A stretch of DNA of 64,000 bases from Hyphomonadaceae bacterium (GCA_014378995.1 JACMMP010000064.1:4363-68362), one strand, 5' to 3'. Shown: positions 1 to 64,000, numbered from the stretch's first letter. Notes: generated by a model not told the origin, from the letters alone. Translations and numbers: made by a program.

Positions 1-1145
1 TCCTGGTAGGTGCGCATTTCGGTGGTGACCTTGTCGAACAAGGTCGGGCCGACGAAGAAGCCGTCTTCGTAGCCTTGCAGCTTGAAGCCGCGGCCGTCGC
101 GCACGAGTTCTGCGCCCTCTTTCACGCCGAGTGCGATGTAATCTTCGATCTTGGCTTTATGCGCCGCGCTGACGACGGGGCCGTATTGGGCGCCCTCGTC
201 GGTCGAGATGCCGACTTTCATACGCTCGATCTCGGGGATCAGCCGTTCGCGCAATTCGTCGGCGGTGTTCTTGCCGACCGGCACGACAACAGGCAGCGCC
301 ATGCAGCGTTCGCCGGCGGAGCCATAGGCGGCGCCGACGAGGTCTTTAACGACTTGATCCATGTCGGCGTCGGGCAGCACGACGCCGTGATTCTTGGCCC
401 CGCCCATGGCTTGCACGCGCTTATGGTTGGCGGTGCCGTGGTTATAAATGTAATGGGCGATGTCGGACGAGCCGACGAAGCTGATCGCTCTGATCTCAGG
501 GTGCGCGATGATGGCGTCGACGGCTTCCTTGTCACCGTGCACGACGTTCAAAACGCCCACCGGGGCGCCGGCTTCAAGCATGAGCTCGGCGAGACGAACC
601 GGAACGCTTGGATCCTTTTCGCTGGGCTTCAGCACGAAAGTGTTGCCGCAGGCGATGGCGACGCCGAACATCCACATCGGGATCATGGCGGGGAAGTTGA
701 ACGGCGTGATGCCGGCGCATACTCCCAAAGGTTGCCGCATCGAATAAACATCGATGCCCGGGCCGGCGCCTTCGGTGTATTCGCCCTTCAGCGCATGCGG
801 GATGCCGCAGGCGAATTCGATGACTTCGAGGCCGCGCTGAATGTCGCCTTTGGAATCGGCGATGACCTTGCCGTGCTCGGACGAGAGCAAATGCGCCAGT
901 TCGTCCATATTGGCTTCGACGAGCTGTTTAAATGCGAACAGCACGCGGGCGCGGCGTTGCGGATTGGTGGCGGCCCAGGCGGGGAAAGCAGCGGCGGCGG
1001 CTTGCACCGCCGCATCCACGTCGCGGGCGGTGGAGAACGCGACTTCCGCTTGCTCGGCACCAGTGTTGGGGTTGTAAACGCGGCCAGCGCGCCCGCTTGA
1101 AGCGGACGCGCTTTTGCCATTAACGAAGTTACGGATCGCGCGCAT
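1..1145 (-). CDS. mmsA: CoA-acylating methylmalonate-semialdehyde dehydrogenase (3' end outside window)
   Basis: Not in ORF track because it runs off the edge. Manual translation from ATG 1145: MRAIRNFVNG...GITPFNFPAMIPMWMF...LKPSEKDP...ISFVGSS...QAMGGAKNH...GSAGERCMA, typical MMSDH motifs including the catalytic Cys. Confidence 0.93.
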   Translation of the reverse strand, partial: MRAIRNFVNGKSASASSGRAGRVYNPNTGAEQAEVAFSTARDVDAAVQAAAAAFPAWAATNPQRRARVLFAFKQLVEANMDELAHLLSSEHGKVIADSKGDIQRGLEVIEFACGIPHALKGEYTEGAGPGIDVYSMRQPLGVCAGITPFNFPAMIPMWMFGVAIACGNTFVLKPSEKDPSVPVRLAELMLEAGAPVGVLNVVHGDKEAVDAIIAHPEIRAISFVGSSDIAHYIYNHGTANHKRVQAMGGAKNHGVVLPDADMDQVVKDLVGAAYGSAGERCMALPVVVPVGKNTADELRERLIPEIERMKVGISTDEGAQYGPVVSAAHKAKIEDYIALGVKEGAELVRDGRGFKLQGYEDGFFVGPTLFDKVTTEMRTYQ

Positions 1146-1236
1146 CGGCGGAGCCTCCCAGGTTCGGATTTGCCGCTCTTATGGCGTCAAATTGGAACCC
1201 AGTAAATGCCGCGCCGAATGAGGCGCTCGCGACCCG

Positions 1237-1401
1237 TTAGCTTCTTCGCGCCATGCCCATAATGAGGGAAACGACGAAGAGCACGAGGAAGATAAAGAAC
1301 AGAATCTGCGCGATGCCCGCAGACGCCGAGGCGATGCCGCCGAAGCCGAAAATGGCCGCCACGATCGCGACAACGAAGAAAATCAGGGCCCAACTCAGCA
1401 T
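1237..1401 (-). CDS. DUF1328 family small membrane protein (54 aa)
   Basis: [46 protein letters not shown] pattern; GGAGG SD upstream of ATG 1401. Confidence 0.9.
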
Positions 1402-1432
1402 TTGCGTCCTCCTGGAATACAGTTGGAATGAA

Positions 1433-1457
1433 AACGTGTGTTCCAGGCGCAAGTTCC
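1433..1457 (-). promoter_or_regulatory. sigma-EcfG (SigT) promoter for DUF1328 gene
   Basis: Minus strand GGAAC-ttgcgcctggaacaca-CGTT, an exact GGAAC-N16-CGTT consensus. Confidence 0.85.
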
Positions 1458-1464
1458 TTTTACC

Positions 1465-2097
1465 TCATGTGGGGTAGGTCCATCCGCGCTCACCTTTTCG
1501 TGCGGCCTCATATTGAGACTCGGCAAAACGCCAGTTGATCAGCGTGCTGAGGTACGCGTCGAGGAAGCGGCCGCGTTCGTTTTTGTAGTCGAGATAGTAA
1601 GCGTGCTCCCAGAGATCGCAGACGCTGAGCGGGATGACGCCGTCGTCGGCGATGGGCGTGTCGGCGTCGTGCAGATCGGTGAGCTGCACCGCGCCCGATT
1701 TGTCGGCGACCAGCCAGAGCCAGCCGGACGCAAAGTGCCCCTCGCCTTTGGCTTTGGCTTCCTGACGGAAGGTGGCGAGATCGCCGAACGCCTTTTCGAG
1801 CGCGCTGCGGAGTTCGCCTTGCGGCTCGCCTTGCGCTTGCGGCGAGAGGCAATTCCAGAAGAAACCGTGATTCCAGGCCTGGGCGGCGTTGTTGAAGAGC
1901 TTCTTGTCCTGCTCGCGCTTGGCGAGGCGCACGACATCTTCGAGCGACGCAGGCGCGTTGGGACGCTCTTTCAGAAACGCATTGGTCTTGTTGATGTAGG
2001 CGGCGTGATGCTTGCCGTGATGAGTGTTCAGCGTGTTGCTGGACATGTGCGGCTCGAGCGCGGCAGCGTCGAACGGCAGATCGATGAGTTTGAACAT
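1465..2097 (-). CDS. sodB: Fe-type superoxide dismutase
   Basis: HHGKHHAAY, FNNAAQAWNH (Gln typical of the Fe form), FASGWLW and DLWEHAYY motifs. Confidence 0.92.
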   Translation of the reverse strand: MFKLIDLPFDAAALEPHMSSNTLNTHHGKHHAAYINKTNAFLKERPNAPASLEDVVRLAKREQDKKLFNNAAQAWNHGFFWNCLSPQAQGEPQGELRSALEKAFGDLATFRQEAKAKGEGHFASGWLWLVADKSGAVQLTDLHDADTPIADDGVIPLSVCDLWEHAYYLDYKNERGRFLDAYLSTLINWRFAESQYEAARKGERGWTYPT

Positions 2098-2158
2098 GAG
2101 CGCCTCCTATGAAGAGGCATATAGCGAGACGCGCGCGGATTTCGAGCGCCCCCGCGCG

Positions 2159-2332
2159 TCAGGTTACGGATTGTCCCCTTAAGGCGCGCATGACGAAGCC
2201 GATCACGAGCAGCAGCAGGAAAACCAAGAACAGCACTTTGGCGATTCCCGCCGCCAATCCAGCGAAGGCGACGAATCCGAGATAGCCGGCCGCCAGCGCG
2301 AGTATGAAGAAGATCAGGGCCCAGCCTAACAT
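2159..2332 (-). CDS. DUF1328 family small membrane protein (57 aa), second paralogue
   Basis: MLGWALIFFILALAAGYLGFVAFAGLAAGIAKVLFLVFL; GGAG upstream of ATG 2332. Confidence 0.88.
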   Translation of the reverse strand: MLGWALIFFILALAAGYLGFVAFAGLAAGIAKVLFLVFLLLLVIGFVMRALRGQSVT

Positions 2333-2365
2333 CGTGATGCGCTCCAACGTTGCGATCCGGAGAGA

Positions 2366-2391
2366 AACACGCGGCCACAAGCGAAGGTTCC
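2366..2391 (-). promoter_or_regulatory. probable sigma-EcfG promoter
   Basis: Minus strand GGAAC-N18-GTT upstream of the second DUF1328 gene. Confidence 0.6.
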
Positions 2392-2398
2392 GTGCGCG

Positions 2399-4156
2399 TT
2401 AGGCCACCGGCTGTTGAGCGTGCGGCTCGCGCCGTGGCGGCGCCGCTTCTTCTTCGCGCAAAGGCGGCACGCTCACCCAAAGCATGAACGGCCGTTCCGC
2501 GTCACGGCCGATAGAGGCGCCGAGCTGGCGCGCGAATGCTTCGATCAAACGCGAGCCTGGGCTCGGCGCGGCGCTACCCGTGCTGGCGGCGACCGCATCG
2601 ACGGCCAGACGCACGGCGCCGTCCTCGTCCTGATGCAGGAAAAGCGAAAGATCGACTGGCCCGACGTCACTGAGCGCGTCAAGCGCTGTCGAGACGCCCT
2701 CGCCGATCAGAAATGAGAGCGGCACGGCGCGATCCACGGACGCACGCGCCGGCTCCAGCCGCAGCAAGAGGTTAACGTCCTTGGCCTGCGCGCCGCGTGA
2801 CTGCACCAGCTGGCGCGCGATCTCGGCGGCGAGATCGTCCACCCGGAGTTCGCGCACTTCGCCCGACGCGTAGATGCGCTGGTGCACCAGAGCGAGCAAT
2901 TGGACGCGGTCATGCGCGCGGGCGAGGCCCCAGGCTTCGCTATCGTCGCGGGCGTTGCGCGCCTGGATGTTCAGCAGGCTGGCGACCATTTGCAGATTGT
3001 TCTTCACGCGATGATGCACTTCGCGCAGCAGCGCGCGCTCTTCGGAGAGCGCCTCCACCAGACGCTGCTCGCGCCCGCGGAGCGTTTTCGCCATGGCCGC
3101 CAGTGTGCGGCGGAGCGAGCGGATTTCCTCGGGCGCGTTGCGCAGCGAGGGCGGATCCTCCGTGTCGTCGCCGCCGCGCGCGAGGTTGCGGGCAGCGGCT
3201 TCCACGGTGGAGAGCGGGCGGGCGACGAAGACTTCGATCGCAAACCAACCGGCTGCGACGGCTAGCATCCAGATTAGGAGAGGCGCCGCGAGCGAAAACA
3301 CGATCTGCCCCCAGCGGCGCCAGGCCGGCTGGTCCGACGGCCAGGACATCACGATGTAGAGGTCGGGCGCGTGCAACGGCACGATCACCGCCGCGCCATT
3401 GTCAACGCGAACGAAGCCCGGATCGGGGCCCAGGTGACTGAGTATCTGGTGCGCAAGCGGAAGGCCGACCTCCGCCCCGGCGGGCCTTTGCGTCGATTGC
3501 GCGATGATGCTCCCATTCGCATCGACGATCGCCGCGCGCGCACGATCGAGGGCGCGGCCCCGATCGAGCAACTCGCGCAGCTGTGCGACCGTGATCGAGG
3601 CGCCGACAAAGCCGACGCGCCGGGAACCGACACGTATAGGCTCAAGTGCGGCGAGCGCCGGCTCGCCGGTAATGCCGTCGCTTGCCACGTACCCCATGGT
3701 GAAGGCGTCACGCTCACTGGCGATGTCATTCACGTCCGCAGGCGGCGTGCGCAGACCAGGGAGCGCCTCCGGAAAGCTGCAACGCACCGTGCGGTTATTA
3801 TCTTTCACCCAAATGGACGCGACATAGGGGTAGCGCGCGACGACGTCGCCGAGCCATTCGCGGCAATCGCCCGCTTCGATCTGCGAGAGCGAAGGTGTGG
3901 TCGCCAACACACGCAGCATTTCGCGCACTTCGTCGATTGCGCCTTTTTCAACTGAAACCGATTGCAACGCTTGGCGGCTCAGTGATTCTTCATAAGCCGA
4001 CTGGCGCACGGCGACGCCGTTGAGCCCCACTTGCATCGCGATGGCGCCGGCCGGGAGCATCGCCAGCCCGAGCAATAAAGCCATGCGCCCGCGCATTGAC
4101 CGCAAGGAAAACGCGCGAGGCCAGCTTAGAATTTTCCGGATTCCGCGCGCGTTCAC
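2399..4156 (-). CDS. phyK: Membrane sensor histidine kinase, HisKA_2 type (Cache-like + HAMP), PhyK-like, with degenerate ATPase domain
   Basis: Two TM segments, HAMP, H-box EVHHRVKNNLQ; overlaps the ecfG stop by 4 nt. Confidence 0.75.
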   Translation of the reverse strand: MNARGIRKILSWPRAFSLRSMRGRMALLLGLAMLPAGAIAMQVGLNGVAVRQSAYEESLSRQALQSVSVEKGAIDEVREMLRVLATTPSLSQIEAGDCREWLGDVVARYPYVASIWVKDNNRTVRCSFPEALPGLRTPPADVNDIASERDAFTMGYVASDGITGEPALAALEPIRVGSRRVGFVGASITVAQLRELLDRGRALDRARAAIVDANGSIIAQSTQRPAGAEVGLPLAHQILSHLGPDPGFVRVDNGAAVIVPLHAPDLYIVMSWPSDQPAWRRWGQIVFSLAAPLLIWMLAVAAGWFAIEVFVARPLSTVEAAARNLARGGDDTEDPPSLRNAPEEIRSLRRTLAAMAKTLRGREQRLVEALSEERALLREVHHRVKNNLQMVASLLNIQARNARDDSEAWGLARAHDRVQLLALVHQRIYASGEVRELRVDDLAAEIARQLVQSRGAQAKDVNLLLRLEPARASVDRAVPLSFLIGEGVSTALDALSDVGPVDLSLFLHQDEDGAVRLAVDAVAASTGSAAPSPGSRLIEAFARQLGASIGRDAERPFMLWVSVPPLREEEAAPPRREPHAQQPVA

Positions 4157-4698
4157 ACGCTAGCCGTGTCCTCGATCATCCGCCCTTCACTTGGAATGGG
4201 CTGGCCATCTTCGTCAAGTCCGAGCAGGTCCGCGAGCTTGCGGCGCGCGCGATTGACGCGGCTCTTAATCGTGCCGACCGCGCAGCCGCAAATGTTCGCC
4301 GCTTCTTCGTATGAGCATCCAGAGGCGCCTACGAGAGTCAACACTTCGCGGTGATCGGGCGCAAGCTGGCCGAATGCGACTTTGAAGTCCTCGAGATCGA
4401 CAGAACCATCCTGCTCCGGGCGCACTGCGAGACGCGCGGCGAACTTGCCGTCTGCATCTTCCACTTCCCGCTTGAGCTTGCGCAGCTGCGAGTAATAGTG
4501 GTTACGCAGGATCGTGAACAACCAAGCGCGGAGATTCGTCCCCGGTTCGAACCGCTCGACGTTGGCAAGCGCTTTGACGAGCGTGTCCTGCACCAGATCG
4601 TCGGCTTGAGCCGAATTGTGGGCCAGCGAACGCGCGAACGCACGCAAACTGGGCAATAGCTCGATGAGCTCCGCCTTGAAGGCGCCCTGGGCGTTCAC
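4153..4698 (-). CDS. ecfG: ECF sigma factor of the general stress response (ECF15)
   Basis: LPSLRAFARSL, ADDLVQDTL, FEPGTNLRAWLFTILRN, SYEEAA..CGCAVGTIKSRVNRAR; synteny with nepR/phyR. Confidence 0.93.
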   Translation of the reverse strand: MNAQGAFKAELIELLPSLRAFARSLAHNSAQADDLVQDTLVKALANVERFEPGTNLRAWLFTILRNHYYSQLRKLKREVEDADGKFAARLAVRPEQDGSVDLEDFKVAFGQLAPDHREVLTLVGASGCSYEEAANICGCAVGTIKSRVNRARRKLADLLGLDEDGQPIPSEGRMIEDTASV

Positions 4699-4916
4699 GA
4701 TTTTTTGTCCTCGGCAGTATCGAGGTTCGACAGAATGTCGAGCAGCCGCTTTGGCACCGCCTCACCCGCTACTTGCCCGTAAGCAAGCTTCAGGTTGCGC
4801 GTGATGAGCGCTTTATGGGTCGCAGAGGCTGGCCGAGACTTCCCGTATGACGCGGAACCATCTTGCGGCGGCGCTTTCTTGCTCACGAGCGCTTCCATTT
4901 CTTCTTTCCGTGCCAT
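4695..4916 (-). CDS. nepR: Anti-sigma factor NepR
   Basis: C-terminal ITRNLKLAYGQVAGEAVPKRLLDILSNL NepR core; overlaps the ecfG start. Start codon uncertain. Confidence 0.85.
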   Translation of the reverse strand: MARKEEMEALVSKKAPPQDGSASYGKSRPASATHKALITRNLKLAYGQVAGEAVPKRLLDILSNLDTAEDKKS

Positions 4917-4981
4917 AATGCCAATCAAGCCCCCGCTGGACCAGTCAAGAAGACCCACGGCGGCTCTCCCTCGGCGCACTC

Positions 4982-5006
4982 AACGTTCCCGATCACATCC
5001 TGTTCC
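4982..5006 (-). promoter_or_regulatory. sigma-EcfG promoter for nepR-ecfG-phyK
   Basis: Minus strand GGAAC-aggatgtgatcgggaa-CGTT (N16). Confidence 0.88.
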
Positions 5007-5014
5007 GGCCGGCT

Positions 5015-5039
5015 GGAACATTTTTTCAGTGAAAGCGTT
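5015..5039 (+). promoter_or_regulatory. sigma-EcfG promoter for phyR
   Basis: GGAAC-attttttcagtgaaag-CGTT (N16), back-to-back with the nepR promoter. Confidence 0.88.
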
Positions 5040-5123
5040 CTTTCGCATTGATCGGGACGGGAGGACCTAATGCATACCGAGGCCGCTTCTCCGAAAAAAT
5101 TTAATGAAAACAAGGGGTCATAT

Positions 5124-5918
5124 ATGACGCTTGCTCGGGAAATCGCGCCTCACCTGCCGCTTTTGCGCCGTTACGCGCGCGCGCTGACGGGCGCTCAAGA
5201 AAGTGGGGACGCTTTTGTTGTCGCGGCGCTGGAGGCTATTGTCGCGCGGCCTGAAGAATTTCCGCGCGAAATGGATCCGCGCGCCGGGCTCTATCGGGTC
5301 TTCCACAAGATTTGGGAGAGCGGCAACGTTGAGCTGAATGGCCATTCCACCGAGGAATCGCTTGGCGCTCGCAAAGCTCATGAACGCTTGCGCTCGCTCG
5401 CGCCGCTTAGCCGCCAAGCCTTGCTGCTGACCACGCTCGAAAATTTTACCACGCAAGAAACAGGCGAAATTCTTGGCCGCTCACCCGATGACGTGAGCGC
5501 GTTGCTCGATGACGCGCTGGATTCGCTCGATAAGCAAACCAAAGCACGCATCCTCATCATTGAAGACGAAGCCGTTATCGCGATGGATTTGAGCGATCTG
5601 GTCACCGCCGCCGGACACACTGTCTGCGGCGTGGAATCGACAGCGTCCGGCGCAGTGGAAGCAGCAAATCGCGAGCTTCCCGACTTGGTGCTTGCCGATA
5701 TTCAGTTGGCGGACGGCTCGTCCGGCATCGACGCCGTGCGCGACATCCTCTCCTCGTTCGAAGTTCCGGTGATTTTCATTACGGCGTTTCCTGACCGACT
5801 GCTCACCGGCGAGCGTCCCGAGCCTACGTTCTTGATCACCAAGCCGTATTCGCCGGACATGGTGCGCGCGGCGGTGAGCCAAGCGCTCTTCTTCGAAAGC
5901 ACTGGAAACCTGAACTGA
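5124..5918 (+). CDS. phyR: Anti-anti-sigma response regulator PhyR
   Basis: N-terminal sigma-like LPLLRRYARALTG, C-terminal receiver ILIIEDE...DIQLADGSSG...FITAFPDRLLTGERPEPTFLITKP. Confidence 0.95.
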   Translation: MTLAREIAPHLPLLRRYARALTGAQESGDAFVVAALEAIVARPEEFPREMDPRAGLYRVFHKIWESGNVELNGHSTEESLGARKAHERLRSLAPLSRQALLLTTLENFTTQETGEILGRSPDDVSALLDDALDSLDKQTKARILIIEDEAVIAMDLSDLVTAAGHTVCGVESTASGAVEAANRELPDLVLADIQLADGSSGIDAVRDILSSFEVPVIFITAFPDRLLTGERPEPTFLITKPYSPDMVRAAVSQALFFESTGNLN

Positions 5919-5930
5919 TGTGACGGCGTT
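5905..5930 (+). promoter_or_regulatory. probable sigma-EcfG promoter for entericidin gene
   Basis: GAAAC-N17-CGTT overlapping the phyR stop. Confidence 0.6.
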
Positions 5931-5975
5931 TCCATTACTGGCGCCGGCTGGGCTGGCGCGGCAATGGAGAACGCA

Positions 5976-6143
5976 ATGACGAAGAAAATCACCGCCCCGC
6001 TGGTCGCCCTCGCGGCTTTTAGCGCGTTTGCTCTGGGCGCCTGCAATACGGTTGAAGGTGTCGGCGAGGACGTGCAAACGGCGGGCGAGACCATCGAAGA
6101 AACGGCAAAGCAGACCAACGACGGCAATCCGCGCACGCCGTAA
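5976..6143 (+). CDS. Entericidin A/B family lipoprotein (55 aa)
   Basis: Below the ORF-track cutoff. MTKKITAPLVALAAFSAFALGA-CNTVEGVGEDVQTAGETIEETA: lipobox LGAC and the CNTxxGxGxD signature; GGAG SD. Confidence 0.9.
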   Translation: MTKKITAPLVALAAFSAFALGACNTVEGVGEDVQTAGETIEETAKQTNDGNPRTP

Positions 6144-6220
6144 TGCAGGCACCCCGGAGGCGGGGTGCGGCATCGCGGCGAATGACACTTCACCGCAACA
6201 CCGACAAAAAGGCTCGCATC

Positions 6221-6709
6221 ATGCGAGCCTTTTTACTTGCCGTTTCCGCCGCAGCGCTTGCCGCTTGCGGCGAAACTGAGCCCGCTCAGACGGTCGTCGC
6301 CGAACAGGCGCAAGCTGCGGTGCTGGAGGTACGCGACGCCTGGGCGGCGCCAACGCCGGGCGGCGTTGAAGTTGCGGCCGGTTACATGACCATCGTCAAC
6401 GCCGCCGCAATCGATGATCGATTGGTGGCGATCGCCACACCGCGCGCCCAGCGCGCGGAGGCGCACGAGATGAGCATGGATGGCGACGTAATGCGCATGC
6501 GCGCCGTCGAAGGCGGCCTAGCGGTTGGCGCGGGCGAGACAGCGACGCTGGCGCCGGGCGGCATGCACGTTATGTTTTACGGAGTGACGCAGCCCTTCAT
6601 GGAAGGCGAATCCATCCCGGTGACGCTCACGTTCGAGCGCGCCGGTGAGATCGCCATTGAGATGCCGGTGCGCCGCGTAGCCGCCGCTGCGGACCATAGC
6701 GGCCATTAG
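6221..6709 (+). CDS. Periplasmic copper chaperone PCu(A)C, lipoprotein
   Basis: Lipobox LAAC; AAGYMTI, HEMSMDGDVMRM, LAPGGMHVM copper-binding motif. Confidence 0.9.
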   Translation: MRAFLLAVSAAALAACGETEPAQTVVAEQAQAAVLEVRDAWAAPTPGGVEVAAGYMTIVNAAAIDDRLVAIATPRAQRAEAHEMSMDGDVMRMRAVEGGLAVGAGETATLAPGGMHVMFYGVTQPFMEGESIPVTLTFERAGEIAIEMPVRRVAAAADHSGH

Positions 6710-6714
6710 CGCGC

Positions 6715-7707
6715 TTACGCGCGCCGTTCACCCCAGCCGCCGCGCGGCGCGGTCATGCGCCCGTCCCGGAAGATCATGCCATGCTCGCGATCTTGGGCCA
6801 GCCACCACGGCCCGTCGAGATCGACGAACGCTGCGCCGTCGGCGAACAACAGCGCCGGCGCCACGCCGAGAGACGTGGACACCATGCAGCCGACCATAAC
6901 GGTGAGGCCAAGTTCGCGCGCGCGCTGACGCATCGCCAGCGCTTCGGTAAAGCCGCCGGTCTTGTCGAGCTTGATGTTCACCGCCTGATAGAGCCGGGCG
7001 ACGCGATCGAGATCGGCGCTGGTATGCGCCGATTCATCGGCACAGATCGGCACGGGCGAGCGCAAATTTTCCAAAGCAGCATCTTCGGCAGCGGGAATGG
7101 GCTGCTCGATCAGATCGACTCGCAGCGCCGCCAGCCGCGGCAACAGCTCAATCAAGAGCTGCGGCGTCCAGCTTTCGTTTGGATCGACGATCAGACGCGC
7201 GCCCGGCGCAGCGTTGCGCACCGCCTCAACTATCGCCAGCGGATCGTTCGCATCGACCTTCACTTTGATGAGCGGCGACGCGGACATCGCGCCGGCGGCT
7301 TCGGCCATGCGGACGGGTGCGTCGAGCGAGACAGTGACGGCGGTTATGATTTCACCCGGCGTGGGAAGCCCCGCCAGCTCGGCCACGCTCCGCCCGCTCT
7401 GCTGCGCTTCGAGATCCCATAGCGCGCAATCGACGGCGTTACGCGCTGCGCCCGCCGACAACGCCGGCTGCAAGTCGGCGCGGGTGAGGCCACTCTCCAT
7501 CGCGCTAGAGATCGAGGCGATTTGCGCCAGCACGCTGTCGACGCTTTCGCCATAACGCGCGTATGGCACGGATTCGCCGCGGCCAATGTGGCCGCCGTCG
7601 CGGAGTTCGACAACGACAACATCAGCCGCGGTCTTCACCCCACGTGAGATGCGAAATGGCCGGCTTAGCGGCCAGCGTTCAGTGCGTGCGTTAAGCCGGC
7701 GAAGCAT
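6715..7707 (-). CDS. L-Ala-D/L-Glu epimerase / dipeptide epimerase (enolase superfamily)
   Basis: FRISRGVKT, KVK, DPNE, IEQP, CADES, NIKLDKTGG, GCM, DLDGP motifs. Confidence 0.88.
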   Translation of the reverse strand: MLRRLNARTERWPLSRPFRISRGVKTAADVVVVELRDGGHIGRGESVPYARYGESVDSVLAQIASISSAMESGLTRADLQPALSAGAARNAVDCALWDLEAQQSGRSVAELAGLPTPGEIITAVTVSLDAPVRMAEAAGAMSASPLIKVKVDANDPLAIVEAVRNAAPGARLIVDPNESWTPQLLIELLPRLAALRVDLIEQPIPAAEDAALENLRSPVPICADESAHTSADLDRVARLYQAVNIKLDKTGGFTEALAMRQRARELGLTVMVGCMVSTSLGVAPALLFADGAAFVDLDGPWWLAQDREHGMIFRDGRMTAPRGGWGERRA

Positions 7708-7771
7708 GCGCGCACCACGTTAGGCCGTATGCACGGAAACACAATCGCAGTGCAGCGGCGGCGCGTCTCGC

Positions 7772-8257
7772 TTAGAACGCTTCGTCGAGCGGCAGTGCGG
7801 TCGTGTCCTTTAGATGCTCCAGCACGATAGAGCTTTCCATGTGGGCGATGGCGGCGCAACGGAGCAGCTTCGATTGCACGATCTGCTGAAAGTGTGGCAG
7901 GTCGCGCGCGACGATCTTCAAGAGATAGTCCGCCTCCCCCGTCAGCATGACGCAGAGCGTCACTTCGTTCATGCGCGTGACCAAGTCGCGGAAGGCTTTG
8001 ACGCTGGCGGCGGCGTGATCCTTCAGCCGCACGCGGATAATGGCCGAACAGGTGAGGCCGACCTGCTCTGGGTTGACGAGACCGACGACGGCGCGCAGCA
8101 CGCCGGATTCTTTCAAGCGGCTGAGGCGCCGGGAGACGAGGCTGGGCGAGACGCCGGCCTGCTCGGCCAATTCCGCTTGCGAAACGGAAGCGTCGCGCTG
8201 CACCGCGCGGAGCAGCCGCTGATCGGCTTCGTCAAGCTCTACCACTGCACGTTTCAT
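7772..8257 (-). CDS. Lrp/AsnC family transcriptional regulator
   Basis: LDEAD..LL..QRDASVSQAELAEQAGVS HTH; TGEADYLLKIV C-terminal domain. Confidence 0.92.
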   Translation of the reverse strand: MKRAVVELDEADQRLLRAVQRDASVSQAELAEQAGVSPSLVSRRLSRLKESGVLRAVVGLVNPEQVGLTCSAIIRVRLKDHAAASVKAFRDLVTRMNEVTLCVMLTGEADYLLKIVARDLPHFQQIVQSKLLRCAAIAHMESSIVLEHLKDTTALPLDEAF

Positions 8258-8358
8258 GCGGATGCTGCGTTATCTTTGCATGCTTCACGCCGTATCAGGC
8301 GTCTGACCGCGCCAAATATCACGGAAATTGCGCTGCGGCGCTAGTATTATCTCGGACC

Positions 8359-10437
8359 ATGAGCGCCAAGCCGAAACCCGCCGCTAAACCCCAAGCGCAG
8401 ACCGACTGGAAGCGCGTTGCTGTTTTGGTGCAATGCTCGCGCGCCATGGACGCGATCGAGGAGCGCGAACTCGTCCCGGGCAAGAAGATTTTCTACCAGT
8501 TCAGCGCGCGCGGGCATGACATGGCGCAAGTGTTGCTGGGCTTGCATCTGACGCACCCCAAGGACGCGATCTGCGGCTATTATCGCTCGCGCCCAATCCT
8601 GCTTTCGCTCGGCGTCGCGCTCGAGGATGCGCTGGGATCGGCGATGGGCCGCGCAGGCGGCTATAGCGACGGGCGCGATATCGGCGTCGTGTTTAATTAT
8701 CCGAACGCGTCGGGCGCTTCGGCGCTGCCGATGTGCGGCGGCGTCGGCGCGCAATACACGCCAACCGCCGGCTACGCGCAGGCCATCGAGTATCACCGAG
8801 GCGTTCTGGGCGATCGCGCTTATGACGGCGCCATCGGCGTCGTGCTTGGCGGCGAAGCGTCGGTGGCGACGAACGGTTTTTGGTCAGCGCTAACGATGGC
8901 GACGACGTTGAAGCTGCCAATGTTGTTCTACGTCGAAGACAATGGCTACGGCATCTCCACGCCCGGCTGGCTGCAAACGCCGGGCTGCAACATCGCGGCG
9001 AACCTCGCGAGCTTCGCTGGCTTGAAGGTGCTCGACGGCGACGGCACGGATCCCGCCGTAGCGTCCGCGCTGATTGCGGATGCCGTGACGCACGTGCGCG
9101 GCCGCGGCGGGCCGGCGCTGCTGCGCCTCAGCGTGCCGCGGCTGCAGGGACACTCGTTCCAGGATACGCAAGCGTACAAATCCAAAGACGTGCTCGACGC
9201 CGAATGGGCGCGCGATCCGTTGCCGAAGCTGAAAGCGCACATTGTCCCTTCGATGCTGAGCGACAAGGAATGGGACGCGCTTGAAGCTGAAGCGCGGGAG
9301 CGCGTAAAGCGCGCCGCGCAGATTGCCGATCAGCGGCCGGTATCCGATCCCGAACAGGTGACGCGATTCGTGTTCAGCGAACATGGCGCGCTGCAGGAGG
9401 AAGGCGGGCTCTGGAATACGGGCTACGCGCCGCCAGTTGCGCACGCTGAGCCCAAGCCCGAAGGCGCGCGCATCAACATGATTACGGCGATCCGGCGCAC
9501 GCTCGATCACGAACTGGCGGTGAACCCGCGTGTCTTGGTGTTCGGCGAAGACGTCGGGCCCAAGGGCGGCGTACATGGCGTGACGTTGGGTTTGCAGGAA
9601 AAGTACGGCGCCGGGCGCGTGTTCGACACGTCGCTATCGGAGGAAGGCATTATCGGCCGCGCTGTTGGCATGGCGATCGCGGGGCTGATGCCCGTGCCAG
9701 AAATCCAGTTTCGCAAATACGCCGATCCCGCCACCGAACAGATCAACGATTGCGGCACGATGCGGTGGCGCACCGCGAATCGGTTCGCGGCGCCGATGGT
9801 GGTGCGGATGCCGATCGGCTTCTTCAAATGCGGCGACCCGTGGCACTCTCAGACCAACGAAGTGCAATTCGTGCATAGCCCGGGCTGGCGCGTCGCCGCC
9901 CCGTCGAACGCGGAGGACGCGGTTGGCTTGTTGCGCACGGCTTTGCGCGGCAATGATCCGGTGATGTTTCTCGAACACCGCAACATGCTCGACGCGGCGA
10001 GCGCGCGCCGGCCCTACCCTGGTGATGATTTCGCACTGCCATTCGGTGTGGCCAAACGCGTGCGCGAAGGCGGCGACATCACCATCGTCACGTGGGGCGC
10101 GATGGTGGAACGCTGCGAAGCGGCGGCGGATCAAGCGGCAATCAGCGCCGACATTATCGATCTGCGCACGTTGGCACCTTGGGATAGCGAAGCCGTGCTC
10201 GCCTCCGTGCGGCGCACGCATCGCTGCTTCATCGTGCATGAGGATATCGGCACGGGCGGTTTCGGCGCGGAGATTGCGGCGGTGGTGGCGGATCGCGCGT
10301 TTCTCGATCTGGATGCGCCGGTCGTGCGCTTGACGATGCCGGACATCCCCAGCCCGCATCATCCAGAGCTGATGGAATGGGCGCTGCCGTCGGTTGAGCG
10401 CATCGCGGCGAAGATTGAAGAATTGGTGCGCTTCTGA
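8359..10437 (+). CDS. 2-oxoacid dehydrogenase E1, fused alpha+beta (branched-chain/aromatic type)
   Basis: TPP motif GGEAS...EDN, GHS..D loop, beta-part FGEDVG..GGV.GVT, RVFDTSLSE, EIQF, DLRTLAPWD. Confidence 0.9.
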   Translation: MSAKPKPAAKPQAQTDWKRVAVLVQCSRAMDAIEERELVPGKKIFYQFSARGHDMAQVLLGLHLTHPKDAICGYYRSRPILLSLGVALEDALGSAMGRAGGYSDGRDIGVVFNYPNASGASALPMCGGVGAQYTPTAGYAQAIEYHRGVLGDRAYDGAIGVVLGGEASVATNGFWSALTMATTLKLPMLFYVEDNGYGISTPGWLQTPGCNIAANLASFAGLKVLDGDGTDPAVASALIADAVTHVRGRGGPALLRLSVPRLQGHSFQDTQAYKSKDVLDAEWARDPLPKLKAHIVPSMLSDKEWDALEAEARERVKRAAQIADQRPVSDPEQVTRFVFSEHGALQEEGGLWNTGYAPPVAHAEPKPEGARINMITAIRRTLDHELAVNPRVLVFGEDVGPKGGVHGVTLGLQEKYGAGRVFDTSLSEEGIIGRAVGMAIAGLMPVPEIQFRKYADPATEQINDCGTMRWRTANRFAAPMVVRMPIGFFKCGDPWHSQTNEVQFVHSPGWRVAAPSNAEDAVGLLRTALRGNDPVMFLEHRNMLDAASARRPYPGDDFALPFGVAKRVREGGDITIVTWGAMVERCEAAADQAAISADIIDLRTLAPWDSEAVLASVRRTHRCFIVHEDIGTGGFGAEIAAVVADRAFLDLDAPVVRLTMPDIPSPHHPELMEWALPSVERIAAKIEELVRF

Positions 10438-11666
10438 TGAGCGAGCTTACAGACATCATCGCGCCTGTCGAGCAGGAAGGCACCAAGTCGGTTGTGCGCG
10501 CGTGGCTGAAGAAGATTGGCGACGCGGTGAGGCGCGATGAGCCGATTGTGGAGCTGGAGACGGATAAGGTTGCGGTGGAAGTGTCGGCGCCGGTCGATGG
10601 GGTGCTGGCGTCGATCGCGCTGAATGAGGGCGATGACGCGGCGCCGGGGGCAACACTCGGAGTTCTCACCTCTTCCGTCATCCCGGACGCGCGAAGCGCG
10701 ATCCGGGACCCAGCGGCAAACAATCCGGTGGTTACCCTGGGTTCCGGGTCTCCGCTTCGCTCCGCCCGGGATGACGAAGGCAGAGAGATGCGTTTGTCGC
10801 CGCTGGTGAAGCGGTTGCTGGCGGAGCACAATCTCTCCCCGACGGAGGTTGTCGGTTCGGGCCGCGGTAGTCGGATCACGCATAAGGATGTGGCCGATCA
10901 TTTGGACCGCGCGTCTTCAGACGCGCAAAGTGAGGGCCTGAAGGCCCGCGCTCCCGCGTCGTCACAAGGCGGCAAAATTCCGCACGACGCGATGCGCAAA
11001 TCCATCGCCGCGCACATGTCTCGTTCGGTGGCGACGGCGCCGCACGTGACGGCGGTGTTCGAGGCGGATTTCAGCGCCATCGCCGCGCATCGCGCCAAGC
11101 ACAAGGACGCTTACGCCAAGGCCGGCGCCGCCCTCACCTATTCCGCCTACATCGTGCGGGCGGCGGCGGAAGCGATGGCCGTCTCCCCGAACGTCAATGC
11201 GCGCTGGCATGACGATTCTCTCGAAGTCTTCGAGGACGTGAACATCGGCATGGGTGTGGCGCTGGGCGACAAAGGCTTAATCGTACCGGTGATCAAGCGC
11301 GCGCAGACGCTTTCGCTGCAGCAGACCGCGGCGCAGCTCGCCGATCTTACCGACCGCGCGCGCAAGAACACGCTGAAACCCGCCGACGTGCAAGGCGGCA
11401 CATTTACGATCTCCAATCACGGCGTCTCCGGCTCGCTGGTGGCGACGCCGATCATCATCAACCAGCCGCAATCGGCGATCCTGGGCGTCGGCAAGCTGGA
11501 GAAGCGCGTCGTCGTGCGCGAGATCGATGGGCAGGAAGCGATCCTGGTGCGGCCGATGGCCTATGTTTCGCTTACCATCGATCACCGTGTGCTTGATGGC
11601 CATCAAACCAATGCGTGGCTGACGCGTTTCGTCGATGTGCTCGAAACCTGGCCGCAAGAGGATTGA
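10437..11666 (+). CDS. Dihydrolipoamide acyltransferase E2
   Basis: Lipoyl ETDK, peripheral-subunit-binding domain RLSPLVKRLL...GSGRGSRIT, catalytic TFTISN and DHRVLDG. Confidence 0.93.
   Translation: MSELTDIIAPVEQEGTKSVVRAWLKKIGDAVRRDEPIVELETDKVAVEVSAPVDGVLASIALNEGDDAAPGATLGVLTSSVIPDARSAIRDPAANNPVVTLGSGSPLRSARDDEGREMRLSPLVKRLLAEHNLSPTEVVGSGRGSRITHKDVADHLDRASSDAQSEGLKARAPASSQGGKIPHDAMRKSIAAHMSRSVATAPHVTAVFEADFSAIAAHRAKHKDAYAKAGAALTYSAYIVRAAAEAMAVSPNVNARWHDDSLEVFEDVNIGMGVALGDKGLIVPVIKRAQTLSLQQTAAQLADLTDRARKNTLKPADVQGGTFTISNHGVSGSLVATPIIINQPQSAILGVGKLEKRVVVREIDGQEAILVRPMAYVSLTIDHRVLDGHQTNAWLTRFVDVLETWPQED
10676..10776. repeat. Family A (CGTC/GTCAT-tagged) palindromic REP-like element, in frame inside E2 linker 1
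   Basis: CGTCATCCCGG...CCGGGATGACG termini; arms match the reverse complement of the 19902-20009 copy at 34/37 and 38/41 nt. Confidence 0.9.
10904..10954. repeat. Family D inverted REP doublet, in frame inside E2 linker 2
   Basis: GGACCGCGCGTCTTCAGACGCGC, 5-nt spacer, then GAGGGCCTGAAGGCCCGCGCTCC; two 23-nt hairpin units in inverted orientation. Confidence 0.7.
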
Positions 11667-11668
11667 CC

Positions 11669-12829
11669 ATGCTGGAAACGCTTGCGCAGAAGGCGCCTGA
11701 TCCGCTCTTGAAAATCATCAAGATGTTTCGCGAGGATCCGCGGAGCGACAAGATCGATCTTGGTGTTGGCGTCTATCGCGATGCGGCCGGCGCCACGCCG
11801 GTGATGCGCGCGGTGAAGGATGCGGAAGCGCTGCTGCTCGCCGGGCAGAAGACGAAGACCTATGTCGGCCAGCAGGGCGACGTGGATTTTCTGCGGCTCG
11901 TCGGCCAGCTGGCGTTCGGCGAAATGTCACGCGATTTCGTGTCGATCCAGGCCGTCGGCGGCACCGGCGCGCTACGGCTCGGCTGCGACTTGCTGCGCGA
12001 AAGCGGGGCCAAGCGCGTCTTGCTGCCGGCGCCGTGCTGGCCGAACCACCCATCGATCGTACGCGCGGCGCGGCTGGAGGCGATGGACGTTGCCTTCTTC
12101 AACATCGCCGAGCAGCGCATCGATATGGACGCGCTGATCGCCGGCTTCGATCGCGCTGAGCGCGGCGACGGCGTGATCCTGCAGGCGTGCTGCCACAATC
12201 CGCTCGGCGCCGACTTCTCGCTCGAGCAATGGCGCACGCTCGCCGAGGCGCTGAACGCGCGCGGGCTGATACCTTTTGTGGATCTCGCTTATCAGGGCTT
12301 TGGCGACGGCGTTGACGAGGATGTCGCAGGCGCGCGCGCGTTGCTGGAACGTGTGCCGGAAGCCTTGATCGCGGTATCGGAGGCAAAGTCGTTCGGCATT
12401 TATCGCGAGCGCGTCGGCGCGCTTTACGTGAAGACGGCGGAGAAGGCGCGCGCGGCGGCGATGAGCAATCTCGCGGCGATCGCACGGGCGAATTATTCGA
12501 TGCCGCCGGACCACGGCGCGGCGGTCGTGCGGGAGGTGCTGAGCGATGACGCTTTGCGTGCGTCCTGGCGCGAGGAACTGGATGAAATCCGCGGCCACAT
12601 CAAGCGCACCCGTGTGGCGCTGGCGGCGGAACGGGTGAATTCGATCCCGATGCATCTGATTGCGGATCAGAAAGGCATGTTCTCAACGCTGCCGCTGAAC
12701 GAAGCGCAAGTCGCGGCGCTGCGGGAAACGCACGGGATTTACATGACCGATGCGGCGCGGATTAATGTTGCAGGGCTGCGGGCGGCGGATATTCCGCGGT
12801 TCGTGGACGCGTTGCGGGCGGTGGCTTAG
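11669..12829 (+). CDS. tyrB: Aromatic amino acid aminotransferase (AspC/TyrB family)
   Basis: KIDLGVGVY, GGTGALR, WPNH, CCHNPLG, DLAYQGFG, PLP-Lys in SEAKSFGIYRERVG, RINVAG. Confidence 0.88.
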   Translation: MLETLAQKAPDPLLKIIKMFREDPRSDKIDLGVGVYRDAAGATPVMRAVKDAEALLLAGQKTKTYVGQQGDVDFLRLVGQLAFGEMSRDFVSIQAVGGTGALRLGCDLLRESGAKRVLLPAPCWPNHPSIVRAARLEAMDVAFFNIAEQRIDMDALIAGFDRAERGDGVILQACCHNPLGADFSLEQWRTLAEALNARGLIPFVDLAYQGFGDGVDEDVAGARALLERVPEALIAVSEAKSFGIYRERVGALYVKTAEKARAAAMSNLAAIARANYSMPPDHGAAVVREVLSDDALRASWREELDEIRGHIKRTRVALAAERVNSIPMHLIADQKGMFSTLPLNEAQVAALRETHGIYMTDAARINVAGLRAADIPRFVDALRAVA

Positions 12830-12846
12830 CACGGAGCGGCGCGTCG

Positions 12847-12924
12847 CCCTTCGACAAGCTCAGGGTGACGCGACCTTAAACCTGCGGGGAAGCACGCTAG
12901 CGTCAGCCTGAGCCTGTCGAAGGC
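12847..12924. repeat. Family B inverted REP doublet between convergent tyrB and paaZ (possible bidirectional terminator)
   Basis: CCCTTCGACAAGCTCAGGGTGACG (12847-12870) and CGTCAGCCTGAGCCTGTCGAAGGC (12901-12924), 21/24 complementary. Confidence 0.85.
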
Positions 12925-12940
12925 GGCAAGCCGCGCCACC

Positions 12941-14959
12941 TTAAGCCGCGTTCATGGTCAGCAGATCGTAGGCCGCCACGGTTTCGCCGTCGCGGTTAGT
13001 GACGATAACGTCCCAACGCACTTCGCCCTGATCCGGCTTGCGCAGCGTTTTGTCTTTCACCGTGAGCGCAACCTGGATCGCATCGCCGGGCTTCACGGGT
13101 TTGACGAAGCGCAGATTGTCGAGCCCGTAATTCGCCAGCACCGGGCCCGGATCGGGATCGACGAAAAGGCCGGCCGCGAACGCCAAGATGAGATAGCCGT
13201 GCGCGACGCGGCCGCCGAACAGCGGGTTGGCGCGCGCGGCTTCTTCGTCCATGTGCGCGTAGAAGGTGTCGCCGGTGAAATGGGCGAAGTGTTCGATGTC
13301 TTCCAGCGTGATTTCGCGGGTCCTGGTTTTGAGCTGATAGCCGATCGGCAGGTCGTGGAATTTTCGGCGGAACGGATGCTGCTCGGCGTTCTCCGTCGGC
13401 ATGCCGGCGATGTAGCGGTTGACGATCGCGCTCAGCACGCGCGGGTGTCCCTGTAGCGCCGTGCGCTGCATGTAATGCGTGACACCGCGAATGCCGCCCA
13501 TCTCTTCGCCGCCGCCGGCGCGGCCAGGGCCGCCATGGATCATGTGCGGCATCGGCGAGCCGTGGCCTGTGGATTCTTTGGCGCTGTCGCGATCGATGAA
13601 GGCGAGGCGGCCGTGGAATGAGCCGGCGCCGAGCACGACATCGCGGGCGAAGTCCGTGTCGTGCGTAAACACGCTCATCACCAGCGAGCCCTTGCCGCGA
13701 TTGGCCAGCGCGATGGCGTCGCCGCCGTCCGTGTACGGCATCAGCGTTGAGACCGGGCCGAACGCTTCGACGTCATGGACGGCGCGCGCGTCCCATGGCT
13801 TTTCGCAGCGGAGCAGCACAGGCGAGAGAAACGCGCCCTTAGCGTTAAACGGCGACGCGTCCGGCTCACCAAAAACGACAGACGCATCGGCGCTGATCTC
13901 GCGGATCTTGGCGCGCACATCGTCACGCTGGATGGTGCTGACGAGCGCGCCCATGCGGGTGGCTTCATCGCGCGGGTCGCCAATCGTGGTTTTGGCCAAA
14001 CGCGCGATCAACGCTGCTTGAGCTGCATCGAGCAACGCGGCCGGGACCATGGCGCGGCGGATCGCAGTGCACTTCTGCCCTGCCTTCGCCGTCATTTCCT
14101 TGGCGACTTCCTTGATGAAGAGGTCGAACTCGGGCGAGTCCGGCGTCGCATCAAGGCCGAGCACCGAAGCGTTGAGCGAATCCTGTTCGGCGACGAAGCG
14201 CACACTTTCGCGGGTGATGACTGGATGAGTGCGCAGTTTCGCTGCCGTCGAGGCGGAGCCGGTGAAGGAGACGACGTCCTGTGTCGTCAAATGTTCGAAC
14301 AGATCGCCAGTCGAGCCGACGATCAGCTGCAGTGCGCCTTTCGGCAGCACGTTCGCGTCCAGCATGATGCGCACGGCGGCTTCGGTGAGATAAGCGGTCG
14401 CACTCGCGGGCTTCACGATTGCGGGCATGCCGGCAAGCAAGGTGGGCGCGAGCTTCTCGAGCATTCCCCAGACGGGGAAGTTGAAGGCGTTGATGTGGAC
14501 GGCGACGCCTTGCCGCGATGTGTAAACATGCAAGCCTTGGAACGTGCCGTTGCGCGAAAGCGCTTCGACATTGCCGTCGATCAGGATGCGCTCGTTGGGG
14601 AGTTCGCGGCGGCCTTTGCCCTGATAGACCGCGAACGTGCCGATGCCGCCGTCGATATCGATCCAAGCATCGGCTTTGGTGGCGCCGGTATTGTAGCTGA
14701 GCTCGTAGAGCTCTTCTTTGCGCGCCGTGAGCGCGTCGGCGAGCGCCTTCAGCAGCTTGGCGCGATCGTGAAACGTAAGCGCGCGCAGCGCAGGCCCGCC
14801 CTGCTCGCGGGCGAAGCGCAGCATCGCGCCGAAGTCGAGCCCCTGCGATGAGGTGAGCGCGACGACGTCGCCGTCGATGGCGGAGCGGAGTTCGGCCATG
14901 CCGCCAGAACCGGCGATCCATTTGCCTTCCGCGTAGTTTTGCAGGGTGATGGGTTTCAT
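12941..14959 (-). CDS. paaZ: Bifunctional oxepin-CoA hydrolase / aldehyde dehydrogenase PaaZ
   Basis: ALDH domain (HINAFNFPVWGMLEK, GQKCTAIRR) plus C-terminal MaoC domain (FTGDTFYAH, VAHGY). Confidence 0.95.
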   Translation of the reverse strand: MKPITLQNYAEGKWIAGSGGMAELRSAIDGDVVALTSSQGLDFGAMLRFAREQGGPALRALTFHDRAKLLKALADALTARKEELYELSYNTGATKADAWIDIDGGIGTFAVYQGKGRRELPNERILIDGNVEALSRNGTFQGLHVYTSRQGVAVHINAFNFPVWGMLEKLAPTLLAGMPAIVKPASATAYLTEAAVRIMLDANVLPKGALQLIVGSTGDLFEHLTTQDVVSFTGSASTAAKLRTHPVITRESVRFVAEQDSLNASVLGLDATPDSPEFDLFIKEVAKEMTAKAGQKCTAIRRAMVPAALLDAAQAALIARLAKTTIGDPRDEATRMGALVSTIQRDDVRAKIREISADASVVFGEPDASPFNAKGAFLSPVLLRCEKPWDARAVHDVEAFGPVSTLMPYTDGGDAIALANRGKGSLVMSVFTHDTDFARDVVLGAGSFHGRLAFIDRDSAKESTGHGSPMPHMIHGGPGRAGGGEEMGGIRGVTHYMQRTALQGHPRVLSAIVNRYIAGMPTENAEQHPFRRKFHDLPIGYQLKTRTREITLEDIEHFAHFTGDTFYAHMDEEAARANPLFGGRVAHGYLILAFAAGLFVDPDPGPVLANYGLDNLRFVKPVKPGDAIQVALTVKDKTLRKPDQGEVRWDVIVTNRDGETVAAYDLLTMNAA

Positions 14960-14966
14960 CTTCTTA

Positions 14967-15077
14967 CTCCGTCATCCTGGGGCGACCGAAGGTCAAGCCC
15001 AGGATCCAGGGAACGTAGAGCGGTGTGTTGGCCCCTGGGTCCTGGGCTCGCGCTTCGCGCACCCCAGGATGACGGAG
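14967..15077. repeat. Family A palindromic element filling the paaG-paaZ intergenic space
   Basis: 16-bp perfect terminal inverted repeat CTCCGTCATCCTGGGG / CCCCAGGATGACGGAG with internal hairpins. Confidence 0.9.
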
Positions 15078-15087
15078 CCGGGGACAA

Positions 15088-15876
15088 CTAACTTCCAGTG
15101 AATCTCGGCGTGCGCTTTTCCATGAACGCGCTGACGCCTTCCTTGTAATCGCTGGTGCGGCCGAGTTCGCTTTGGGTGGCGCGCTCGATGTGCAGGTGAT
15201 CCTCGAACGAGGAGATCCAGGCGGCGCGAATGAGTTTCTTGGTGGCGGCGAGGCCTTTCGTGGGCGCCGCGGCGAACTTGGCGGCGAGCGTGTTCACTTC
15301 TTCCGCCAGCTTGTCGTCATCGACGCATTTCCAGATCAGGCCCCAGGCTCCGGCGCGCTCGGCGGTGAGCGGCTCACCGGTAAGCGCCAGCCCCATCGCG
15401 CGTGCTTGGCCCGCCAGACGCGGCAACATCCAGGTGCCGCCGCTATCGGGGATGAGGCCAATATTGGCGAAGCTTTGGATGAACTTGGCGCTGCGCGCGG
15501 CGATGACGATATCGCACGCCAGCGCGATATTGGCGCCGGCGCCGGCGGCGACGCCGTTCACGGCGCAGATTACTGGCATTTCCAAAGATGCGAGGCGGCG
15601 GACGAGCGGGTTGTAACGCTTGTCGAGCGACTCGCCGAGATCGACGCCGTCACCGCCGGGCGCTACGGCGCGATCGGACAGGTCCTGGCCAGCGCAGAAG
15701 CCGCGGCCGGCGCCGGTCAACACGAGAACGCGCGCGTCGCTTTTCGACACGGCTTCCAGCGCACGCGAGACTTCGGTGTGCATCTCGACCGTGAAGCTGT
15801 TGAGGCGATCGGGGCGGTCGAGCGTCAGCTTCGCCGCGCCGTCTGCGATCTCGAGCTGAATGGTTGCGAAATCCAT
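15088..15876 (-). CDS. paaG: 1,2-epoxyphenylacetyl-CoA isomerase PaaG
   Basis: Crotonase fold: RPDRLNSFT, GRGFCAGQDL, NGVAAGAGANIALACD, GLIPDSGGTW; AGGAGG SD. Confidence 0.93.
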   Translation of the reverse strand: MDFATIQLEIADGAAKLTLDRPDRLNSFTVEMHTEVSRALEAVSKSDARVLVLTGAGRGFCAGQDLSDRAVAPGGDGVDLGESLDKRYNPLVRRLASLEMPVICAVNGVAAGAGANIALACDIVIAARSAKFIQSFANIGLIPDSGGTWMLPRLAGQARAMGLALTGEPLTAERAGAWGLIWKCVDDDKLAEEVNTLAAKFAAAPTKGLAATKKLIRAAWISSFEDHLHIERATQSELGRTSDYKEGVSAFMEKRTPRFTGS

Positions 15877-15994
15877 GGGCCGTGCCCTCCTCGCGCGTGG
15901 CGGTGGCGTATGATAGAATGCAGGGTCGGTCAATTCACCAGCGTACCGGCGCGCGATAGCTGAATTCGCTAGGATTTCGTGCAAGATCGATTAA

Positions 15995-16023
15995 TTGACC
16001 GATCGGTCGGCGAATGATAGAAT
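15995..16023 (+). promoter_or_regulatory. sigma70 promoter of paaABCDE overlapped by a palindromic operator (probable PaaR site)
   Basis: TTGACC-N17-TAGAAT with extended TG; perfect palindrome GACCGATCGGTC at 15997-16008. Confidence 0.75.
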
Positions 16024-16067
16024 TCGGGTGAAGTTCCGAGAGGCATGAGCCGATGCATACGACCGAC

Positions 16068-17042
16068 ATGAGCGGCAATAAGAAAGCCGAGGCGGTGGCG
16101 GAGGATCCGGCCAAGGTCGCGGCGTTCGAGCGCCGCGTCGCCAACGATGAATTCATCGAGCCGAAGGATTGGATGCCCGAGGCGTACCGCCGAACGCTCG
16201 TGCGGCAGATGTCGCAGCACGCGCATAGCGAGATCGTCGGCATGTTGCCGGAGGGCAATTGGATCTCGCGCGCGCCCAGCTTGAGGCGCAAGGCGATCCT
16301 GCTGGCGAAGGTGCAGGATGAAGCCGGGCATGGCCTTTATCTTTACTCGGCGGCGGAGACTCTCGGCACGTCGCGCGATGAAATGACGGAGGCGTTGCTC
16401 TCAGGCAAAGCGAAATACTCGACCATCTTCAATTATCCGACGCTGACTTGGGCGGACATCGGCGCGATCGGATGGCTGGTCGATGGCGCGGCGATCATGA
16501 ACCAGGTGCCGCTGCAGCGCACGTCGTACGGGCCGTACGCGCGCGCCATGGTGCGCATCTGCAAGGAAGAGAGCTTCCACCAACGCCAGGGCTACGAGAT
16601 CATGATGCATCTCGCCGCCGGCACGGAGGCGCAGCAGCGTATGGCGCAAGATGCGCTGAACCGTTGGTGGTGGCCGTCGCTGATGATGTTCGGCCCGCCG
16701 GACGATAAATCGCCGAACACCGAGCAAAGCATGCGCTGGCGCATCAAGCGCGACACCAATGACGAGCTGCGCCAGAAGTTCGTCGACATCACCGTGCCGC
16801 AGGCCGAAGCGATTGGGCTCACGGTGCCGGACCCGGCGCTGAAGTGGAACGAAGCGCGCGGCGCTTACGATTTCGGCGACGTGGACTGGGAAGAATTTTA
16901 CGCCGTCGTGAAAGGCGAAGGGCCGGTTGCGAAAGAGCGCATGCAGGCGCGCGTGAAAGCTTGGGACGACGGCGCCTGGGTGCGGGATGCGGCGCGGGTG
17001 CATGCTGAGAAGCGCGCGGCGGCGAAGCTGGCGGCAGAGTAA
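16068..17042 (+). CDS. paaA: Phenylacetyl-CoA epoxidase subunit A
   Basis: [42 protein letters not shown] diiron motifs. Start may be 16053. Confidence 0.97.
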
Positions 17043-17046
17043 AGCG

Positions 17047-17340
17047 ATGAGCGACGCATCTAAAGAATGGCCGCTGTGGGAAGTGTTCTTGCGCGGCAAG
17101 GGCGGGCTCTCGCATCGCCATGTCGGCAGCGTCCACGCGGCGGACGCGAAGATGGCGGTCGAGCACGCGCGCGACACCTACACGCGGCGGATGGAGGGCG
17201 TGAGCTTGTGGGTGCTGCCCTCGGCGGCGATCACGGCGTCCGATCCGGGCGATGCGGCGGCTTTGTTCGAGCCGGCGGAAGACAAAGTCTATCGCCACCC
17301 CACCTTCTACAAAATCCCTGACGGCATCACGCACATCTGA
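17047..17340 (+). CDS. paaB: Phenylacetyl-CoA epoxidase subunit B
   Basis: WPLWEVF...HVGSVHA.D...ARDTYTRR.EGVSLWV...DKVYRHPTFY. Confidence 0.96.
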   Translation: MSDASKEWPLWEVFLRGKGGLSHRHVGSVHAADAKMAVEHARDTYTRRMEGVSLWVLPSAAITASDPGDAAALFEPAEDKVYRHPTFYKIPDGITHI

Positions 17341-18089
17341 TGGATGCGATCGCAACCTACGCGCTGCGGCTTGGCGACGATTCGCTCATCCTCGGTCAAC
17401 GCCTGGGCGAGTGGTGCGGGCACGCGCCTGCGCTGGAGGTTGATTTGTCGCTGGCGAATGTCGCGTTGGATCAAGTTGGACAGGCGACGCACTTTCTCGC
17501 GCTCGCCGGCGAGATCGAAGGCAAGGGCCGCGATGGCGACAAGCTCGCCTTTCACCGCGACGTGATGGATTTCACCAATTGCCTGCTGGTCGAGCAGCCG
17601 AACGGCGATTTTGCGCAGACGATTGCGCGGCAATTCCTGTTCTCGCACTACCAGGAACTGCTGTTCGCCGCGCTGATGGCGTCGAAGGATGCGCGTTTTG
17701 CGGCGATCGCCGCAAAGGCGGTGAAGGAAGTGACCTACCATGCGACGCTGGCGAGCGATTGGGTCGTGCGCCTTGGCGACGGCACCGAAGAGAGCCGCGC
17801 GCGCATGGTCGAGGGGCTCGAGTGGATGTGGCGTTTCGCCGACGAATTGTTCGCGATGGATGATGTGGATGCTGCTGCGTTTGCGGCTGGTGTCGGCGTC
17901 GACAAAGCGGCGCTGCGGGAGCCATGGGATCAGCGCATCGATGCGGTGCTGGCGGATGCGACACTGGAGCGCCCCGCTGCGCGGCGGCCGGTTCTGGGCG
18001 GACGGAGCGGGCGGCACTCGGAACATCTCGGGCATTTGCTCAGTGACATGCAGTTTTTGCAGCGCGCTTATCCGGGGGCGACGTGGTGA
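17340..18089 (+). CDS. paaC: Phenylacetyl-CoA epoxidase subunit C
   Basis: LILGQRLGEWCGHAP.LE.D, KEVTYH, RLGDGTEES, HSEHLGHLL..MQFLQRAYPGATW. Confidence 0.96.
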   Translation: MDAIATYALRLGDDSLILGQRLGEWCGHAPALEVDLSLANVALDQVGQATHFLALAGEIEGKGRDGDKLAFHRDVMDFTNCLLVEQPNGDFAQTIARQFLFSHYQELLFAALMASKDARFAAIAAKAVKEVTYHATLASDWVVRLGDGTEESRARMVEGLEWMWRFADELFAMDDVDAAAFAAGVGVDKAALREPWDQRIDAVLADATLERPAARRPVLGGRSGRHSEHLGHLLSDMQFLQRAYPGATW

Positions 18090-18646
18090 TTGAAGACCGC
18101 ACCTCTCCTCGTCATACCGGGGGGCAAACGCACAGTTCAGTCACCCCCTGGGTTCCGGATCGCGCTGCGCGCGTCCGGAATGACGAAGTAAGTGCGATAG
18201 AAGAAATCTTGTCGCACGTGCCGGATCCCGAAATCCCAGCGGTTTCGATCGTCGATCTCGGCATCGTGCGCGCGGTGCATGCGGACCGCGTCGTCATCAC
18301 GCCGACGTACACCGGCTGCCCCGCGACGCTGGCGATCGAACAAATGATCCGCGCGGCGCTGGATGCGCATGGTTTCAGCGGCGTCGCGATCGAAACGACG
18401 CTCGCGCCGCCCTGGTCCACCGATTGGATTAGCGATGAGGGGCGCGAGAAGCTGCGCGCCTATGGCATAGCGCCGCCGCCGAAGGGCGCGGGCGCTGCCG
18501 CGCTGAAGAACGCGCAAGCGGCGGAGTGTCCGCGCTGCGGCGCGAGCAACACCGAAGAAATCTCCCGCTTCGGCTCGACGCCGTGCAAGGCGCTGTGGCG
18601 CTGCAAGGCGTGCGCGGAGCCGTTCGACCGGTTCAAGTGCCACTGA
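18086..18646 (+). CDS. paaD: Phenylacetyl-CoA epoxidase subunit D with repeat-derived N-terminal extension
   Basis: VPDPEIP..SIVDLG, TPTYTGCP, CPRCG...FGSTPCKAL..C..C.EPFD.FK; GTGA overlap with the paaC stop (GTG at 18083 is an alternative). Confidence 0.93.
   Translation: MIEDRTSPRHTGGQTHSSVTPWVPDRAARVRNDEVSAIEEILSHVPDPEIPAVSIVDLGIVRAVHADRVVITPTYTGCPATLAIEQMIRAALDAHGFSGVAIETTLAPPWSTDWISDEGREKLRAYGIAPPPKGAGAAALKNAQAAECPRCGASNTEEISRFGSTPCKALWRCKACAEPFDRFKCH
18110..18185. repeat. Family A element (left arm partly deleted) inside the paaD 5' end
   Basis: CGTCATACCGG...CCGGAATGACG; right arm 38/39 identical to the right arm of the 19902-20009 copy. Confidence 0.88.
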
Positions 18647-18663
18647 TGTTGACGCGCACGACG

Positions 18664-18798
18664 TCCGTGCTCCCCCGTCAGGGGGAGCTGTCAGCGAAGC
18701 TGACTGAGGGGGCGGCGCCGACGTGCGCAAGGTTCGGCGCCCACCCCTCGGTCGCGTGCTCGCGCACGCGCCACCTCCCCCTGGCGGGGGAGGACGGA
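18664..18798. repeat. Family C (CTCCCCC...GGGGGAG) composite palindrome between paaD and paaE
   Basis: TCCGTgCTCCCCCG...CGGGGGAGgACGGA termini with internal hairpins CTCCCCC-gtca-GGGGGAG and GTCAGC-gaa-GCTGAC. Confidence 0.82.
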
Positions 18799-18809
18799 GA
18801 GCGCGCGCG

Positions 18810-19886
18810 ATGAGCATCGACTTTCACAAGCTGCGCGTCGCTGAAGTGAAGCGCGAGACGCCAGACGCTGTCTCCGTTCAGCTCGAATTGCCGGAGCATC
18901 TGCGTGACGCGTTCGCGTTCCGCGCAGGCCAGCACCTCACTTTCCGCCGCGAAATTCGCGGCGAAGAGGTACGGCGCAATTATTCGCTGTGCGTTTCGCC
19001 CAATGAGGGCGTTTTGAAGATCGGCGTGAAGCAGATCGCGGGCGGTGTGTTTTCGGGCTGGGTGAACAGCGAGCTGAAAGTCGGCGACGAACTCGACGTT
19101 ATGGCGCCGCACGGTTCGTTCTGCTGGAGCTTCGATGCGGAGGCGCGGCGCGAGTACGTGGCGTTCGCTGGCGGCTCAGGGATCACGCCGATCCTGTCGC
19201 TGATCAAGACGGCGCTGGCGACGGAGGCGCGTTCGCGCTTCACGCTTTTTTACGGCAATCGCAATTCACTGGGCGTGATGTTTCTGGAAGAGATCGCCGC
19301 GCTGAAGGACCGCTATCTCGACCGGTTCAGCATCTATCACTTCCTCGAAGAGGAAGAAGAAGAGATCGAGCTGTTCAACGGCCGGCTCGACCGCGCGAAG
19401 ACGGATGAGATTCTCTCGTCGCTGGTGCGGGCGGAGAACGTGGATGCGTTTTTCATCTGCGGGCCGGGGCCGATGATGGATGCGATCGAGGAAGCGCTGC
19501 TCGCGCGCGGCGTTGATAAACCGCGCATCCTGATCGAACGTTTCACCACCGGACCGCTCTCCGCTGCGCAAGTTGCGGCGGCGCGTGTGCTGGAGGAGAA
19601 AGCGGCGGGTTTGCGCATGAGCGTGACGCTGAACGGGCGGCGCGTGCAAGTCGCGTTCGATCCTTCGAAGCACTCGATCCTCGACAACGTACGTGCTGCC
19701 GGACTGCCGGCGCCGTTCGCGTGCAAAGGGGGCGTTTGCGCCACGTGCCGCGCGAAGGTGACGGCGGGCGAAGTCAGCATGAAGGTGAATTACGGGCTTT
19801 CGGAAGCAGAGCTGGCGGAGGGGTACGTGCTGACGTGCCAAGCGACGCCGGTGAGTGAAGGCGTAGCGCTGACGTATGATAGTTAG
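18810..19886 (+). CDS. paaE: Phenylacetyl-CoA epoxidase reductase subunit E
   Basis: RRNYSLC FAD motif, GGSGITP, CGPGPMM, C-terminal [2Fe-2S] CKGGVCATC...LTCQ. Confidence 0.95.
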   Translation: MSIDFHKLRVAEVKRETPDAVSVQLELPEHLRDAFAFRAGQHLTFRREIRGEEVRRNYSLCVSPNEGVLKIGVKQIAGGVFSGWVNSELKVGDELDVMAPHGSFCWSFDAEARREYVAFAGGSGITPILSLIKTALATEARSRFTLFYGNRNSLGVMFLEEIAALKDRYLDRFSIYHFLEEEEEEIELFNGRLDRAKTDEILSSLVRAENVDAFFICGPGPMMDAIEEALLARGVDKPRILIERFTTGPLSAAQVAAARVLEEKAAGLRMSVTLNGRRVQVAFDPSKHSILDNVRAAGLPAPFACKGGVCATCRAKVTAGEVSMKVNYGLSEAELAEGYVLTCQATPVSEGVALTYDS

Positions 19887-19901
19887 GCGGCACAAACTAA
19901 A

Positions 19902-20009
19902 ATCGAGTCATTCCGGGCGGAGCGAAGCGTAGGCCCGGAACCCAGGGCCTCCGGATCAGTGTTTGCCCTGGGTTCCGGATCGCGCTCCGCGCGTCCGGAA
20001 TGACTCGAT
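19902..20009. repeat. Family A palindromic element between convergent paaE and paaR
   Basis: 15-bp perfect terminal inverted repeat ATCGAGTCATTCCGG / CCGGAATGACTCGAT. Confidence 0.92.
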
Positions 20010-20027
20010 GGTAGTTGGATGAGGACT

Positions 20028-20627
20028 TTACTCCGCCGCTTTCCGCACGCCGCCAAGCGTCCAATCCACCGCCATCTCCGCCAGTGCGCCGGCGCTTACG
20101 GGGCCTTTCGGATTGAACCAGGTGTGGGTCCAGTTGATGGCGCCGAAGAAGAGCATGGCGGCGGCGAAGCTTGCGCCGCTTTTGCGCTTCAGCGCCGGCT
20201 CGATCTCGACCAGCAGCTTTTGCACCGTTTCGATAAGCCGACGCTGCACTGCGACGATCTCATTGCGGCGCGCTTTCGGCAGATGATCGAGATCGTTCAG
20301 CAGCACCTTGTGCCGGTCGGCGGCGCCGACATAGAGCGCCATGAAGCGATGCGCCAGTTCGCGGAGCTTGCGCGCCGGCGGCTCGGCCCCCGCTGTCGCC
20401 TCTTTCGCCGCTTCTTCGAGCGCGCGAACGTGGGAGATCATCACGTCGAAGAGGATGTCATCCTTCGATTGGTAATAATGATAGATTAGCGATTTGGAGA
20501 ACTTGCCGCGCTTGGCCAGATCGGCAACCGAGGCGCCATTGTACCCCTCGCGTGCAAACAGCGCGGCGGCCGTATCGACGATCGCCTCTTTCCGTTCATC
20601 GTAATCGGCGGCTTGCGTGCGGGCCAT
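20028..20627 (-). CDS. paaR: TetR/AcrR family regulator, probable PaaR
   Basis: N-terminal TetR HTH, FGAINWTHTWF; adjacent to the paa operon, which carries a palindromic operator. Confidence 0.75.
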   Translation of the reverse strand: MARTQAADYDERKEAIVDTAAALFAREGYNGASVADLAKRGKFSKSLIYHYYQSKDDILFDVMISHVRALEEAAKEATAGAEPPARKLRELAHRFMALYVGAADRHKVLLNDLDHLPKARRNEIVAVQRRLIETVQKLLVEIEPALKRKSGASFAAAMLFFGAINWTHTWFNPKGPVSAGALAEMAVDWTLGGVRKAAE

Positions 20628-20657
20628 AGCGCATCGTACAGGCGCGTGCGTAAAGCG

Positions 20658-21794
20658 CTAGCGTGAACGCCCGCGCGCGGTGACGGGCCAGATGTCGATC
20701 AGGGTGTCGCCGCGCACGACGTGGTAGGCGTCGTAGAGATTGACGGTCGGATCGCAGTGCGGCGCGGTGAGCGTGACGCGATCACCCAGCTTGAACTCAT
20801 GCCCCGGCGCAATCAGCGCGCCGTGCTCGTCGCCCATGAAGAAGAACGCTGCTTCCGCCGGCGCGCCCGCGGCGACAGCTGGATTGCCGCCATCGGTCGA
20901 GAGCGCTTTGAAGCCGGAATCGATTGTCGCCATGCTCGGCGCATTGGCGCTGATCACGTGCGCATCGATGAAGAGCGCGGTTTCGAACGGCGGGATCGCT
21001 TCGCCGCTCAAATCGCAATCGAGATATTGCTTGTCCATGAACACGTACGAGCCGACTTGCAGCTCATTGATGACGCCGAGCGCGGCGTCGATGCGGTGCG
21101 TGCCGGTGCCGCCTCCGGTGACGATCTCGGGCGCGAGGCCTTCGCTGCGCAGAAGGTCGATGACGCTGCTGAGATAGAGGGTGCGGTCCTCGATCGCCGC
21201 GCGGCGCTCGGCGAACGAGGCGATATGCTGCTGCGCGCCGCAATAAAATTGGAGGCCGGCATAGTGGAGCATTTCACTCGCCGCGATCTGCCGCGCCAAC
21301 GCGAGCGCGGCCTGCGGCGAGGCGACGCCGGTGCGGCGGATGCCAGGATCGATATCGACGACGACCGGAAGCTTGCGCGCGGCGCCTTTCGTGGCCGCGG
21401 CAAGGGCGGCGACATTATCGGGATGATCGGCGACGACCATGAGGCCGGCGATCTGCTTATGCAGCGCAGCGAGACGCGCGATCGCTTGCGGCGTCACCAC
21501 TGGCGAGGTGATGAGCATAGCGCCCACCCCCTCGCCCGCCAACGCTTCGGCTTCGCCGAGCTTGGCGCAGCAGATTCCTCGGGCGCCGGCAGCGAGCTGG
21601 AGCTTTGCGATCTCCGCGCTTTTGTGCGTTTTGGCGTGCGGCCGCAGCGCGATGGCGTTGGCTTTCGCGAACGCGGCCATGGCGGCGATGTTGCGTCCGA
21701 GCGCGTCGCGATCGAGCACCAGAGCGGGCGTGTTGAGCGCCGTGCGCGAGCCTTGTTGGCCGATGAGCGGGCGGTGCAGATCGATATCGCTCAT
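20658..21794 (-). CDS. DSD1/D-threonine aldolase family PLP enzyme (alanine racemase fold)
   Basis: TPALVLD, LRPHAKTHK (PLP Lys), RRTGV, GGGTGT, ELQVGSYVFMD, DEHG, HCDPTVN. Confidence 0.88.
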   Translation of the reverse strand: MSDIDLHRPLIGQQGSRTALNTPALVLDRDALGRNIAAMAAFAKANAIALRPHAKTHKSAEIAKLQLAAGARGICCAKLGEAEALAGEGVGAMLITSPVVTPQAIARLAALHKQIAGLMVVADHPDNVAALAAATKGAARKLPVVVDIDPGIRRTGVASPQAALALARQIAASEMLHYAGLQFYCGAQQHIASFAERRAAIEDRTLYLSSVIDLLRSEGLAPEIVTGGGTGTHRIDAALGVINELQVGSYVFMDKQYLDCDLSGEAIPPFETALFIDAHVISANAPSMATIDSGFKALSTDGGNPAVAAGAPAEAAFFFMGDEHGALIAPGHEFKLGDRVTLTAPHCDPTVNLYDAYHVVRGDTLIDIWPVTARGRSR

Positions 21795-21796
21795 GA

Positions 21797-23065
21797 TCAG
21801 GGCTCCACGAACAAGGCGGCAAGGTGGGCATTGGCGAATTTGGCGTCGGGATCGTGCGCGGCGCGGACGCTGCGGAAAAGCTGCGCTTCTGGATAAAGCG
21901 CATCGACGTCGGCGCGCGTCAATGTGTGGCGCTTGGCCCAATGTGGACGCCCGCCATGGGCGCGGAAAATGGGCTCGATGCCAGTGAAGAAATCGCGCCA
22001 CGGCATCTTGGCGTATTGGTGCGCGGAGATCGAGGTACACGGGCCCTTATTGAATGGGCTGAGCCAAATATCGTCGGCGGCGGTGGTGCGGAATTCGAAC
22101 GGGAAGGTGACCGGCAGCTTGCGCTTGCGGATGTAGGCGATGACTTCGCGCAGCGCGGGCCAGCCGTTCGCGACCGGTATTTCGTATTCCATCTCCTCGA
22201 AGCGCACGCTGCGCTCGGAGGGAAAGATTTGGTACGCCGGGCCGACGCGGCGCTGGCGGATGCCGGGCTTGACTATGGAGGGCTGCAGCCGGCGCGTCAG
22301 AAACGGAAACGCGGCGCAAAGATCGCAGACGAGCCGGAAGGCGCGGTCGTCCATGTCGCTCATATGTTTCAGCGGGCCTTCGCTTGGCGCCGGGTTCAGC
22401 GTCTTCAGGATCGCTTGGTCGCCATAGGGGAAGATGAAGAATTCGACGTGGCGATTATTGGCGACGAGTTCGTCCCAACGTTCGGCCACCCAGTCGAGCG
22501 GATGCGACTCGACGCGTTCTTCGAGGTGATATGCCGGCAGCACGTCGATCTCGATGCGTGTAAAGACGCCGAGCAGGCCAAGTGAAAGCCGCTGCGCTTG
22601 AAACAGCTCCGGGCGCTCGCTAGCGCTGCAGGTCGCGATCGAGCCGTCCGCCAGAATCAAGCGAAAGGCGCGCGTGGCGGTGGAGAGCGAACCGAGCCCG
22701 GCGCCAGTGCCGTGCGTTCCGGTGCTGACGGCGCCGGCGAGCGTTTGCGGATTCACATCGCCCTGGTTGATGAGCGAGAGGCCCTCTTCGCAGAGCGCCG
22801 CGGTAAGCTTGGCGAGGCTCATCCCCGCGGGCGCCCAGGCCCGCGTGCGGTCGGCGCTAAGCTCGATTGCGCCTTCAATCTCGGCCAGCGAAACGAGCGC
22901 GCCATCGGTTTCGCAGAGCGGCATGAAGGAGTGGCCAGCGCCGACGACGCGCAGCTTCTTCGCCGTGCGCACGATCTCGGCCAGCTCCGCTTCGGTGCGC
23001 GGGCGCGCGATCTGCTCTGGCCGCGCTTCGACGCTGCCCGACCAATTGCGCCATTGCACGCTCAT
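21797..23065 (-). CDS. FAD-linked aldonolactone oxidase (ALO/GULO family)
   Basis: WRNWSG, VGAGHSF, TGTHGTG, FEEMEY, GRPHWAK motifs. Confidence 0.88.
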   Translation of the reverse strand: MSVQWRNWSGSVEARPEQIARPRTEAELAEIVRTAKKLRVVGAGHSFMPLCETDGALVSLAEIEGAIELSADRTRAWAPAGMSLAKLTAALCEEGLSLINQGDVNPQTLAGAVSTGTHGTGAGLGSLSTATRAFRLILADGSIATCSASERPELFQAQRLSLGLLGVFTRIEIDVLPAYHLEERVESHPLDWVAERWDELVANNRHVEFFIFPYGDQAILKTLNPAPSEGPLKHMSDMDDRAFRLVCDLCAAFPFLTRRLQPSIVKPGIRQRRVGPAYQIFPSERSVRFEEMEYEIPVANGWPALREVIAYIRKRKLPVTFPFEFRTTAADDIWLSPFNKGPCTSISAHQYAKMPWRDFFTGIEPIFRAHGGRPHWAKRHTLTRADVDALYPEAQLFRSVRAAHDPDAKFANAHLAALFVEP

Positions 23066-23120
23066 ACTACTCCCCGCATGGGGCATCTGTAGCGGCGTTG
23101 CGCCCACGGCGTCGAGATGG

Positions 23121-23987
23121 TTAGCCGGCGAAAAGCGGGAGCGACAGGCCGGGCGTCTCGACCTCAAGCGCGAACACGCCGCCGGCAAGCGGCTCGCCCG
23201 CTAGAGCTTCAGCTTCGAGGCCGACGCGGGCGCTGGTGATGTAGAGCGTGCGCAAATCGGGGCCGCCAAAGGCGCAGCTAGTAGGGCGGCTGACAGGCAT
23301 CGCTACGATACGATCGACGGCGCCGCTCGGCGCATAGCGCACGAGGCGCCAGCCATCCCATTGCGCGCTCCAAATATAGCCTTCTGCATCGATCGCCGCG
23401 CCATCGGGCGTGATTGGCGGCGTGGTGGACGCAAGCAGCGTGCGTGCGCCGAGTTCGCCGGTGCGGGCATTGAGCGGATAAGCGTAAAGTTCATGCGCGG
23501 CGGAATCCGCCATGTAGAGCGTCTCACCGCTCGCATCGATCACAATCGCATTCGGGATGCCGAGTGAGCTCTCCATTTGCGCGCAGCGCCAATCGGGATC
23601 GAGCCGATAGAGCGCGCCGGTGCGGCCTTCGCCATTGTCGGCCATCGTGCCAAACCAGAAGCGGCCATCGGCGCCGACATGGCCGTCATTGGTTCGGTTG
23701 CCTGGAAGATCGTCCTCGATGCGCACGCGCAGTTCAAAACGGCGCGCGGCGACATCGAACACGCCGACGCCGCCGGCGCAGGCCATGACCAACCCGCCTT
23801 GCGCGCGGCGGCCGAGCGCTGTCGCTTGCACGTCGAGCTGGAGGGCTTCGGCGCGTCCGCTGGCGGGCTCGAACCAGTGCAAGCGGCGCTGCTTGATGTC
23901 GAGCCAATAGAGGCGCTGCGCGTCAGCATCCCAGAGCGGCCCCTCGCCCAATTGGCATTCGGAATGGACGACGCAAACGGGCTGCAT
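23121..23987 (-). CDS. SMP-30/gluconolactonase family sugar lactonase
   Basis: LGEGPLW, RTNDG...GRFWFGTM, PDGAAID.EG, PTSCAFGG..L.TLYITSA. Confidence 0.92.
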   Translation of the reverse strand: MQPVCVVHSECQLGEGPLWDADAQRLYWLDIKQRRLHWFEPASGRAEALQLDVQATALGRRAQGGLVMACAGGVGVFDVAARRFELRVRIEDDLPGNRTNDGHVGADGRFWFGTMADNGEGRTGALYRLDPDWRCAQMESSLGIPNAIVIDASGETLYMADSAAHELYAYPLNARTGELGARTLLASTTPPITPDGAAIDAEGYIWSAQWDGWRLVRYAPSGAVDRIVAMPVSRPTSCAFGGPDLRTLYITSARVGLEAEALAGEPLAGGVFALEVETPGLSLPLFAG

Positions 23988-23996
23988 CCGGCGCCT

Positions 23997-25286
23997 CTAG
24001 CTCATCTGCTGCGCGACCTTGGCGTCGTGCGCCAGCTCTGCCAATTGCTCTTCGTCGTCGGGCCAATCGGCCAGCGGCACGCCGAGGCACACGCTCTGCG
24101 TCGGCAGCACGTCGCGCCAATCGGCGATGAGCTTCTTGTAGGAACGCCCCACTGGACGGATCTCGCGGTTGAGATCGAAGAGACCGACCGGGTGAATGCG
24201 GTCATTCTTCTCGCGCAGCGCCGTGTCCCAATCGGTTTGATCGGTCAGCGAATACCAGGTGAAGCCGACTGTAGGTACGCCATCATTGCGCACGCGCAGC
24301 ACGTTCGCCCATTGCTTCCAGAGCCAATTGACGGCCTCGTCGCCTTGCGGACCCTCGATCAGATTGGTTTCAGTGTGCATCACCGGCAGATGATAGCGAT
24401 TGTAGTATTGGCGCGTGATTTCGCTGTAGCCGAAGATTTCTCCGGATGCGCGATGGGTGCCGTCGGCGGAGACGCGGTGTTCGTTGGTCCAATAATAATC
24501 GTTGCCGAGAATGGAGTGATGTCGCTGCGAGTTCTGCAGGAAAAAATGATATTCCTGGCGCGTCATGCCGTTATCCATCAGGTACTCGTACATGGTCGAG
24601 TCCACGCGGTGTCCGTAATTGAGATCGAGCGAGAGGAAGCGGCGTGAGTTCTCAATCTCCGCCGGACGGATGGCGGCCGGGCACTCGGCGTGAAAATATT
24701 CCGACGACTCGCTTTGAATGAAGATCGCGTCGCCGCGCACGCTGAGGATTTCGCGCATCGCCATCACATTGGCTTTGACGATGTGCTTTAACGCCGTGAC
24801 GAACGTGCGGTCGGTGGTGCCCTGCTCATTCCACCAGCCGAAGTATCCGGAAAATTGCGCGCAGATGAACATCTCGTTCACCGGCGTATACATCTGCACC
24901 CACGGGAAGCGCTGCGCGAACGCGCGCGCGTAAATTGCGAACTGCTCTGGAAAATCGGGGTTCTGAAAATCGCCGATCCAATCGGGCACGCCGAAATGGC
25001 AGAGGTCGACAATGGGGACGATGCCGCGCCGGCGTAGCTCTGCGAACGCGATGTCGGAGAATTCCCAGTCGTATTTGCCGGGGCCGAGCAGGGTTGTGTG
25101 GAGGGGCGGCCCGTAGCGCAGGAAGCGGATGCCAAGGTCATCGACGCAGTCGAAGTCCTGCCGGAAGTGCTTGTAGTGGCCGCAGGATTCCATCTGATCG
25201 ACGCGCACGCGGCCGCCGTCGATCTTCGGGATCGAGTTCTCGATGCCCGTGGCGAACATGAAAGGAGTAATGGGGGACCTCCGCAA
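23997..25286 (-). CDS. GH1-like glycoside hydrolase (clan GH-A)
   Basis: FMFATGIENS, DLCHFGVPDW, TPVNE (acid/base), HTETN (nucleophile), GFTWYSL.DQ.DWD. Start uncertain. Confidence 0.85.
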   Translation of the reverse strand: MRRSPITPFMFATGIENSIPKIDGGRVRVDQMESCGHYKHFRQDFDCVDDLGIRFLRYGPPLHTTLLGPGKYDWEFSDIAFAELRRRGIVPIVDLCHFGVPDWIGDFQNPDFPEQFAIYARAFAQRFPWVQMYTPVNEMFICAQFSGYFGWWNEQGTTDRTFVTALKHIVKANVMAMREILSVRGDAIFIQSESSEYFHAECPAAIRPAEIENSRRFLSLDLNYGHRVDSTMYEYLMDNGMTRQEYHFFLQNSQRHHSILGNDYYWTNEHRVSADGTHRASGEIFGYSEITRQYYNRYHLPVMHTETNLIEGPQGDEAVNWLWKQWANVLRVRNDGVPTVGFTWYSLTDQTDWDTALREKNDRIHPVGLFDLNREIRPVGRSYKKLIADWRDVLPTQSVCLGVPLADWPDDEEQLAELAHDAKVAQQMS

Positions 25287-25322
25287 ACTGAGAGGTCAAC
25301 TTTGGCCCACCCGTCCTCCGGA

Positions 25323-25547
25323 TCAAGCGCCTTGGGCGGTCACCTTCCGGCATCTCTTAGTCGGCAGCAACGCATCCTGGCCCGAATTGACGTTCCGGAC
25401 CCAGACCGTCTCACCGCTGATCGCGACGACTTCGAACCGAGGAAAGAGGTTTGGCCCTGTCTGCACCAAGTCGCCGGCTTGCAGTTCATCAGAACTGGAC
25501 TGGTCGTGTTCGATTTCGAACACATCTCTGTAGCTAATCGCGTTCAT
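25323..25547 (-). CDS. Small hypothetical protein (74 aa), SH3/KOW-like beta pattern
   Basis: GGAG upstream of ATG 25547; LQAGDLVQ...FEVVAISGETVWVR; co-oriented with the GH1 operon. Confidence 0.6.
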   Translation of the reverse strand: MNAISYRDVFEIEHDQSSSDELQAGDLVQTGPNLFPRFEVVAISGETVWVRNVNSGQDALLPTKRCRKVTAQGA

Positions 25548-25598
25548 CCCGCACGCTCCGCAACACGCCCGACGAATGTACCGCGAGTCTGGTGAACG

Positions 25599-25623
25599 GG
25601 AACTGAGTTCATGCACACGCGTT
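25599..25623 (+). promoter_or_regulatory. sigma-EcfG promoter for the sugar-acid dehydratase operon
   Basis: GGAAC-tgagttcatgcacacg-CGTT, exact N16 consensus, 45 nt before the TTG start. Confidence 0.75.
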
Positions 25624-25668
25624 GTCACTCTCTGCGGTTTGCAACCTTTTAGTCACAGCGGGGCAGCC

Positions 25669-27393
25669 TTGGCAGACAAAAAGCCTAGATTTCGAAGCGC
25701 TAAGGCCTATGGCAAACTGGATAGGGACGGCTTCATCCACCGGTCCTGGATGAAAAATCAGGGCCTGCCGGACGATGTGTTCGATGGCCGCCCCGTCATT
25801 GGCATCTGCAACACCTGGTCAGAACTGGCGCCGTGTCACGGCCATCTGCGCGAGCTCGCCGAGCACGTGAAGCGCGGCGTGTGGGAGGCGGGCGGCCTGC
25901 CGCTCGAGTTTCCGGCGATGTCGCTGGGCGAAACGCAGGTACGGCCTACCGCCATGCTGTTCCGCAATCTGCTCGCCATGGAGGTCGAGGAGAGCATCCG
26001 CGCCAACCCGATCGACGGCGTCGTTCTGCTGGGCGGCTGCGATAAAACCACCCCGGGCCAGCTGATGGGCGCAGCCAGCGTCGATTTGCCGACGATCGTC
26101 GTCTCCGCCGGGCCGATGCTAAATGGCAAGTTCAAGGGCCGCTCGATCGGCTCGGGCACGGACGTCTGGCGCTTCTCCGAAGAGGCGCGCGCCGGCACGA
26201 TGAGCATGAAGGACTTTCTTTCCGCCGAGGCGGGAATGTCGCGCTCCTCAGGCACCTGCATGACGATGGGCACGGCTTCGACCGTCGCGAGCCTGATCGA
26301 GGCGATGGGGCTTTGCTTGCCGCACAATGCGGCGCTGCCTGCGGTTGATGCGCGGCGGCGGACGCTGTCGCACCTCTCCGGCCGGCGCATCGTCGAGATG
26401 GTGCGCCAGGACGTCCGACTGTCGCATATCGCCACGCGCGCCGCGTTTGAGAACGCAATCTTGGCCCATGCGGCAATCGGCGGCTCCACCAACGCGGTCA
26501 TCCACCTGCTCGCGCTCGCCGGCCGGCTTGGCGTGCCGCTGACGCTGGAGGATTTCGACGCGCTCGGGCGCGAGACGCCGCTTTTGGTGAACCTGATGCC
26601 GTCGGGCGCCTTTCTGATGGAAGAATTCTGTTACGCGGGCGGCGTGCCGGCTGTGCTGCGCTCACTGCGTTCACGCATCCGCGGCGATGCCATGACAGTG
26701 AGCGGCCATACGCTGGGCGAGATCGCCGATGCGGCCGAATGCTACGACAGCGAGGTGATCGCCGCGCTCGACAAGCCGTTCGGGCCCTCCTCCGGCGTGT
26801 GGGTTCTGCGCGGCAATCTTGCCCCGCAAGGCGCGATCATCAAACCGAGCGCGGCGACGCCGGCATTGTTGCGGCACGAAGGCCGCGCGATCGTGTTCGA
26901 GGACATCGAGGATTACAAAAAACGGCTCGATGACCCTGACCTGCCGGTAGACGAGACATCGGTGATGGTGCTGAAGGCGTGCGGGCCGAAGGGTTACCCG
27001 GGCATGCCGGAGGTCGGCAACATGGCGCTGCCGGGCAAGCTGCTGGCGCGCGGCGTGCGCGATCTCGTCCGCATTTCCGACGCGCGCATGAGCGGCACGG
27101 CGTATGGCACGGTGATCCTGCACGTGTCACCGGAATCCGAAGCGGGCGGGCCGCTTGGGCTGGTGCAAACCGGCGACGTGATCCGCTTCGATGGGCCGGA
27201 GCGCACGCTCGATCTGCTGGTGGACGAGCGCGAGCTTGGCGCACGCCGCGAGGCGTGGCGCCCGACGCAGCGTTACGCCGAGCGCGGTTGGGCCAAGCTT
27301 TATGTCGATACGGTGCAGCAGGCTGACAAAGGCTGCGATCTCGATTTCCTGGTTGGCTCGAGCGGCGACGAAGTGAACAGGGAATCGCATTGA
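25669..27393 (+). CDS. IlvD/Edd family sugar-acid dehydratase (L-arabinonate/D-galactonate type)
   Basis: GRPVIGICNTWSEL.PC, GGCDKTTPG, CMTMGTAST, DARMSGT, C-terminal RESH. TTG start inferred. Confidence 0.9.
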   Translation: MADKKPRFRSAKAYGKLDRDGFIHRSWMKNQGLPDDVFDGRPVIGICNTWSELAPCHGHLRELAEHVKRGVWEAGGLPLEFPAMSLGETQVRPTAMLFRNLLAMEVEESIRANPIDGVVLLGGCDKTTPGQLMGAASVDLPTIVVSAGPMLNGKFKGRSIGSGTDVWRFSEEARAGTMSMKDFLSAEAGMSRSSGTCMTMGTASTVASLIEAMGLCLPHNAALPAVDARRRTLSHLSGRRIVEMVRQDVRLSHIATRAAFENAILAHAAIGGSTNAVIHLLALAGRLGVPLTLEDFDALGRETPLLVNLMPSGAFLMEEFCYAGGVPAVLRSLRSRIRGDAMTVSGHTLGEIADAAECYDSEVIAALDKPFGPSSGVWVLRGNLAPQGAIIKPSAATPALLRHEGRAIVFEDIEDYKKRLDDPDLPVDETSVMVLKACGPKGYPGMPEVGNMALPGKLLARGVRDLVRISDARMSGTAYGTVILHVSPESEAGGPLGLVQTGDVIRFDGPERTLDLLVDERELGARREAWRPTQRYAERGWAKLYVDTVQQADKGCDLDFLVGSSGDEVNRESH

Positions 27394-28133
27394 GCGCGCT
27401 TTATCCCGACCTCGAAGGCCGCGTGGTCTTCATCACCGGCGGGGCGAGCGGCATTGGCGCGGCCTTCGTGGAGGCGTTCGCTGCACAAGGCTCTAGGGTG
27501 GCCTTCATCGACATCGATGTGGAGCACGGCGAAGCCCTGGCAAAGCGGCTCGGCGCCTGGTTTCAGCGCTGCGACGTCACCGATGCGGCGGCGCTGATCG
27601 ATGCGGTGCGAGCGGCCGCTTCAGAGTTCGGCGCGCTCGACGTGCTGATCAACAATGTCGCCAACGATACGCGGCACAAGGCCGAGGAGCTGACGGCGGA
27701 CGCCTGGCGGGCAAATCTCGCCGTCAATCTCGATCCGGCGTTGCATGCGGCGCGCGCGGCGTACGAAGTGATGCTGCCAGTGCAAAACGGCGTCATCCTC
27801 AACATCAGTTCGATCAATGCGCTGCTCGCGCCCGCGGGCATGGCGGCTTATGTGGCGGCGAAGGCGGCGTTGCTTGGGCTCACCAAATCGCTGGCGCGCG
27901 AATGGGGCGCGGCCAACATCCGCGTGAATGCAATCTCTCCAGGGTGGGTGGTGACTGAGCGCCAGCTGGAGCTGTGGCTGACGCCGGAGGCCGAAGCGGA
28001 CTGGATGAAGCAAGTGGCGCTGCAGCGGCGGATCGAGCCCGTCGATGTGGCGAACCTCGCGCTTTTTCTCGCCTCCGACAGCGCCCGCATGATCACCGGC
28101 CAGAATTTCATCATCGACGGCGGGCGCACGTGA
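27390..28133 (+). CDS. SDR aldose 1-dehydrogenase (galactose/xylose type)
   Basis: YPDL.G...ITGGASGIG, NNVANDTRH, YVAAK, PGWV.TERQ; TTGA overlap with the upstream gene. Confidence 0.88.
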   Translation: MSALYPDLEGRVVFITGGASGIGAAFVEAFAAQGSRVAFIDIDVEHGEALAKRLGAWFQRCDVTDAAALIDAVRAAASEFGALDVLINNVANDTRHKAEELTADAWRANLAVNLDPALHAARAAYEVMLPVQNGVILNISSINALLAPAGMAAYVAAKAALLGLTKSLAREWGAANIRVNAISPGWVVTERQLELWLTPEAEADWMKQVALQRRIEPVDVANLALFLASDSARMITGQNFIIDGGRT

Positions 28134-29038
28134 GGCCCTACCTCGCTGTCGATTGGGGCACCACGAATCTGCGCGCCTGGCGTGTCGGCGCTGACGGCGT
28201 AGTACAAGACGAGCGCGAGCTGCCGCTCGGCGTCTCTCAGATCGGCGAGTGCGAAGCGGCGTCTGTGTTCGCCGAGCACGTGCGCCCAGCGCTGCACGGA
28301 GAAGATTTGCCAGCGCTGATGTGCGGCATGATCGGGTCCAATTTGGGTTGGCGCGTCATGCCCTATCTCGACTGCCCGGCGGACAAGGCTGCGCTCGCGG
28401 TACATCTCGGCGATGTCGGCGAGCGCGTGCGGATTGCGCCGGGGCTGCGCTGCGCCGGGATAACGGGCGCGCCCGACGTCATGCGCGGCGAGGAAACGCA
28501 ACTGATCGGCTGGATCGAGATGGCGCCGGATCGTGGGCGCGGGCGCCACATCGTCTGCCACCCTGGCACGCACGCGAAATGGGCGCTGATCGTCGATGGC
28601 CGCATCGAGCAATTCGTCACAGCGATGACGGGAGAATTGTTCGACGTCCTCAGCACTCATTCGGTGCTGGGCGCCGACGAAGGCGAAGACGACGCGAAGG
28701 CGTTTGACGCCGGTGTCGAGGCCGCTGGCGATGGCTCAGCTTTAGCAACTCGTCTCTTCAGCACGCGGGCGCGTGTTGTCGGCGGCGATGCGCCCGCCAG
28801 TTCGAGCCGCTCTTATCTGTCGGGCCTGCTCATCGGCGCCGAGATCGCGGCGTTGGCCCCGCACTTCGGCGCCGCGCCCGAGAGCCAGATCGCATTGCTG
28901 GGCGCGCCGGCGCTGTGCGCGCACTACAACCGCGCTTTGGCCCACCGCGGTTTCCACAGCACGGTAGACGATGGCGCCGATGCAGCGCTCGCCGGTTTTA
29001 ACGCGCTGGTCGCGCTAGGGGCTCTTGATGCTTCTTGA
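28130..29038 (+). CDS. dgoK: 2-dehydro-3-deoxygalactonokinase
   Basis: VDWGTTNLRAW, GMIGS..GW, DVMRGEETQ, PGTHAKW, MTGELF, LSGLLIGAE; GTGA overlap. Confidence 0.95.
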   Translation: MRPYLAVDWGTTNLRAWRVGADGVVQDERELPLGVSQIGECEAASVFAEHVRPALHGEDLPALMCGMIGSNLGWRVMPYLDCPADKAALAVHLGDVGERVRIAPGLRCAGITGAPDVMRGEETQLIGWIEMAPDRGRGRHIVCHPGTHAKWALIVDGRIEQFVTAMTGELFDVLSTHSVLGADEGEDDAKAFDAGVEAAGDGSALATRLFSTRARVVGGDAPASSSRSYLSGLLIGAEIAALAPHFGAAPESQIALLGAPALCAHYNRALAHRGFHSTVDDGADAALAGFNALVALGALDAS

Positions 29039-29660
29039 AGACGCACTGCGCGAGACGCCGCTCATCGCCATTCTTCGCGGCGTGCGCCCGGATGAGGTGC
29101 TTGGCATTGGCGATGCGCTGGTCCGCGCCGGCTTCAAGGTGATCGAAGTCCCGCTCAATTCGCCGCAGCCGTTCGACTCCATCGCTTTGCTGGCCCGCGA
29201 GTTCGGCGCGGGCGCGATCATCGGCGCTGGCACGGTGGTGGATGCGGGCGACGTAGAGCGCGTGGCGGAGGCCGGCGGACGCATCGTCATCGCGCCGAAC
29301 ACAGACACTGCAATCATCGGCCGATCGATCGCGCTTGGGCTGACGCCCTTCCCTGGCTTCTACACGCCGAGCGAGGCTTACGCCGCGATCAAAGCCGGGG
29401 CGCGCTACTTGAAGTTATTTCCGGCGGCCACGGGCGGCGTTGCGCACTTACGCGCCGTGCGCACCGTGTTGCCGCCCGACGTAAAGGTTTTCGCAGTCGG
29501 CGGCGCCCGTCCGAGCGAGTTTAGCAACTGGCGCGACGCCGGCGCCGATGGGCTGGGGCTTGGCGGCGAACTATATCGGCCAGGCCAGACGGCGGAGGAA
29601 ACGTACGAGAAAGCGCGCGAAGCGGTGGCAGCGGTGCGCGCCTACGCGGCGGAGCGGTGA
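29028..29660 (+). CDS. dgoA: 2-dehydro-3-deoxy-6-phosphogalactonate aldolase
   Basis: PLIAILRG, IEVPLNSP, GAGTV, TPSEA, LKLFPA, AVGG. Confidence 0.94.
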   Translation: MLLEDALRETPLIAILRGVRPDEVLGIGDALVRAGFKVIEVPLNSPQPFDSIALLAREFGAGAIIGAGTVVDAGDVERVAEAGGRIVIAPNTDTAIIGRSIALGLTPFPGFYTPSEAYAAIKAGARYLKLFPAATGGVAHLRAVRTVLPPDVKVFAVGGARPSEFSNWRDAGADGLGLGGELYRPGQTAEETYEKAREAVAAVRAYAAER

Positions 29661-31843
29661 AGCGCGGCGGTCGGCATGTCCTTCACGGCGTGCGAGAAGC
29701 GCCAGATCGCCTCATCGAGATCGCGCAGCAAGCGTCCGCGCCCAGATGTCATGGCGGAATAACGCGGACGCGGCGCGACCCAGCCAAGCTCGGCGCCGGT
29801 GCGCGTTTCCACTAAGCGCGCGTCGAGCCCCGACGCCTCGGCGAGCCGCACCGCGAACTCGGCCCACGACACTGCGCCTTCATTCACTACGTGCCAGAGA
29901 CCCGCCTCGGCATCGAGCACGAGATCCAGCACGGCATGCGCAAGCGCCGGCACATAAGTGGGAGAGACCACAGAATCGCCGGCGCAGGCGACGGGGCGCC
30001 CCTCGCGCAATTCGCGGACAACCCAGGCCGCGAAATTGTACGGATCGTGCGGCGAGAAGAACGCGGCAGTGCGCACTATCAGCGCTTTAGTCGAGACCGC
30101 TAGGACTGCCCGCTCAGCGTCAGCTTTACTGGCGCCATAAATGTTGAGCGGCTTGGTCAGACTGGTTTCGGTGTAGGGACTGGCGCTGGCGCCGTCGAAG
30201 ACGAGATCGCTGGAGAACGTCGTCAGCGGCGTCTCACGCTCCGCGCAGATGCGCGCCAGCAGCGCGGCGCCTTGTGTGTTGGCCGCCCGGCAAGCATCAA
30301 TCTCGCGCTCGGCATCGTCTACACGCACCCAACCGGCGGCATTGATCACTGCACGCGGCTGGTGACGGTCGAGCGCCGCTTCGATGCTGCCCTCATCGCA
30401 CAACGAGACTTCCTCGCGCGTTGTGACGCGATGCTCCATATCGCGCAAACCGCAGGCGCGGGCGAGCGCCTGGCCTAGCGTGCCGCTCGCGCCCACGATC
30501 ATGATTGGCGCGGTCGATTTTGGGTTTCGCTCCGCTCGCCGCACCGGCGCATCTTCCCTGCGCGCGTGCGACGGCGGATGGGTGAAGCGGATGTCGCGCG
30601 TCCACCAGCCGCGGCCGGAGATATCGGGTGCTGCCTGCGGATCGTCGGCGAGACGGCGGAGAAAATGCGCAAGCGCTGTCGGGCGCCGCTGGCCGGACGA
30701 GACGTCGAACGCGCCGGGCTCGTAATGGCCGCGGTCGCGTGTCAGCAAGCTGTCCCAATCGTAAGCGCCGAGCAGCGACCAAGACGTCACCGCGGCGACA
30801 TCGACGCCCTCCTCGCGCGCGACCTGAGCGTCGCGCCAGGCGCTGGCGAACCAGCGCACCTGCTCGTCGCGAGTACAGGCATTGTGCGCTTCGGTGATCG
30901 CGAGCGTGACGCCGTACCGCGCCCACGCCTCCCTCAGCGCGCCGGCTACACCGGCAGGCGGCGGCGTCAGCGCGCGCACGGCTTCCACGTCAACGTACCG
31001 GGTGCGACAATTGCCGCCGGGCTGGACGTGCGGATAGCGCTCACAGCGGTGATCGAGGAAGCGGTCGCTGGTGAGATAATGATTGATGCCGACGATGTCC
31101 GGCGCACACGGCGCGTCGGCGATCGCCTTCACCCGCCGCTCAAAACCGAGCGCGATAAGGCGCTCCCACATCGGATGTTCCTTGGTAACGCAGCCAAACA
31201 GCAAGTCCCAACCTAGCCAGCGCCGCTCGTTATCGTAACGCGCCTGATCATTCAGCGCGTCGGTCGAGTAGGTTCGGCCGAGATCGTCGGTTTGCACGAG
31301 CCGCGCTTGTGGATTGACCTTGCGCACTTCGGCCATCGCCAGCCGCACGCCGTCGATCTGGTTCAGCAGCGCGAGAAAAAAGCTGCGCTCGTTGCCGTGG
31401 TGCGGATACCAATGGCCGTAGAGGCCCGCAAACCGCGCCGTCGTCAGCGGCTCATTCACCGGCGTCCAATCCTGCACCCAGGGAAAGCGCCGCGCGGCCT
31501 CCCGCGCATGCGCGGCGAGTCCGGCCGCAAAGTCGGGCGAAAGCAAATCGACATATAACGGCCCGGAGCCGTGATGCACGAGACCGACAATAGGCCGCAG
31601 CTTCAGATCGTGCAGCCGCACCATTTGCCGGTCGGCGAGGCGCCAATCGTTGAGACCAGGCCGCTCCGGCGCGACATGCTCCCACAGCAGCGGATAGCGC
31701 AACGCCTTCAGACCAAGCGCAGCGAACGCATCAATATCATCGAGGCGCTGCCAATGGCCCGACCGCCCGGTTTGATCCATCGTCGCGTCGCCGACGCGGC
31801 TGACGGTGCACTCGTGACCGCCCCAAAGTTCCAATGGCTGCAA
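29642..31843 (-). CDS. Fusion protein: GH1-like hydrolase + RmlD-like NAD(P)H sugar-nucleotide reductase
   Basis: N-half WGGHECT, HHGSGP, TPVNEP, ITEAH; C-half GASGTLG, SSDLVFDG, YGASK, VSPTY. TTG 31843 is preceded by GGAGG. Confidence 0.85.
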   Translation of the reverse strand: MQPLELWGGHECTVSRVGDATMDQTGRSGHWQRLDDIDAFAALGLKALRYPLLWEHVAPERPGLNDWRLADRQMVRLHDLKLRPIVGLVHHGSGPLYVDLLSPDFAAGLAAHAREAARRFPWVQDWTPVNEPLTTARFAGLYGHWYPHHGNERSFFLALLNQIDGVRLAMAEVRKVNPQARLVQTDDLGRTYSTDALNDQARYDNERRWLGWDLLFGCVTKEHPMWERLIALGFERRVKAIADAPCAPDIVGINHYLTSDRFLDHRCERYPHVQPGGNCRTRYVDVEAVRALTPPPAGVAGALREAWARYGVTLAITEAHNACTRDEQVRWFASAWRDAQVAREEGVDVAAVTSWSLLGAYDWDSLLTRDRGHYEPGAFDVSSGQRRPTALAHFLRRLADDPQAAPDISGRGWWTRDIRFTHPPSHARREDAPVRRAERNPKSTAPIMIVGASGTLGQALARACGLRDMEHRVTTREEVSLCDEGSIEAALDRHQPRAVINAAGWVRVDDAEREIDACRAANTQGAALLARICAERETPLTTFSSDLVFDGASASPYTETSLTKPLNIYGASKADAERAVLAVSTKALIVRTAAFFSPHDPYNFAAWVVRELREGRPVACAGDSVVSPTYVPALAHAVLDLVLDAEAGLWHVVNEGAVSWAEFAVRLAEASGLDARLVETRTGAELGWVAPRPRYSAMTSGRGRLLRDLDEAIWRFSHAVKDMPTAALHRSAA

Positions 31844-31864
31844 GTTTCCTCCGCAAGGAGCGTT

Positions 31865-31889
31865 AACTGCTGACCGCACTTTCTGTTTC
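31865..31889 (-). promoter_or_regulatory. possible sigma-EcfG promoter for the GH1-RmlD fusion
   Basis: Minus strand GAAAC-N17-GTT just upstream of the GGAGG/TTG start. Confidence 0.5.
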
Positions 31890-31960
31890 GTCCGTGCACG
31901 TCTGTTTGCGGAGGGAACAAATCGGCGCTCATTCTCTTATTCGGGGGTACCCTCTAGCTG

Positions 31961-34354
31961 GTGAGAACTCCCTTGCAAAAAAAGCGCACGCCCGCTCCTC
32001 CGGGCTCAGAAAACCTGTGTGACCGTCACCCGCTGATTTGCTTCTCCCATTTGCGTTGGGAGTTTGTTCTGCAACGCCCGCAACATCTCATGGCGAACTT
32101 CGCGCGCGGGCAGGACGTGGTGTACTGGGAAGAGCCGATCCTGCGCGAAGGCGCGGCGCATCCGTCGCTCAATGAAAAGCGCTGCCAACGCTCCAACGTA
32201 TTGGTGGTGACGCCAGTGCTGCCGCCGGGGCTTTCGCGCGAAGAGGAGGTCGAGGCGCTGCGCGCGCTGTTGAACGGCTTTGCTTCGGGCGAACAGCGCG
32301 GCTGGATACGTTGGTACTACACGCCGATGATGCTGCCGTTCTCGCGCGACCTCGTCTCTGCGTGCACCGTCTATGATTGCATGGACGAGCTGGCGAACTT
32401 TCGCTTTGCACCGGCCGAACTCCCGGCGCTCGAGGCCGAGCTTTTCGGGGCTGCGGACGTCGTTTTCACCGGCGGCTACTCGCTCTACGAGGCCAAGCAG
32501 GACAAGCACCGCAACATCCACCCCTTCCCCTCCAGCATCGACCGCGCGCACTTCGAGCCGAAAGATGCGCGTGTCGATCCGGCCGATCAGGCGCAGCTGC
32601 CGCGCCCGCGGCTGGGCTTCTACGGCGTGTTGGACGAGCGCATGGATTTCGACTTGCTGCGTAGCGCCGCCGAGGCGCGGCCGGAATGGACGTTCGTCAT
32701 CGTCGGCCCGCTGGCGAAGATCACCGAGGCGGACCTCCCGCGCACGCCGAACATCCACTTCCTCGGCGGCAAGAGCTATGATGAGCTGCCCAATTATCTC
32801 TCCGGCTGGGACGTCGCCTTGATGCCCTTCGCCATCAACGAGTCGACGCGCTTCATCAGCCCGACCAAGACGCCGGAATACCTTTCCGCCGGAAAGCCCG
32901 TGGTGTCGACGCCGATCAGGGACGTGATCCGCCATTATGGCGAGTTGGAAGCTGTGAAAATCGCCTCGACTGCGGACGACTTCGTAGCCGCGTGCGAAGA
33001 TGCCTTGGCGCTCAGCGCGCGCAACGACTGGCAGGCGCAAGTTCAGCAGCTGCTCAGCGCACAATCGTGGACGTCCACCGCGGCGCAGATGCAGTCGCTG
33101 ATCGGCAAGCACCTTCAGCGCGCGCGCAAAACGCAAGTTGTGCAGATGCCAAGCTCAGCGCGGCAGGGGCGGCGCAGTCACTACGATTATCTCATCGTCG
33201 GCGCGGGCTTTGCGGGCTCGGTGATGGCCGAGCGCCTTGCCTCCCAACTCGGCAAGCAGGTGTTGGTGGTCGATAAGCGCCCGCACATTGGTGGCAATGC
33301 GTACGATTATGTCAACGATGCCGGCGTACTGATGCACCAGTACGGACCGCACATCTTCCACACCAATAGCGAAGATATTTTCGAGCATCTCAGTCAATTC
33401 ACCGATTGGCGCCCTTATGAACACCGCGTGCTGGCGCGGATCGGGACGCTGGACGTTCCAATCCCGATCAATCGCACCACGCTTAACACGCTCTATGGCC
33501 TTAACTTGAAGGACGACGCGGCAGCTGCGGCGTTTCTGGCCTCACGAGCAGAGCCCGTGAAGGACATCCGCACCTCGGAAGACGTTGTTATCTCCGCCGT
33601 CGGGCGCGAACTCTACGAGCTTTTCTTCAGAGGCTACACGCGCAAGCAATGGGCGCTCGATCCGAGCGAACTGGACAAGTCAGTGACGGCGCGCGTTCCG
33701 ACCCGCACCAACACGGATGATCGCTATTTCACCGATCGCTTCCAATTCATGCCGCGCGCCGGCTACACAAAGATGTTCGAACGGATGCTCGATCATCCCA
33801 ATATCGAGGTCCGCCTCGGCGTCGATTTCGAGCGCGTGCGCGAAGCGATCAGTTACGACAAGCTGATCTATACTGGCCCGATCGACGCTTATTACGACTA
33901 CCGTTATGGCAAGCTGCCGTATCGCAGCCTGCGTTTCCGCCATGAAACGCTGCGGCGCGATCGCTTCCAGCCGGTCGGCACAGTGAACTACCCGGCCGAA
34001 GAAACGCCGTACACGCGGATCACCGAGTACAAGCACCTGACCGGCCAGCAGGCCGAGAGCACAACCATCACGTACGAGTATCCGTGTGCGACGGGCGATC
34101 CCTATTATCCAATCCCGCGCCCGGAAAATCAGGCGCTGTTCAAGCGTTATGAAGCGCTCTCGTTGGCGGAGAAGGACGTCTACTTCGTCGGCCGGCTGGC
34201 TACATATCGCTATTACAACATGGATCAGGTGGTTGGGCAGGCGCTCTCGATGTTTCGGCGGATCGAAGCGGCGGAGCTGCACGAAGACCTCTCCGATGCC
34301 TTGGTGTGGAAAAGCCGCGGCGCGAGCGGCAGCCAGGAAGCTGTCAGCACCTGA
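31961..34354 (+). CDS. glf: Fusion protein: GT4-like glycosyltransferase + UDP-galactopyranose mutase
   Basis: N-half FSHLRW.FV.QRPQHL, YDCMDEL, SPTKTPEYL..GKPVVST; C-half IVGAGFAG, HIGGNAYD, YGPHIFHT, GRLATYRYYNMDQ. Confidence 0.9.
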   Translation: MRTPLQKKRTPAPPGSENLCDRHPLICFSHLRWEFVLQRPQHLMANFARGQDVVYWEEPILREGAAHPSLNEKRCQRSNVLVVTPVLPPGLSREEEVEALRALLNGFASGEQRGWIRWYYTPMMLPFSRDLVSACTVYDCMDELANFRFAPAELPALEAELFGAADVVFTGGYSLYEAKQDKHRNIHPFPSSIDRAHFEPKDARVDPADQAQLPRPRLGFYGVLDERMDFDLLRSAAEARPEWTFVIVGPLAKITEADLPRTPNIHFLGGKSYDELPNYLSGWDVALMPFAINESTRFISPTKTPEYLSAGKPVVSTPIRDVIRHYGELEAVKIASTADDFVAACEDALALSARNDWQAQVQQLLSAQSWTSTAAQMQSLIGKHLQRARKTQVVQMPSSARQGRRSHYDYLIVGAGFAGSVMAERLASQLGKQVLVVDKRPHIGGNAYDYVNDAGVLMHQYGPHIFHTNSEDIFEHLSQFTDWRPYEHRVLARIGTLDVPIPINRTTLNTLYGLNLKDDAAAAAFLASRAEPVKDIRTSEDVVISAVGRELYELFFRGYTRKQWALDPSELDKSVTARVPTRTNTDDRYFTDRFQFMPRAGYTKMFERMLDHPNIEVRLGVDFERVREAISYDKLIYTGPIDAYYDYRYGKLPYRSLRFRHETLRRDRFQPVGTVNYPAEETPYTRITEYKHLTGQQAESTTITYEYPCATGDPYYPIPRPENQALFKRYEALSLAEKDVYFVGRLATYRYYNMDQVVGQALSMFRRIEAAELHEDLSDALVWKSRGASGSQEAVST

Positions 34355-34356
34355 TT

Positions 34357-34390
34357 AAAAGGCCGGCGCTCCATTGGGGAGCGCCGGCTT
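34357..34390. terminator. Intrinsic terminator between convergent glf and xth
   Basis: GCCGGCGCTCC-attgg-GGAGCGCCGGC hairpin flanked by AAAA and TTACTTCTTT. Confidence 0.75.
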
Positions 34391-35228
34391 ACTTCTTTGC
34401 CTTCTTCGCCGCTGTGCGCGTGACCGCTTTCTTGGCGCGCGCGGGCTTCGCCGGGCTATTCATGAGCTCGATCCAAGTCGGCGCGTGGTCGCTCGTCTTT
34501 TCCCAACCCCGCACTTCGCCGTCGACGCCAGCGCCGATCAGGCGTTTGGCGACGTCCGGGCTGAGCAGCAGGTGATCGATCCGCAGCCCGGCGTTTCGCG
34601 CGTAGGCATTACGGAAATAATCCCAGAACGTGTAGATGCGCTTATCTGGATGGCGCGCGCGAATAGCGTCAGTCCAACCCTGATGCACGAGCCGCGCATA
34701 CGCCTCACGCACTTCGATGCGAAAGAGCGCGTCTTCGATCCAGCGCTCGGGCTTGTAGACGTCAAACTCCGTCGGCATCACGTTGTAATCGCCGGCAAGC
34801 ACGACCGGCTTGCCGGATTTCAGCAAAGTTTTGGCGTGCGCCGCGAGGCGTTTGAACCAGGCCAGCTTGTAGTCGAACTTTGGCCCGGGCGCGGGATTGC
34901 CGTTCGGCACATAGAGACAGCCGACAATCAGATCGTCGATTTCGGCCTCGATGTATCGGCTATGCACATCGTCCGGATCGCCAGGCAGGCCGCGGCGCAC
35001 TTCGATCGGCGTGCCGCTGCGCGCGAGAATGGCGACGCCGTTCCAGCTTTTCTGTCCATGCCAGATGGCGTTGTACCCCGCCTCCTTGATCGCCGCTTCT
35101 GGGAAGCGATCGTCGGGCGCTTTCAACTCTTGCAGGCAGACGATATCCGGCGAGGTCAGCTCCAGCCACCGCAGCAGCACGGGGAGGCGCCCGTTGACGC
35201 CGTTTACGTTGTAAGTGGCGATGCGCAC
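34389..35228 (-). CDS. xth: Exodeoxyribonuclease III
   Basis: RIATYNVNG, CLQELK, WNGVAIL, YVPNGN, GDYN, GLRIDHLL, SDHAP; GTG start inferred. Confidence 0.93.
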   Translation of the reverse strand: MRIATYNVNGVNGRLPVLLRWLELTSPDIVCLQELKAPDDRFPEAAIKEAGYNAIWHGQKSWNGVAILARSGTPIEVRRGLPGDPDDVHSRYIEAEIDDLIVGCLYVPNGNPAPGPKFDYKLAWFKRLAAHAKTLLKSGKPVVLAGDYNVMPTEFDVYKPERWIEDALFRIEVREAYARLVHQGWTDAIRARHPDKRIYTFWDYFRNAYARNAGLRIDHLLLSPDVAKRLIGAGVDGEVRGWEKTSDHAPTWIELMNSPAKPARAKKAVTRTAAKKAKK

Positions 35229-35238
35229 GCGGGGAGGC

Positions 35239-36435
35239 TCACGCGCGTTCGAAGATTGCCGCGAGGCCCTGGCCGCCGCCGATACACATCGTCTCGAGAC
35301 CGTAGCGCCCGTTTCGACGGCGTAGCTCGCGCACAAGATTGGCGAGGATGCGGCCGCCGGTGGCGCCGATGGGATGGCCGAGCGAAATGCCGGAGCCGTT
35401 GACGTTCAGCTTGTCGCGATCGTCCCAGCCCCAGCCCTTTAGCACCGCGAGCACTTGCGGCGCGAAGGCCTCGTTGAGCTCAACGAGATCGATGTCTTTC
35501 CAGCCGAGACCGGTGCGGCCAAATAGGCGCTCTACGGCCGGCACTGGGCCAATACCCATGCGCGATGGATCGCAGCCAGCCGCCGCCCAAGAGTGAAACC
35601 ACGCCATCGGCTCAAGCTTCAATTCATTCAACTTGTCTTCGGCAATGACCAAGCAAGCGGCGGCGGCGTCATTCTGCTGGCTCGCATTGCCGGCGGTGAC
35701 GACGCCGCCCTTTTCGATCGGCCGCAGCGCGCCGAGCGTTTCCATCGATGCATCGGTCCGGAAGCCTTCGTCCTTGACGAACAATTCGGGCTCGCCGCGT
35801 TTTTGCGGCACAGGCACAGGCGCGAGTTCGTCGGCGAATTTGTTTTCGGCCCAGGCCGCGGTCGCGCGCTCGTGGCTCATCACTGCATATTCATCCGCCT
35901 GCTCGCGGGTGATGGCGTAATCCTTGGCGAGGTTTTCGGCGGTCTCGATCATGCCGCTAATCATTCCGAACCGAGAGATCGGTTGCGACATAACGCGTCC
36001 GCGCGTCAGGCGATCGTGCATCACGGATTGGCCCGAGCGCGCGCCAGAGCGCAGATCGGTGGAGTAATATTCCACATTGCTCATGCTCTCGACGCCGCCG
36101 GCAATGACGACGTCGGCGGCGCCCGTCTGCACCATCATGGCGGCGTCGATGATCGACTGCAGGCCCGAGCCGCAGCGGCGGTCGAGCTGATATCCCGGCA
36201 CCCGCAGCGGCAGATCGGCGGCCAGCGCCGCCCAGCGGGCGATGCACGGCGCTTCCCCGTTGGCGTAGCCTTGCGCAAACACGACATCGTCGATGCGCTC
36301 GGGGTCGATTGTGGTGCGCTCGACCAAGGCGCGGAGGATAATTGCGGCGAGATCGCCCGCGGGCAATGGCGAGAGCGATCCCATGAATTTGCCCACGGGC
36401 GTTCGCAGCGGACTTACGATGGCGGCTCTGCGCAT
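35239..36435 (-). CDS. Acetyl-CoA C-acyltransferase (thiolase)
   Basis: DRRCGSG (catalytic Cys), GVESMS, NEAFA, GHPIGATG, CIGGGQG. Confidence 0.93.
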   Translation of the reverse strand: MRRAAIVSPLRTPVGKFMGSLSPLPAGDLAAIILRALVERTTIDPERIDDVVFAQGYANGEAPCIARWAALAADLPLRVPGYQLDRRCGSGLQSIIDAAMMVQTGAADVVIAGGVESMSNVEYYSTDLRSGARSGQSVMHDRLTRGRVMSQPISRFGMISGMIETAENLAKDYAITREQADEYAVMSHERATAAWAENKFADELAPVPVPQKRGEPELFVKDEGFRTDASMETLGALRPIEKGGVVTAGNASQQNDAAAACLVIAEDKLNELKLEPMAWFHSWAAAGCDPSRMGIGPVPAVERLFGRTGLGWKDIDLVELNEAFAPQVLAVLKGWGWDDRDKLNVNGSGISLGHPIGATGGRILANLVRELRRRNGRYGLETMCIGGGQGLAAIFERA

Positions 36436-36540
36436 GTTTACCGATCCCCAAGGCTGGCGCGCATCAGTCATCGTTCCGTCATGGCGCGTGGACTGGATAT
36501 ATCCTGTCATCTCCCCGCGCAAATTGGCGCTAAGGCCGAA

Positions 36541-36744
36541 TTAGTCCGCGCGGCCAGCCAGCCCGATGATCACGTGGGGCGCGCCGCAGCCCGCGCACAC
36601 CAGACTTCGCCCAACCGATTGCACGGATGCCTCCAGCCCGCGCCGCGCCGTAAAGAACGGGATCGATAGCCGCGTGCGCACGCCGCACACGACACACGTT
36701 GCTTCGAGTTCGTTGGAACTCTGTAGGGCTTCTAGCAGCGTCAT
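36541..36744 (-). CDS. Small zinc-ribbon-like protein (67 aa)
   Basis: CVVC...CAGC; GGAG 7 nt before ATG; near-consensus GGAAC-N16-CGCT promoter at 36805-36829. Confidence 0.55.
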   Translation of the reverse strand: MTLLEALQSSNELEATCVVCGVRTRLSIPFFTARRGLEASVQSVGRSLVCAGCGAPHVIIGLAGRAD

Positions 36745-36864
36745 TGCGCGCTCCGAGCAGGCGGCCCTTTTCGCTATGGAGCGCGGGCGTCCGCGGCAAG
36801 ACCAAGCGTCCTGCCTGGGGAAGAGTTCCGCTATCGTTCGGGCTCGGGCATCGCTAGGCGCGGC

Positions 36865-37068
36865 CTATCGCGACGAGCGCGCGGCCATGAGATGCTCGCA
36901 CTGGATCATGCACGCCGCCAAGGGCTCGCCGGCTTCTAAGGCCTTGATGCCGACGGTGCAGCGCTCTACGCACTCTTCGACTTTAAAGCTGAGGACCGCG
37001 CGATCCCCGCTGCCAATCTGCGTCGCAGCGAGCCCGCAGGTCTGACAAACGACACGGCTGATGGGCAT
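36865..37068 (-). CDS. Small Cys-rich hypothetical protein (67 aa)
   Basis: CQTC, CVERC, CMIQCEH; no clear SD. Confidence 0.4.
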   Translation of the reverse strand: MPISRVVCQTCGLAATQIGSGDRAVLSFKVEECVERCTVGIKALEAGEPLAACMIQCEHLMAARSSR

Positions 37069-37218
37069 TTGGAAAGCATGCAAGTGTTCGCTGAGTCGGC
37101 CCGCAAGCTTTGTCGTGAATATTTTATATCGGTTTTGTGACTGTCGCCTCATAGGCGTAATCACAAGGCTTAGAGCCCTTAGAGGGGCTATGCTCCTCAC
37201 TTGAGCCAGGAAGAGCCA

Positions 37219-37461
37219 ATGTCCGAGAAGAAATCCCTGAAGCAGGCGGTCAAAACGATCTGGAAGGGCGTGAAGCAGCTGCGCGCCGACAGCGACGATC
37301 GCTTTCATCCCGCCGAGATCAAAGCTTCCGCGGATGCGCTCACCGGCTACGCGGACGAATTGCGGCGCCTCGCGACCGAAATAAGCGCGCTGAGCTCGAT
37401 GCCGACCGAGGCGGCGCCGCCCGTCGCTAAGCGCAAACGCAAAGCTTCGCCGCCGAGCTAA
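37219..37461 (+). CDS. Small helical hypothetical protein (80 aa)
   Basis: AGGAAG upstream, GC3-rich codon usage, followed by a hairpin at about 37463-37515. Confidence 0.65.
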   Translation: MSEKKSLKQAVKTIWKGVKQLRADSDDRFHPAEIKASADALTGYADELRRLATEISALSSMPTEAAPPVAKRKRKASPPS

Positions 37462-37535
37462 GCCCGGCGGCGCGGGCGCTCTGCGGAGGGTTTTCCCCGC
37501 AAAGCGCCGCGCCGGTCATTGCTTGGTCGGCTATC

Positions 37536-39836
37536 TCAAAATGCGTAGCGGCCGACGAGCTGGAACACCGGACCGGCGCTTTCGCTCTCCAGCTCGTACT
37601 CGTCGTAGTCCCGCGCGATCTGGTCGGCGAGATTGTCGAACTTGTCGAAGACCTCGTCCTTCGATTCATCGAGCAAGTTGGAGCCCGTCAGGCGAACGGT
37701 GAAGTTGCTGCCAAAGCGGTGCTCAACGAAGAACTCAAGATCGGCGCCGTACTCGGTTGTGACTTCCTCCGCGACGACACGGCTGAAGGCCGAGCCCTGA
37801 TCGCGATAGGTCACGCCGAACGAGCTGTTGATGCGCGGCAAGTCCTGAATGAAGCCAATGTTGAAAATCGACTCTGCCTGGCTGTTGAAGCGCCGCGTGC
37901 CGATCTCATCTTCGACCTCGCTGTCGAGCCAGCTATAGTTGAAGAACACCCCGGTGTTCTCGAGACCCAACGCGCTCAGCGACGTCGAGAGATCGAACTC
38001 GACGCCCCACACCTTGCCGTCACCCGTGTTGCGCGCCGAGTAAACGAACGTGCCCGGCCCTTCGCTGCCCTCAACGCCTGTGTTGAAGATTTCAATCAGA
38101 TCGGAGACATCGCGGTAGAAATAGTTCACGCCGACAATGCCGGTGCGTCCGAGGCGGCGCTCATAGCCGATGTCGATGCCCCACGCCGTCTCTGGGTCGA
38201 GCGTCGGGACGCCCTGGAAGTCGCTGTCACCCAGCTCCTCTTCCAGCAGGGCTGGCGAAAGGAAACTGAAGCTCGGACTACGCACCGTGCGAGCCGCCGA
38301 AAGGAGGACGCGATCGTTCTCGGTCAGATTCCAGCTGACGTGCGCGGACGGCAGAACCACCTCGTACGAGGTCTCATCTGACGTCCCGGTGGTGCGATCC
38401 TCCACTGTGATTTCCGTGGTTTCATAGCGGAGACCCGCTTCCCACTCGATCGCGCCGGCTTCGCCGGTTAGCATTACATACGGATCGATGCGGCGGCGTT
38501 CGATGGTGTTGTCGCCGCCATCGACAGCGTCAAGATCGGCCGGATCAACCAGCGATCCATCGAAGTCGGTTGGCGGCGGGAAACCCGGATCGCCGGCTTC
38601 GAACCCCACATCGGCGGCGCGAACAAGGTTCTCACGCTCTTTCTGCTCGAAATGCACACCGAATTCGAGTTCAAGGCCGCCGCCGAGCTCGCGCTCGTGT
38701 TCGAGCTTCAAACGCCATTCTTCGTCGGTGAGCTCAGTATCGCCAATCTCGCTTCCATATTCCTCAAGCACCGGAAATGGATCGAACGACGCCTCATCTT
38801 CGAATTCGAATGCTTCATTGGTGAACTGCGCAAATCCCAGTCCAATGCGGTTCTCGCCGCCGAACGACTCGAAGGTGTAGCGGCCGTTGAGCGAGAAGCT
38901 TCGCTGCTCGATATCGACGTCATTGGCGTTCAGCGTTTCGATGTTCGCATCGTCCACGATCCCGTCCGAATACTCGATGGAATCCTCGGTTTGAGTGCGG
39001 TCGGTGTGCACAATGAAGCCGTCGAAAGATAATTCCCCGCCAAGCGCCTCGATGTCATAGCTGAAGTTTGCCGAATAGTCCGTGCCGTCGCGGACATCCG
39101 TTTGGACTTCGCTGTTGTTTATAGGATCGCCGGGTTCGTCGAAACGCAGGCTGACTTTGTCCTTTGGGTTGTGCCGGTCTTGCATGTTGGCGCCGACGAG
39201 CAGGCGCCCGCCGCCGACTTCGCCGCCCCACACGCCGCCGATGGTTTGGCCCCAATGGTCGTCGTTCGCCCAGTTCAGAACGCCAGCGCGGATGTAGCCG
39301 CCGTCAAGCGAGTAAGAGTCGCGCAATACGATATTGATGGCGCCCGCGAGCGCATCGCCCGAACGATTGGCTGATTGGCTGCGTACGATTTCGACGCGCT
39401 CAATAAGTTCAGCCGGGATGCGATCGACGAAGAATGCGCCGTCAGCGCCATTGCCGAACGCGCCCGAGCTGTCGCCAGCCCCGGGGACTTGCTCCCCGTT
39501 GATCAGAATCTGCGTGTAAGCGGGATCGAGCCCGCGCAGACGCACGCCATCGCTTTCGAGTACGTCCGATAAGAACGCAACGCTCGGCACACGCTTCAGC
39601 GCATCGCCCACGGTGAGCGGCTCGAAACGCTGAAAATACTCGGCGCCGTATTCGAGCACGGGAGCTGCGCCCTCGACACGATTGCGATACTGGATTTCAC
39701 CAAGGACGACGATGTCTTCGCTCTGCGTGACGGCCGTGTCGGCGTCTGACGCGTCTTGCGCCTTGGCGGCGCCGGTGAACGCAAAGGCGGCGCTGGCGAC
39801 GCCGAGCAACCAAGCCCTGTTGGAGCGAAATGACAT
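37536..39836 (-). CDS. TonB-dependent receptor (phytase-associated)
   Basis: Signal peptide AKA|Q, TonB-box-like EDIVVLG, plug (LRGLDPAYTQILING, IERVEIVR, GAINIVL), C-terminal YAF. Confidence 0.93.
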   Translation of the reverse strand: MSFRSNRAWLLGVASAAFAFTGAAKAQDASDADTAVTQSEDIVVLGEIQYRNRVEGAAPVLEYGAEYFQRFEPLTVGDALKRVPSVAFLSDVLESDGVRLRGLDPAYTQILINGEQVPGAGDSSGAFGNGADGAFFVDRIPAELIERVEIVRSQSANRSGDALAGAINIVLRDSYSLDGGYIRAGVLNWANDDHWGQTIGGVWGGEVGGGRLLVGANMQDRHNPKDKVSLRFDEPGDPINNSEVQTDVRDGTDYSANFSYDIEALGGELSFDGFIVHTDRTQTEDSIEYSDGIVDDANIETLNANDVDIEQRSFSLNGRYTFESFGGENRIGLGFAQFTNEAFEFEDEASFDPFPVLEEYGSEIGDTELTDEEWRLKLEHERELGGGLELEFGVHFEQKERENLVRAADVGFEAGDPGFPPPTDFDGSLVDPADLDAVDGGDNTIERRRIDPYVMLTGEAGAIEWEAGLRYETTEITVEDRTTGTSDETSYEVVLPSAHVSWNLTENDRVLLSAARTVRSPSFSFLSPALLEEELGDSDFQGVPTLDPETAWGIDIGYERRLGRTGIVGVNYFYRDVSDLIEIFNTGVEGSEGPGTFVYSARNTGDGKVWGVEFDLSTSLSALGLENTGVFFNYSWLDSEVEDEIGTRRFNSQAESIFNIGFIQDLPRINSSFGVTYRDQGSAFSRVVAEEVTTEYGADLEFFVEHRFGSNFTVRLTGSNLLDESKDEVFDKFDNLADQIARDYDEYELESESAGPVFQLVGRYAF

Positions 39837-39888
39837 GATGAAACCCCCATAGGTTCTTTGACCCAAGCGCGCGCTTTAGGAGGCGGGC

Positions 39889-39926
39889 GTGACAGTTTGT
39901 CTTCGGTTCTGTGATGCTCTTGTCAA
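39889..39926. promoter_or_regulatory. Candidate Pho box(es) between the divergent receptor and phytase genes
   Basis: CTGTGAT-gctc-TTGTCAA (39909-39926, 11-bp phasing) on +; CTGTCAC (39895-39889) on -. Confidence 0.55.
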
Positions 39927-39966
39927 AAATGGTCGGCAGAAGGCCCCACTCACAGGAGGCTAGCAA

Positions 39967-41001
39967 ATGCGCCACATCGCAGCGTCGATCCTTGTTCTTG
40001 GCCTCACGGCCTGCGCCACGGCGCCCAGTGTGCCCGCGATACGCGAGACCGCCGCCGTTGCGCAGACGGGCGACGCTGCCGATGACCCGGCGATATGGGT
40101 CGCGCCGCAGCCGGAGCAGAGCCTTGTCATCGCCACGCAGAAAAAGGGCGGGCTCTACGTTTTCGATCTCGCAGGGCGGATCGTGCAGGAAGCGCCCGGC
40201 GGCGAGCCGAACAATGTCGATCTGCGCGAGGGCTTTGCTTGGCCCGAAGGGGCGGCGCCGATCGTGGGCGCCAGCGACCGCACCGACAACACCATCGTGC
40301 TCTGGCGCTTCGATAGCGCAACACGCAGGCTAGAGCCCACGCCGCGCGCGCGCATCGCGACCGGGTTTGTCGAAGTGTACGGCTTCTGCCTCGGGCAAAT
40401 CGGCGATGCGCTCATCGCCATTGCGACGGACAGAGACAGCGGCGAAGTTGGCATGTGGCGGATCGCGCCAGGTCCGGACGGCGTCCCTGCCGGCGAACGC
40501 GTTGCGGGCTACACGCTTGGCAGCATCGCCGAAGGCTGCGTCGTCGATGACGATCACGGCGTCTATTATGTCGCGCAGGAACTTGAAGGCATCTGGCGCG
40601 TGGACGCAAACGACACGACAGGCGCGGGCCGGCGCTTGGTGGATCGCGTCGGCGCCGGCGGCAATCTCGTCGCCGATGTAGAAGGGCTTAGCCTTTGGCG
40701 CAGCGCTGAGGGCGGCGGTTATCTCGTCGCTTCGGTGCAAGGCGCATCGCGCTTTGCCGTCTACGATCGCGGCGATGCAAATGCGTATCGCGGCGCGTTC
40801 CGCATAGCAGCCTCTGAAGACGCGGGCGCCGACGCGGTTCAAGGCACTGACGGCATTGACGTCGTGTCCGCTCCGCTCGGGCCGAATTTCCCGCGCGGCT
40901 TGCTTGTCGCCCAAGACGACCGCAACACGCGCCCCAGCGAACTCCAGAATTTCAAGTACCTCTCTTGGGCCGATGTGATGTTGGCGCTGGAATTGGAATA
41001 G
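39967..41001 (+). CDS. phy: Beta-propeller phytase, lipoprotein
   Basis: Lipobox LTAC; DAADDPAIW, NNVDLR, YGFCL, EGCVVDD, ADVEGL, TDG, QNFK; AGGAGG SD. Confidence 0.93.
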   Translation: MRHIAASILVLGLTACATAPSVPAIRETAAVAQTGDAADDPAIWVAPQPEQSLVIATQKKGGLYVFDLAGRIVQEAPGGEPNNVDLREGFAWPEGAAPIVGASDRTDNTIVLWRFDSATRRLEPTPRARIATGFVEVYGFCLGQIGDALIAIATDRDSGEVGMWRIAPGPDGVPAGERVAGYTLGSIAEGCVVDDDHGVYYVAQELEGIWRVDANDTTGAGRRLVDRVGAGGNLVADVEGLSLWRSAEGGGYLVASVQGASRFAVYDRGDANAYRGAFRIAASEDAGADAVQGTDGIDVVSAPLGPNFPRGLLVAQDDRNTRPSELQNFKYLSWADVMLALELE

Positions 41002-41027
41002 ATGGCGGAGCGGCCTAGTTGGAGCGC

Positions 41028-41783
41028 ATGTCCGACGCTCTCGCGCTCAATCTTTTGCCCGGCGTTCCGGCTGATTACGTTTTTAAACGATTGAGCAACG
41101 CTCCAGGCAAAGAGTTAGTCTCGGGCAAATTCGTCAGCGCCAACAGCTCAGCTGCGCTGGCGGCGAATTGCTTTGGCTGGTTTCACCCCTGCGCGCAGCT
41201 ACTGCCGCCGTTTGCAGGCGTGCAGGCGCGCTATCCGGCGCTCAGCGTCGATATCGAGGCGTGCGTCCGCTTCCCGTGGAGCGGCGGGCGCCACCCTTGG
41301 CTCGACGCTTTGGTCACGACAGAGAGGGAATTGATCGGTATCGAATCCAAACGCTATGAGCCCTTCCGCGATAAGAAGAAGGTAGACCTGTCCTCCGCGT
41401 ACGATCGCCCCGTTTGGGGCGACGCGATGCAACCGTTTGAAAAGCTGCGCGACGATCTGCGCGCCGGGAGCGTTTGCTATCGCTATCTGGACGCAGCGCA
41501 ATTGGTGAAACATGCCTTTGGCTTGACGACGCAAGCGCGTTCGGCGGGGCTTGAACCGATCCTGCTCTACCTCTTCGCTGAACCGGCCATGCTTGGAGAG
41601 CGCCCCATTCCAGACGACGCGCGAGAGGCGCACCGCGAGGAGATCGCGGGCTTCGCCGAACGCGTGCAAGGCGCCGACGTGCGTTTCTTCGCGCTTAGCT
41701 ATCGCGAATGGATTTCGACCTGGCGCGATGAAGGCGCGGTCGTCGAGCATGGCCGCAGGCTGTTGACGGCCTTTGCGCCTTAA
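41028..41783 (+). CDS. Putative PD-(D/E)xK restriction-endonuclease-fold protein
   Basis: SSAALAANCF, E..FPW, LDALV...IGIESKRYE, QLVKH; resembles PGN_0703-like putative endonucleases (recalled, not searched). Confidence 0.6.
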   Translation: MSDALALNLLPGVPADYVFKRLSNAPGKELVSGKFVSANSSAALAANCFGWFHPCAQLLPPFAGVQARYPALSVDIEACVRFPWSGGRHPWLDALVTTERELIGIESKRYEPFRDKKKVDLSSAYDRPVWGDAMQPFEKLRDDLRAGSVCYRYLDAAQLVKHAFGLTTQARSAGLEPILLYLFAEPAMLGERPIPDDAREAHREEIAGFAERVQGADVRFFALSYREWISTWRDEGAVVEHGRRLLTAFAP

Positions 41784-41792
41784 GCGCGCGCC

Positions 41793-42266
41793 TTAATCCG
41801 GGACGCGGGATTCGTTGCGTCTGGGGCGGGCGCTGCTTTCGGATGAGGCCGAGCGCGCGTTCCGGCGTTCGCGGGCGTTGCGCTCACGGAGATTGTCGAT
41901 TTCCGACAACTGACGGGGACGGTCGGGCGGCGTCGGCAACGTCTCCGATTCGATGTAGTCGACCTCGTCCAGCTCCATCGCTTCGATCTGGCGCGCGAGT
42001 TCGCGGCGATACGCGACGACGGCGTAGGACGGCGCGCCAGGACTCTCGCGCAATTGGGTCAGCTCCTGCTTGGTCTGCGCGTATTCGTAAACGGAGATGC
42101 CCGCGACGGCGGCCGCGACCAGCAGCAGGCACACCACCCAAAGGCGCGCGAGCGCGAATATGAACCACGCAATCATGGGCTGCACGCGGGGGCGGTCGGC
42201 CTGCGCCGCGCGTCCGCTTTGCTGCTCGGCCTCCCAGTGCGCCGCATCGTCTTCGACGTTGGCCAT
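41793..42266 (-). CDS. Single-pass membrane hypothetical protein (157 aa)
   Basis: Hydrophobic stretch near the N-terminus, then a charged helical region; AGGAGG SD; 3-nt gap to the upstream gene. Confidence 0.7.
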   Translation of the reverse strand: MANVEDDAAHWEAEQQSGRAAQADRPRVQPMIAWFIFALARLWVVCLLLVAAAVAGISVYEYAQTKQELTQLRESPGAPSYAVVAYRRELARQIEAMELDEVDYIESETLPTPPDRPRQLSEIDNLRERNARERRNARSASSESSARPRRNESRVPD

Positions 42267-42269
42267 GGC

Positions 42270-43004
42270 CTATCGCCTCCTGCGATTGAAGACATCGTCG
42301 CCGCCGTCGCACCAGGGGTCATGGTCGCCGCGGCCGCACATGTCCGCTTCGACAGCACGCACGCAACTTAGAGCGGGGTCGCCATCGGCGTCGCGCACAC
42401 GCATGGTCTGGCGCCGCGTTTCTTCGAGAGTGCGGCGCTGTTCTGTAAGAGCGGCGCGGTCAGCGGGAACGGTCGTCACCGCGATGCGGCGGCGCAGCTG
42501 AAGCAGATTTGCTTCGATGGCGTCGAGGCGGTTTTGGTAGATCTGGCGGCGGATGTCGCGGCACGAATCGTCCCATTGCTGGCGGAGCGTATCGATGCTG
42601 TCGGTCGTGCCGGTGATCAGCGGATGCGGTTGGCGCAACTCACGCCGCGCGCTGACGTCGTCGCGATACTCAGACAAGCCTGCGGCGGCGGCGTTGATGC
42701 GTTCGCGCTCCTCAATGAGCTTGTTCAGGCCAAGGGGGCGGCCTTCGGCGTAGATGGGCGAGAACCACCGGCCTCGGTCGGTGGGGTTGGCGTGATTGGG
42801 ATTCCACATCGCCCAGGCGGAGACGCCCGCCACCATCAAGCAGAGCGTGATCAAGAACAGCCAGAACAGGAGCCCGAGCGCGTTATTCGTCGCCTGCGCA
42901 GCCGCCTGCTCGGGCGGCACGCCTTGATAGATAACGATCGGCTGACCGGAGCTGCGCAGCTTGTCCGGGAGACCGTTCAGTATGTCGTCGTCACGGGACG
43001 GCAT
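42270..43004 (-). CDS. Single-pass membrane hypothetical protein with coiled coil and 4 distal Cys (244 aa)
   Basis: TM LLFWLFLITLCLMVAGVSAWAMW; AAGGAG SD; 13-nt gap to the upstream gene. Confidence 0.72.
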   Translation of the reverse strand: MPSRDDDILNGLPDKLRSSGQPIVIYQGVPPEQAAAQATNNALGLLFWLFLITLCLMVAGVSAWAMWNPNHANPTDRGRWFSPIYAEGRPLGLNKLIEERERINAAAAGLSEYRDDVSARRELRQPHPLITGTTDSIDTLRQQWDDSCRDIRRQIYQNRLDAIEANLLQLRRRIAVTTVPADRAALTEQRRTLEETRRQTMRVRDADGDPALSCVRAVEADMCGRGDHDPWCDGGDDVFNRRRR

Positions 43005-43017
43005 CGGTGGGCGCTCC

Positions 43018-45222
43018 TTAATTGCGCACGAGGCACGGCAGCATGCCGGAGAGGCGGAAATAGGCTTTCACCTCATCGGACGCCGATTCCGTATCGCCGG
43101 AACGACCGATCGCGCACACGCGCACGTAGCGCTCGCCATAGCGCAGCAGTTCGTTGAGACGGATATCGGACTCGCGCGAGAGGCCTTCGGGATAAATCGT
43201 CGGCCTGTCGCCGCTCGTCGCCAAGCGACCGCCGCGCTCGAAGGCGCTAAGCGAAAGGCCCCAGCGATCCTGACGCGTGCCCGGCCCGGCGTCATGAGCG
43301 CGCCGCAACCAATACATGCCCTCCAGCAAGAGCGCCTGCGCGTCTTGGCCGTCGTTCGCGATGCAGTACCGTTCGTCCTGCGAGCGTCCGAACAAGATGA
43401 TCGCGATGCAGGACTGCAGACGATAATCGACGTTAGTCTGATCGTTCATCGAAGCGCGCGTCGCGTCGCGGACGGCGAGCGCGCCGTCGCCGCCACACGT
43501 GCGCTGTGTATCGGCGGCCAGACACGCCTGCCGTATCAGAGTTTCGCGCCGGCTAGAGAGATAACGCGCGAAGGATTTTCGCACATCGTCTTCTTCCAGG
43601 GCGTCATCGCCCTCCAACAGAGCGTCCAACTGAACGCGCGCAGGACGCCATTCGCGCCGATGCAGGTAGATTTGAGCGAGCATAAGCCGCGCGTCGCCGT
43701 TGCCGGCATTGGCCTGCAGCGCCCTGTCCAAGGCCGATTGGGCTTGCGGACTGGGCGATTGAACGCCGGAGATGTCGATCGGGCTTGGATTCCGGAAGCT
43801 GATGCACGCCCGCTGCGATTCGTCATCGCCCGGCCCGCAAGGGCGGAATAGGTGCGTCCGGGCGATGTCGACATAAATCTCAGATCGCAGTGCGCTGTAC
43901 TGAGAGCCAGACAAAGCGTTTGCCGCGGCAGTGTAATTGTCTCGCGCCCGATCGCTGGCGCCTTGGATGAATTGCGCGCCCGCCAGCGTGAGCAGGTATT
44001 CGGGGCGGCCTGCGGCGCCAGTCGTTCCTTGCGCTAATTGCCCGACCGCGCGCTCCAACTCGGAAATCGCTTCTTGCAGGTCGCCCTCAAAATTGCGCGA
44101 TGGATCGAGGCCGGCCAAAGTGGCGCAGCCGAGGCCCCAATGCGCGTCAGCGCGGCGGGGGCCTGCAATGCTTTGATTGGCCAGGATGGCGTTGAAGGCG
44201 TCCCGCGCCTCGCGGATCTGGCTCACATAATCGCTGGCGCGCGCGCGCGCGCCCAGAAGGCACTCCAGGTCGGGGCCATTGCGACGTGGCGCGACGCCGG
44301 CGGCGCGCAGCCTAGCGTTGCCGAGCTTGAAGAACACGTCCGACATATCGTCGAGGCTTGGCGCCGCTCCGCCTTCAGGCGCGCCGATATTCCACGCCGA
44401 TTCGCGCACGACGCTTGCAGCCGCAGTGAGATACTCGATCGCGCGTGTGCCCTGAATGACGCTTTGCGCGCGGTCTCGCGCGTCGCGCTGTCCGTCGAGA
44501 GCGCCTTGGCCGAGGTCTCGGCCCAGCGTGAACAGCAAAGCGCGGCCGTTGCGAATTTCCACATCGCTCAGCCGGACCTGGCCACTGGCGCCGTTGCGCC
44601 GTTCCGACTCCGTCAGCGGCGGGTTCAGCGAAAGCGTCGAGCGCGTGAACACAGGACGGAGTGCGCCGAATGCGCCTTCCTTCCCACTCTGACTCTCAGC
44701 GCCGAGGTCGGCGAGCGTGAGCATTGCGCGCTGATAGGCGATTGCGGGATCGTCGGGCGAGAGCGCGCCGCGATCGGTCCGATTGAGACGCTCAAGCGCG
44801 TCGCGGATGCGTCCCCGCAGTCGATAGGCTTGCACCAATTCGATCGTCGCGGCGCGTTGCTCGGCGCCGAAATCAGCCGCCGGAAAATATGGGCCGACGC
44901 TGGTCGCGCCTTCGAGGTGGCCGATCGCTGCGTCGAGGTTGGATGGTCCGCCGAGCATGCGATATGCGCGGCCAGCGTAAAAACGCGCACGGGCGGCGCG
45001 CACGCCGCCGACGCGATTGTCCAAACTGATGCGCTGACATTGCGCGGCCACGTCGGGAGCGCGGCTTTCGGGCGCGCTGGCGAAGGGATCCCCGCGGCGA
45101 AGCTCCGCCACGCACTGGCGGTTATAGTCGGGCCTCCAGGCGCGGTCCTGCGCGCCGACTTCAGTACTTGTGAAGCCAAGGGCGGCCGTTGCAGCGATCA
45201 GTGCGCCAAGCCTGATTTTCAT
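43018..45222 (-). CDS. Secreted TPR-like helical-repeat protein (734 aa, 12 Cys)
   Basis: Signal peptide MKIRLGALIAATAALG...VGA|QD; repeated TPR-like helices such as ARFYAGRAY, AHWGLG, ARLMLAQIYL. Confidence 0.75.
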   Translation of the reverse strand: MKIRLGALIAATAALGFTSTEVGAQDRAWRPDYNRQCVAELRRGDPFASAPESRAPDVAAQCQRISLDNRVGGVRAARARFYAGRAYRMLGGPSNLDAAIGHLEGATSVGPYFPAADFGAEQRAATIELVQAYRLRGRIRDALERLNRTDRGALSPDDPAIAYQRAMLTLADLGAESQSGKEGAFGALRPVFTRSTLSLNPPLTESERRNGASGQVRLSDVEIRNGRALLFTLGRDLGQGALDGQRDARDRAQSVIQGTRAIEYLTAAASVVRESAWNIGAPEGGAAPSLDDMSDVFFKLGNARLRAAGVAPRRNGPDLECLLGARARASDYVSQIREARDAFNAILANQSIAGPRRADAHWGLGCATLAGLDPSRNFEGDLQEAISELERAVGQLAQGTTGAAGRPEYLLTLAGAQFIQGASDRARDNYTAAANALSGSQYSALRSEIYVDIARTHLFRPCGPGDDESQRACISFRNPSPIDISGVQSPSPQAQSALDRALQANAGNGDARLMLAQIYLHRREWRPARVQLDALLEGDDALEEDDVRKSFARYLSSRRETLIRQACLAADTQRTCGGDGALAVRDATRASMNDQTNVDYRLQSCIAIILFGRSQDERYCIANDGQDAQALLLEGMYWLRRAHDAGPGTRQDRWGLSLSAFERGGRLATSGDRPTIYPEGLSRESDIRLNELLRYGERYVRVCAIGRSGDTESASDEVKAYFRLSGMLPCLVRN

Positions 45223-45420
45223 TTCGTCCCCCGCCACGAAACCTGAGGGCAGGCTTAGTCAGCCGCCCGCGCCCCGTATGGTTAATCATTGACAGCACAA
45301 ATACGCCGAACGCGAGTTTTTTCTCGTGAAACGGGAAGCCGTGTCGCGCGAAATTACGCAGACGCGGCTCGCGCGCTACACTCGCAAAACCCCCAATTGA
45401 TCGACCAAAGCGAACCTTAA

Positions 45421-45451
45421 GGCGCGCCGCGAGGCAATCCCGCGGCGCGCC
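45421..45451 (-). terminator. GC-rich hairpin downstream of the thermonuclease gene
   Basis: GGCGCGCCGCG-N9-CGCGGCGCGCC, 11-bp stem, weak U tract. Confidence 0.5.
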
Positions 45452-45459
45452 GCACTTCG

Positions 45460-46497
45460 TCAATCGGGCATGACGTATTCGCCTCGCGGCTCATTAACCG
45501 GCGCCGGGCATGGGCCCATGCTCAGCGCGCGGTCGCGCGGTAGCGAACGCCGCTCGCGGAACGCCGTGGCCGAGCGCGGGACGTCGCGCCAAATGTCGGG
45601 GCGCAGGCTGCAAAGATCCATCACGCCGCGGCGTTGCTGGCGCGCCTCGCGCGCTTCAGCGGCGTAAGGGCCGACGACATTCTTGTACTCGATGGCGAAG
45701 CCATCGGCGACCATGCGCTCGCCGATATTGAAGGCGCGATCGTCGCCGCGTTTCGCATCGCAGTTCACCAGCGGACGCGCGAAGGTTTCTTCGGAACGCA
45801 GCGCTTGGCCCTCGCGGTTTTCTTCGACGACGCATGTCACAAGCGCGCCATCAAGAAGGGTGCGCAGGTGTCGCGTCGCTTCCGCGCCGCATTGCTGTAC
45901 ATCGCGCAAACCCGGGCCTTGGCGGCAAATCTGATCGCCTTCGGGCGCATCTATGCCGCTCAGACGCACCGAGATTTCACCGACGAAAAATGTGTCGCCG
46001 TCGGTAATGGCGTCGGAGCGCATGTAGGTGGAATAGACGCGCTGTTGCGAGACGTTGCCAAACCCGGTGCCGACAATCGCCAGCGCTAAAACGCCGCCAA
46101 AAATGGCGCCGACAAGCCCGATTGCGAGCGGGCGCGTCACGCGCTCCAGCCCCTCGCCGGGCGTAAACGCGATCAACGCGAGAACGCCGAGAACGGCGCC
46201 GATAATGAGAAAGAGGTCGAGCAGCGGAAGCACGAAGCGCGCGATGTGCGGGCCGTTGCGCGCCAACGATTGCGCCAACACGCTTTCGCCAGGCGCATAC
46301 CAATGCGCAGCAAAATCGCCAAAGGCGCGGAAAATACCGCCATGATCGTCATCCGACGCGACAATCACTGCGGAGGCGATCAACAGCGCCAAGCCCCCTA
46401 GCCAGACGCCGCCGCGCAACAAAAGCGGCCACTGTCGCGTGCTGACCAGAAACAACAAAAGCGCCGCAATCAGCAGCGCGAACGATAAGAACGCCAT
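45460..46497 (-). CDS. Thermonuclease (SNase-like) fused to an N-terminal 4-TM domain
   Basis: DGDT, VRLSGIDAPE, CGAEA, MVADGFA, EAR..RRG; four hydrophobic segments in the first ~150 aa. Confidence 0.85.
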   Translation of the reverse strand: MAFLSFALLIAALLLFLVSTRQWPLLLRGGVWLGGLALLIASAVIVASDDDHGGIFRAFGDFAAHWYAPGESVLAQSLARNGPHIARFVLPLLDLFLIIGAVLGVLALIAFTPGEGLERVTRPLAIGLVGAIFGGVLALAIVGTGFGNVSQQRVYSTYMRSDAITDGDTFFVGEISVRLSGIDAPEGDQICRQGPGLRDVQQCGAEATRHLRTLLDGALVTCVVEENREGQALRSEETFARPLVNCDAKRGDDRAFNIGERMVADGFAIEYKNVVGPYAAEAREARQQRRGVMDLCSLRPDIWRDVPRSATAFRERRSLPRDRALSMGPCPAPVNEPRGEYVMPD

Positions 46498-46906
46498 GGC
46501 TCACCCCCCCGGAAGCCGCCGAGCCTAAACCCATGGCTTCAGGCCATCAACCGCGATGCATGAGGGATCGGCCTGATCGGCGCGGCATGTCTCTTTCGCG
46601 CGACTTTGACTTGAATTGCCCCGCGCAAACTAGCCCAACACTTTATTTCAAAACGGTTTTTTTGTAATTCGCGACCCCGAAGCAGCGATAGCTCAGTCCT
46701 GCGCGAGCCGGTGGCGTCAATCTTCGCGGCGGTTGGTCTCACCGGGCGATCCACGCACGCTGCGCGTCAAACAAGCCTCACAGGGGAAATCGCGCCGTCC
46801 TCCCGGGCGCATGTTGGAAGCACCCGTACCCCCAGGCGCGAAGCGCGTTGACCATAAACCTCGCGCACTATCGACTTCGCGCCAGGGTTGCAGCGGGGTG
46901 GTTGGC

Positions 46907-47176
46907 GTGGGCGCAGATCGCGCACTCTTCTTCTTGAATGAAATGGTGTGGACGGCCCTCATCGTTAGCGCGCCCATGCTGGGCGCGACCTTGTTGGTCG
47001 GGCTCATTATCAGCGTGGTCCAAGTCGCCACGCAGATTCAGGAGATCACGCTCAGCTACGTTCCAAAGCTCTTGGCGGCCGCGATCATTCTGATTGTCCT
47101 CGGCGGATGGATGCTCGGCAAGCTGACGCAGTTTGCCATCACGCTCTATCAAACCATTCCTTCGCTCGGCGATTAG
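46907..47176 (+). CDS. fliQ: Export apparatus protein FliQ
   Basis: 89 aa from GTG; VGLIISVVQVATQIQEITLSYVPKL. Confidence 0.92.
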   Translation: MGADRALFFLNEMVWTALIVSAPMLGATLLVGLIISVVQVATQIQEITLSYVPKLLAAAIILIVLGGWMLGKLTQFAITLYQTIPSLGD

Positions 47177-47179
47177 GAG

Positions 47180-47932
47180 ATGTTCGAGGCGCTCTCCGAT
47201 CAGGTTACGGCGACGCTGCTGATGAGCCTTCGCATCGCGCCAACCTTCGGCTTTGCGCCGCCCTTCACGCTCATGCGCACGCCCGCCATGGTCCGCTTGG
47301 CGTTGAGCCTCGGGCTTTCCTTTTGGCTGGTGGCCGCAAATCCTGAGAACATACGTCTGCCTGCAAGCGAGGCGCTCCTGGGGGCCGCGGCCAGCGAACT
47401 GTTGTTCGGCATGGTCATAGCGCTCGCGCTGCAGCTCGCGTTTGCGGCGCTACTCACTGTAGGTCGCGCGCTGGACATCCAGGTTGGCTTTGGTTTGGCG
47501 CAAGTCGCCGATCCAACCTTGCGCACTCAAATGCCGCTGGTGGGGACGTTGTTTTCCTATGCGGCGGGCGCCGTTTTTTTCGCCACCAGCGGACCCGCAG
47601 ATCTGCTCGCTATCTGGGCGCGGTCGGTGGAAGAAGTCCCCTTAGGCGGCTTTGTTGCGCCGTCGGACCTTGCCGCCCTGCTCGGCTATATCAACGCGGT
47701 GTTCATGCTGGCGGTCGGTATCGCCGGCGTCGTGTTCATGACTCTGTTTCTGATCGATCTGACGATCGCGCTCATGTCACGCACGTTGCCGCAGATGAAC
47801 GTGCTCGTGCTGGGGTTCCAGGTCAAAACCATAGCGCTTCTGCTGACCTTGCCATTCGTGTTCGCCTTCTCGGGGGCGTTGTTTCTCCGCATCGTGCGCC
47901 TGGCAGTCGAGTCCATCCCGGAGTTGCTCTGA
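47180..47932 (+). CDS. fliR: Export apparatus protein FliR
   Basis: ELLFG, GRALDIQVGFG, SRTLPQMNVLVLGFQVK. Confidence 0.92.
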   Translation: MFEALSDQVTATLLMSLRIAPTFGFAPPFTLMRTPAMVRLALSLGLSFWLVAANPENIRLPASEALLGAAASELLFGMVIALALQLAFAALLTVGRALDIQVGFGLAQVADPTLRTQMPLVGTLFSYAAGAVFFATSGPADLLAIWARSVEEVPLGGFVAPSDLAALLGYINAVFMLAVGIAGVVFMTLFLIDLTIALMSRTLPQMNVLVLGFQVKTIALLLTLPFVFAFSGALFLRIVRLAVESIPELL

Positions 47933-47933
47933 C

Positions 47934-49013
47934 ATGCAAGAGGGCGCCGAGCAGAACAAGACAGAGGAAGCAACGCCGTTCAAGCTGAAGCGCGCGCGCG
48001 AAAAAGGCTCGGTCGCGCGCGGAATGGACCTTGGCTTCTTCTCTGCGCTGGGCGCTTTTTTCCTGTTCATCACCTTCACGGGCGAGGCGATGATTACCAA
48101 TCTGGCCCTCGCCATGCGCAACACGCTTTCGAGCGCCGGCGCCTTGAATTCAACTGACGCTCTGGCCGCGAGCGCACTCATGTTGTGGCCTGCGTTCCAG
48201 CCGGTCGCGCTTTTGGGCGCAACGATCGTCGTCGTCGTGGCGCTCTTCGAAATCGTGCAAGTGGGCGGCATTGTCTTCACCACCCAACCTTTAAAGCCCG
48301 ATTTCAACCGCCTGAACCCCGCCAAGGGGCTCAAGCGCGTGTTCTCGACGCGCATGCTGAAAGAAACGCTGAAGAACATCATCAAGATGGTCGTCTATGC
48401 CGGCGCTTCGTTTTTCCTGATCCGCCACGCATTCGAGGCCCGGGCGCTTTCCATGACGGGCGCGGGATCGCTGGCTGATGCGCTGCACGATCAGGGGGGC
48501 AGATTGTTGTTCGCCTTTGTGGGCATCGCTCTCGTTTTCGCAGCCATCGATCAGGTGCTGATGCGAGGAGAGTTCCGCAAACAGATGCGCATGAGCCGCA
48601 GCGAACTGACCCGCGAGCACAAGGAGCGCGAAGGCGAGCCTCGCCTGAAGCAAAAGCGCAAACAATTGCATGCCGAGTTTGCGCGTCAAACCAAGGGGCT
48701 TGGAGATCTGCGGGGCGCCGACATGCTGATCGTCAACCCCGAACATTTCGCCGTGGCGCTTGCTTATGACGCAAAGACCATGGCCGCGCCAACCGTCGTC
48801 GCCAAGGCGCGCAATCACTTTGCTTTAGCGCTGAAGCAGCGGGCGGGTGAACTCTCGCTGCCCATCTTCCACGCGCCGCCCCTCGCCCGCGCGCTCTATA
48901 AACAGTGCGATAAGGGGGATGCGGCGCCCGGCGATCTCTATCGTGAGATCGCCGATCTTTATCTTGAAGTCGCGCGCAGCAAGCGCCGGGAAGTCGCCCA
49001 TGGCGACGCTTAA
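47934..49013 (+). CDS. flhB: Export switch protein FlhB
   Basis: KTEEAT..KL.RAREKG.V, RMSRSEL.REHKEREGEP, NPEH cleavage motif, PLARALY. Confidence 0.93.
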   Translation: MQEGAEQNKTEEATPFKLKRAREKGSVARGMDLGFFSALGAFFLFITFTGEAMITNLALAMRNTLSSAGALNSTDALAASALMLWPAFQPVALLGATIVVVVALFEIVQVGGIVFTTQPLKPDFNRLNPAKGLKRVFSTRMLKETLKNIIKMVVYAGASFFLIRHAFEARALSMTGAGSLADALHDQGGRLLFAFVGIALVFAAIDQVLMRGEFRKQMRMSRSELTREHKEREGEPRLKQKRKQLHAEFARQTKGLGDLRGADMLIVNPEHFAVALAYDAKTMAAPTVVAKARNHFALALKQRAGELSLPIFHAPPLARALYKQCDKGDAAPGDLYREIADLYLEVARSKRREVAHGDA

Positions 49014-51135
49014 ATCCCTCCTCCGCGATGGCCGGGAGCTTAGCCTGATCGCGGGCGTCGTGCTGATTTTGATTGTCCTTTTCTCGCCGATCCCTCCGCT
49101 TCTGCTGGATCTGGCGCTTCTCGTGAATTTTGGCCTGAGCCTCACCATTCTTCTGTTGACGCTGCACGTGGCGAAACCGGTCGAGTTTTCCACCTTCCCA
49201 TCGCTCTTGCTGATATCGACGTTGTTTCGTCTGTCATTGAACATCGCCGCCACGCGTTTGATCCTCACCGACGCCGAGGCCGGCGAGGTCATCGGCTCGA
49301 TCGGCAGTTTCGCGGTGGGCGGCAATTTTGTCGTCGGTCTCGTGGTTTTTTTCATCCTGGTGGTCGTCCAATACGTGGTCGTCACCTCGGGCGCGCAACG
49401 AGTATCGGAGGTCGCCGCGCGCTTCACCCTCGACTCCATGCCAGGTCAGCAGATGTCGATCGATGCTGACCTCAACATGGGCTTGATCGATCAAAAAGAA
49501 GCAATTCGGCGGCGCGCCGCCCTCGAGAAAGAGGCGTCTTTTTACGGGGCGATGGACGGCGCCAGCAAATTTGTGAAGGGCGATGCAATCGCCAGCGTCA
49601 TTATTCTTCTGATCAACATCATAGCCGGCTGGATCATCGGCGTGGCGCAAATGGGAATGGCTTGGGATGAGGCGCTTGCCCACTTCACGCTCCTCACCAT
49701 TGGCGACGGTATCGCCACGCAATTGCCCGCACTCATCATTTCTACCGCCACCGGCATTATCGTCACGCGCTCATCCGCCGATCGACAATTGAGCACCGAG
49801 GTGTTTCAGCAATTGTCCTCGGCGCCGCGCATTCCGATCATTGTCGGAGGGCTTCTCATCTTGTTGATGCTGCTGCCCGGCATGCCCAAATGGCCGATCT
49901 TGATCGTGCTTGGGCTCGCATACCTCGCGTGGCGGCAAATGCGGTCGCGCGCCGCGCATGCAAGTGCGGAAGCCGGCGCCGAAGACGACGCGGCGCAGGC
50001 TGGGCCATTGGCCGCCGGTGTACTTTCAGTAGCGCTCGGCGCTGATCTGGCGCGCGCGTGGGCGCCAACGAGAGCGCTTGTTGTGGATCGGATCGGCGCG
50101 CTGCGCGATGCGCAAGAGCGGGCGCTGGGTATCGCCTTCCCTGCTCTTACTCTGACGGATGACGCGCGCTTGGGTGGTTTCGAATACGAAATCCGGTTGT
50201 TCGGCGCCCGCTTCGCCAGCGGCGAAATTCACCCCGCGCAAACGTTAGCGATACGCGGCGACAATAATCGACGCCGGCTCGAAGGCGCCGAGACGTTCGA
50301 TCCCGCATTCGGCCTGCCCGCAATTTGGATCGACAGCGAGCGCAATGAGGAGGCGCGCGACGCGGGCTATACCCTCGTCGATCCAGTTACGGTTTTCATC
50401 ACCCATCTGGGTGAAGTGGTGCGCAACGAGGCCGCGACCCTGCTTACCCGCGCCGGCGTGGTAAAATTGGTGGAAGAGGTGCGCTCGCGTCAACCTGGGC
50501 TGGTCGAAGAACTTATCCCGCAAATGATGTCGCTCTCGGATCTCCAGCGCGTCTTGCAGAACCTGCTCGCCGAATCGGTGTCGGTTGCTTCGATTGATCT
50601 CATCATCGAACATCTTGCTGACATCGCGCGCGCTGAGCGTGACCCCGGCGCGCTCACTGAATTACTGCGTCAGCGCCTCAGCCACTCTATCTGCAACAAA
50701 CTTCGCGATCGTCATCGCGATCTCGCCGTGCTTAGCCTCGATCCACGGCTGGAGAACCAAATCGTCAGCGCCGTCGCCTCGAGCCCACGCCGGGACGCGC
50801 TGGCGCTCGATCCGCGCTTGGCCGAGCGTGTTCTGCGCAAGCTCGGCGCGGCCGCCAATGACATGATGCGCCAGGGCCGAGAGCCCGTACTCCTGTGCGG
50901 CGGCGAAATTCGCCGGCACATGCGCACACTCACGCGGCGCACGCTGCCCAAACTCTCCGTACTGGCGGTGAGCGAGATCCCGACCAATATCGAACTACGC
51001 TCTCACGCCATCGTCAAACTCGACGATGACGATCTGCGCAAGGAGGCGCCCGCTCCGCGGGCCGAGCCACAAATAGCACGTCCCGCTCTCGCAGCGGCGC
51101 CGTCGGGGAGGTCAGATGGTCCAGTCTTCCAGTGA
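49000..51135 (+). CDS. flhA: Export gate protein FlhA
   Basis: FSTFPSLLL.STLFRL.LNIA, RVSEVAARFTLDSMPGQQMSIDADL, FYGAMDGASKFVKGDA, DPAFGLPA.WI. Confidence 0.95.
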   Translation: MATLKSLLRDGRELSLIAGVVLILIVLFSPIPPLLLDLALLVNFGLSLTILLLTLHVAKPVEFSTFPSLLLISTLFRLSLNIAATRLILTDAEAGEVIGSIGSFAVGGNFVVGLVVFFILVVVQYVVVTSGAQRVSEVAARFTLDSMPGQQMSIDADLNMGLIDQKEAIRRRAALEKEASFYGAMDGASKFVKGDAIASVIILLINIIAGWIIGVAQMGMAWDEALAHFTLLTIGDGIATQLPALIISTATGIIVTRSSADRQLSTEVFQQLSSAPRIPIIVGGLLILLMLLPGMPKWPILIVLGLAYLAWRQMRSRAAHASAEAGAEDDAAQAGPLAAGVLSVALGADLARAWAPTRALVVDRIGALRDAQERALGIAFPALTLTDDARLGGFEYEIRLFGARFASGEIHPAQTLAIRGDNNRRRLEGAETFDPAFGLPAIWIDSERNEEARDAGYTLVDPVTVFITHLGEVVRNEAATLLTRAGVVKLVEEVRSRQPGLVEELIPQMMSLSDLQRVLQNLLAESVSVASIDLIIEHLADIARAERDPGALTELLRQRLSHSICNKLRDRHRDLAVLSLDPRLENQIVSAVASSPRRDALALDPRLAERVLRKLGAAANDMMRQGREPVLLCGGEIRRHMRTLTRRTLPKLSVLAVSEIPTNIELRSHAIVKLDDDDLRKEAPAPRAEPQIARPALAAAPSGRSDGPVFQ

Positions 51136-52243
51136 ACCCGCACAAAGGCTCGCGCGTCTCCTTTCCTACCTCCAGGCCGACCCAAACAACGCAGCTCTAT
51201 TAATCGACGCCGCCGAGGCGGCCTTAAGCGCCAACGAACCAGCACTGGCGGCCGAATTGATCGAGCGCAGACGGGAAGTCACGCCGCTGGACGCGCGAGA
51301 GCACGCAATCGCTGGGCTCGCGGCAATGGGCATGAAGGATTTTTCGACCGCCGCGGACATCTTCGGTCAACTCGTCGCTGAACATCCGGGCGACCCGGTC
51401 CTTCGCTTCAACCACGCTTGGTCACTAGCGATGACAAAGCAGTTCGAAGCTGCCTTTGAATTGCTTGACGCAGCCACGACCGGGGCTCTGCCGCAAGCGG
51501 CTATGCTGGAAATCCAATTGCTGCACGAGACGCGCCAGTTCGATGAGGCGCGGGCCCGGGCCGATCTTCATCTCTTGGCTCATCCCGATCATCCGGGCCT
51601 GCTCGCAGCAATCTCGGTGCTTGCAATCGACCTCGAAGACATGGATCTGGCCGCCGCGTGTGCAGAGCGCGCCGGTGAACATTCGGATGCGCACACGACC
51701 CTGGGCACAGTGGCGCTAGCCGACGATCGCGCCGATGATGCGCGCGCGTTCTTCGATAGGGCGCTCGCGCGCAATCCCGAAGCGCCTCGCGCGCTCATCG
51801 GAAAAGGCCTCGTCGCGTTGCTCGCCGGAGACAACGCGAACGCTGCGGAGAGCATCGAAAAGGGCGCCGGCATCTTCGACGATCATATTGGCAGCTGGAT
51901 CGCGGCCGGTTGGGCGCGCTTGATCGCAGGTGAGTACGCGCACGCGCGCCGCCATTTCGAACGCGCGCTAAGCATTGACGCCACCTTCGCCGAGAGCCAA
52001 GGCTCGCTTGCTGTGATCTCCGCCATCGAAGACGATCTCGATACGGCCCGAAGACTTGCTGAAACCGCGCTGCGGCTCGATCGCCAGTGCTTCTCCGGCG
52101 CTCTCGCGCAAGCGCTCGTGCTCCAAGCCAACGGCCAAGCGCAAGCCGCACACGCTATAATTGAACGCGCACTGCACACACCGCTCGATCCAAGTGGAAA
52201 GACGATCGCTCACTCGCTTGCTAAGCACGGACTCTTCGCGTGA
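51116..52243 (+). CDS. Cytoplasmic tetratricopeptide-repeat protein
   Basis: Tandem TPR-like units (QADPNN, AEHPGD, AHPDH, ARNPEA, SIDATFAE); GGGGAGG SD; no signal peptide. Confidence 0.85.
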   Translation: MVQSSSEPAQRLARLLSYLQADPNNAALLIDAAEAALSANEPALAAELIERRREVTPLDAREHAIAGLAAMGMKDFSTAADIFGQLVAEHPGDPVLRFNHAWSLAMTKQFEAAFELLDAATTGALPQAAMLEIQLLHETRQFDEARARADLHLLAHPDHPGLLAAISVLAIDLEDMDLAAACAERAGEHSDAHTTLGTVALADDRADDARAFFDRALARNPEAPRALIGKGLVALLAGDNANAAESIEKGAGIFDDHIGSWIAAGWARLIAGEYAHARRHFERALSIDATFAESQGSLAVISAIEDDLDTARRLAETALRLDRQCFSGALAQALVLQANGQAQAAHAIIERALHTPLDPSGKTIAHSLAKHGLFA

Positions 52244-52329
52244 GAAAGAGTTCCCTAGTTCACGCGCAGGGAGAAAAGTTTCGCGGAGGCGCGCCGCAAC
52301 CTGTAGTTGTTAACTAACAGGGGACGGGG

Positions 52330-53037
52330 ATGACGCAAGGCCTTCTTGAACTAGGCGAGATCATGCTGGCCGCGTCTCAGCGGCGCCTCGACATCGTTTC
52401 TCGCAACGTCGCGAACGCCTCGACGCCCGGCTTCAAGAAAGATGTGATGTTCGAAGCAACGCTCGATGCATCATCTCGAGGGGGTGTCGCAAACGTCGCC
52501 GTCACGACGGATTTTGAACAAGGCGCGATGCGCGTCACCGGCCGCGGGCTCGATCTTGCGATCGCAGGCCCGGGATTTTTCCAGGTTCGCGCTGGCGAGC
52601 GGCATTATTATACCAGATCCGGTGCGTTCGAACGCGACGGCGGGGGCCGCCTGGTCAACGCACAAGGCTTCGCGCTGCAATCTGCCGATGGCGGAGACGT
52701 CATTGTTGGCGCTAACGCGACCGAAATTCTCAGCGACGGCGTGGTGCTCGAAGCCGGTCTGCCCGTCGCACGCATCGGCGTCTTCGAAGCTGATGACACC
52801 GCGACGATGCGCGGGCTCGGCGGGACCATGTTTGAGGCGCCCGCTGGAACGATGCGGCAAGGTCTAGCCGTCAATCTGCGCCAAGGCATGCTCGAAGCCG
52901 CCAATGTCGATATGGCCGGCGAAATGCTCGACATGATGGCCGCGATCCGCAGCGCCGAAGTCGGCGCGCGCGTGGTGCAGGCCTACGACACCTTAATCGG
53001 ACAATCGATCTCCACCTTTGGCCGGGGACAAAGATGA
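52330..53037 (+). CDS. flgF: Basal-body rod protein FlgF-like
   Basis: NVANASTPGFK, TGRGLDLAI.GPGFF, YTRSG, QGMLEAANV. Confidence 0.82.
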   Translation: MTQGLLELGEIMLAASQRRLDIVSRNVANASTPGFKKDVMFEATLDASSRGGVANVAVTTDFEQGAMRVTGRGLDLAIAGPGFFQVRAGERHYYTRSGAFERDGGGRLVNAQGFALQSADGGDVIVGANATEILSDGVVLEAGLPVARIGVFEADDTATMRGLGGTMFEAPAGTMRQGLAVNLRQGMLEAANVDMAGEMLDMMAAIRSAEVGARVVQAYDTLIGQSISTFGRGQR

Positions 53038-53804
53038 ACGGCGCCTTCGAAATCGCGGGTGTGGGTCTTGTGTCTCAGCAACAAGCGCTCGACGCCATCG
53101 CAAGCAATATCGCAAACATCAACACGCCGGGCTTCAAGCGCTCGGATGTCCGCTTCTCTGAAATGCTGTCGCGTCACGCCGATGCGGCGAGCCCACGGGG
53201 GGACTTGTCCACCTCTTCGGCGCTCGCGGGCGTCGGGGTCACCATCCTGCTCGCGCTCAACGAACAGGGCGGGATCGAACCGACAGCGCGCCCGCTTGAC
53301 CTTGCCATCGTTGGCGACGGCTTCATCGAACTTATGGGTCCGCGCGGACAAAACCTGTTGTGGCGCGGCGGCACGCTTTCCATTCAGGAGGACGGGCTGC
53401 TGGCCGGCGCGGACGGATTGGCGTTGCGCGCCATGATCAACGTCCCTGAGACAGCAACCGGCCTTTCGATCGATTCCGAAGGCATCGTACGAGCGACCAC
53501 TGGCGACGGCGAGGCGCCGATCGAGCTTGGCCGCATCGCCCTCGTGCAGATCCATGATCCCAGCCAAGTCGAGCGTTTGGATGGCGGTGTCTATCGGCTG
53601 GCGGAGGGCGCCCGCGTCGAGGAATTTCATCAGGGCGACGCGCGCGCCGGCGCCTTCGTCCAGGGCGCGCTTGAGCGCTCCAACGTTGAGATCAACGAAG
53701 AAATGGTGCGCTTGATGATCGTGCAGCGCGCCTATGCCGCCAATGCTCAGCTTGTTCAAGCCGCCGACCAGATGATGGCGATCGCCAACGGCCTCCGGAA
53801 GTAG
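53034..53804 (+). CDS. flgG: Distal rod protein FlgG-like
   Basis: NIANINTPGFKR, LDLAI.GDGF, QGALERSNVE..EEMV.LM.VQRAY.AN. Confidence 0.87.
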   Translation: MNGAFEIAGVGLVSQQQALDAIASNIANINTPGFKRSDVRFSEMLSRHADAASPRGDLSTSSALAGVGVTILLALNEQGGIEPTARPLDLAIVGDGFIELMGPRGQNLLWRGGTLSIQEDGLLAGADGLALRAMINVPETATGLSIDSEGIVRATTGDGEAPIELGRIALVQIHDPSQVERLDGGVYRLAEGARVEEFHQGDARAGAFVQGALERSNVEINEEMVRLMIVQRAYAANAQLVQAADQMMAIANGLRK

Positions 53805-53814
53805 GCCAATTCAC

Positions 53815-54498
53815 ATGGGGGGCGCTTCACTTTTATTCACTCTCACCGCAGGCGCCTGTGCGCTTATCGGAGAAAGTGAAGTCACGCTCAGCGAACGCGC
53901 GATACGGATCCGCGATGTCGCCACGCTGCACTGCCTTGACGAAAGCGTGCGCGATCGGGTGGGCGCGCTCATCATCGCGAGGACGCCGATAGGCGCGCGT
54001 GCGGTGCAGATCAGCCGCGATGGCTTGGCCTCGCTCGTGCGCCGACGCGCGCCCGCCCTGGCGCGGATTGACGCGCGATCCGAGAGCAATGAGATTGTTT
54101 TTTATGCGCCCGACACGCCCACAAATGCGCAGACGCGCTGTTTTCGGACGCTCCGCACCCTAGGCGAAGGTCAGGTTATCACAGGGGCCGACGTCGAGCC
54201 GGCGCCATGCGATGATGACGCCGCCGCAGCGGCGATGCGCTACGATCGTGTCCATTCAGTATTGCGCACGCATGCGCCGGTGGCCGCGGGCGCCTATTTG
54301 GGCGCAGCATTCACTCAGTCTGCGCCCGTCACATCGGAAGGCGCCGCCATGACGCTGGTCGTTACAGCGGGGCCAGTGCAGATCGAGCGCCGCGTCGAGG
54401 CCGTTCAGCCGGCGCGGGCGGGCGAACGCATTTTCGTGCGGGACGAAGACGGCGCCGTGTTTGCCGTCGCCTTCCCAGACCCGAGCGCGGCGCCATGA
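53815..54498 (+). CDS. flgA: P-ring chaperone FlgA-like (divergent)
   Basis: Position between flgG and flgH; SAF-like RTLGEGQVITGADV and C-terminal G.VQIE....Q.A..GERI.VR. Confidence 0.65.
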   Translation: MGGASLLFTLTAGACALIGESEVTLSERAIRIRDVATLHCLDESVRDRVGALIIARTPIGARAVQISRDGLASLVRRRAPALARIDARSESNEIVFYAPDTPTNAQTRCFRTLRTLGEGQVITGADVEPAPCDDDAAAAAMRYDRVHSVLRTHAPVAAGAYLGAAFTQSAPVTSEGAAMTLVVTAGPVQIERRVEAVQPARAGERIFVRDEDGAVFAVAFPDPSAAP

Positions 54499-55070
54499 AG
54501 AGATTCGCGCTCATCGGCCTTGGGCTTCTTCTTCTCAGCACGCCGGCGCACAGCGATAATCTCTTCGGAGAAAGCCGCTTTGCTGCACTGGCGAGCGATC
54601 AAAGCGCGTCGCGCGTTGGCGATGTCATCACCATCGTGGTGTATCAGAGCGCTGAAGCGCGCAACGCCGCCCAAAACACGTCGCGCACGCGCAGATCCTT
54701 CGAGGGAAGCATTCAAGGCGGCGAACTTGATGAGAGCGGCTCGCTCTCGCTCGATGGCGCCTATAGCGGCCAAGGCGAAGTGCGCCGAAGCGAAAGCTTC
54801 GTCACCGAAATCAGCGTCGTTGTCGAAAACGTGCTCGCCAATGGCGACCTTCAGGTCGCCGGCCAGCAAAGCATGAATATCAACGGCGAGACGACACTAG
54901 TGCGGGTGCGCGGGCGGGTTCGGCCGGGCGATATCCAGAACGGCAATCAGGTTTTGTCGACGCGGCTCGCGGACGCGGAAATCTCTTATGACGGCCATGG
55001 GTTTGTATCGCGCAACGCACGACCAAACCTGATCCACCGCTTCTTCGGCCTCTTGGGGCTGGGCGGATGA
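54495..55070 (+). CDS. flgH: L-ring protein FlgH-like, lacking the lipobox Cys
   Basis: D..A.RVGDVITIVV, VLANGDL.V.G, GRVRP.DI..GN.V.S.RLADA.I.Y.G.G. Confidence 0.9.
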   Translation: MKRFALIGLGLLLLSTPAHSDNLFGESRFAALASDQSASRVGDVITIVVYQSAEARNAAQNTSRTRRSFEGSIQGGELDESGSLSLDGAYSGQGEVRRSESFVTEISVVVENVLANGDLQVAGQQSMNINGETTLVRVRGRVRPGDIQNGNQVLSTRLADAEISYDGHGFVSRNARPNLIHRFFGLLGLGG

Positions 55071-56194
55071 AACCTCTTTCGTTCACCAACCTCGTCCTTT
55101 CTTGCGTGGCGCTCCTCTTTGGCTTGGCTTCGCCAGCGGCCGCGCAACAGACTGAGCTGCAAAGTTTGGGGCGCTTTGAAGGGTGGCGCGAAAACGCGCT
55201 CATCGGTTATGGCATCGTCGTTGGTCTAGCCGGCTCGGGAGATTCCCCGCGCAGCGTTGTGACACGCCAAGCGCTGTCCAACGTCTATAGCCGCCTCGGC
55301 GCCGTCGTCAGCGACGAAGACATTAATAGCCGCAACGTCGCCGTGGTCGTGGTGACGTCATCGCTGCCCGCTTCCGCGAATATTGGCGACCGCATTTCGG
55401 TCACGGTGAGCTCCACCGGCGATGCCCGGAGCCTTGCCGGCGGCGCCCTCTTGATGACGCCCCTGCTCGGGCCCGATGGCCGCCCTTACGCACTGGCGCA
55501 AGGCTCGCTTGTCGCCGGCGGCGATAGTTTTGAGAGCCAGCTCAATCTCAGTCAGCGCAATTATCCGACCACTGCGCGCATCGACGGCGGTGCAACGGTC
55601 GAGCGGCCGGTGGACGCGAGCGTGCTGGGTCCTGACGGGCGGCTTGGGTTTTTGCTGAGCCAGCCGAGCTTCACGACCGCGTCGCGCATCGCTAGCGCCA
55701 TTAACGGCCATTTCGGGCGCCCAATCGCACAAGCCGCCAACGCCGACGAAGTGCGCATCTTTTACGAGCCGGGCGCTGGCGAACTTGCCGGCTTTGTCTC
55801 AACGCTCGAAAACTTGCGTGTTGAGCCCGACCGCGCGCCGCGCGTCGTCATCAACGAGCGGACAGGAACCATCGTTGCCGGTGGCGACGTCATGATCTCG
55901 AGCGTGGTCGTATCGCAAGGCGACATCCGCGTCACCGTGACGGCTGAGACGAGCGCCTCTCAGCCCGGGTTCATTCGCGGGTTTGCCTCAGATGTTCGCA
56001 GCCTTGTGATCACCAACACGTCCCTGGACGTTGATCGCGACGGCAACAACATGGTCGCCACTTTCTCGAATACGAGCGTCGCCGACCTTGTGCAGGGCCT
56101 GGCTCGAGCGCGGGTCGATACCCGCCGCATCATCTCCATTCTGCAAGCGGTGCGCACGGCGGGCGCGCTGCATGCTGAAATCATCGTGCAATAG
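55067..56194 (+). CDS. flgI: P-ring protein FlgI
   Basis: REN.LIGYGIVVGLAGSGD, NVAVVVVT, GDARSL.GG.L.MTPL.G.DG..YALAQG, VVINERTGTIV, AGALHAEI. Confidence 0.95.
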   Translation: MKPLSFTNLVLSCVALLFGLASPAAAQQTELQSLGRFEGWRENALIGYGIVVGLAGSGDSPRSVVTRQALSNVYSRLGAVVSDEDINSRNVAVVVVTSSLPASANIGDRISVTVSSTGDARSLAGGALLMTPLLGPDGRPYALAQGSLVAGGDSFESQLNLSQRNYPTTARIDGGATVERPVDASVLGPDGRLGFLLSQPSFTTASRIASAINGHFGRPIAQAANADEVRIFYEPGAGELAGFVSTLENLRVEPDRAPRVVINERTGTIVAGGDVMISSVVVSQGDIRVTVTAETSASQPGFIRGFASDVRSLVITNTSLDVDRDGNNMVATFSNTSVADLVQGLARARVDTRRIISILQAVRTAGALHAEIIVQ

Positions 56195-56204
56195 GAGCCC
56201 GCGC

Positions 56205-56543
56205 ATGGACCCGATCTCCGCTGCTCTGATCCACAAGGCGCTCGAAGGCCTCAATCAAAGATTTCTGTTCACCTCCCAGAACATCGCCAACGCCAATACG
56301 CCCGATTACCGGCCGGTGCGGGTGACGTTCGAAGATGAATTGGCGCGCGCGTCACGCCAAGGCGCGCGCGCCATTGAGGCGGTGGAGCCGCGAATAATCA
56401 CTGAAGGCGAAGAGGCGGGTGCGCTTCGGCTCGATCTTGAGCTTGCCACCGCCTCACAGACCGCCGCTCGCTACCGGGCGCTAATCGACATCCTGGGCCG
56501 GCAGATGGCGCTGCATCGCAGTGTCGTGATGGGAGGACGATAA
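56205..56543 (+). CDS. flgB: Proximal rod protein FlgB
   Basis: NIANANTPDYRP..V.FE; AGGAG SD; 112 aa. Confidence 0.85.
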   Translation: MDPISAALIHKALEGLNQRFLFTSQNIANANTPDYRPVRVTFEDELARASRQGARAIEAVEPRIITEGEEAGALRLDLELATASQTAARYRALIDILGRQMALHRSVVMGGR

Positions 56544-56546
56544 GAG

Positions 56547-56975
56547 ATGAACGCGATCGAAATCAGCCGATCCGCGCTGGATGTGGAGTGGCGACGTCTT
56601 GAAATTAGCGCCCAAAATCTAGCGAACCTCAACAGCACCCGCTCGGCGGACGGAAGCGTCTATCAGCCTTTGCGCCTGCTGAGCGGGCCATCGGTGAACT
56701 TCGCCGCGATGCTGAGCGAAGCGAACGTCGCCTTGGCCCCGAGCGGGGTGCAGGTGCTGGGCATCGAGCCGATTGCGGATGGCGCACGCCGCGCGTTTGA
56801 ACCCGCCCATCCGCATGCCAATGAGGAAGGCTTCGTCACCTACCCGGCCATCGATCACGCCGGCGAGATGACGCTCATGATCCGCGCCTCGCGCGCCTAC
56901 GAGGCCAATCTTGCCGCCATCTCGATCGCCCAAGACATGTACGGGCGCGCGCTCGACATCGGACGCCAATCATGA
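56547..56975 (+). CDS. flgC: Proximal rod protein FlgC
   Basis: NLANLNSTR, EPAHPHANEEGFV.YP, EM..MI.ASRAYEAN. Confidence 0.92.
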   Translation: MNAIEISRSALDVEWRRLEISAQNLANLNSTRSADGSVYQPLRLLSGPSVNFAAMLSEANVALAPSGVQVLGIEPIADGARRAFEPAHPHANEEGFVTYPAIDHAGEMTLMIRASRAYEANLAAISIAQDMYGRALDIGRQS

Positions 56976-57316
56976 GCGCAAGTGAAGCGATCGGCGCGGT
57001 GGCCGCCAATTCCGGCGCGGCAGAACCCGCGCTCAGTCTGACGGCGGCCGTTTCGGCGCGTCCCAACTCGGCGGCCGATGTGCAAGGCGTAGGCGGCGCT
57101 GACTTTGCCGGCATGCTCTCGCGCGCAACCGCGGCTGTGGAGGCGCGCGTCGCTCACGCCGACGAAATGGTGCGCGCGTTCGTGGTCGACGATTCCATTC
57201 CGGTTCACGAGGTCACCATCGCCCTGGAAGAAGCGCGGATCGCTGTCGAACTTGCCTTGCAGGTCCGCACGCGCGTTGTCGAATCGTATCGCGAAATCAT
57301 GAACATGCAGCTCTGA
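56972..57316 (+). CDS. fliE: Hook-basal body protein FliE
   Basis: HEV.IALEEA...VELALQVR.R.VESYREIMNMQL. Confidence 0.92.
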   Translation: MSASEAIGAVAANSGAAEPALSLTAAVSARPNSAADVQGVGGADFAGMLSRATAAVEARVAHADEMVRAFVVDDSIPVHEVTIALEEARIAVELALQVRTRVVESYREIMNMQL

Positions 57317-57320
57317 TCGA

Positions 57321-58538
57321 ATGGAGGAGCAGTTCGCCCCCACAGAGCAGGCCACGATCTCGCGCCGTGCGATCGCGATCGTAGTCGCGATCCTCGTCGC
57401 CGGCTTGATCGCCTGGTATTTCTTGGCGCTCCGGCAAGATTTTACGCTCCTTTATCGTGATCTAAGGCCCGCGCAAGCAGCCGCCATCGTCGCCGCCCTC
57501 GAAGAAGACGGCGTCGCGTACCGATTGGAAGCGGACGGCGCCGACATCTTGACGCCGGCGCGCGAAACCGACGCCCTCAGGCTGCGCCTTGCATCATCGG
57601 GCGGACCGCTGAGCGGGCTCGACGGCTTTGAGCTCTTCAACGAATCCGACATGGGGCTCACCGATTTCGCGCAGAAGATCCGCTACCAACGCGCCATCCA
57701 AGGCGAACTCGCGCGGACGATCATGACGATGCAAGGCGTCGCGGAGGCGCGCGTGCATGTATCGATGCCAGAGCGGACGCTTTTTCGCGGCGAGCGGCGC
57801 AACGCGGAAGCCGCCGTCACGCTCGTCATGCAGCCCGGCGAGCAAGCAACCGCCGATCGCATTGAAGGCGTGCAGCGCTTGGTCGCCGCTGCTGTCGCCG
57901 ACCTTGCCGCGACGGATGTGGTTGTGCTGAGCGGACGCGGTGAGGTCATCAGCTCGCGCGTCACCGTTTCGCATACAGTCGCCGCACCGATTGCCGATAG
58001 CGCCAGCACGTCGCCCTCGCTTGACTATATCAGCGAGGTCATGCGGTTAGCCGTGCCCAACCGGCGCTTCGATATTCGCGTGGAAGATATTCCGGGCGCC
58101 CTTGCTGGAGCGGCTGACGGCGAGACAGACAGCTCTGCCCGGCGGCTTATCACGATCGCGACAGAAAGTTCGCTCAGTCCCGACGAACGCGAACGGGTTC
58201 GCGCCGAGTTTCTGCGCGCAGACCTAATTGACGGTTCATCGCGTCAATTGCTGGCTTTCCGCGTCGAGCCACTTGCGCCCGACGTCTATGCACCCACGCC
58301 AGACATCGACACAGCAGTGGTCGCGGCATCTGCCGGTCCCGAAACCCGGCGAGCGCCCTTCTTCCCCGCCTGGCTTGTGGTGATCGGCGCATTGCTCGCG
58401 ATCGCCGCACTTGTCGGCGCGCTGATCTGGCGACGAGCAACGACGCCCACGCTTTCGTTCGAACAGCAAAAACTCATAGCCGCCCGGTTGCGCGCTCGGC
58501 TCGAAGCTCAAGGCGTGGAGGCGTTCGATGGCAGATGA
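57321..58538 (+). CDS. fliF: MS-ring protein FliF-like, shortened (405 aa)
   Basis: TM1, GFELFNESDMGLTDFAQKIRYQRAIQGELARTI, ARVHV.MPE..LF, second TM near residues 350-372. Confidence 0.85.
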   Translation: MEEQFAPTEQATISRRAIAIVVAILVAGLIAWYFLALRQDFTLLYRDLRPAQAAAIVAALEEDGVAYRLEADGADILTPARETDALRLRLASSGGPLSGLDGFELFNESDMGLTDFAQKIRYQRAIQGELARTIMTMQGVAEARVHVSMPERTLFRGERRNAEAAVTLVMQPGEQATADRIEGVQRLVAAAVADLAATDVVVLSGRGEVISSRVTVSHTVAAPIADSASTSPSLDYISEVMRLAVPNRRFDIRVEDIPGALAGAADGETDSSARRLITIATESSLSPDERERVRAEFLRADLIDGSSRQLLAFRVEPLAPDVYAPTPDIDTAVVAASAGPETRRAPFFPAWLVVIGALLAIAALVGALIWRRATTPTLSFEQQKLIAARLRARLEAQGVEAFDGR

Positions 58539-58827
58539 CGCGTTGCTAGAGTTCGCCGCGCTTAGTTTCGCAGATCAGTGCGCGGTGGAGCGTCAGTTGC
58601 CGCAGGCGGCCCGTGCTAGGCTTAAGCTGTTCATGCAAAAGCTTGCTGAGCCAGATAACTCGCCGAGCGCAGCGGCGCCCTCCCCCGCGCGCGCCGATCT
58701 TTCCCGCTATTCGCCTTGGCTGCGAAAGCGCATCGCCGTGTTGCTGGCTGGCGGCGAAGACGGCGCGATAACGCCCGCCGCTCGCCAGGCGCTGAACACG
58801 CTCACGGCGCGGAGCCAGCCTGCATGA
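58528..58827 (+). CDS. 99-aa protein at the fliG position (possible FliG N-terminal remnant)
   Basis: GGAGG SD; overlaps both fliF and fliH; LSFADQCAVERQL..AARARL is loosely FliG_N-like. Confidence 0.6.
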   Translation: MADDALLEFAALSFADQCAVERQLPQAARARLKLFMQKLAEPDNSPSAAAPSPARADLSRYSPWLRKRIAVLLAGGEDGAITPAARQALNTLTARSQPA

Positions 58828-59474
58828 GCACGCTTATCCGTCCAGGCCAGATCTCAAACGCCGCGCTCGTGTCCGCACCGCAATGGCGGCCGCTGAGCCA
58901 AGCGACCGCGGCGGATGCTGAGCCTGTGCTAACCGCGGAGCAGATCCGCATCCAGGACTTGGAGGAGGCGCTAGCGCAGCAGCGCATCGCGCATATCGAC
59001 GATCTGAAGCGCGAGCGCAGTGAAGCCAAGAACGAAGCCGAAGCAGCGTTTAAGCGCGATGAGACGGCATCTCTCGCGGCGTTGGAAAAGTGCCTGAGTA
59101 CCGCCGCCGAATCGTTAGCCCGGCGCATTGGCGATTTGGAGGCGCTGGCGCCACTGTTGTGCGAGATCGCGTTGGAAGGCGTGCTCGCGCGCGCGGAAGA
59201 TTACGGCGATCTTGTCGAACGCGCGCTTGAGCGACAGCTCGCCGACATTCGGGGCGAAAGCGTTTTGAAAGTCGCCGTCAGCGGCGCGGACTTCCACGAC
59301 GATAATGCGCTCTCCGCCATGACGGGACGCCATCCAGGACTGAGAATAGAGCGCGACGCGATGCTCCCGGCCGGGTCTTGCCGGATTGATTTGCGTCTCG
59401 GGCAGATTGAACTGTCGCTGCCAAATCATTGGCGCGATCTGCAAACGCGCCTTCGCACCCTGGCTAGCCAATGA
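58824..59474 (+). CDS. fliH: FliH/SctL-like stator of the export ATPase
   Basis: Long helical middle; C-terminal D.MLPAGSCRID...GQIELSL; ATGA overlaps on both sides. Confidence 0.78.
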   Translation: MSTLIRPGQISNAALVSAPQWRPLSQATAADAEPVLTAEQIRIQDLEEALAQQRIAHIDDLKRERSEAKNEAEAAFKRDETASLAALEKCLSTAAESLARRIGDLEALAPLLCEIALEGVLARAEDYGDLVERALERQLADIRGESVLKVAVSGADFHDDNALSAMTGRHPGLRIERDAMLPAGSCRIDLRLGQIELSLPNHWRDLQTRLRTLASQ

Positions 59475-60793
59475 GCGCCGGCCATCCTTTCGCATTGGCG
59501 CTTCGCCAAATGAATATCGCCAAACGTGTCGGCTTTGTCCGGGATGTCGCTCCCGGCCATGTTCAGGCAAACGGTCCGCTCACCAGCGTCGGGGACATGT
59601 GCGAAATCGAAGGCGGTGAGGGACCCGTTCTGGCCGAAGTCGCCGCGGTGGGGCACAACCGCGTGGTGCTCATCCCGCTTGAGCAAGACGCGACAATCGC
59701 CCCTGACGCTCGCGTCGTCGCACGACCGATGCGCGCGCAAGCGGCCGTAGGCGACAGTTTTTCCGGGCGCGCTATCGACGCGCTGGCTGACCCTATCGAT
59801 CATGGCCCACCAATCCTTCCCGGCGCCCTCATGCCGCTGCAAGGCCGGGTGCTCGCGCCGATGGACCGCCAAGCGCCCGATCGCATCGTCGAGACCGGCC
59901 TGCGCGCCATTGACGGTTTGCTGACGCTCGGCCGCGGGCAGCGCATCGGGCTCTTCGCCGCCTCCGGCGTGGGCAAAACAAATTTGATGACCGAGCTTGC
60001 GCTTGGAATTGAGTGCGACCGGTGCGTGCTTTGTCTGGTTGGCGAACGCGGGCGCGAAGTCGAAGCGCTCTGGCGCACGATTTCCGGGCGCGCCGATGCG
60101 GAACGCTACAAATGCGTGGCCGCCACGTCCGACAAGAGCGCCCCACTCCGCGCTCGTGCAGTTTACCAGGCGCTGGCTCTAGCTGAACATTGGCGAGAGA
60201 GGGGCGAGCACGTTCTGCTGATCGTCGACTCGGCTACGCGATTTGCGATGGCGCTGCGGGAGATTGGGCTTGCGGCCGGCGCCCCGCCCACGCTTCGCGC
60301 CTATACGCCAAACGTCTTTGCCGCTCTTCCCCGCTTGGTCGAGCGGTGCGGCGGCGCCCGCGCCGGCGGCGCCATTACGGCGATCATGACGGTGCTGGCT
60401 GAAACCGACGACGTCGACGACCCGATCACCGAGATCATGAAGTCGCTGCTCGACGGGCACATCGTCCTGTCGCGTCACCTGGCCGAACAGAATCACTACC
60501 CGGCCATCGACGTGCTGCGGAGCATTTCGCGGCAGTCGGGCGAACTCATGACGGGCGAGCACAAAAACGCGGCCCGGCGCGCCCTCCAGCTGCTGAGCAC
60601 GTACGAAGACGCGCGTGTCATGATTGAAAGCGGTATCCATAAGCCAGGCGCCAACGCGCGCCTTGACGAGGCGATCGCGGCACGCGAAGGCCTCGTGCGC
60701 TTTTTGTGTCAGCAGACCGGCGAACGCACGCGCCTCGGTGAAACCGTCGCCGGGCTTGCCAGCACTGGCGTCCGCAGGCACGCCCATGCGTGA
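59471..60793 (+). CDS. fliI: Export ATPase FliI/SctN
   Basis: GQRIGLFAASGVGKT, GERGREV, DSATRFAMALREIGL, LDGHIVLSR, YPAIDVL.S.SR. Confidence 0.95.
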   Translation: MSAGHPFALALRQMNIAKRVGFVRDVAPGHVQANGPLTSVGDMCEIEGGEGPVLAEVAAVGHNRVVLIPLEQDATIAPDARVVARPMRAQAAVGDSFSGRAIDALADPIDHGPPILPGALMPLQGRVLAPMDRQAPDRIVETGLRAIDGLLTLGRGQRIGLFAASGVGKTNLMTELALGIECDRCVLCLVGERGREVEALWRTISGRADAERYKCVAATSDKSAPLRARAVYQALALAEHWRERGEHVLLIVDSATRFAMALREIGLAAGAPPTLRAYTPNVFAALPRLVERCGGARAGGAITAIMTVLAETDDVDDPITEIMKSLLDGHIVLSRHLAEQNHYPAIDVLRSISRQSGELMTGEHKNAARRALQLLSTYEDARVMIESGIHKPGANARLDEAIAAREGLVRFLCQQTGERTRLGETVAGLASTGVRRHAHA

Positions 60794-61235
60794 TCGCCCC
60801 CGCCTTCGCCATATGCGTCGCCTTGCCGCCGTGCACGAGGCGCAGTGCAGCTTTGGTGAGCGCGAGCTCTCTCTGGCGCGCGAAGAGGAATCGGCCCGCC
60901 AGTACCATAACGAGACCTCGGCCCGCGCCGTCGATGATCTCATCGCGGATTGGAAAGCCCGCTTAATTGGAGGCGGTGTCGATCCGCACGCGCTTAGTGC
61001 TTACGCTTTCATGTTTGAAGAGAGACGCGCGCAGCACCAAGCGGCGGCGGACGCTCTCGAAACCTCGCGCCTGGAAACCCGGCGCGCTGGTGAGCAGCTT
61101 GCGCTTTATCAGGCTCGGGTAAAGCAGGCGAACAAATCAACGCGCAAACTAAAGCGGAGAATCTCCTCACGCGCCGAGGAAGCAGCGCTTGCCCATGTCG
61201 AGGCCGCGCTTGCCTACAAATGGGTGCGCTCGTGA
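60786..61235 (+). CDS. FliJ/SctO-like coiled-coil stalk (149 aa)
   Basis: Directly after fliI; size and charged helical composition as expected for FliJ. Confidence 0.6.
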   Translation: MRDRPRLRHMRRLAAVHEAQCSFGERELSLAREEESARQYHNETSARAVDDLIADWKARLIGGGVDPHALSAYAFMFEERRAQHQAAADALETSRLETRRAGEQLALYQARVKQANKSTRKLKRRISSRAEEAALAHVEAALAYKWVRS

Positions 61236-61936
61236 ACTTGTCCGCCCTCTTCAGCGTGGCCACTCCTGGCGCCGCACGGATGGATATTTCCGGCGCCGTG
61301 CACAATTCGCTTGAGCCAGACGCAATGACGTTCGCCGACCTGCTTGAGCGTGCGACTTTGACGCGAGCGTTAGAGTTTTCCGAGACAGGCGTGTTCGGCA
61401 GAGACGACGCCCCTCCTGTCCAGAAATTGGAGCGACAGGTCTCCGCACCCAAGCCGGCGAATGCGACGGTCGCTGACACCGTTCTTCTTCCCGCGGCCAG
61501 CGTGCATGCAGCGCAGCTCAAGCCGATTGCTGCACCCGCGCTTAACTCCGCCGCGCCGATGAATCGTGCAGTGCGGCCGACGCCAGCGCTCAGCTTGAGC
61601 AAGCATCATCCCGCGGCAGATCCCGCGCCCCAGGCAAATACCGCACCCCAGCCGCGCGCTGCGGAGCCGCCGGTGAAAACATCAACACGTCAACCATCGC
61701 CGCTCCTCGATGCAGCACGAGCACGGATGCAGGCGAGCGCCGTATTTGTGGCGATGGAAGCAAGCGAAGCAGGGCTTCGTGTTCATGCGCGCCTCGGCGC
61801 GCTCACTTTGAATGACCGCGCGCGCCTGCGTCAGGAAATTGCCGCCGTGCTCGCTCGTCACGGCTTACACGCAGAGCTGACAATCAACGGCGAGGCGGTG
61901 GGCGCCGCCTTCGCGGGAGCTTCCAAGCATGGCTGA
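61232..61936 (+). CDS. FliK-like ruler candidate (234 aa)
   Basis: Sits between the fliJ-like gene and flgD; Pro/Ala-rich middle; C-terminal beta-beta-alpha-beta pattern; GTGA overlap. Confidence 0.5.
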   Translation: MNLSALFSVATPGAARMDISGAVHNSLEPDAMTFADLLERATLTRALEFSETGVFGRDDAPPVQKLERQVSAPKPANATVADTVLLPAASVHAAQLKPIAAPALNSAAPMNRAVRPTPALSLSKHHPAADPAPQANTAPQPRAAEPPVKTSTRQPSPLLDAARARMQASAVFVAMEASEAGLRVHARLGALTLNDRARLRQEIAAVLARHGLHAELTINGEAVGAAFAGASKHG

Positions 61937-62381
61937 AATCGAAGCAATCGGCGCGACACGTGCGTTGGGCGATCCAAGCCCCAGCACCGCTTCAGACGGG
62001 CAATCCGCAACCGACGCATTCGGCCTCGGCTTTGAGGACTTGCTGCAGATCGTGCTGACGCAATTGACCTATCAGGATCCGCTGAAGCCAATGGAGAATT
62101 TCGAGTTCGTCTCCCAGCTCGCGCAATTTTCGCAAATTCAGCAAACCCAAACCATGAGCGAGCGCATCCTGGGCATTCTTCAAGCGCAAGCGGCGAGCCA
62201 AGCCACCAACGTGCTGGGCCGCACAGTCGATATTCCCGCGGGCGCGGGAATCATTTCCGGCCGGGTTGAATCGATTTCCTTCCAGACCGGCGAGCCCCGG
62301 CTGACCGTCGAAACATCCGACGGACGCACGATCTCCAACATCGCCCTTTCCAGCGTCTCTCGCATAGCAGTGGAGGACTAA
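61929..62381 (+). CDS. flgD: Hook-capping protein FlgD (short form)
   Basis: LTQLTYQDPLKPMEN.EFVSQLAQFSQ. Confidence 0.92.
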   Translation: MAEIEAIGATRALGDPSPSTASDGQSATDAFGLGFEDLLQIVLTQLTYQDPLKPMENFEFVSQLAQFSQIQQTQTMSERILGILQAQAASQATNVLGRTVDIPAGAGIISGRVESISFQTGEPRLTVETSDGRTISNIALSSVSRIAVED

Positions 62382-62383
62382 GC

Positions 62384-63514
62384 ATGCTCGGTTCAATCTT
62401 TATCGGCCTAAGCGGCATGAACGCCTTCTCCAAAGGCCTTCGCCAGATCAGCAACAACATCACCAATATCAACTCGACCGGCTACAAGGCGACAGACCTT
62501 GCTTTCGTCAATCTGTTCGGCGGCGCCGGCGGACAAGGCGTCGCCATGAGCGACGGGCGCGTCGATTTTAGTCAGGGAGAGCTTCGGCAGACGGATAGAG
62601 ACCTCGACCTTGCGATCGACGGGGACGGTTTCCTTGTGCTCTTGAAAGACGCCCAGCACGTCTTTGCACGCACCGGCAGCTTTGAAGTCAACGAAGACGG
62701 CGACATCGTTTTGGCCGGCACCGATTATAAGCTCACCGTGCTCGATAGCGCAGGCACGCCCACCGCCCTTTCCGTAGGCTCGCACAGAAGCTCGCCGCCG
62801 CAAGCGACCACTGAAATCAAATTCGCCGATAATCTCTCTTCGTCGGCTCAGACCTTCACGCTCTCCAACGTCAAAGTGTTCACCGCGGCGGGCGACTCCC
62901 AGAATTGGCAGATCAAATTCGAACGCACCCCGACTTCCCCGCCTGGGGAATGGACGGTGACCGTCACCGATGGCGCCGGCGCCTCAGTCGGCCAGCAAAC
63001 GCTTCGCTTCATCGGCAGTATTGCAGACCCCGCAACGTCGCGTCTCAGCTTCGGCTCGGGCGCTGCGGCGGTGGACCTCGATTTCTCCGTCGCATCGTCG
63101 TTCTCGTCTGGAGACGTATCGACGCTGCGGATCTCAGAGTCTGACGGATACGCCGCCGGCGAGATAACGGCGATGGGAATCAATGACGAGGGGGTGTTTG
63201 AAATTTCTTACTCAAACGAACAGAAGAAAACCCTGGGCGCGGTCACCATTGCAACATTTACCGATCTCCAAGCGCTTGAGGCCCAGAGCGGCGGGCTCTT
63301 CACTTATGAGGGCGCCAATGGACGCCAATTCCTGACCAGCGATAGCGACAGCGTTGGCAAGGTCGTGTCTGGGCGTCTTGAATCTTCGAACGTCGATCTA
63401 TCGCGCGAGTTTGGCGAGCTGATCCTAGTGCAGCGCGGCTACCAAGCCTCCTCTCAGGTCATCTCGGTTTCCAACGACATGATCCAGCAATTGTTTGGCA
63501 TCCGAGGGCAGTGA
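62384..63514 (+). CDS. flgE: Hook protein FlgE
   Basis: GLSGM...ISNNITNINSTGYK, DLAIDGDGF, RTGSF, LESSNVDLS.EF..LI..QRGYQASS. Confidence 0.92.
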   Translation: MLGSIFIGLSGMNAFSKGLRQISNNITNINSTGYKATDLAFVNLFGGAGGQGVAMSDGRVDFSQGELRQTDRDLDLAIDGDGFLVLLKDAQHVFARTGSFEVNEDGDIVLAGTDYKLTVLDSAGTPTALSVGSHRSSPPQATTEIKFADNLSSSAQTFTLSNVKVFTAAGDSQNWQIKFERTPTSPPGEWTVTVTDGAGASVGQQTLRFIGSIADPATSRLSFGSGAAAVDLDFSVASSFSSGDVSTLRISESDGYAAGEITAMGINDEGVFEISYSNEQKKTLGAVTIATFTDLQALEAQSGGLFTYEGANGRQFLTSDSDSVGKVVSGRLESSNVDLSREFGELILVQRGYQASSQVISVSNDMIQQLFGIRGQ

Positions 63515-64000
63515 TGAGCGCGCACGCCGAACCTTGGGCGCCGGCCGGGGCGCTCTTTGATGACACGCTCGCCGGCCTTGTTGGCGCGCGTGCGCGCGCC
63601 TGGGCCGCGCGCTGGTTCGGCGCCGGCAAAACCATCGATATACGGGTCTGCGACGGCGCCCGTTGCGCCGGGCCTCCGAGCGGCGCCACCACCTGGGAAA
63701 GCCTTGAACCCGGGCTGGTCCTCGCGCTCGATCCGAGAGCGCACACTCCAATCGCATGTTGGATGCTGGGGCTCGATACCGGAACGCGCGTATTGAAGGA
63801 GGCGGAGCAAAAACTCTTTCAGGACCTCGCCTGCACGACCGCGCAGGATTTTATACGCGACGTTGCGGGCGTGTTTTCACTTGGCCCCGACACCCGCGAA
63901 CGCGGGGCATACCGGCACGGCAGAGACGACATCGCCTTGAACGTCAGCATCGGCGCCGCATCCAACGTCTTAAACCTCTACGCGTTGCGACCGCGCGCCA
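63514..64000 (+). CDS. Partial ORF continuing the operon (possible divergent FliM/SctQ-like N-terminus)
   Basis: TGATG overlap with the flgE stop; open to the window end: MSAHAEPWAPAGALFDD...AWAARWFG...; absent from the ORF track because it has no stop. Confidence 0.65.
   Translation, partial: MSAHAEPWAPAGALFDDTLAGLVGARARAWAARWFGAGKTIDIRVCDGARCAGPPSGATTWESLEPGLVLALDPRAHTPIACWMLGLDTGTRVLKEAEQKLFQDLACTTAQDFIRDVAGVFSLGPDTRERGAYRHGRDDIALNVSIGAASNVLNLYALRPRA

What the first reader, a model, noticed from the sequence alone, without database searches (positions are those of the whole stretch)
46907..64000. Compact flagellum-derived secretion apparatus apparently stripped of rotation parts
Seen: at least 22 co-oriented, mostly overlapping genes in a non-canonical order (fliQR flhBA TPR flgFGAHIBC fliEF 99-aa fliHIJ fliK-like flgDE...). 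The export gate, ATPase, rod, rings and hook are intact, but FliF is short, FliG is replaced by a 99-aa ORF, FlgH has no lipid anchor, and a TPR gene is built in. No flagellin, flgKL, fliD, motAB, flgJ, che or flagellar regulator genes occur in the window. Known: injectisomes arose from flagella by losing the motor, and flagellar-type export genes with non-motility roles have been reported in non-flagellated Lysobacter (recalled, not checked). Inference: an independent exaptation, a non-rotating rod-hook conduit for protein export or contact, distinct from both the Caulobacter-type flagellum and injectisomes. All frames are open, arguing against decay. Caveat: the cluster continues beyond the window.
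Basis: partly seen in the sequence, partly recalled or inferred. Interest (0 to 1): 0.88.

Follow-up and report, generated by a model that had tools for sequence, protein, structure and literature searches.

The report
Flagellum-derived exporter for giant Rhs toxins
This is a conserved, motorless and filament-less offshoot of the bacterial flagellum, found beside a normal flagellum in scattered soil and water bacteria, that travels with a family of giant variable-tipped Rhs toxin genes and likely exports those toxins, which would be a second, independent conversion of the flagellum into a weapon.

Summary
Twenty-two co-oriented open frames lie in the window; past its end come fliN, fliO-like, fliP, a FliA-like sigma, a second TPR gene and a 112-aa gene, but no flagellin, stator or full FliG. 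The host has a separate ordinary flagellar set. The same gene content occurs in 15 intact loci from distant Proteobacteria; their FlhA forms one clade (100/100), apart from host FlhA and injectisome SctV. The ORF in the fliG slot folds like FliG's N and M domains without the torque domain. New here: the cluster co-occurs almost exactly with a family of 3,000-6,700-aa Rhs/LysM polymorphic toxins sharing one N-terminus (5/5 of 61 genus genomes; adjacent in 11 of 15 loci; decayed together in two genomes), and these genes carry a sigma-28-like promoter (26 of 29; background 8 of 2,002). In the host the Rhs gene lies on another contig and is split by the assembly. By gene order the cluster is the Lysobacter 'FT3SS', published as a relic or general exporter; I found no paper linking it to Rhs. 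Best reading: a non-rotating rod-hook conduit exporting Rhs toxins as its late substrate in flagellin's place (70%); export itself is untested.

The parts
46907..47176 (+). fliQ, export gate
   Evidence: Pfam Bac_export_3
47180..47932 (+). fliR, export gate
   Evidence: Pfam Bac_export_1
47934..49013 (+). flhB, export gate/switch; cleavage loop reads NPEH
   Evidence: Pfam Bac_export_2; motif
49000..51135 (+). flhA; channel residues and the late-chaperone docking residues conserved
   Evidence: Pfam FHIPEP; residue check; tree
51116..52243 (+). TPR protein (375 aa), family-specific; in relatives often next to the Rhs gene; candidate chaperone (inferred)
52330..53037 (+). flgF, rod
53034..53804 (+). 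flgG, distal rod
53815..54498 (+). flgA, P-ring chaperone
   Evidence: weak Pfam ChapFlgA
54495..55070 (+). flgH, L ring, no lipobox
55067..56194 (+). flgI, P ring
56205..56543 (+). flgB, proximal rod
   Evidence: NCBIfam FlgB E 5e-12
56547..56975 (+). flgC, proximal rod
56972..57316 (+). fliE
57321..58538 (+). short fliF, MS ring (405 aa)
58528..58827 (+). FliG remnant (99 aa; 97-236 aa in relatives): FliG N and M domain-like, no torque (C) domain
   Evidence: position; FliG_M E 0.006 in the Ralstonia copy; model of the G560 copy and fold search
58824..59474 (+). fliH-like
   Evidence: orthologue in G434 hits FliH; profile link
59471..60793 (+). fliI ATPase, Walker A intact
60786..61235 (+). 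fliJ-like
   Evidence: position; weak FliJ hit in G446
61220..61936 (+). fliK-like (position and low-complexity linker only; no family hit)
61929..62381 (+). flgD, hook cap
62384..63514 (+). flgE, hook (376 aa)
63511..64000 (+). FliM/SctQ-like C-ring protein (263 aa, C127:67873-68664), cut by the window end. Beyond the window, same strand, in contig coordinates: fliN C127:68661-68960; fliO-like 68957-69364; fliP 69361-70092; FliA-like sigma 70089-70826; second TPR protein (184 aa) 70838-71392; 112-aa family-specific gene 71419-71757. Likely cargo gene on other contigs: C175:54761-56875 and C155
   Evidence: FliMN_C at the C-terminus only; FliMN_C, FliP, Sigma70 r2/r4 and TPR hits for the downstream genes; Rhs gene

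Best explanation
This cluster is a motorless, filament-less branch of the flagellar family that likely builds a short non-rotating rod-and-hook conduit and likely exports giant Rhs polymorphic toxins through it. Shown: gene content, one FlhA clade, selection, co-occurrence and linkage with the Rhs family, variable toxin tips, and a shared promoter motif on the Rhs genes. Inferred steps: (1) gate, ATPase, MS ring, a trimmed C ring (FliG N+M remnant, FliM/SctQ-like, FliN) assemble and secrete rod and hook; L and P rings, no longer a bushing, serve as the outer-membrane passage in place of a secretin. (2) The cluster's FliA-like sigma then transcribes the Rhs gene(s) from a TAAA-N15-CCGAT-type promoter, so that Rhs occupies flagellin's place as the late substrate. 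(3) The unfolded Rhs chain is fed N-terminus first, using its invariant Gly-rich start as export signal, probably escorted by the TPR proteins to the conserved FlhA docking site. (4) Outside, the YD repeats would fold into a shell; LysM and a hydrophobic segment about 600 aa from the end would help place the C-terminal nuclease, deaminase, ADP-ribosyltransferase or protease tip in a neighbouring cell, mostly competing bacteria, with the small downstream gene giving immunity.
For: Co-occurrence: host genus, 61 genomes, system marker (FlgH profile) and Rhs N-terminus both in exactly G000, G007, G035, G569, G577; phylum draw of 400, derived FlhA in 3, Rhs-N in those 3 plus G291; family of G291, 121 genomes, system in 4, Rhs-N in those 4 plus G291 and G529. 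Both extra genomes hold deleted clusters: G291 a flhA-fliP fusion, G529 a deletion from inside the Rhs gene to fliN. Linkage: a full Rhs start flanks the cluster in 11 of 15 intact loci, a fragment in 1 (G007), unlinked in 3 (G000, G446, G561). Cargo anatomy: Rhs repeats, LysM, 11 different toxin domains in 11 proteins picked for their tips, 152 tip clusters among 215 long members, hydrophobic segment in 192 of 215, K/R in the first 8 residues in only 8 of 215; G035 has toxin plus small gene plus orphan tip modules. No T6SS sheath gene in 4 of 5 genomes tested, including closed G035. Promoter: recalled sigma-28 consensus matches 11 of 29 Rhs upstream regions (shuffles mean 0.24, max 2); CTAAAC at 60-135 nt in 26 of 29 (16 of 19 not used as seeds) against 8 of 2,002 host genes; a matrix built without the host ranks the host Rhs promoter first in its genome, 23.0 vs 19.8. 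No FliA over the cut-off in 5 of 5 genus genomes. FlhA positions 456/459/490 conserved (D/E, F/Y, T) in 15 of 15 although flagellin, FlgK/L and FliD are missing (role of these residues recalled). In Lysobacter OH11 FlgD-Flag is secreted in a flhA/fliP/fliR-dependent way (PMC7688988 section 3.1).
Against: No experiment shows Rhs passing through this machine. The cargo (median 3,981 aa; one 12,948-aa member) is far larger than type III substrates I recall. In the host the Rhs gene is not next to the cluster and is split by the assembly (705 aa at the end of C175, a probable 629-aa end on C155, middle not found), so it is not shown intact. On plasmid records 6 of 14 with Rhs-N lack the system on that record (3 R. 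pseudosolanacearum, Undibacterium KW1, 2 Eleftheria; chromosomes not searched) and 1 of 9 with the system lacks Rhs-N (YC45); 9 of 11 metagenome Rhs loci show no cluster gene in the short flank held. No FlgM or FlgJ was recognised in the cluster; the FlhB loop is NPEH/NPDH/NPVH in 6 of 16 loci and not found in 1. Only 16 of 215 members have the classic PxxxxDPxG Rhs cleavage motif. Upstream regions and genomes are kin, so counts overstate independence. Published Lysobacter work assigns other substrates and a twitching role.
Confidence: 0.7

Rival explanations
1. Cluster and Rhs genes form one island under one sigma factor, but Rhs leaves the cell by another route (lysis, type I/II secretion, vesicles); the rod-hook structure is a contact sensor, anchor or checkpoint that switches the toxin on.
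For: Cargo size; Rhs copies dispersed away from the cluster; Rhs-N without the system on 6 of 14 plasmid records. Co-occurrence and promoter are explained by regulation alone.
Against: No Sec-type start, PAAR or VgrG domain, and no T6SS in 4 of 5 genomes; an invariant N-terminus at residue 1 in nearly all of 150 listed family hits; a complete gate, ATPase and late-chaperone dock with no other late substrate in sight.
Confidence: 0.13
2. General-purpose exporter of lytic enzymes and helper of type IV pilus twitching, as published for Lysobacter enzymogenes OH11; Rhs genes are passengers of the same islands.
For: PMC7688988 (abstract, section 3.1, Table S3) and PMC7277350 (passages): mutants lose secretion of three proteins, yeast killing and twitching.
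Against: By locus tag the fliI (Le1576), flhB (Le1593) and fliQ (Le1591) used there lie about 430-450 genes from the cluster (Le1127-Le1149), and Lysobacter has a separate secretin-less T3SS (PMC4657364 passages), so the fliI- and flhB-based results may belong to another machine (inference). Passenger status does not explain the shared promoter, unlinked co-occurrence or joint decay.
Confidence: 0.09
3. A second flagellum that borrows flagellin, hook-junction proteins and stators from the host's ordinary set.
For: Rod, rings and hook are complete; most carriers tested have flagellin (4 of 5; host).
Against: The FliG remnant has no C-terminal torque domain; L ring lacks its lipid anchor; Lysobacter carriers have no flagellin or stator at all (PMC9927559 part 2); host has one FliG_C and one MotA, on other contigs.
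Confidence: 0.04
4. A surface stalk whose main job is adhesion: the giant proteins are displayed at the hook tip as adhesins and the toxin tips are secondary.
For: The Undibacterium YM2 member is mostly Ig, cadherin-like and CARDB domains after a 620-aa shared start; some other members carry Ig-like or carbohydrate-binding domains.
Against: Most long members are Rhs shells with highly variable enzymatic tips and downstream small genes.
Confidence: 0.03
5. A decaying relic of a lost flagellum.
For: Called non-functional in Lysobacter (PMC4657364 passages); deleted copies exist in G291 and G529.
Against: Same losses in 15 of 15 intact loci, dN/dS 0.09-0.25 on 16 genes in two pairs (synonymous sites near saturation), presence beside intact flagella and on plasmids.
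Confidence: 0.01

Closest known systems
Lysobacter 'FT3SS' / 22-gene flagellar cluster (de Bruijn 2015 PMC4657364; Fulano 2020 PMC7688988, PMC7277350; Xiong 2023 PMC9927559)
   Same: Same missing set (fliC, fliD, flgK, flgL, fliG, fliM, motA, motB) and, from OH11 locus tags, the same order and spacing: fliR Le1127, flhA 1129, rod genes 1130/1131, flgH 1133, flgI 1134, flgC 1136, fliF 1138, flgD 1144, flgE 1145, fliN 1147, fliP 1149; sigma and a further gene downstream. L. enzymogenes and L. gummosus encode the same giant Rhs family (10 of 120 listed hits).
   Different: Those papers read it as what remains of Lysobacter's own lost flagellum; here it is one mobile clade that coexists with ordinary flagella in Alpha- and Betaproteobacteria. 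They name no Rhs cargo or dedicated promoter in the passages read and took fliI, flhB and fliQ from another locus. The TPR gene sits between flhA and flgF only in the alphaproteobacterial loci read. No Lysobacter apparatus sequence was in my tree.
Injectisome (non-flagellar T3SS; Abby and Rocha 2012, PMC3459982, passages read)
   Same: Flagellum-derived type III gate, ATPase and reduced C ring; motor and filament lost; mobile.
   Different: FlhA lies on the flagellar side of the tree, not with SctV; keeps FliE, FlgB/C/F/G, FlgD/E and L/P rings (that paper uses FliE, FlgB and FlgC as flagellum-specific markers); no secretin, needle or translocon genes seen; own sigma-28-like factor.
Canonical flagellum (incl. 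secondary Laf/Flag-2 systems)
   Same: Export gate, rod, rings, hook, hook cap, FliA-like sigma.
   Different: No flagellin, FlgK/L, FliD, MotAB, torque domain of FliG, FlgJ or FlgM recognised; FlgH not a lipoprotein.
Buchnera flagellar basal bodies (cited in PMC3459982)
   Same: Basal body without filament, proposed secretion role.
   Different: Buchnera's is a vertically eroded sole flagellum of a symbiont (recalled); this one is an accessory mobile clade with a cognate toxin family.
Rhs/YD polymorphic toxins of T6SS (PAAR/VgrG) and other routes
   Same: YD-repeat shell, variable C-terminal toxin, downstream small gene, orphan tip arrays.
   Different: Two to four times longer (typical size recalled); shared Gly-rich N-terminus instead of PAAR/VgrG or a signal peptide; LysM and hydrophobic segment before the tip; tied to a flagellar-type apparatus; present without T6SS.

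Membership tests
Motile flagellum | Type III gate, ATPase, MS ring, rod, rings, hook | tested here: met
Motile flagellum | Cognate flagellin in or near the locus | tested here: not met
   none in the contig or in 15 loci by tblastn with host fliC; single Flagellin_N match in the host, on C148
Motile flagellum | Cognate stator MotAB | tested here: not met
   no MotA match in 15 loci; one MotA in the host, on C129; MotB not searched
Motile flagellum | FliG with C-terminal torque domain | tested here: not met
   ORF in the fliG slot is 97-236 aa, matches FliG N and M folds best; one FliG_C in the host, on C15
Motile flagellum | FlgK, FlgL, FliD | tested here: inconclusive
   no room and no annotation in the clusters read; no profile search of these families was run
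Injectisome (NF-T3SS) | SctV groups with injectisome SctV | tested here: not met
   15 rows form their own clade on the FlhA side; SctV clade 100/100 apart (41 rows, midpoint root)
Injectisome (NF-T3SS) | Secretin and absence of FliE/FlgB/FlgC | tested here: not met
   rod genes and L/P rings present; no secretin among the cluster ORFs
Lysobacter FT3SS cluster | Same gene order and missing set | tested here: met
   locus tags of Table S3; missing set
Lysobacter FT3SS cluster | FlhA in the same clade | not tested
   no Lysobacter apparatus sequence was obtained
Lysobacter FT3SS cluster | Secretes FlgD / affects twitching | not testable with these tools
   bench phenotype
Polymorphic toxin system (the Rhs partner) | Conserved trafficking N-terminus with variable toxin tip | tested here: met
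Polymorphic toxin system (the Rhs partner) | Downstream immunity gene and orphan tip modules | tested here: inconclusive
   small downstream genes in G035, Ralstonia and B. ubonensis; LysM-bearing orphan modules in G035; one Immunity protein 22 hit below cut-off; immunity not shown
T6SS-delivered Rhs | PAAR/VgrG domain and T6SS in the genome | tested here: not met
   no PAAR/VgrG in proteins scanned; no VipB in G000 (88% complete), G007, G035, G291
Sigma-28 (FliA) regulon | TAAA-N15-GCCGATAA-like promoter read by the cluster sigma | tested here: inconclusive
   motif enriched (consensus recalled); sigma scores below the FliA_WhiG cut-off; transcription untested

The most novel reading that the evidence does not exclude
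A third major branch of the type III superfamily: an independent exaptation of the flagellum, keeping rod, hook, L/P rings and the sigma-28 late step, that has swapped flagellin for 350-700 kDa Rhs polymorphic toxins and serves as an interbacterial weapon spread horizontally among Caulobacterales, sphingomonads, Burkholderiales and Lysobacter; over 1,200 distinct cargo clusters exist, and the type III channel would carry its largest substrates known.
Probability: 0.6. Interest if true: 0.93.

Novelty: new variant of a known kind. Interest (0 to 1): 0.86.

Why it matters
The injectisome is the textbook case of a flagellum turned into a secretion weapon; this clade is a living second case with a different solution (rod, hook and rings kept, no secretin) and a candidate dedicated cargo. 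It would add a delivery route for Rhs polymorphic toxins, give type III secretion an antibacterial role and very large substrates, explain why non-motile Lysobacter keep 'flagellar' genes, and suggest that published Lysobacter FT3SS results mix two loci. It also warns that flagellum detectors based on FliE/FlgB/FlgC will call these loci flagella. Cultured non-pathogenic carriers make it directly testable.

Tried and rejected
Complex prediction of TPR + TPR2 + 112-aa protein with the Rhs N-terminus gave no verdict (score 0.00). Fold prediction of the Rhs N-terminus was uninformative (mean pLDDT 44), so no fold search was run on it. Sequence-level tests of the FliG remnant were weak: hhalign to host FliG E 0.3 and 0.045, no meaningful PDB sequence hit, Foldseek no hit under E 0.001 though six FliG/C-ring entries appear among weak rows. 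The 112-aa protein has no Pfam, NCBIfam or named Atlas family; FlgM or SctX identity is not supported. TPR as a search marker gave 3 unrelated TPR loci among 5 (L013, L014, L016 had no cluster gene; L015 not examined). The FlhA phylum search scored only two candidates per genome, so 3 of 400 is a lower bound. No RNA holder was listed for the cluster. No earlier finding of this scan matched. The host's other large proteins (C129 4,440-aa frame; C44 Rhs-like frame) do not share the N-terminus and were set aside. Upstream genes in the window (TPR 43018-45237, SNase 45460-46497) were not seen beside the cluster in G007 or G035 (by eye). Table S14 of PMC4657364 was not located in the supplements held; it may bear on the Lysobacter gene list. 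Literature searches for a flagellar-cluster/Rhs link (open-access library only) listed no paper describing it.

Full report
Observation. The window holds 21 complete co-oriented open frames from fliQ (46907) to flgE (63514) and a 22nd cut by the end. The window is C127:4363-68362 of an 85,669-base contig in an 88% complete genome; the closest named FliF homologues are Vitreimonas and Terricaulis. Past the end the cluster continues with a 263-aa FliM/SctQ-like gene (FliMN_C domain only), fliN, a fliO-like gene, fliP, a FliA-like sigma, a 184-aa TPR gene and a 112-aa gene, then unrelated genes. The host has a separate ordinary set on other contigs: second copies of flhA, flhB, fliP, fliI, fliF, flgC-I and single matches to flagellin, FliG_C and MotA.

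A conserved family. The same genes, in nearly the same order, were read in 15 intact loci: five of the host genus (G000, G007, G035, G569, G577), G401, G434, G446, G560, G561, Duganella sp. CF458, and plasmids or megaplasmids of Burkholderia ubonensis, Ralstonia solanacearum, Variovorax and Undibacterium. Host flagellin, FliG and MotA find nothing in any of the 15. FlgH has no lipobox in 11 of 11 read by eye. The ORF between fliF and fliH is 97-236 aa; the Ralstonia copy has a weak FliG_M hit, and a model of the G560 copy (pLDDT 74) has FliG as its top three matches among 48,161 chains, residues 1-44 on FliG-N (Z 6.0, rmsd 1.6, 42 aligned) and 79-160 on FliG-M (Z 7.1, rmsd 2.5, 75 aligned), with nothing left for the torque domain. 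Z under 8 is not decisive alone; with the gene's position it is persuasive. In a 41-row FlhA/SctV tree the 15 form one clade (100/100) on the flagellar side, apart from host FlhA and from SctV; its sister group is unresolved and sampling outside Proteobacteria is two rows. dN/dS is 0.09-0.25 for 16 genes in two pairs (rough, pS 0.54-0.73). Distribution is patchy: 4 of 60 other genus genomes, at least 3 of 400 across the phylum, 9 plasmid records, some flanked by insertion sequences or integrases, which points to horizontal spread (inferred).

The partner. Giant ORFs beside the plasmid loci and G035 (4,897, 4,442, 12,948 and 3,360 aa) share an N-terminus and carry Rhs repeats. The host has one such gene at the end of contig C175 (705 aa to the contig end) and a probable C-terminal 629 aa on C155. 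The N-terminal 130 aa define a large family: 1,284 clusters at 50% identity with E up to 1e-10, matching at residue 1 in nearly all of the 150 listed; named members come from Sphingomonas and kin, Burkholderia, Paraburkholderia, Collimonas and Lysobacter. Among 215 long members starting MVxI the median length is 3,981 aa, the last 110 aa fall into 152 clusters, 192 have a hydrophobic segment about 600 aa from the end, and the first 35 residues are 28% Gly. Eleven proteins chosen for their annotated tips carry 11 different toxin domains (HNH nucleases, REase folds, EndoU, RNase A-like, deaminase, ADP-ribosyltransferases, metallopeptidase, Ntox17). G035 has a colicin-type DNase tip, a small downstream gene and LysM-bearing orphan modules.

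Tie between the two. In three paired searches on the same genome draws the markers coincide: 5 and 5 of 61; 3 within 4 of 400; 4 within 6 of 121. The two Rhs-only genomes carry deleted clusters: G291 (flhA fused to fliP; TPR genes still flank its Rhs) and G529 (deletion from within Rhs to fliN). Naive overlap probabilities are 4e-7 (phylum), 2e-6 (genus) and 6e-7 (family), overstated by kinship. A full Rhs start flanks the cluster in 11 of 15 loci, a fragment in G007, and none in G000, G446 and G561, which have it elsewhere. Two of 11 metagenome Rhs loci are divergent from fliQ. Against: 6 of 14 plasmid records with Rhs-N lack the system on that record, and YC45 has the system without Rhs-N. 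T6SS VipB is missing from G000, G007, G035 and G291 and present in G434.

Regulation. A recalled sigma-28 consensus, fixed beforehand, matches 11 of 29 Rhs upstream regions (shuffles mean 0.24, reverse strand 0, host genes 1.3% of 600). Refined, the motif is CTAAAC-N14-(G/C/T)C(C/G)GA(T/C); CTAAAC lies 60-135 nt upstream in 26 of 29 (16 of 19 non-seed) against 8 of 2,002 host genes, and near fliQ, flgF, TPR, TPR2 or sigma starts in only 2 of 12, 0 of 11, 0 of 9, 1 of 9 and 0 of 12. A matrix built without the host site ranks it first in the host genome. No protein passes the FliA cut-off in five genus genomes; the cluster sigma matches below it and the other matches have RpoD/RpoH-like frame lengths (inferred). 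So the unlinked host Rhs gene is most simply the late gene of this cluster. FlhA keeps its channel residues and the three positions I recall as the late-chaperone dock in 15 of 15.

Mechanism. Shown: anatomy, monophyly, selection, co-occurrence, linkage, promoter motif. Inferred: assembly of a stator-less rod and hook through unanchored L/P rings; sigma-driven late expression; N-terminal export signal; TPR proteins as chaperones; folding of the Rhs shell outside; delivery to competing cells. The weakest links are the passage of 3,000-6,700-aa chains and how the tip enters the target.

What is known. PMC4657364 (passages) reports a 22-gene flagellar cluster with a sigma gene in L. enzymogenes, L. 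capsici and L. gummosus, calls it apparently non-functional, and describes a separate secretin-less T3SS; 'Rhs' does not occur in its main text. PMC9927559 (parts 1-2 of 8) lists the same missing genes. [quoted passage not shown] L. enzymogenes and L. gummosus encode the giant Rhs family. PMC3459982 (passages) frames the injectisome exaptation and mentions flagella-like loci in a dozen non-flagellated species. PMC11762177 (passages) concerns a PAAR-Rhs T6SS effector, a different protein type. Nine searches of the open-access library found no paper tying this cluster to Rhs; subscription papers were not searched.

Verdict. The apparatus is known in one genus under another reading; the family, its cognate toxin family and the promoter link appear new. 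New variant of a known kind, interest 0.86, mechanism confidence 0.7.

Noticed in passing
G000 C175:54664-56875 (L025:14665-16876) and C155:6386-8538 (L091): Host's giant Rhs gene, split by the assembly: promoter motif and first 705 aa on C175; probable last 629 aa with an unassigned tip, a 94-aa downstream gene and an orphan core fragment on C155.
   Followed up: yes
G291 C16 (L028) and G529 C22 (L072): Two independent internal deletions of the cluster (flhA fused to fliP; Rhs cut and joined towards fliN), each keeping sigma.
   Followed up: partly
L024:3784-42630 (Undibacterium YM2 plasmid): 12,948-aa protein with the shared N-terminus followed by CARDB, Ig, cadherin-like, PT-HINT and metalloprotease domains; fliH is displaced and flgI split in the adjacent cluster.
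   Followed up: partly
AP024102.1 and five other R. solanacearum megaplasmids; L059: Six R. solanacearum records (host given as ginger or Curcuma for three) carry this cluster beside the flagellar and hrp export genes; three potato R. pseudosolanacearum records have the Rhs start without the system marker (one, L059, read: promoter motif present, no cluster gene within 20 kb).
   Followed up: partly
PMC7688988 Table S3: fliI, flhB and fliQ assigned to the OH11 FT3SS have locus tags far from the cluster, probably the secretin-less T3SS.
   Followed up: partly
L083 (Photobacterium toruni plasmid): Long-branch FlhA in an unusual flgA-flhA-fliM/N context on a 97-kb plasmid; not part of this clade.
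   Followed up: no
G000 C44:7513-11841; C129:99958-113277: A second, unrelated Rhs-like frame (1,443 aa) and a 4,440-aa adhesin-like frame in the host.
   Followed up: no
window 41019-41783 (+), 41793-46497 (-): REase-ARP-like gene; divergent upstream run of two unknown membrane proteins, a 739-aa TPR protein and a membrane-anchored SNase-like nuclease, not seen beside relatives' clusters.
   Followed up: partly
window 8359-19886 (+): Phenylacetate catabolism run (paaZ-, paaG-, paaABCDE-like by eye) after a 2-oxoacid dehydrogenase; ordinary.
   Followed up: no
L013, L014, L016: Proteins of Hyphomonas and related alphaproteobacteria about 50% identical to the C-terminal third of the cluster TPR, without any cluster gene nearby.
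   Followed up: no
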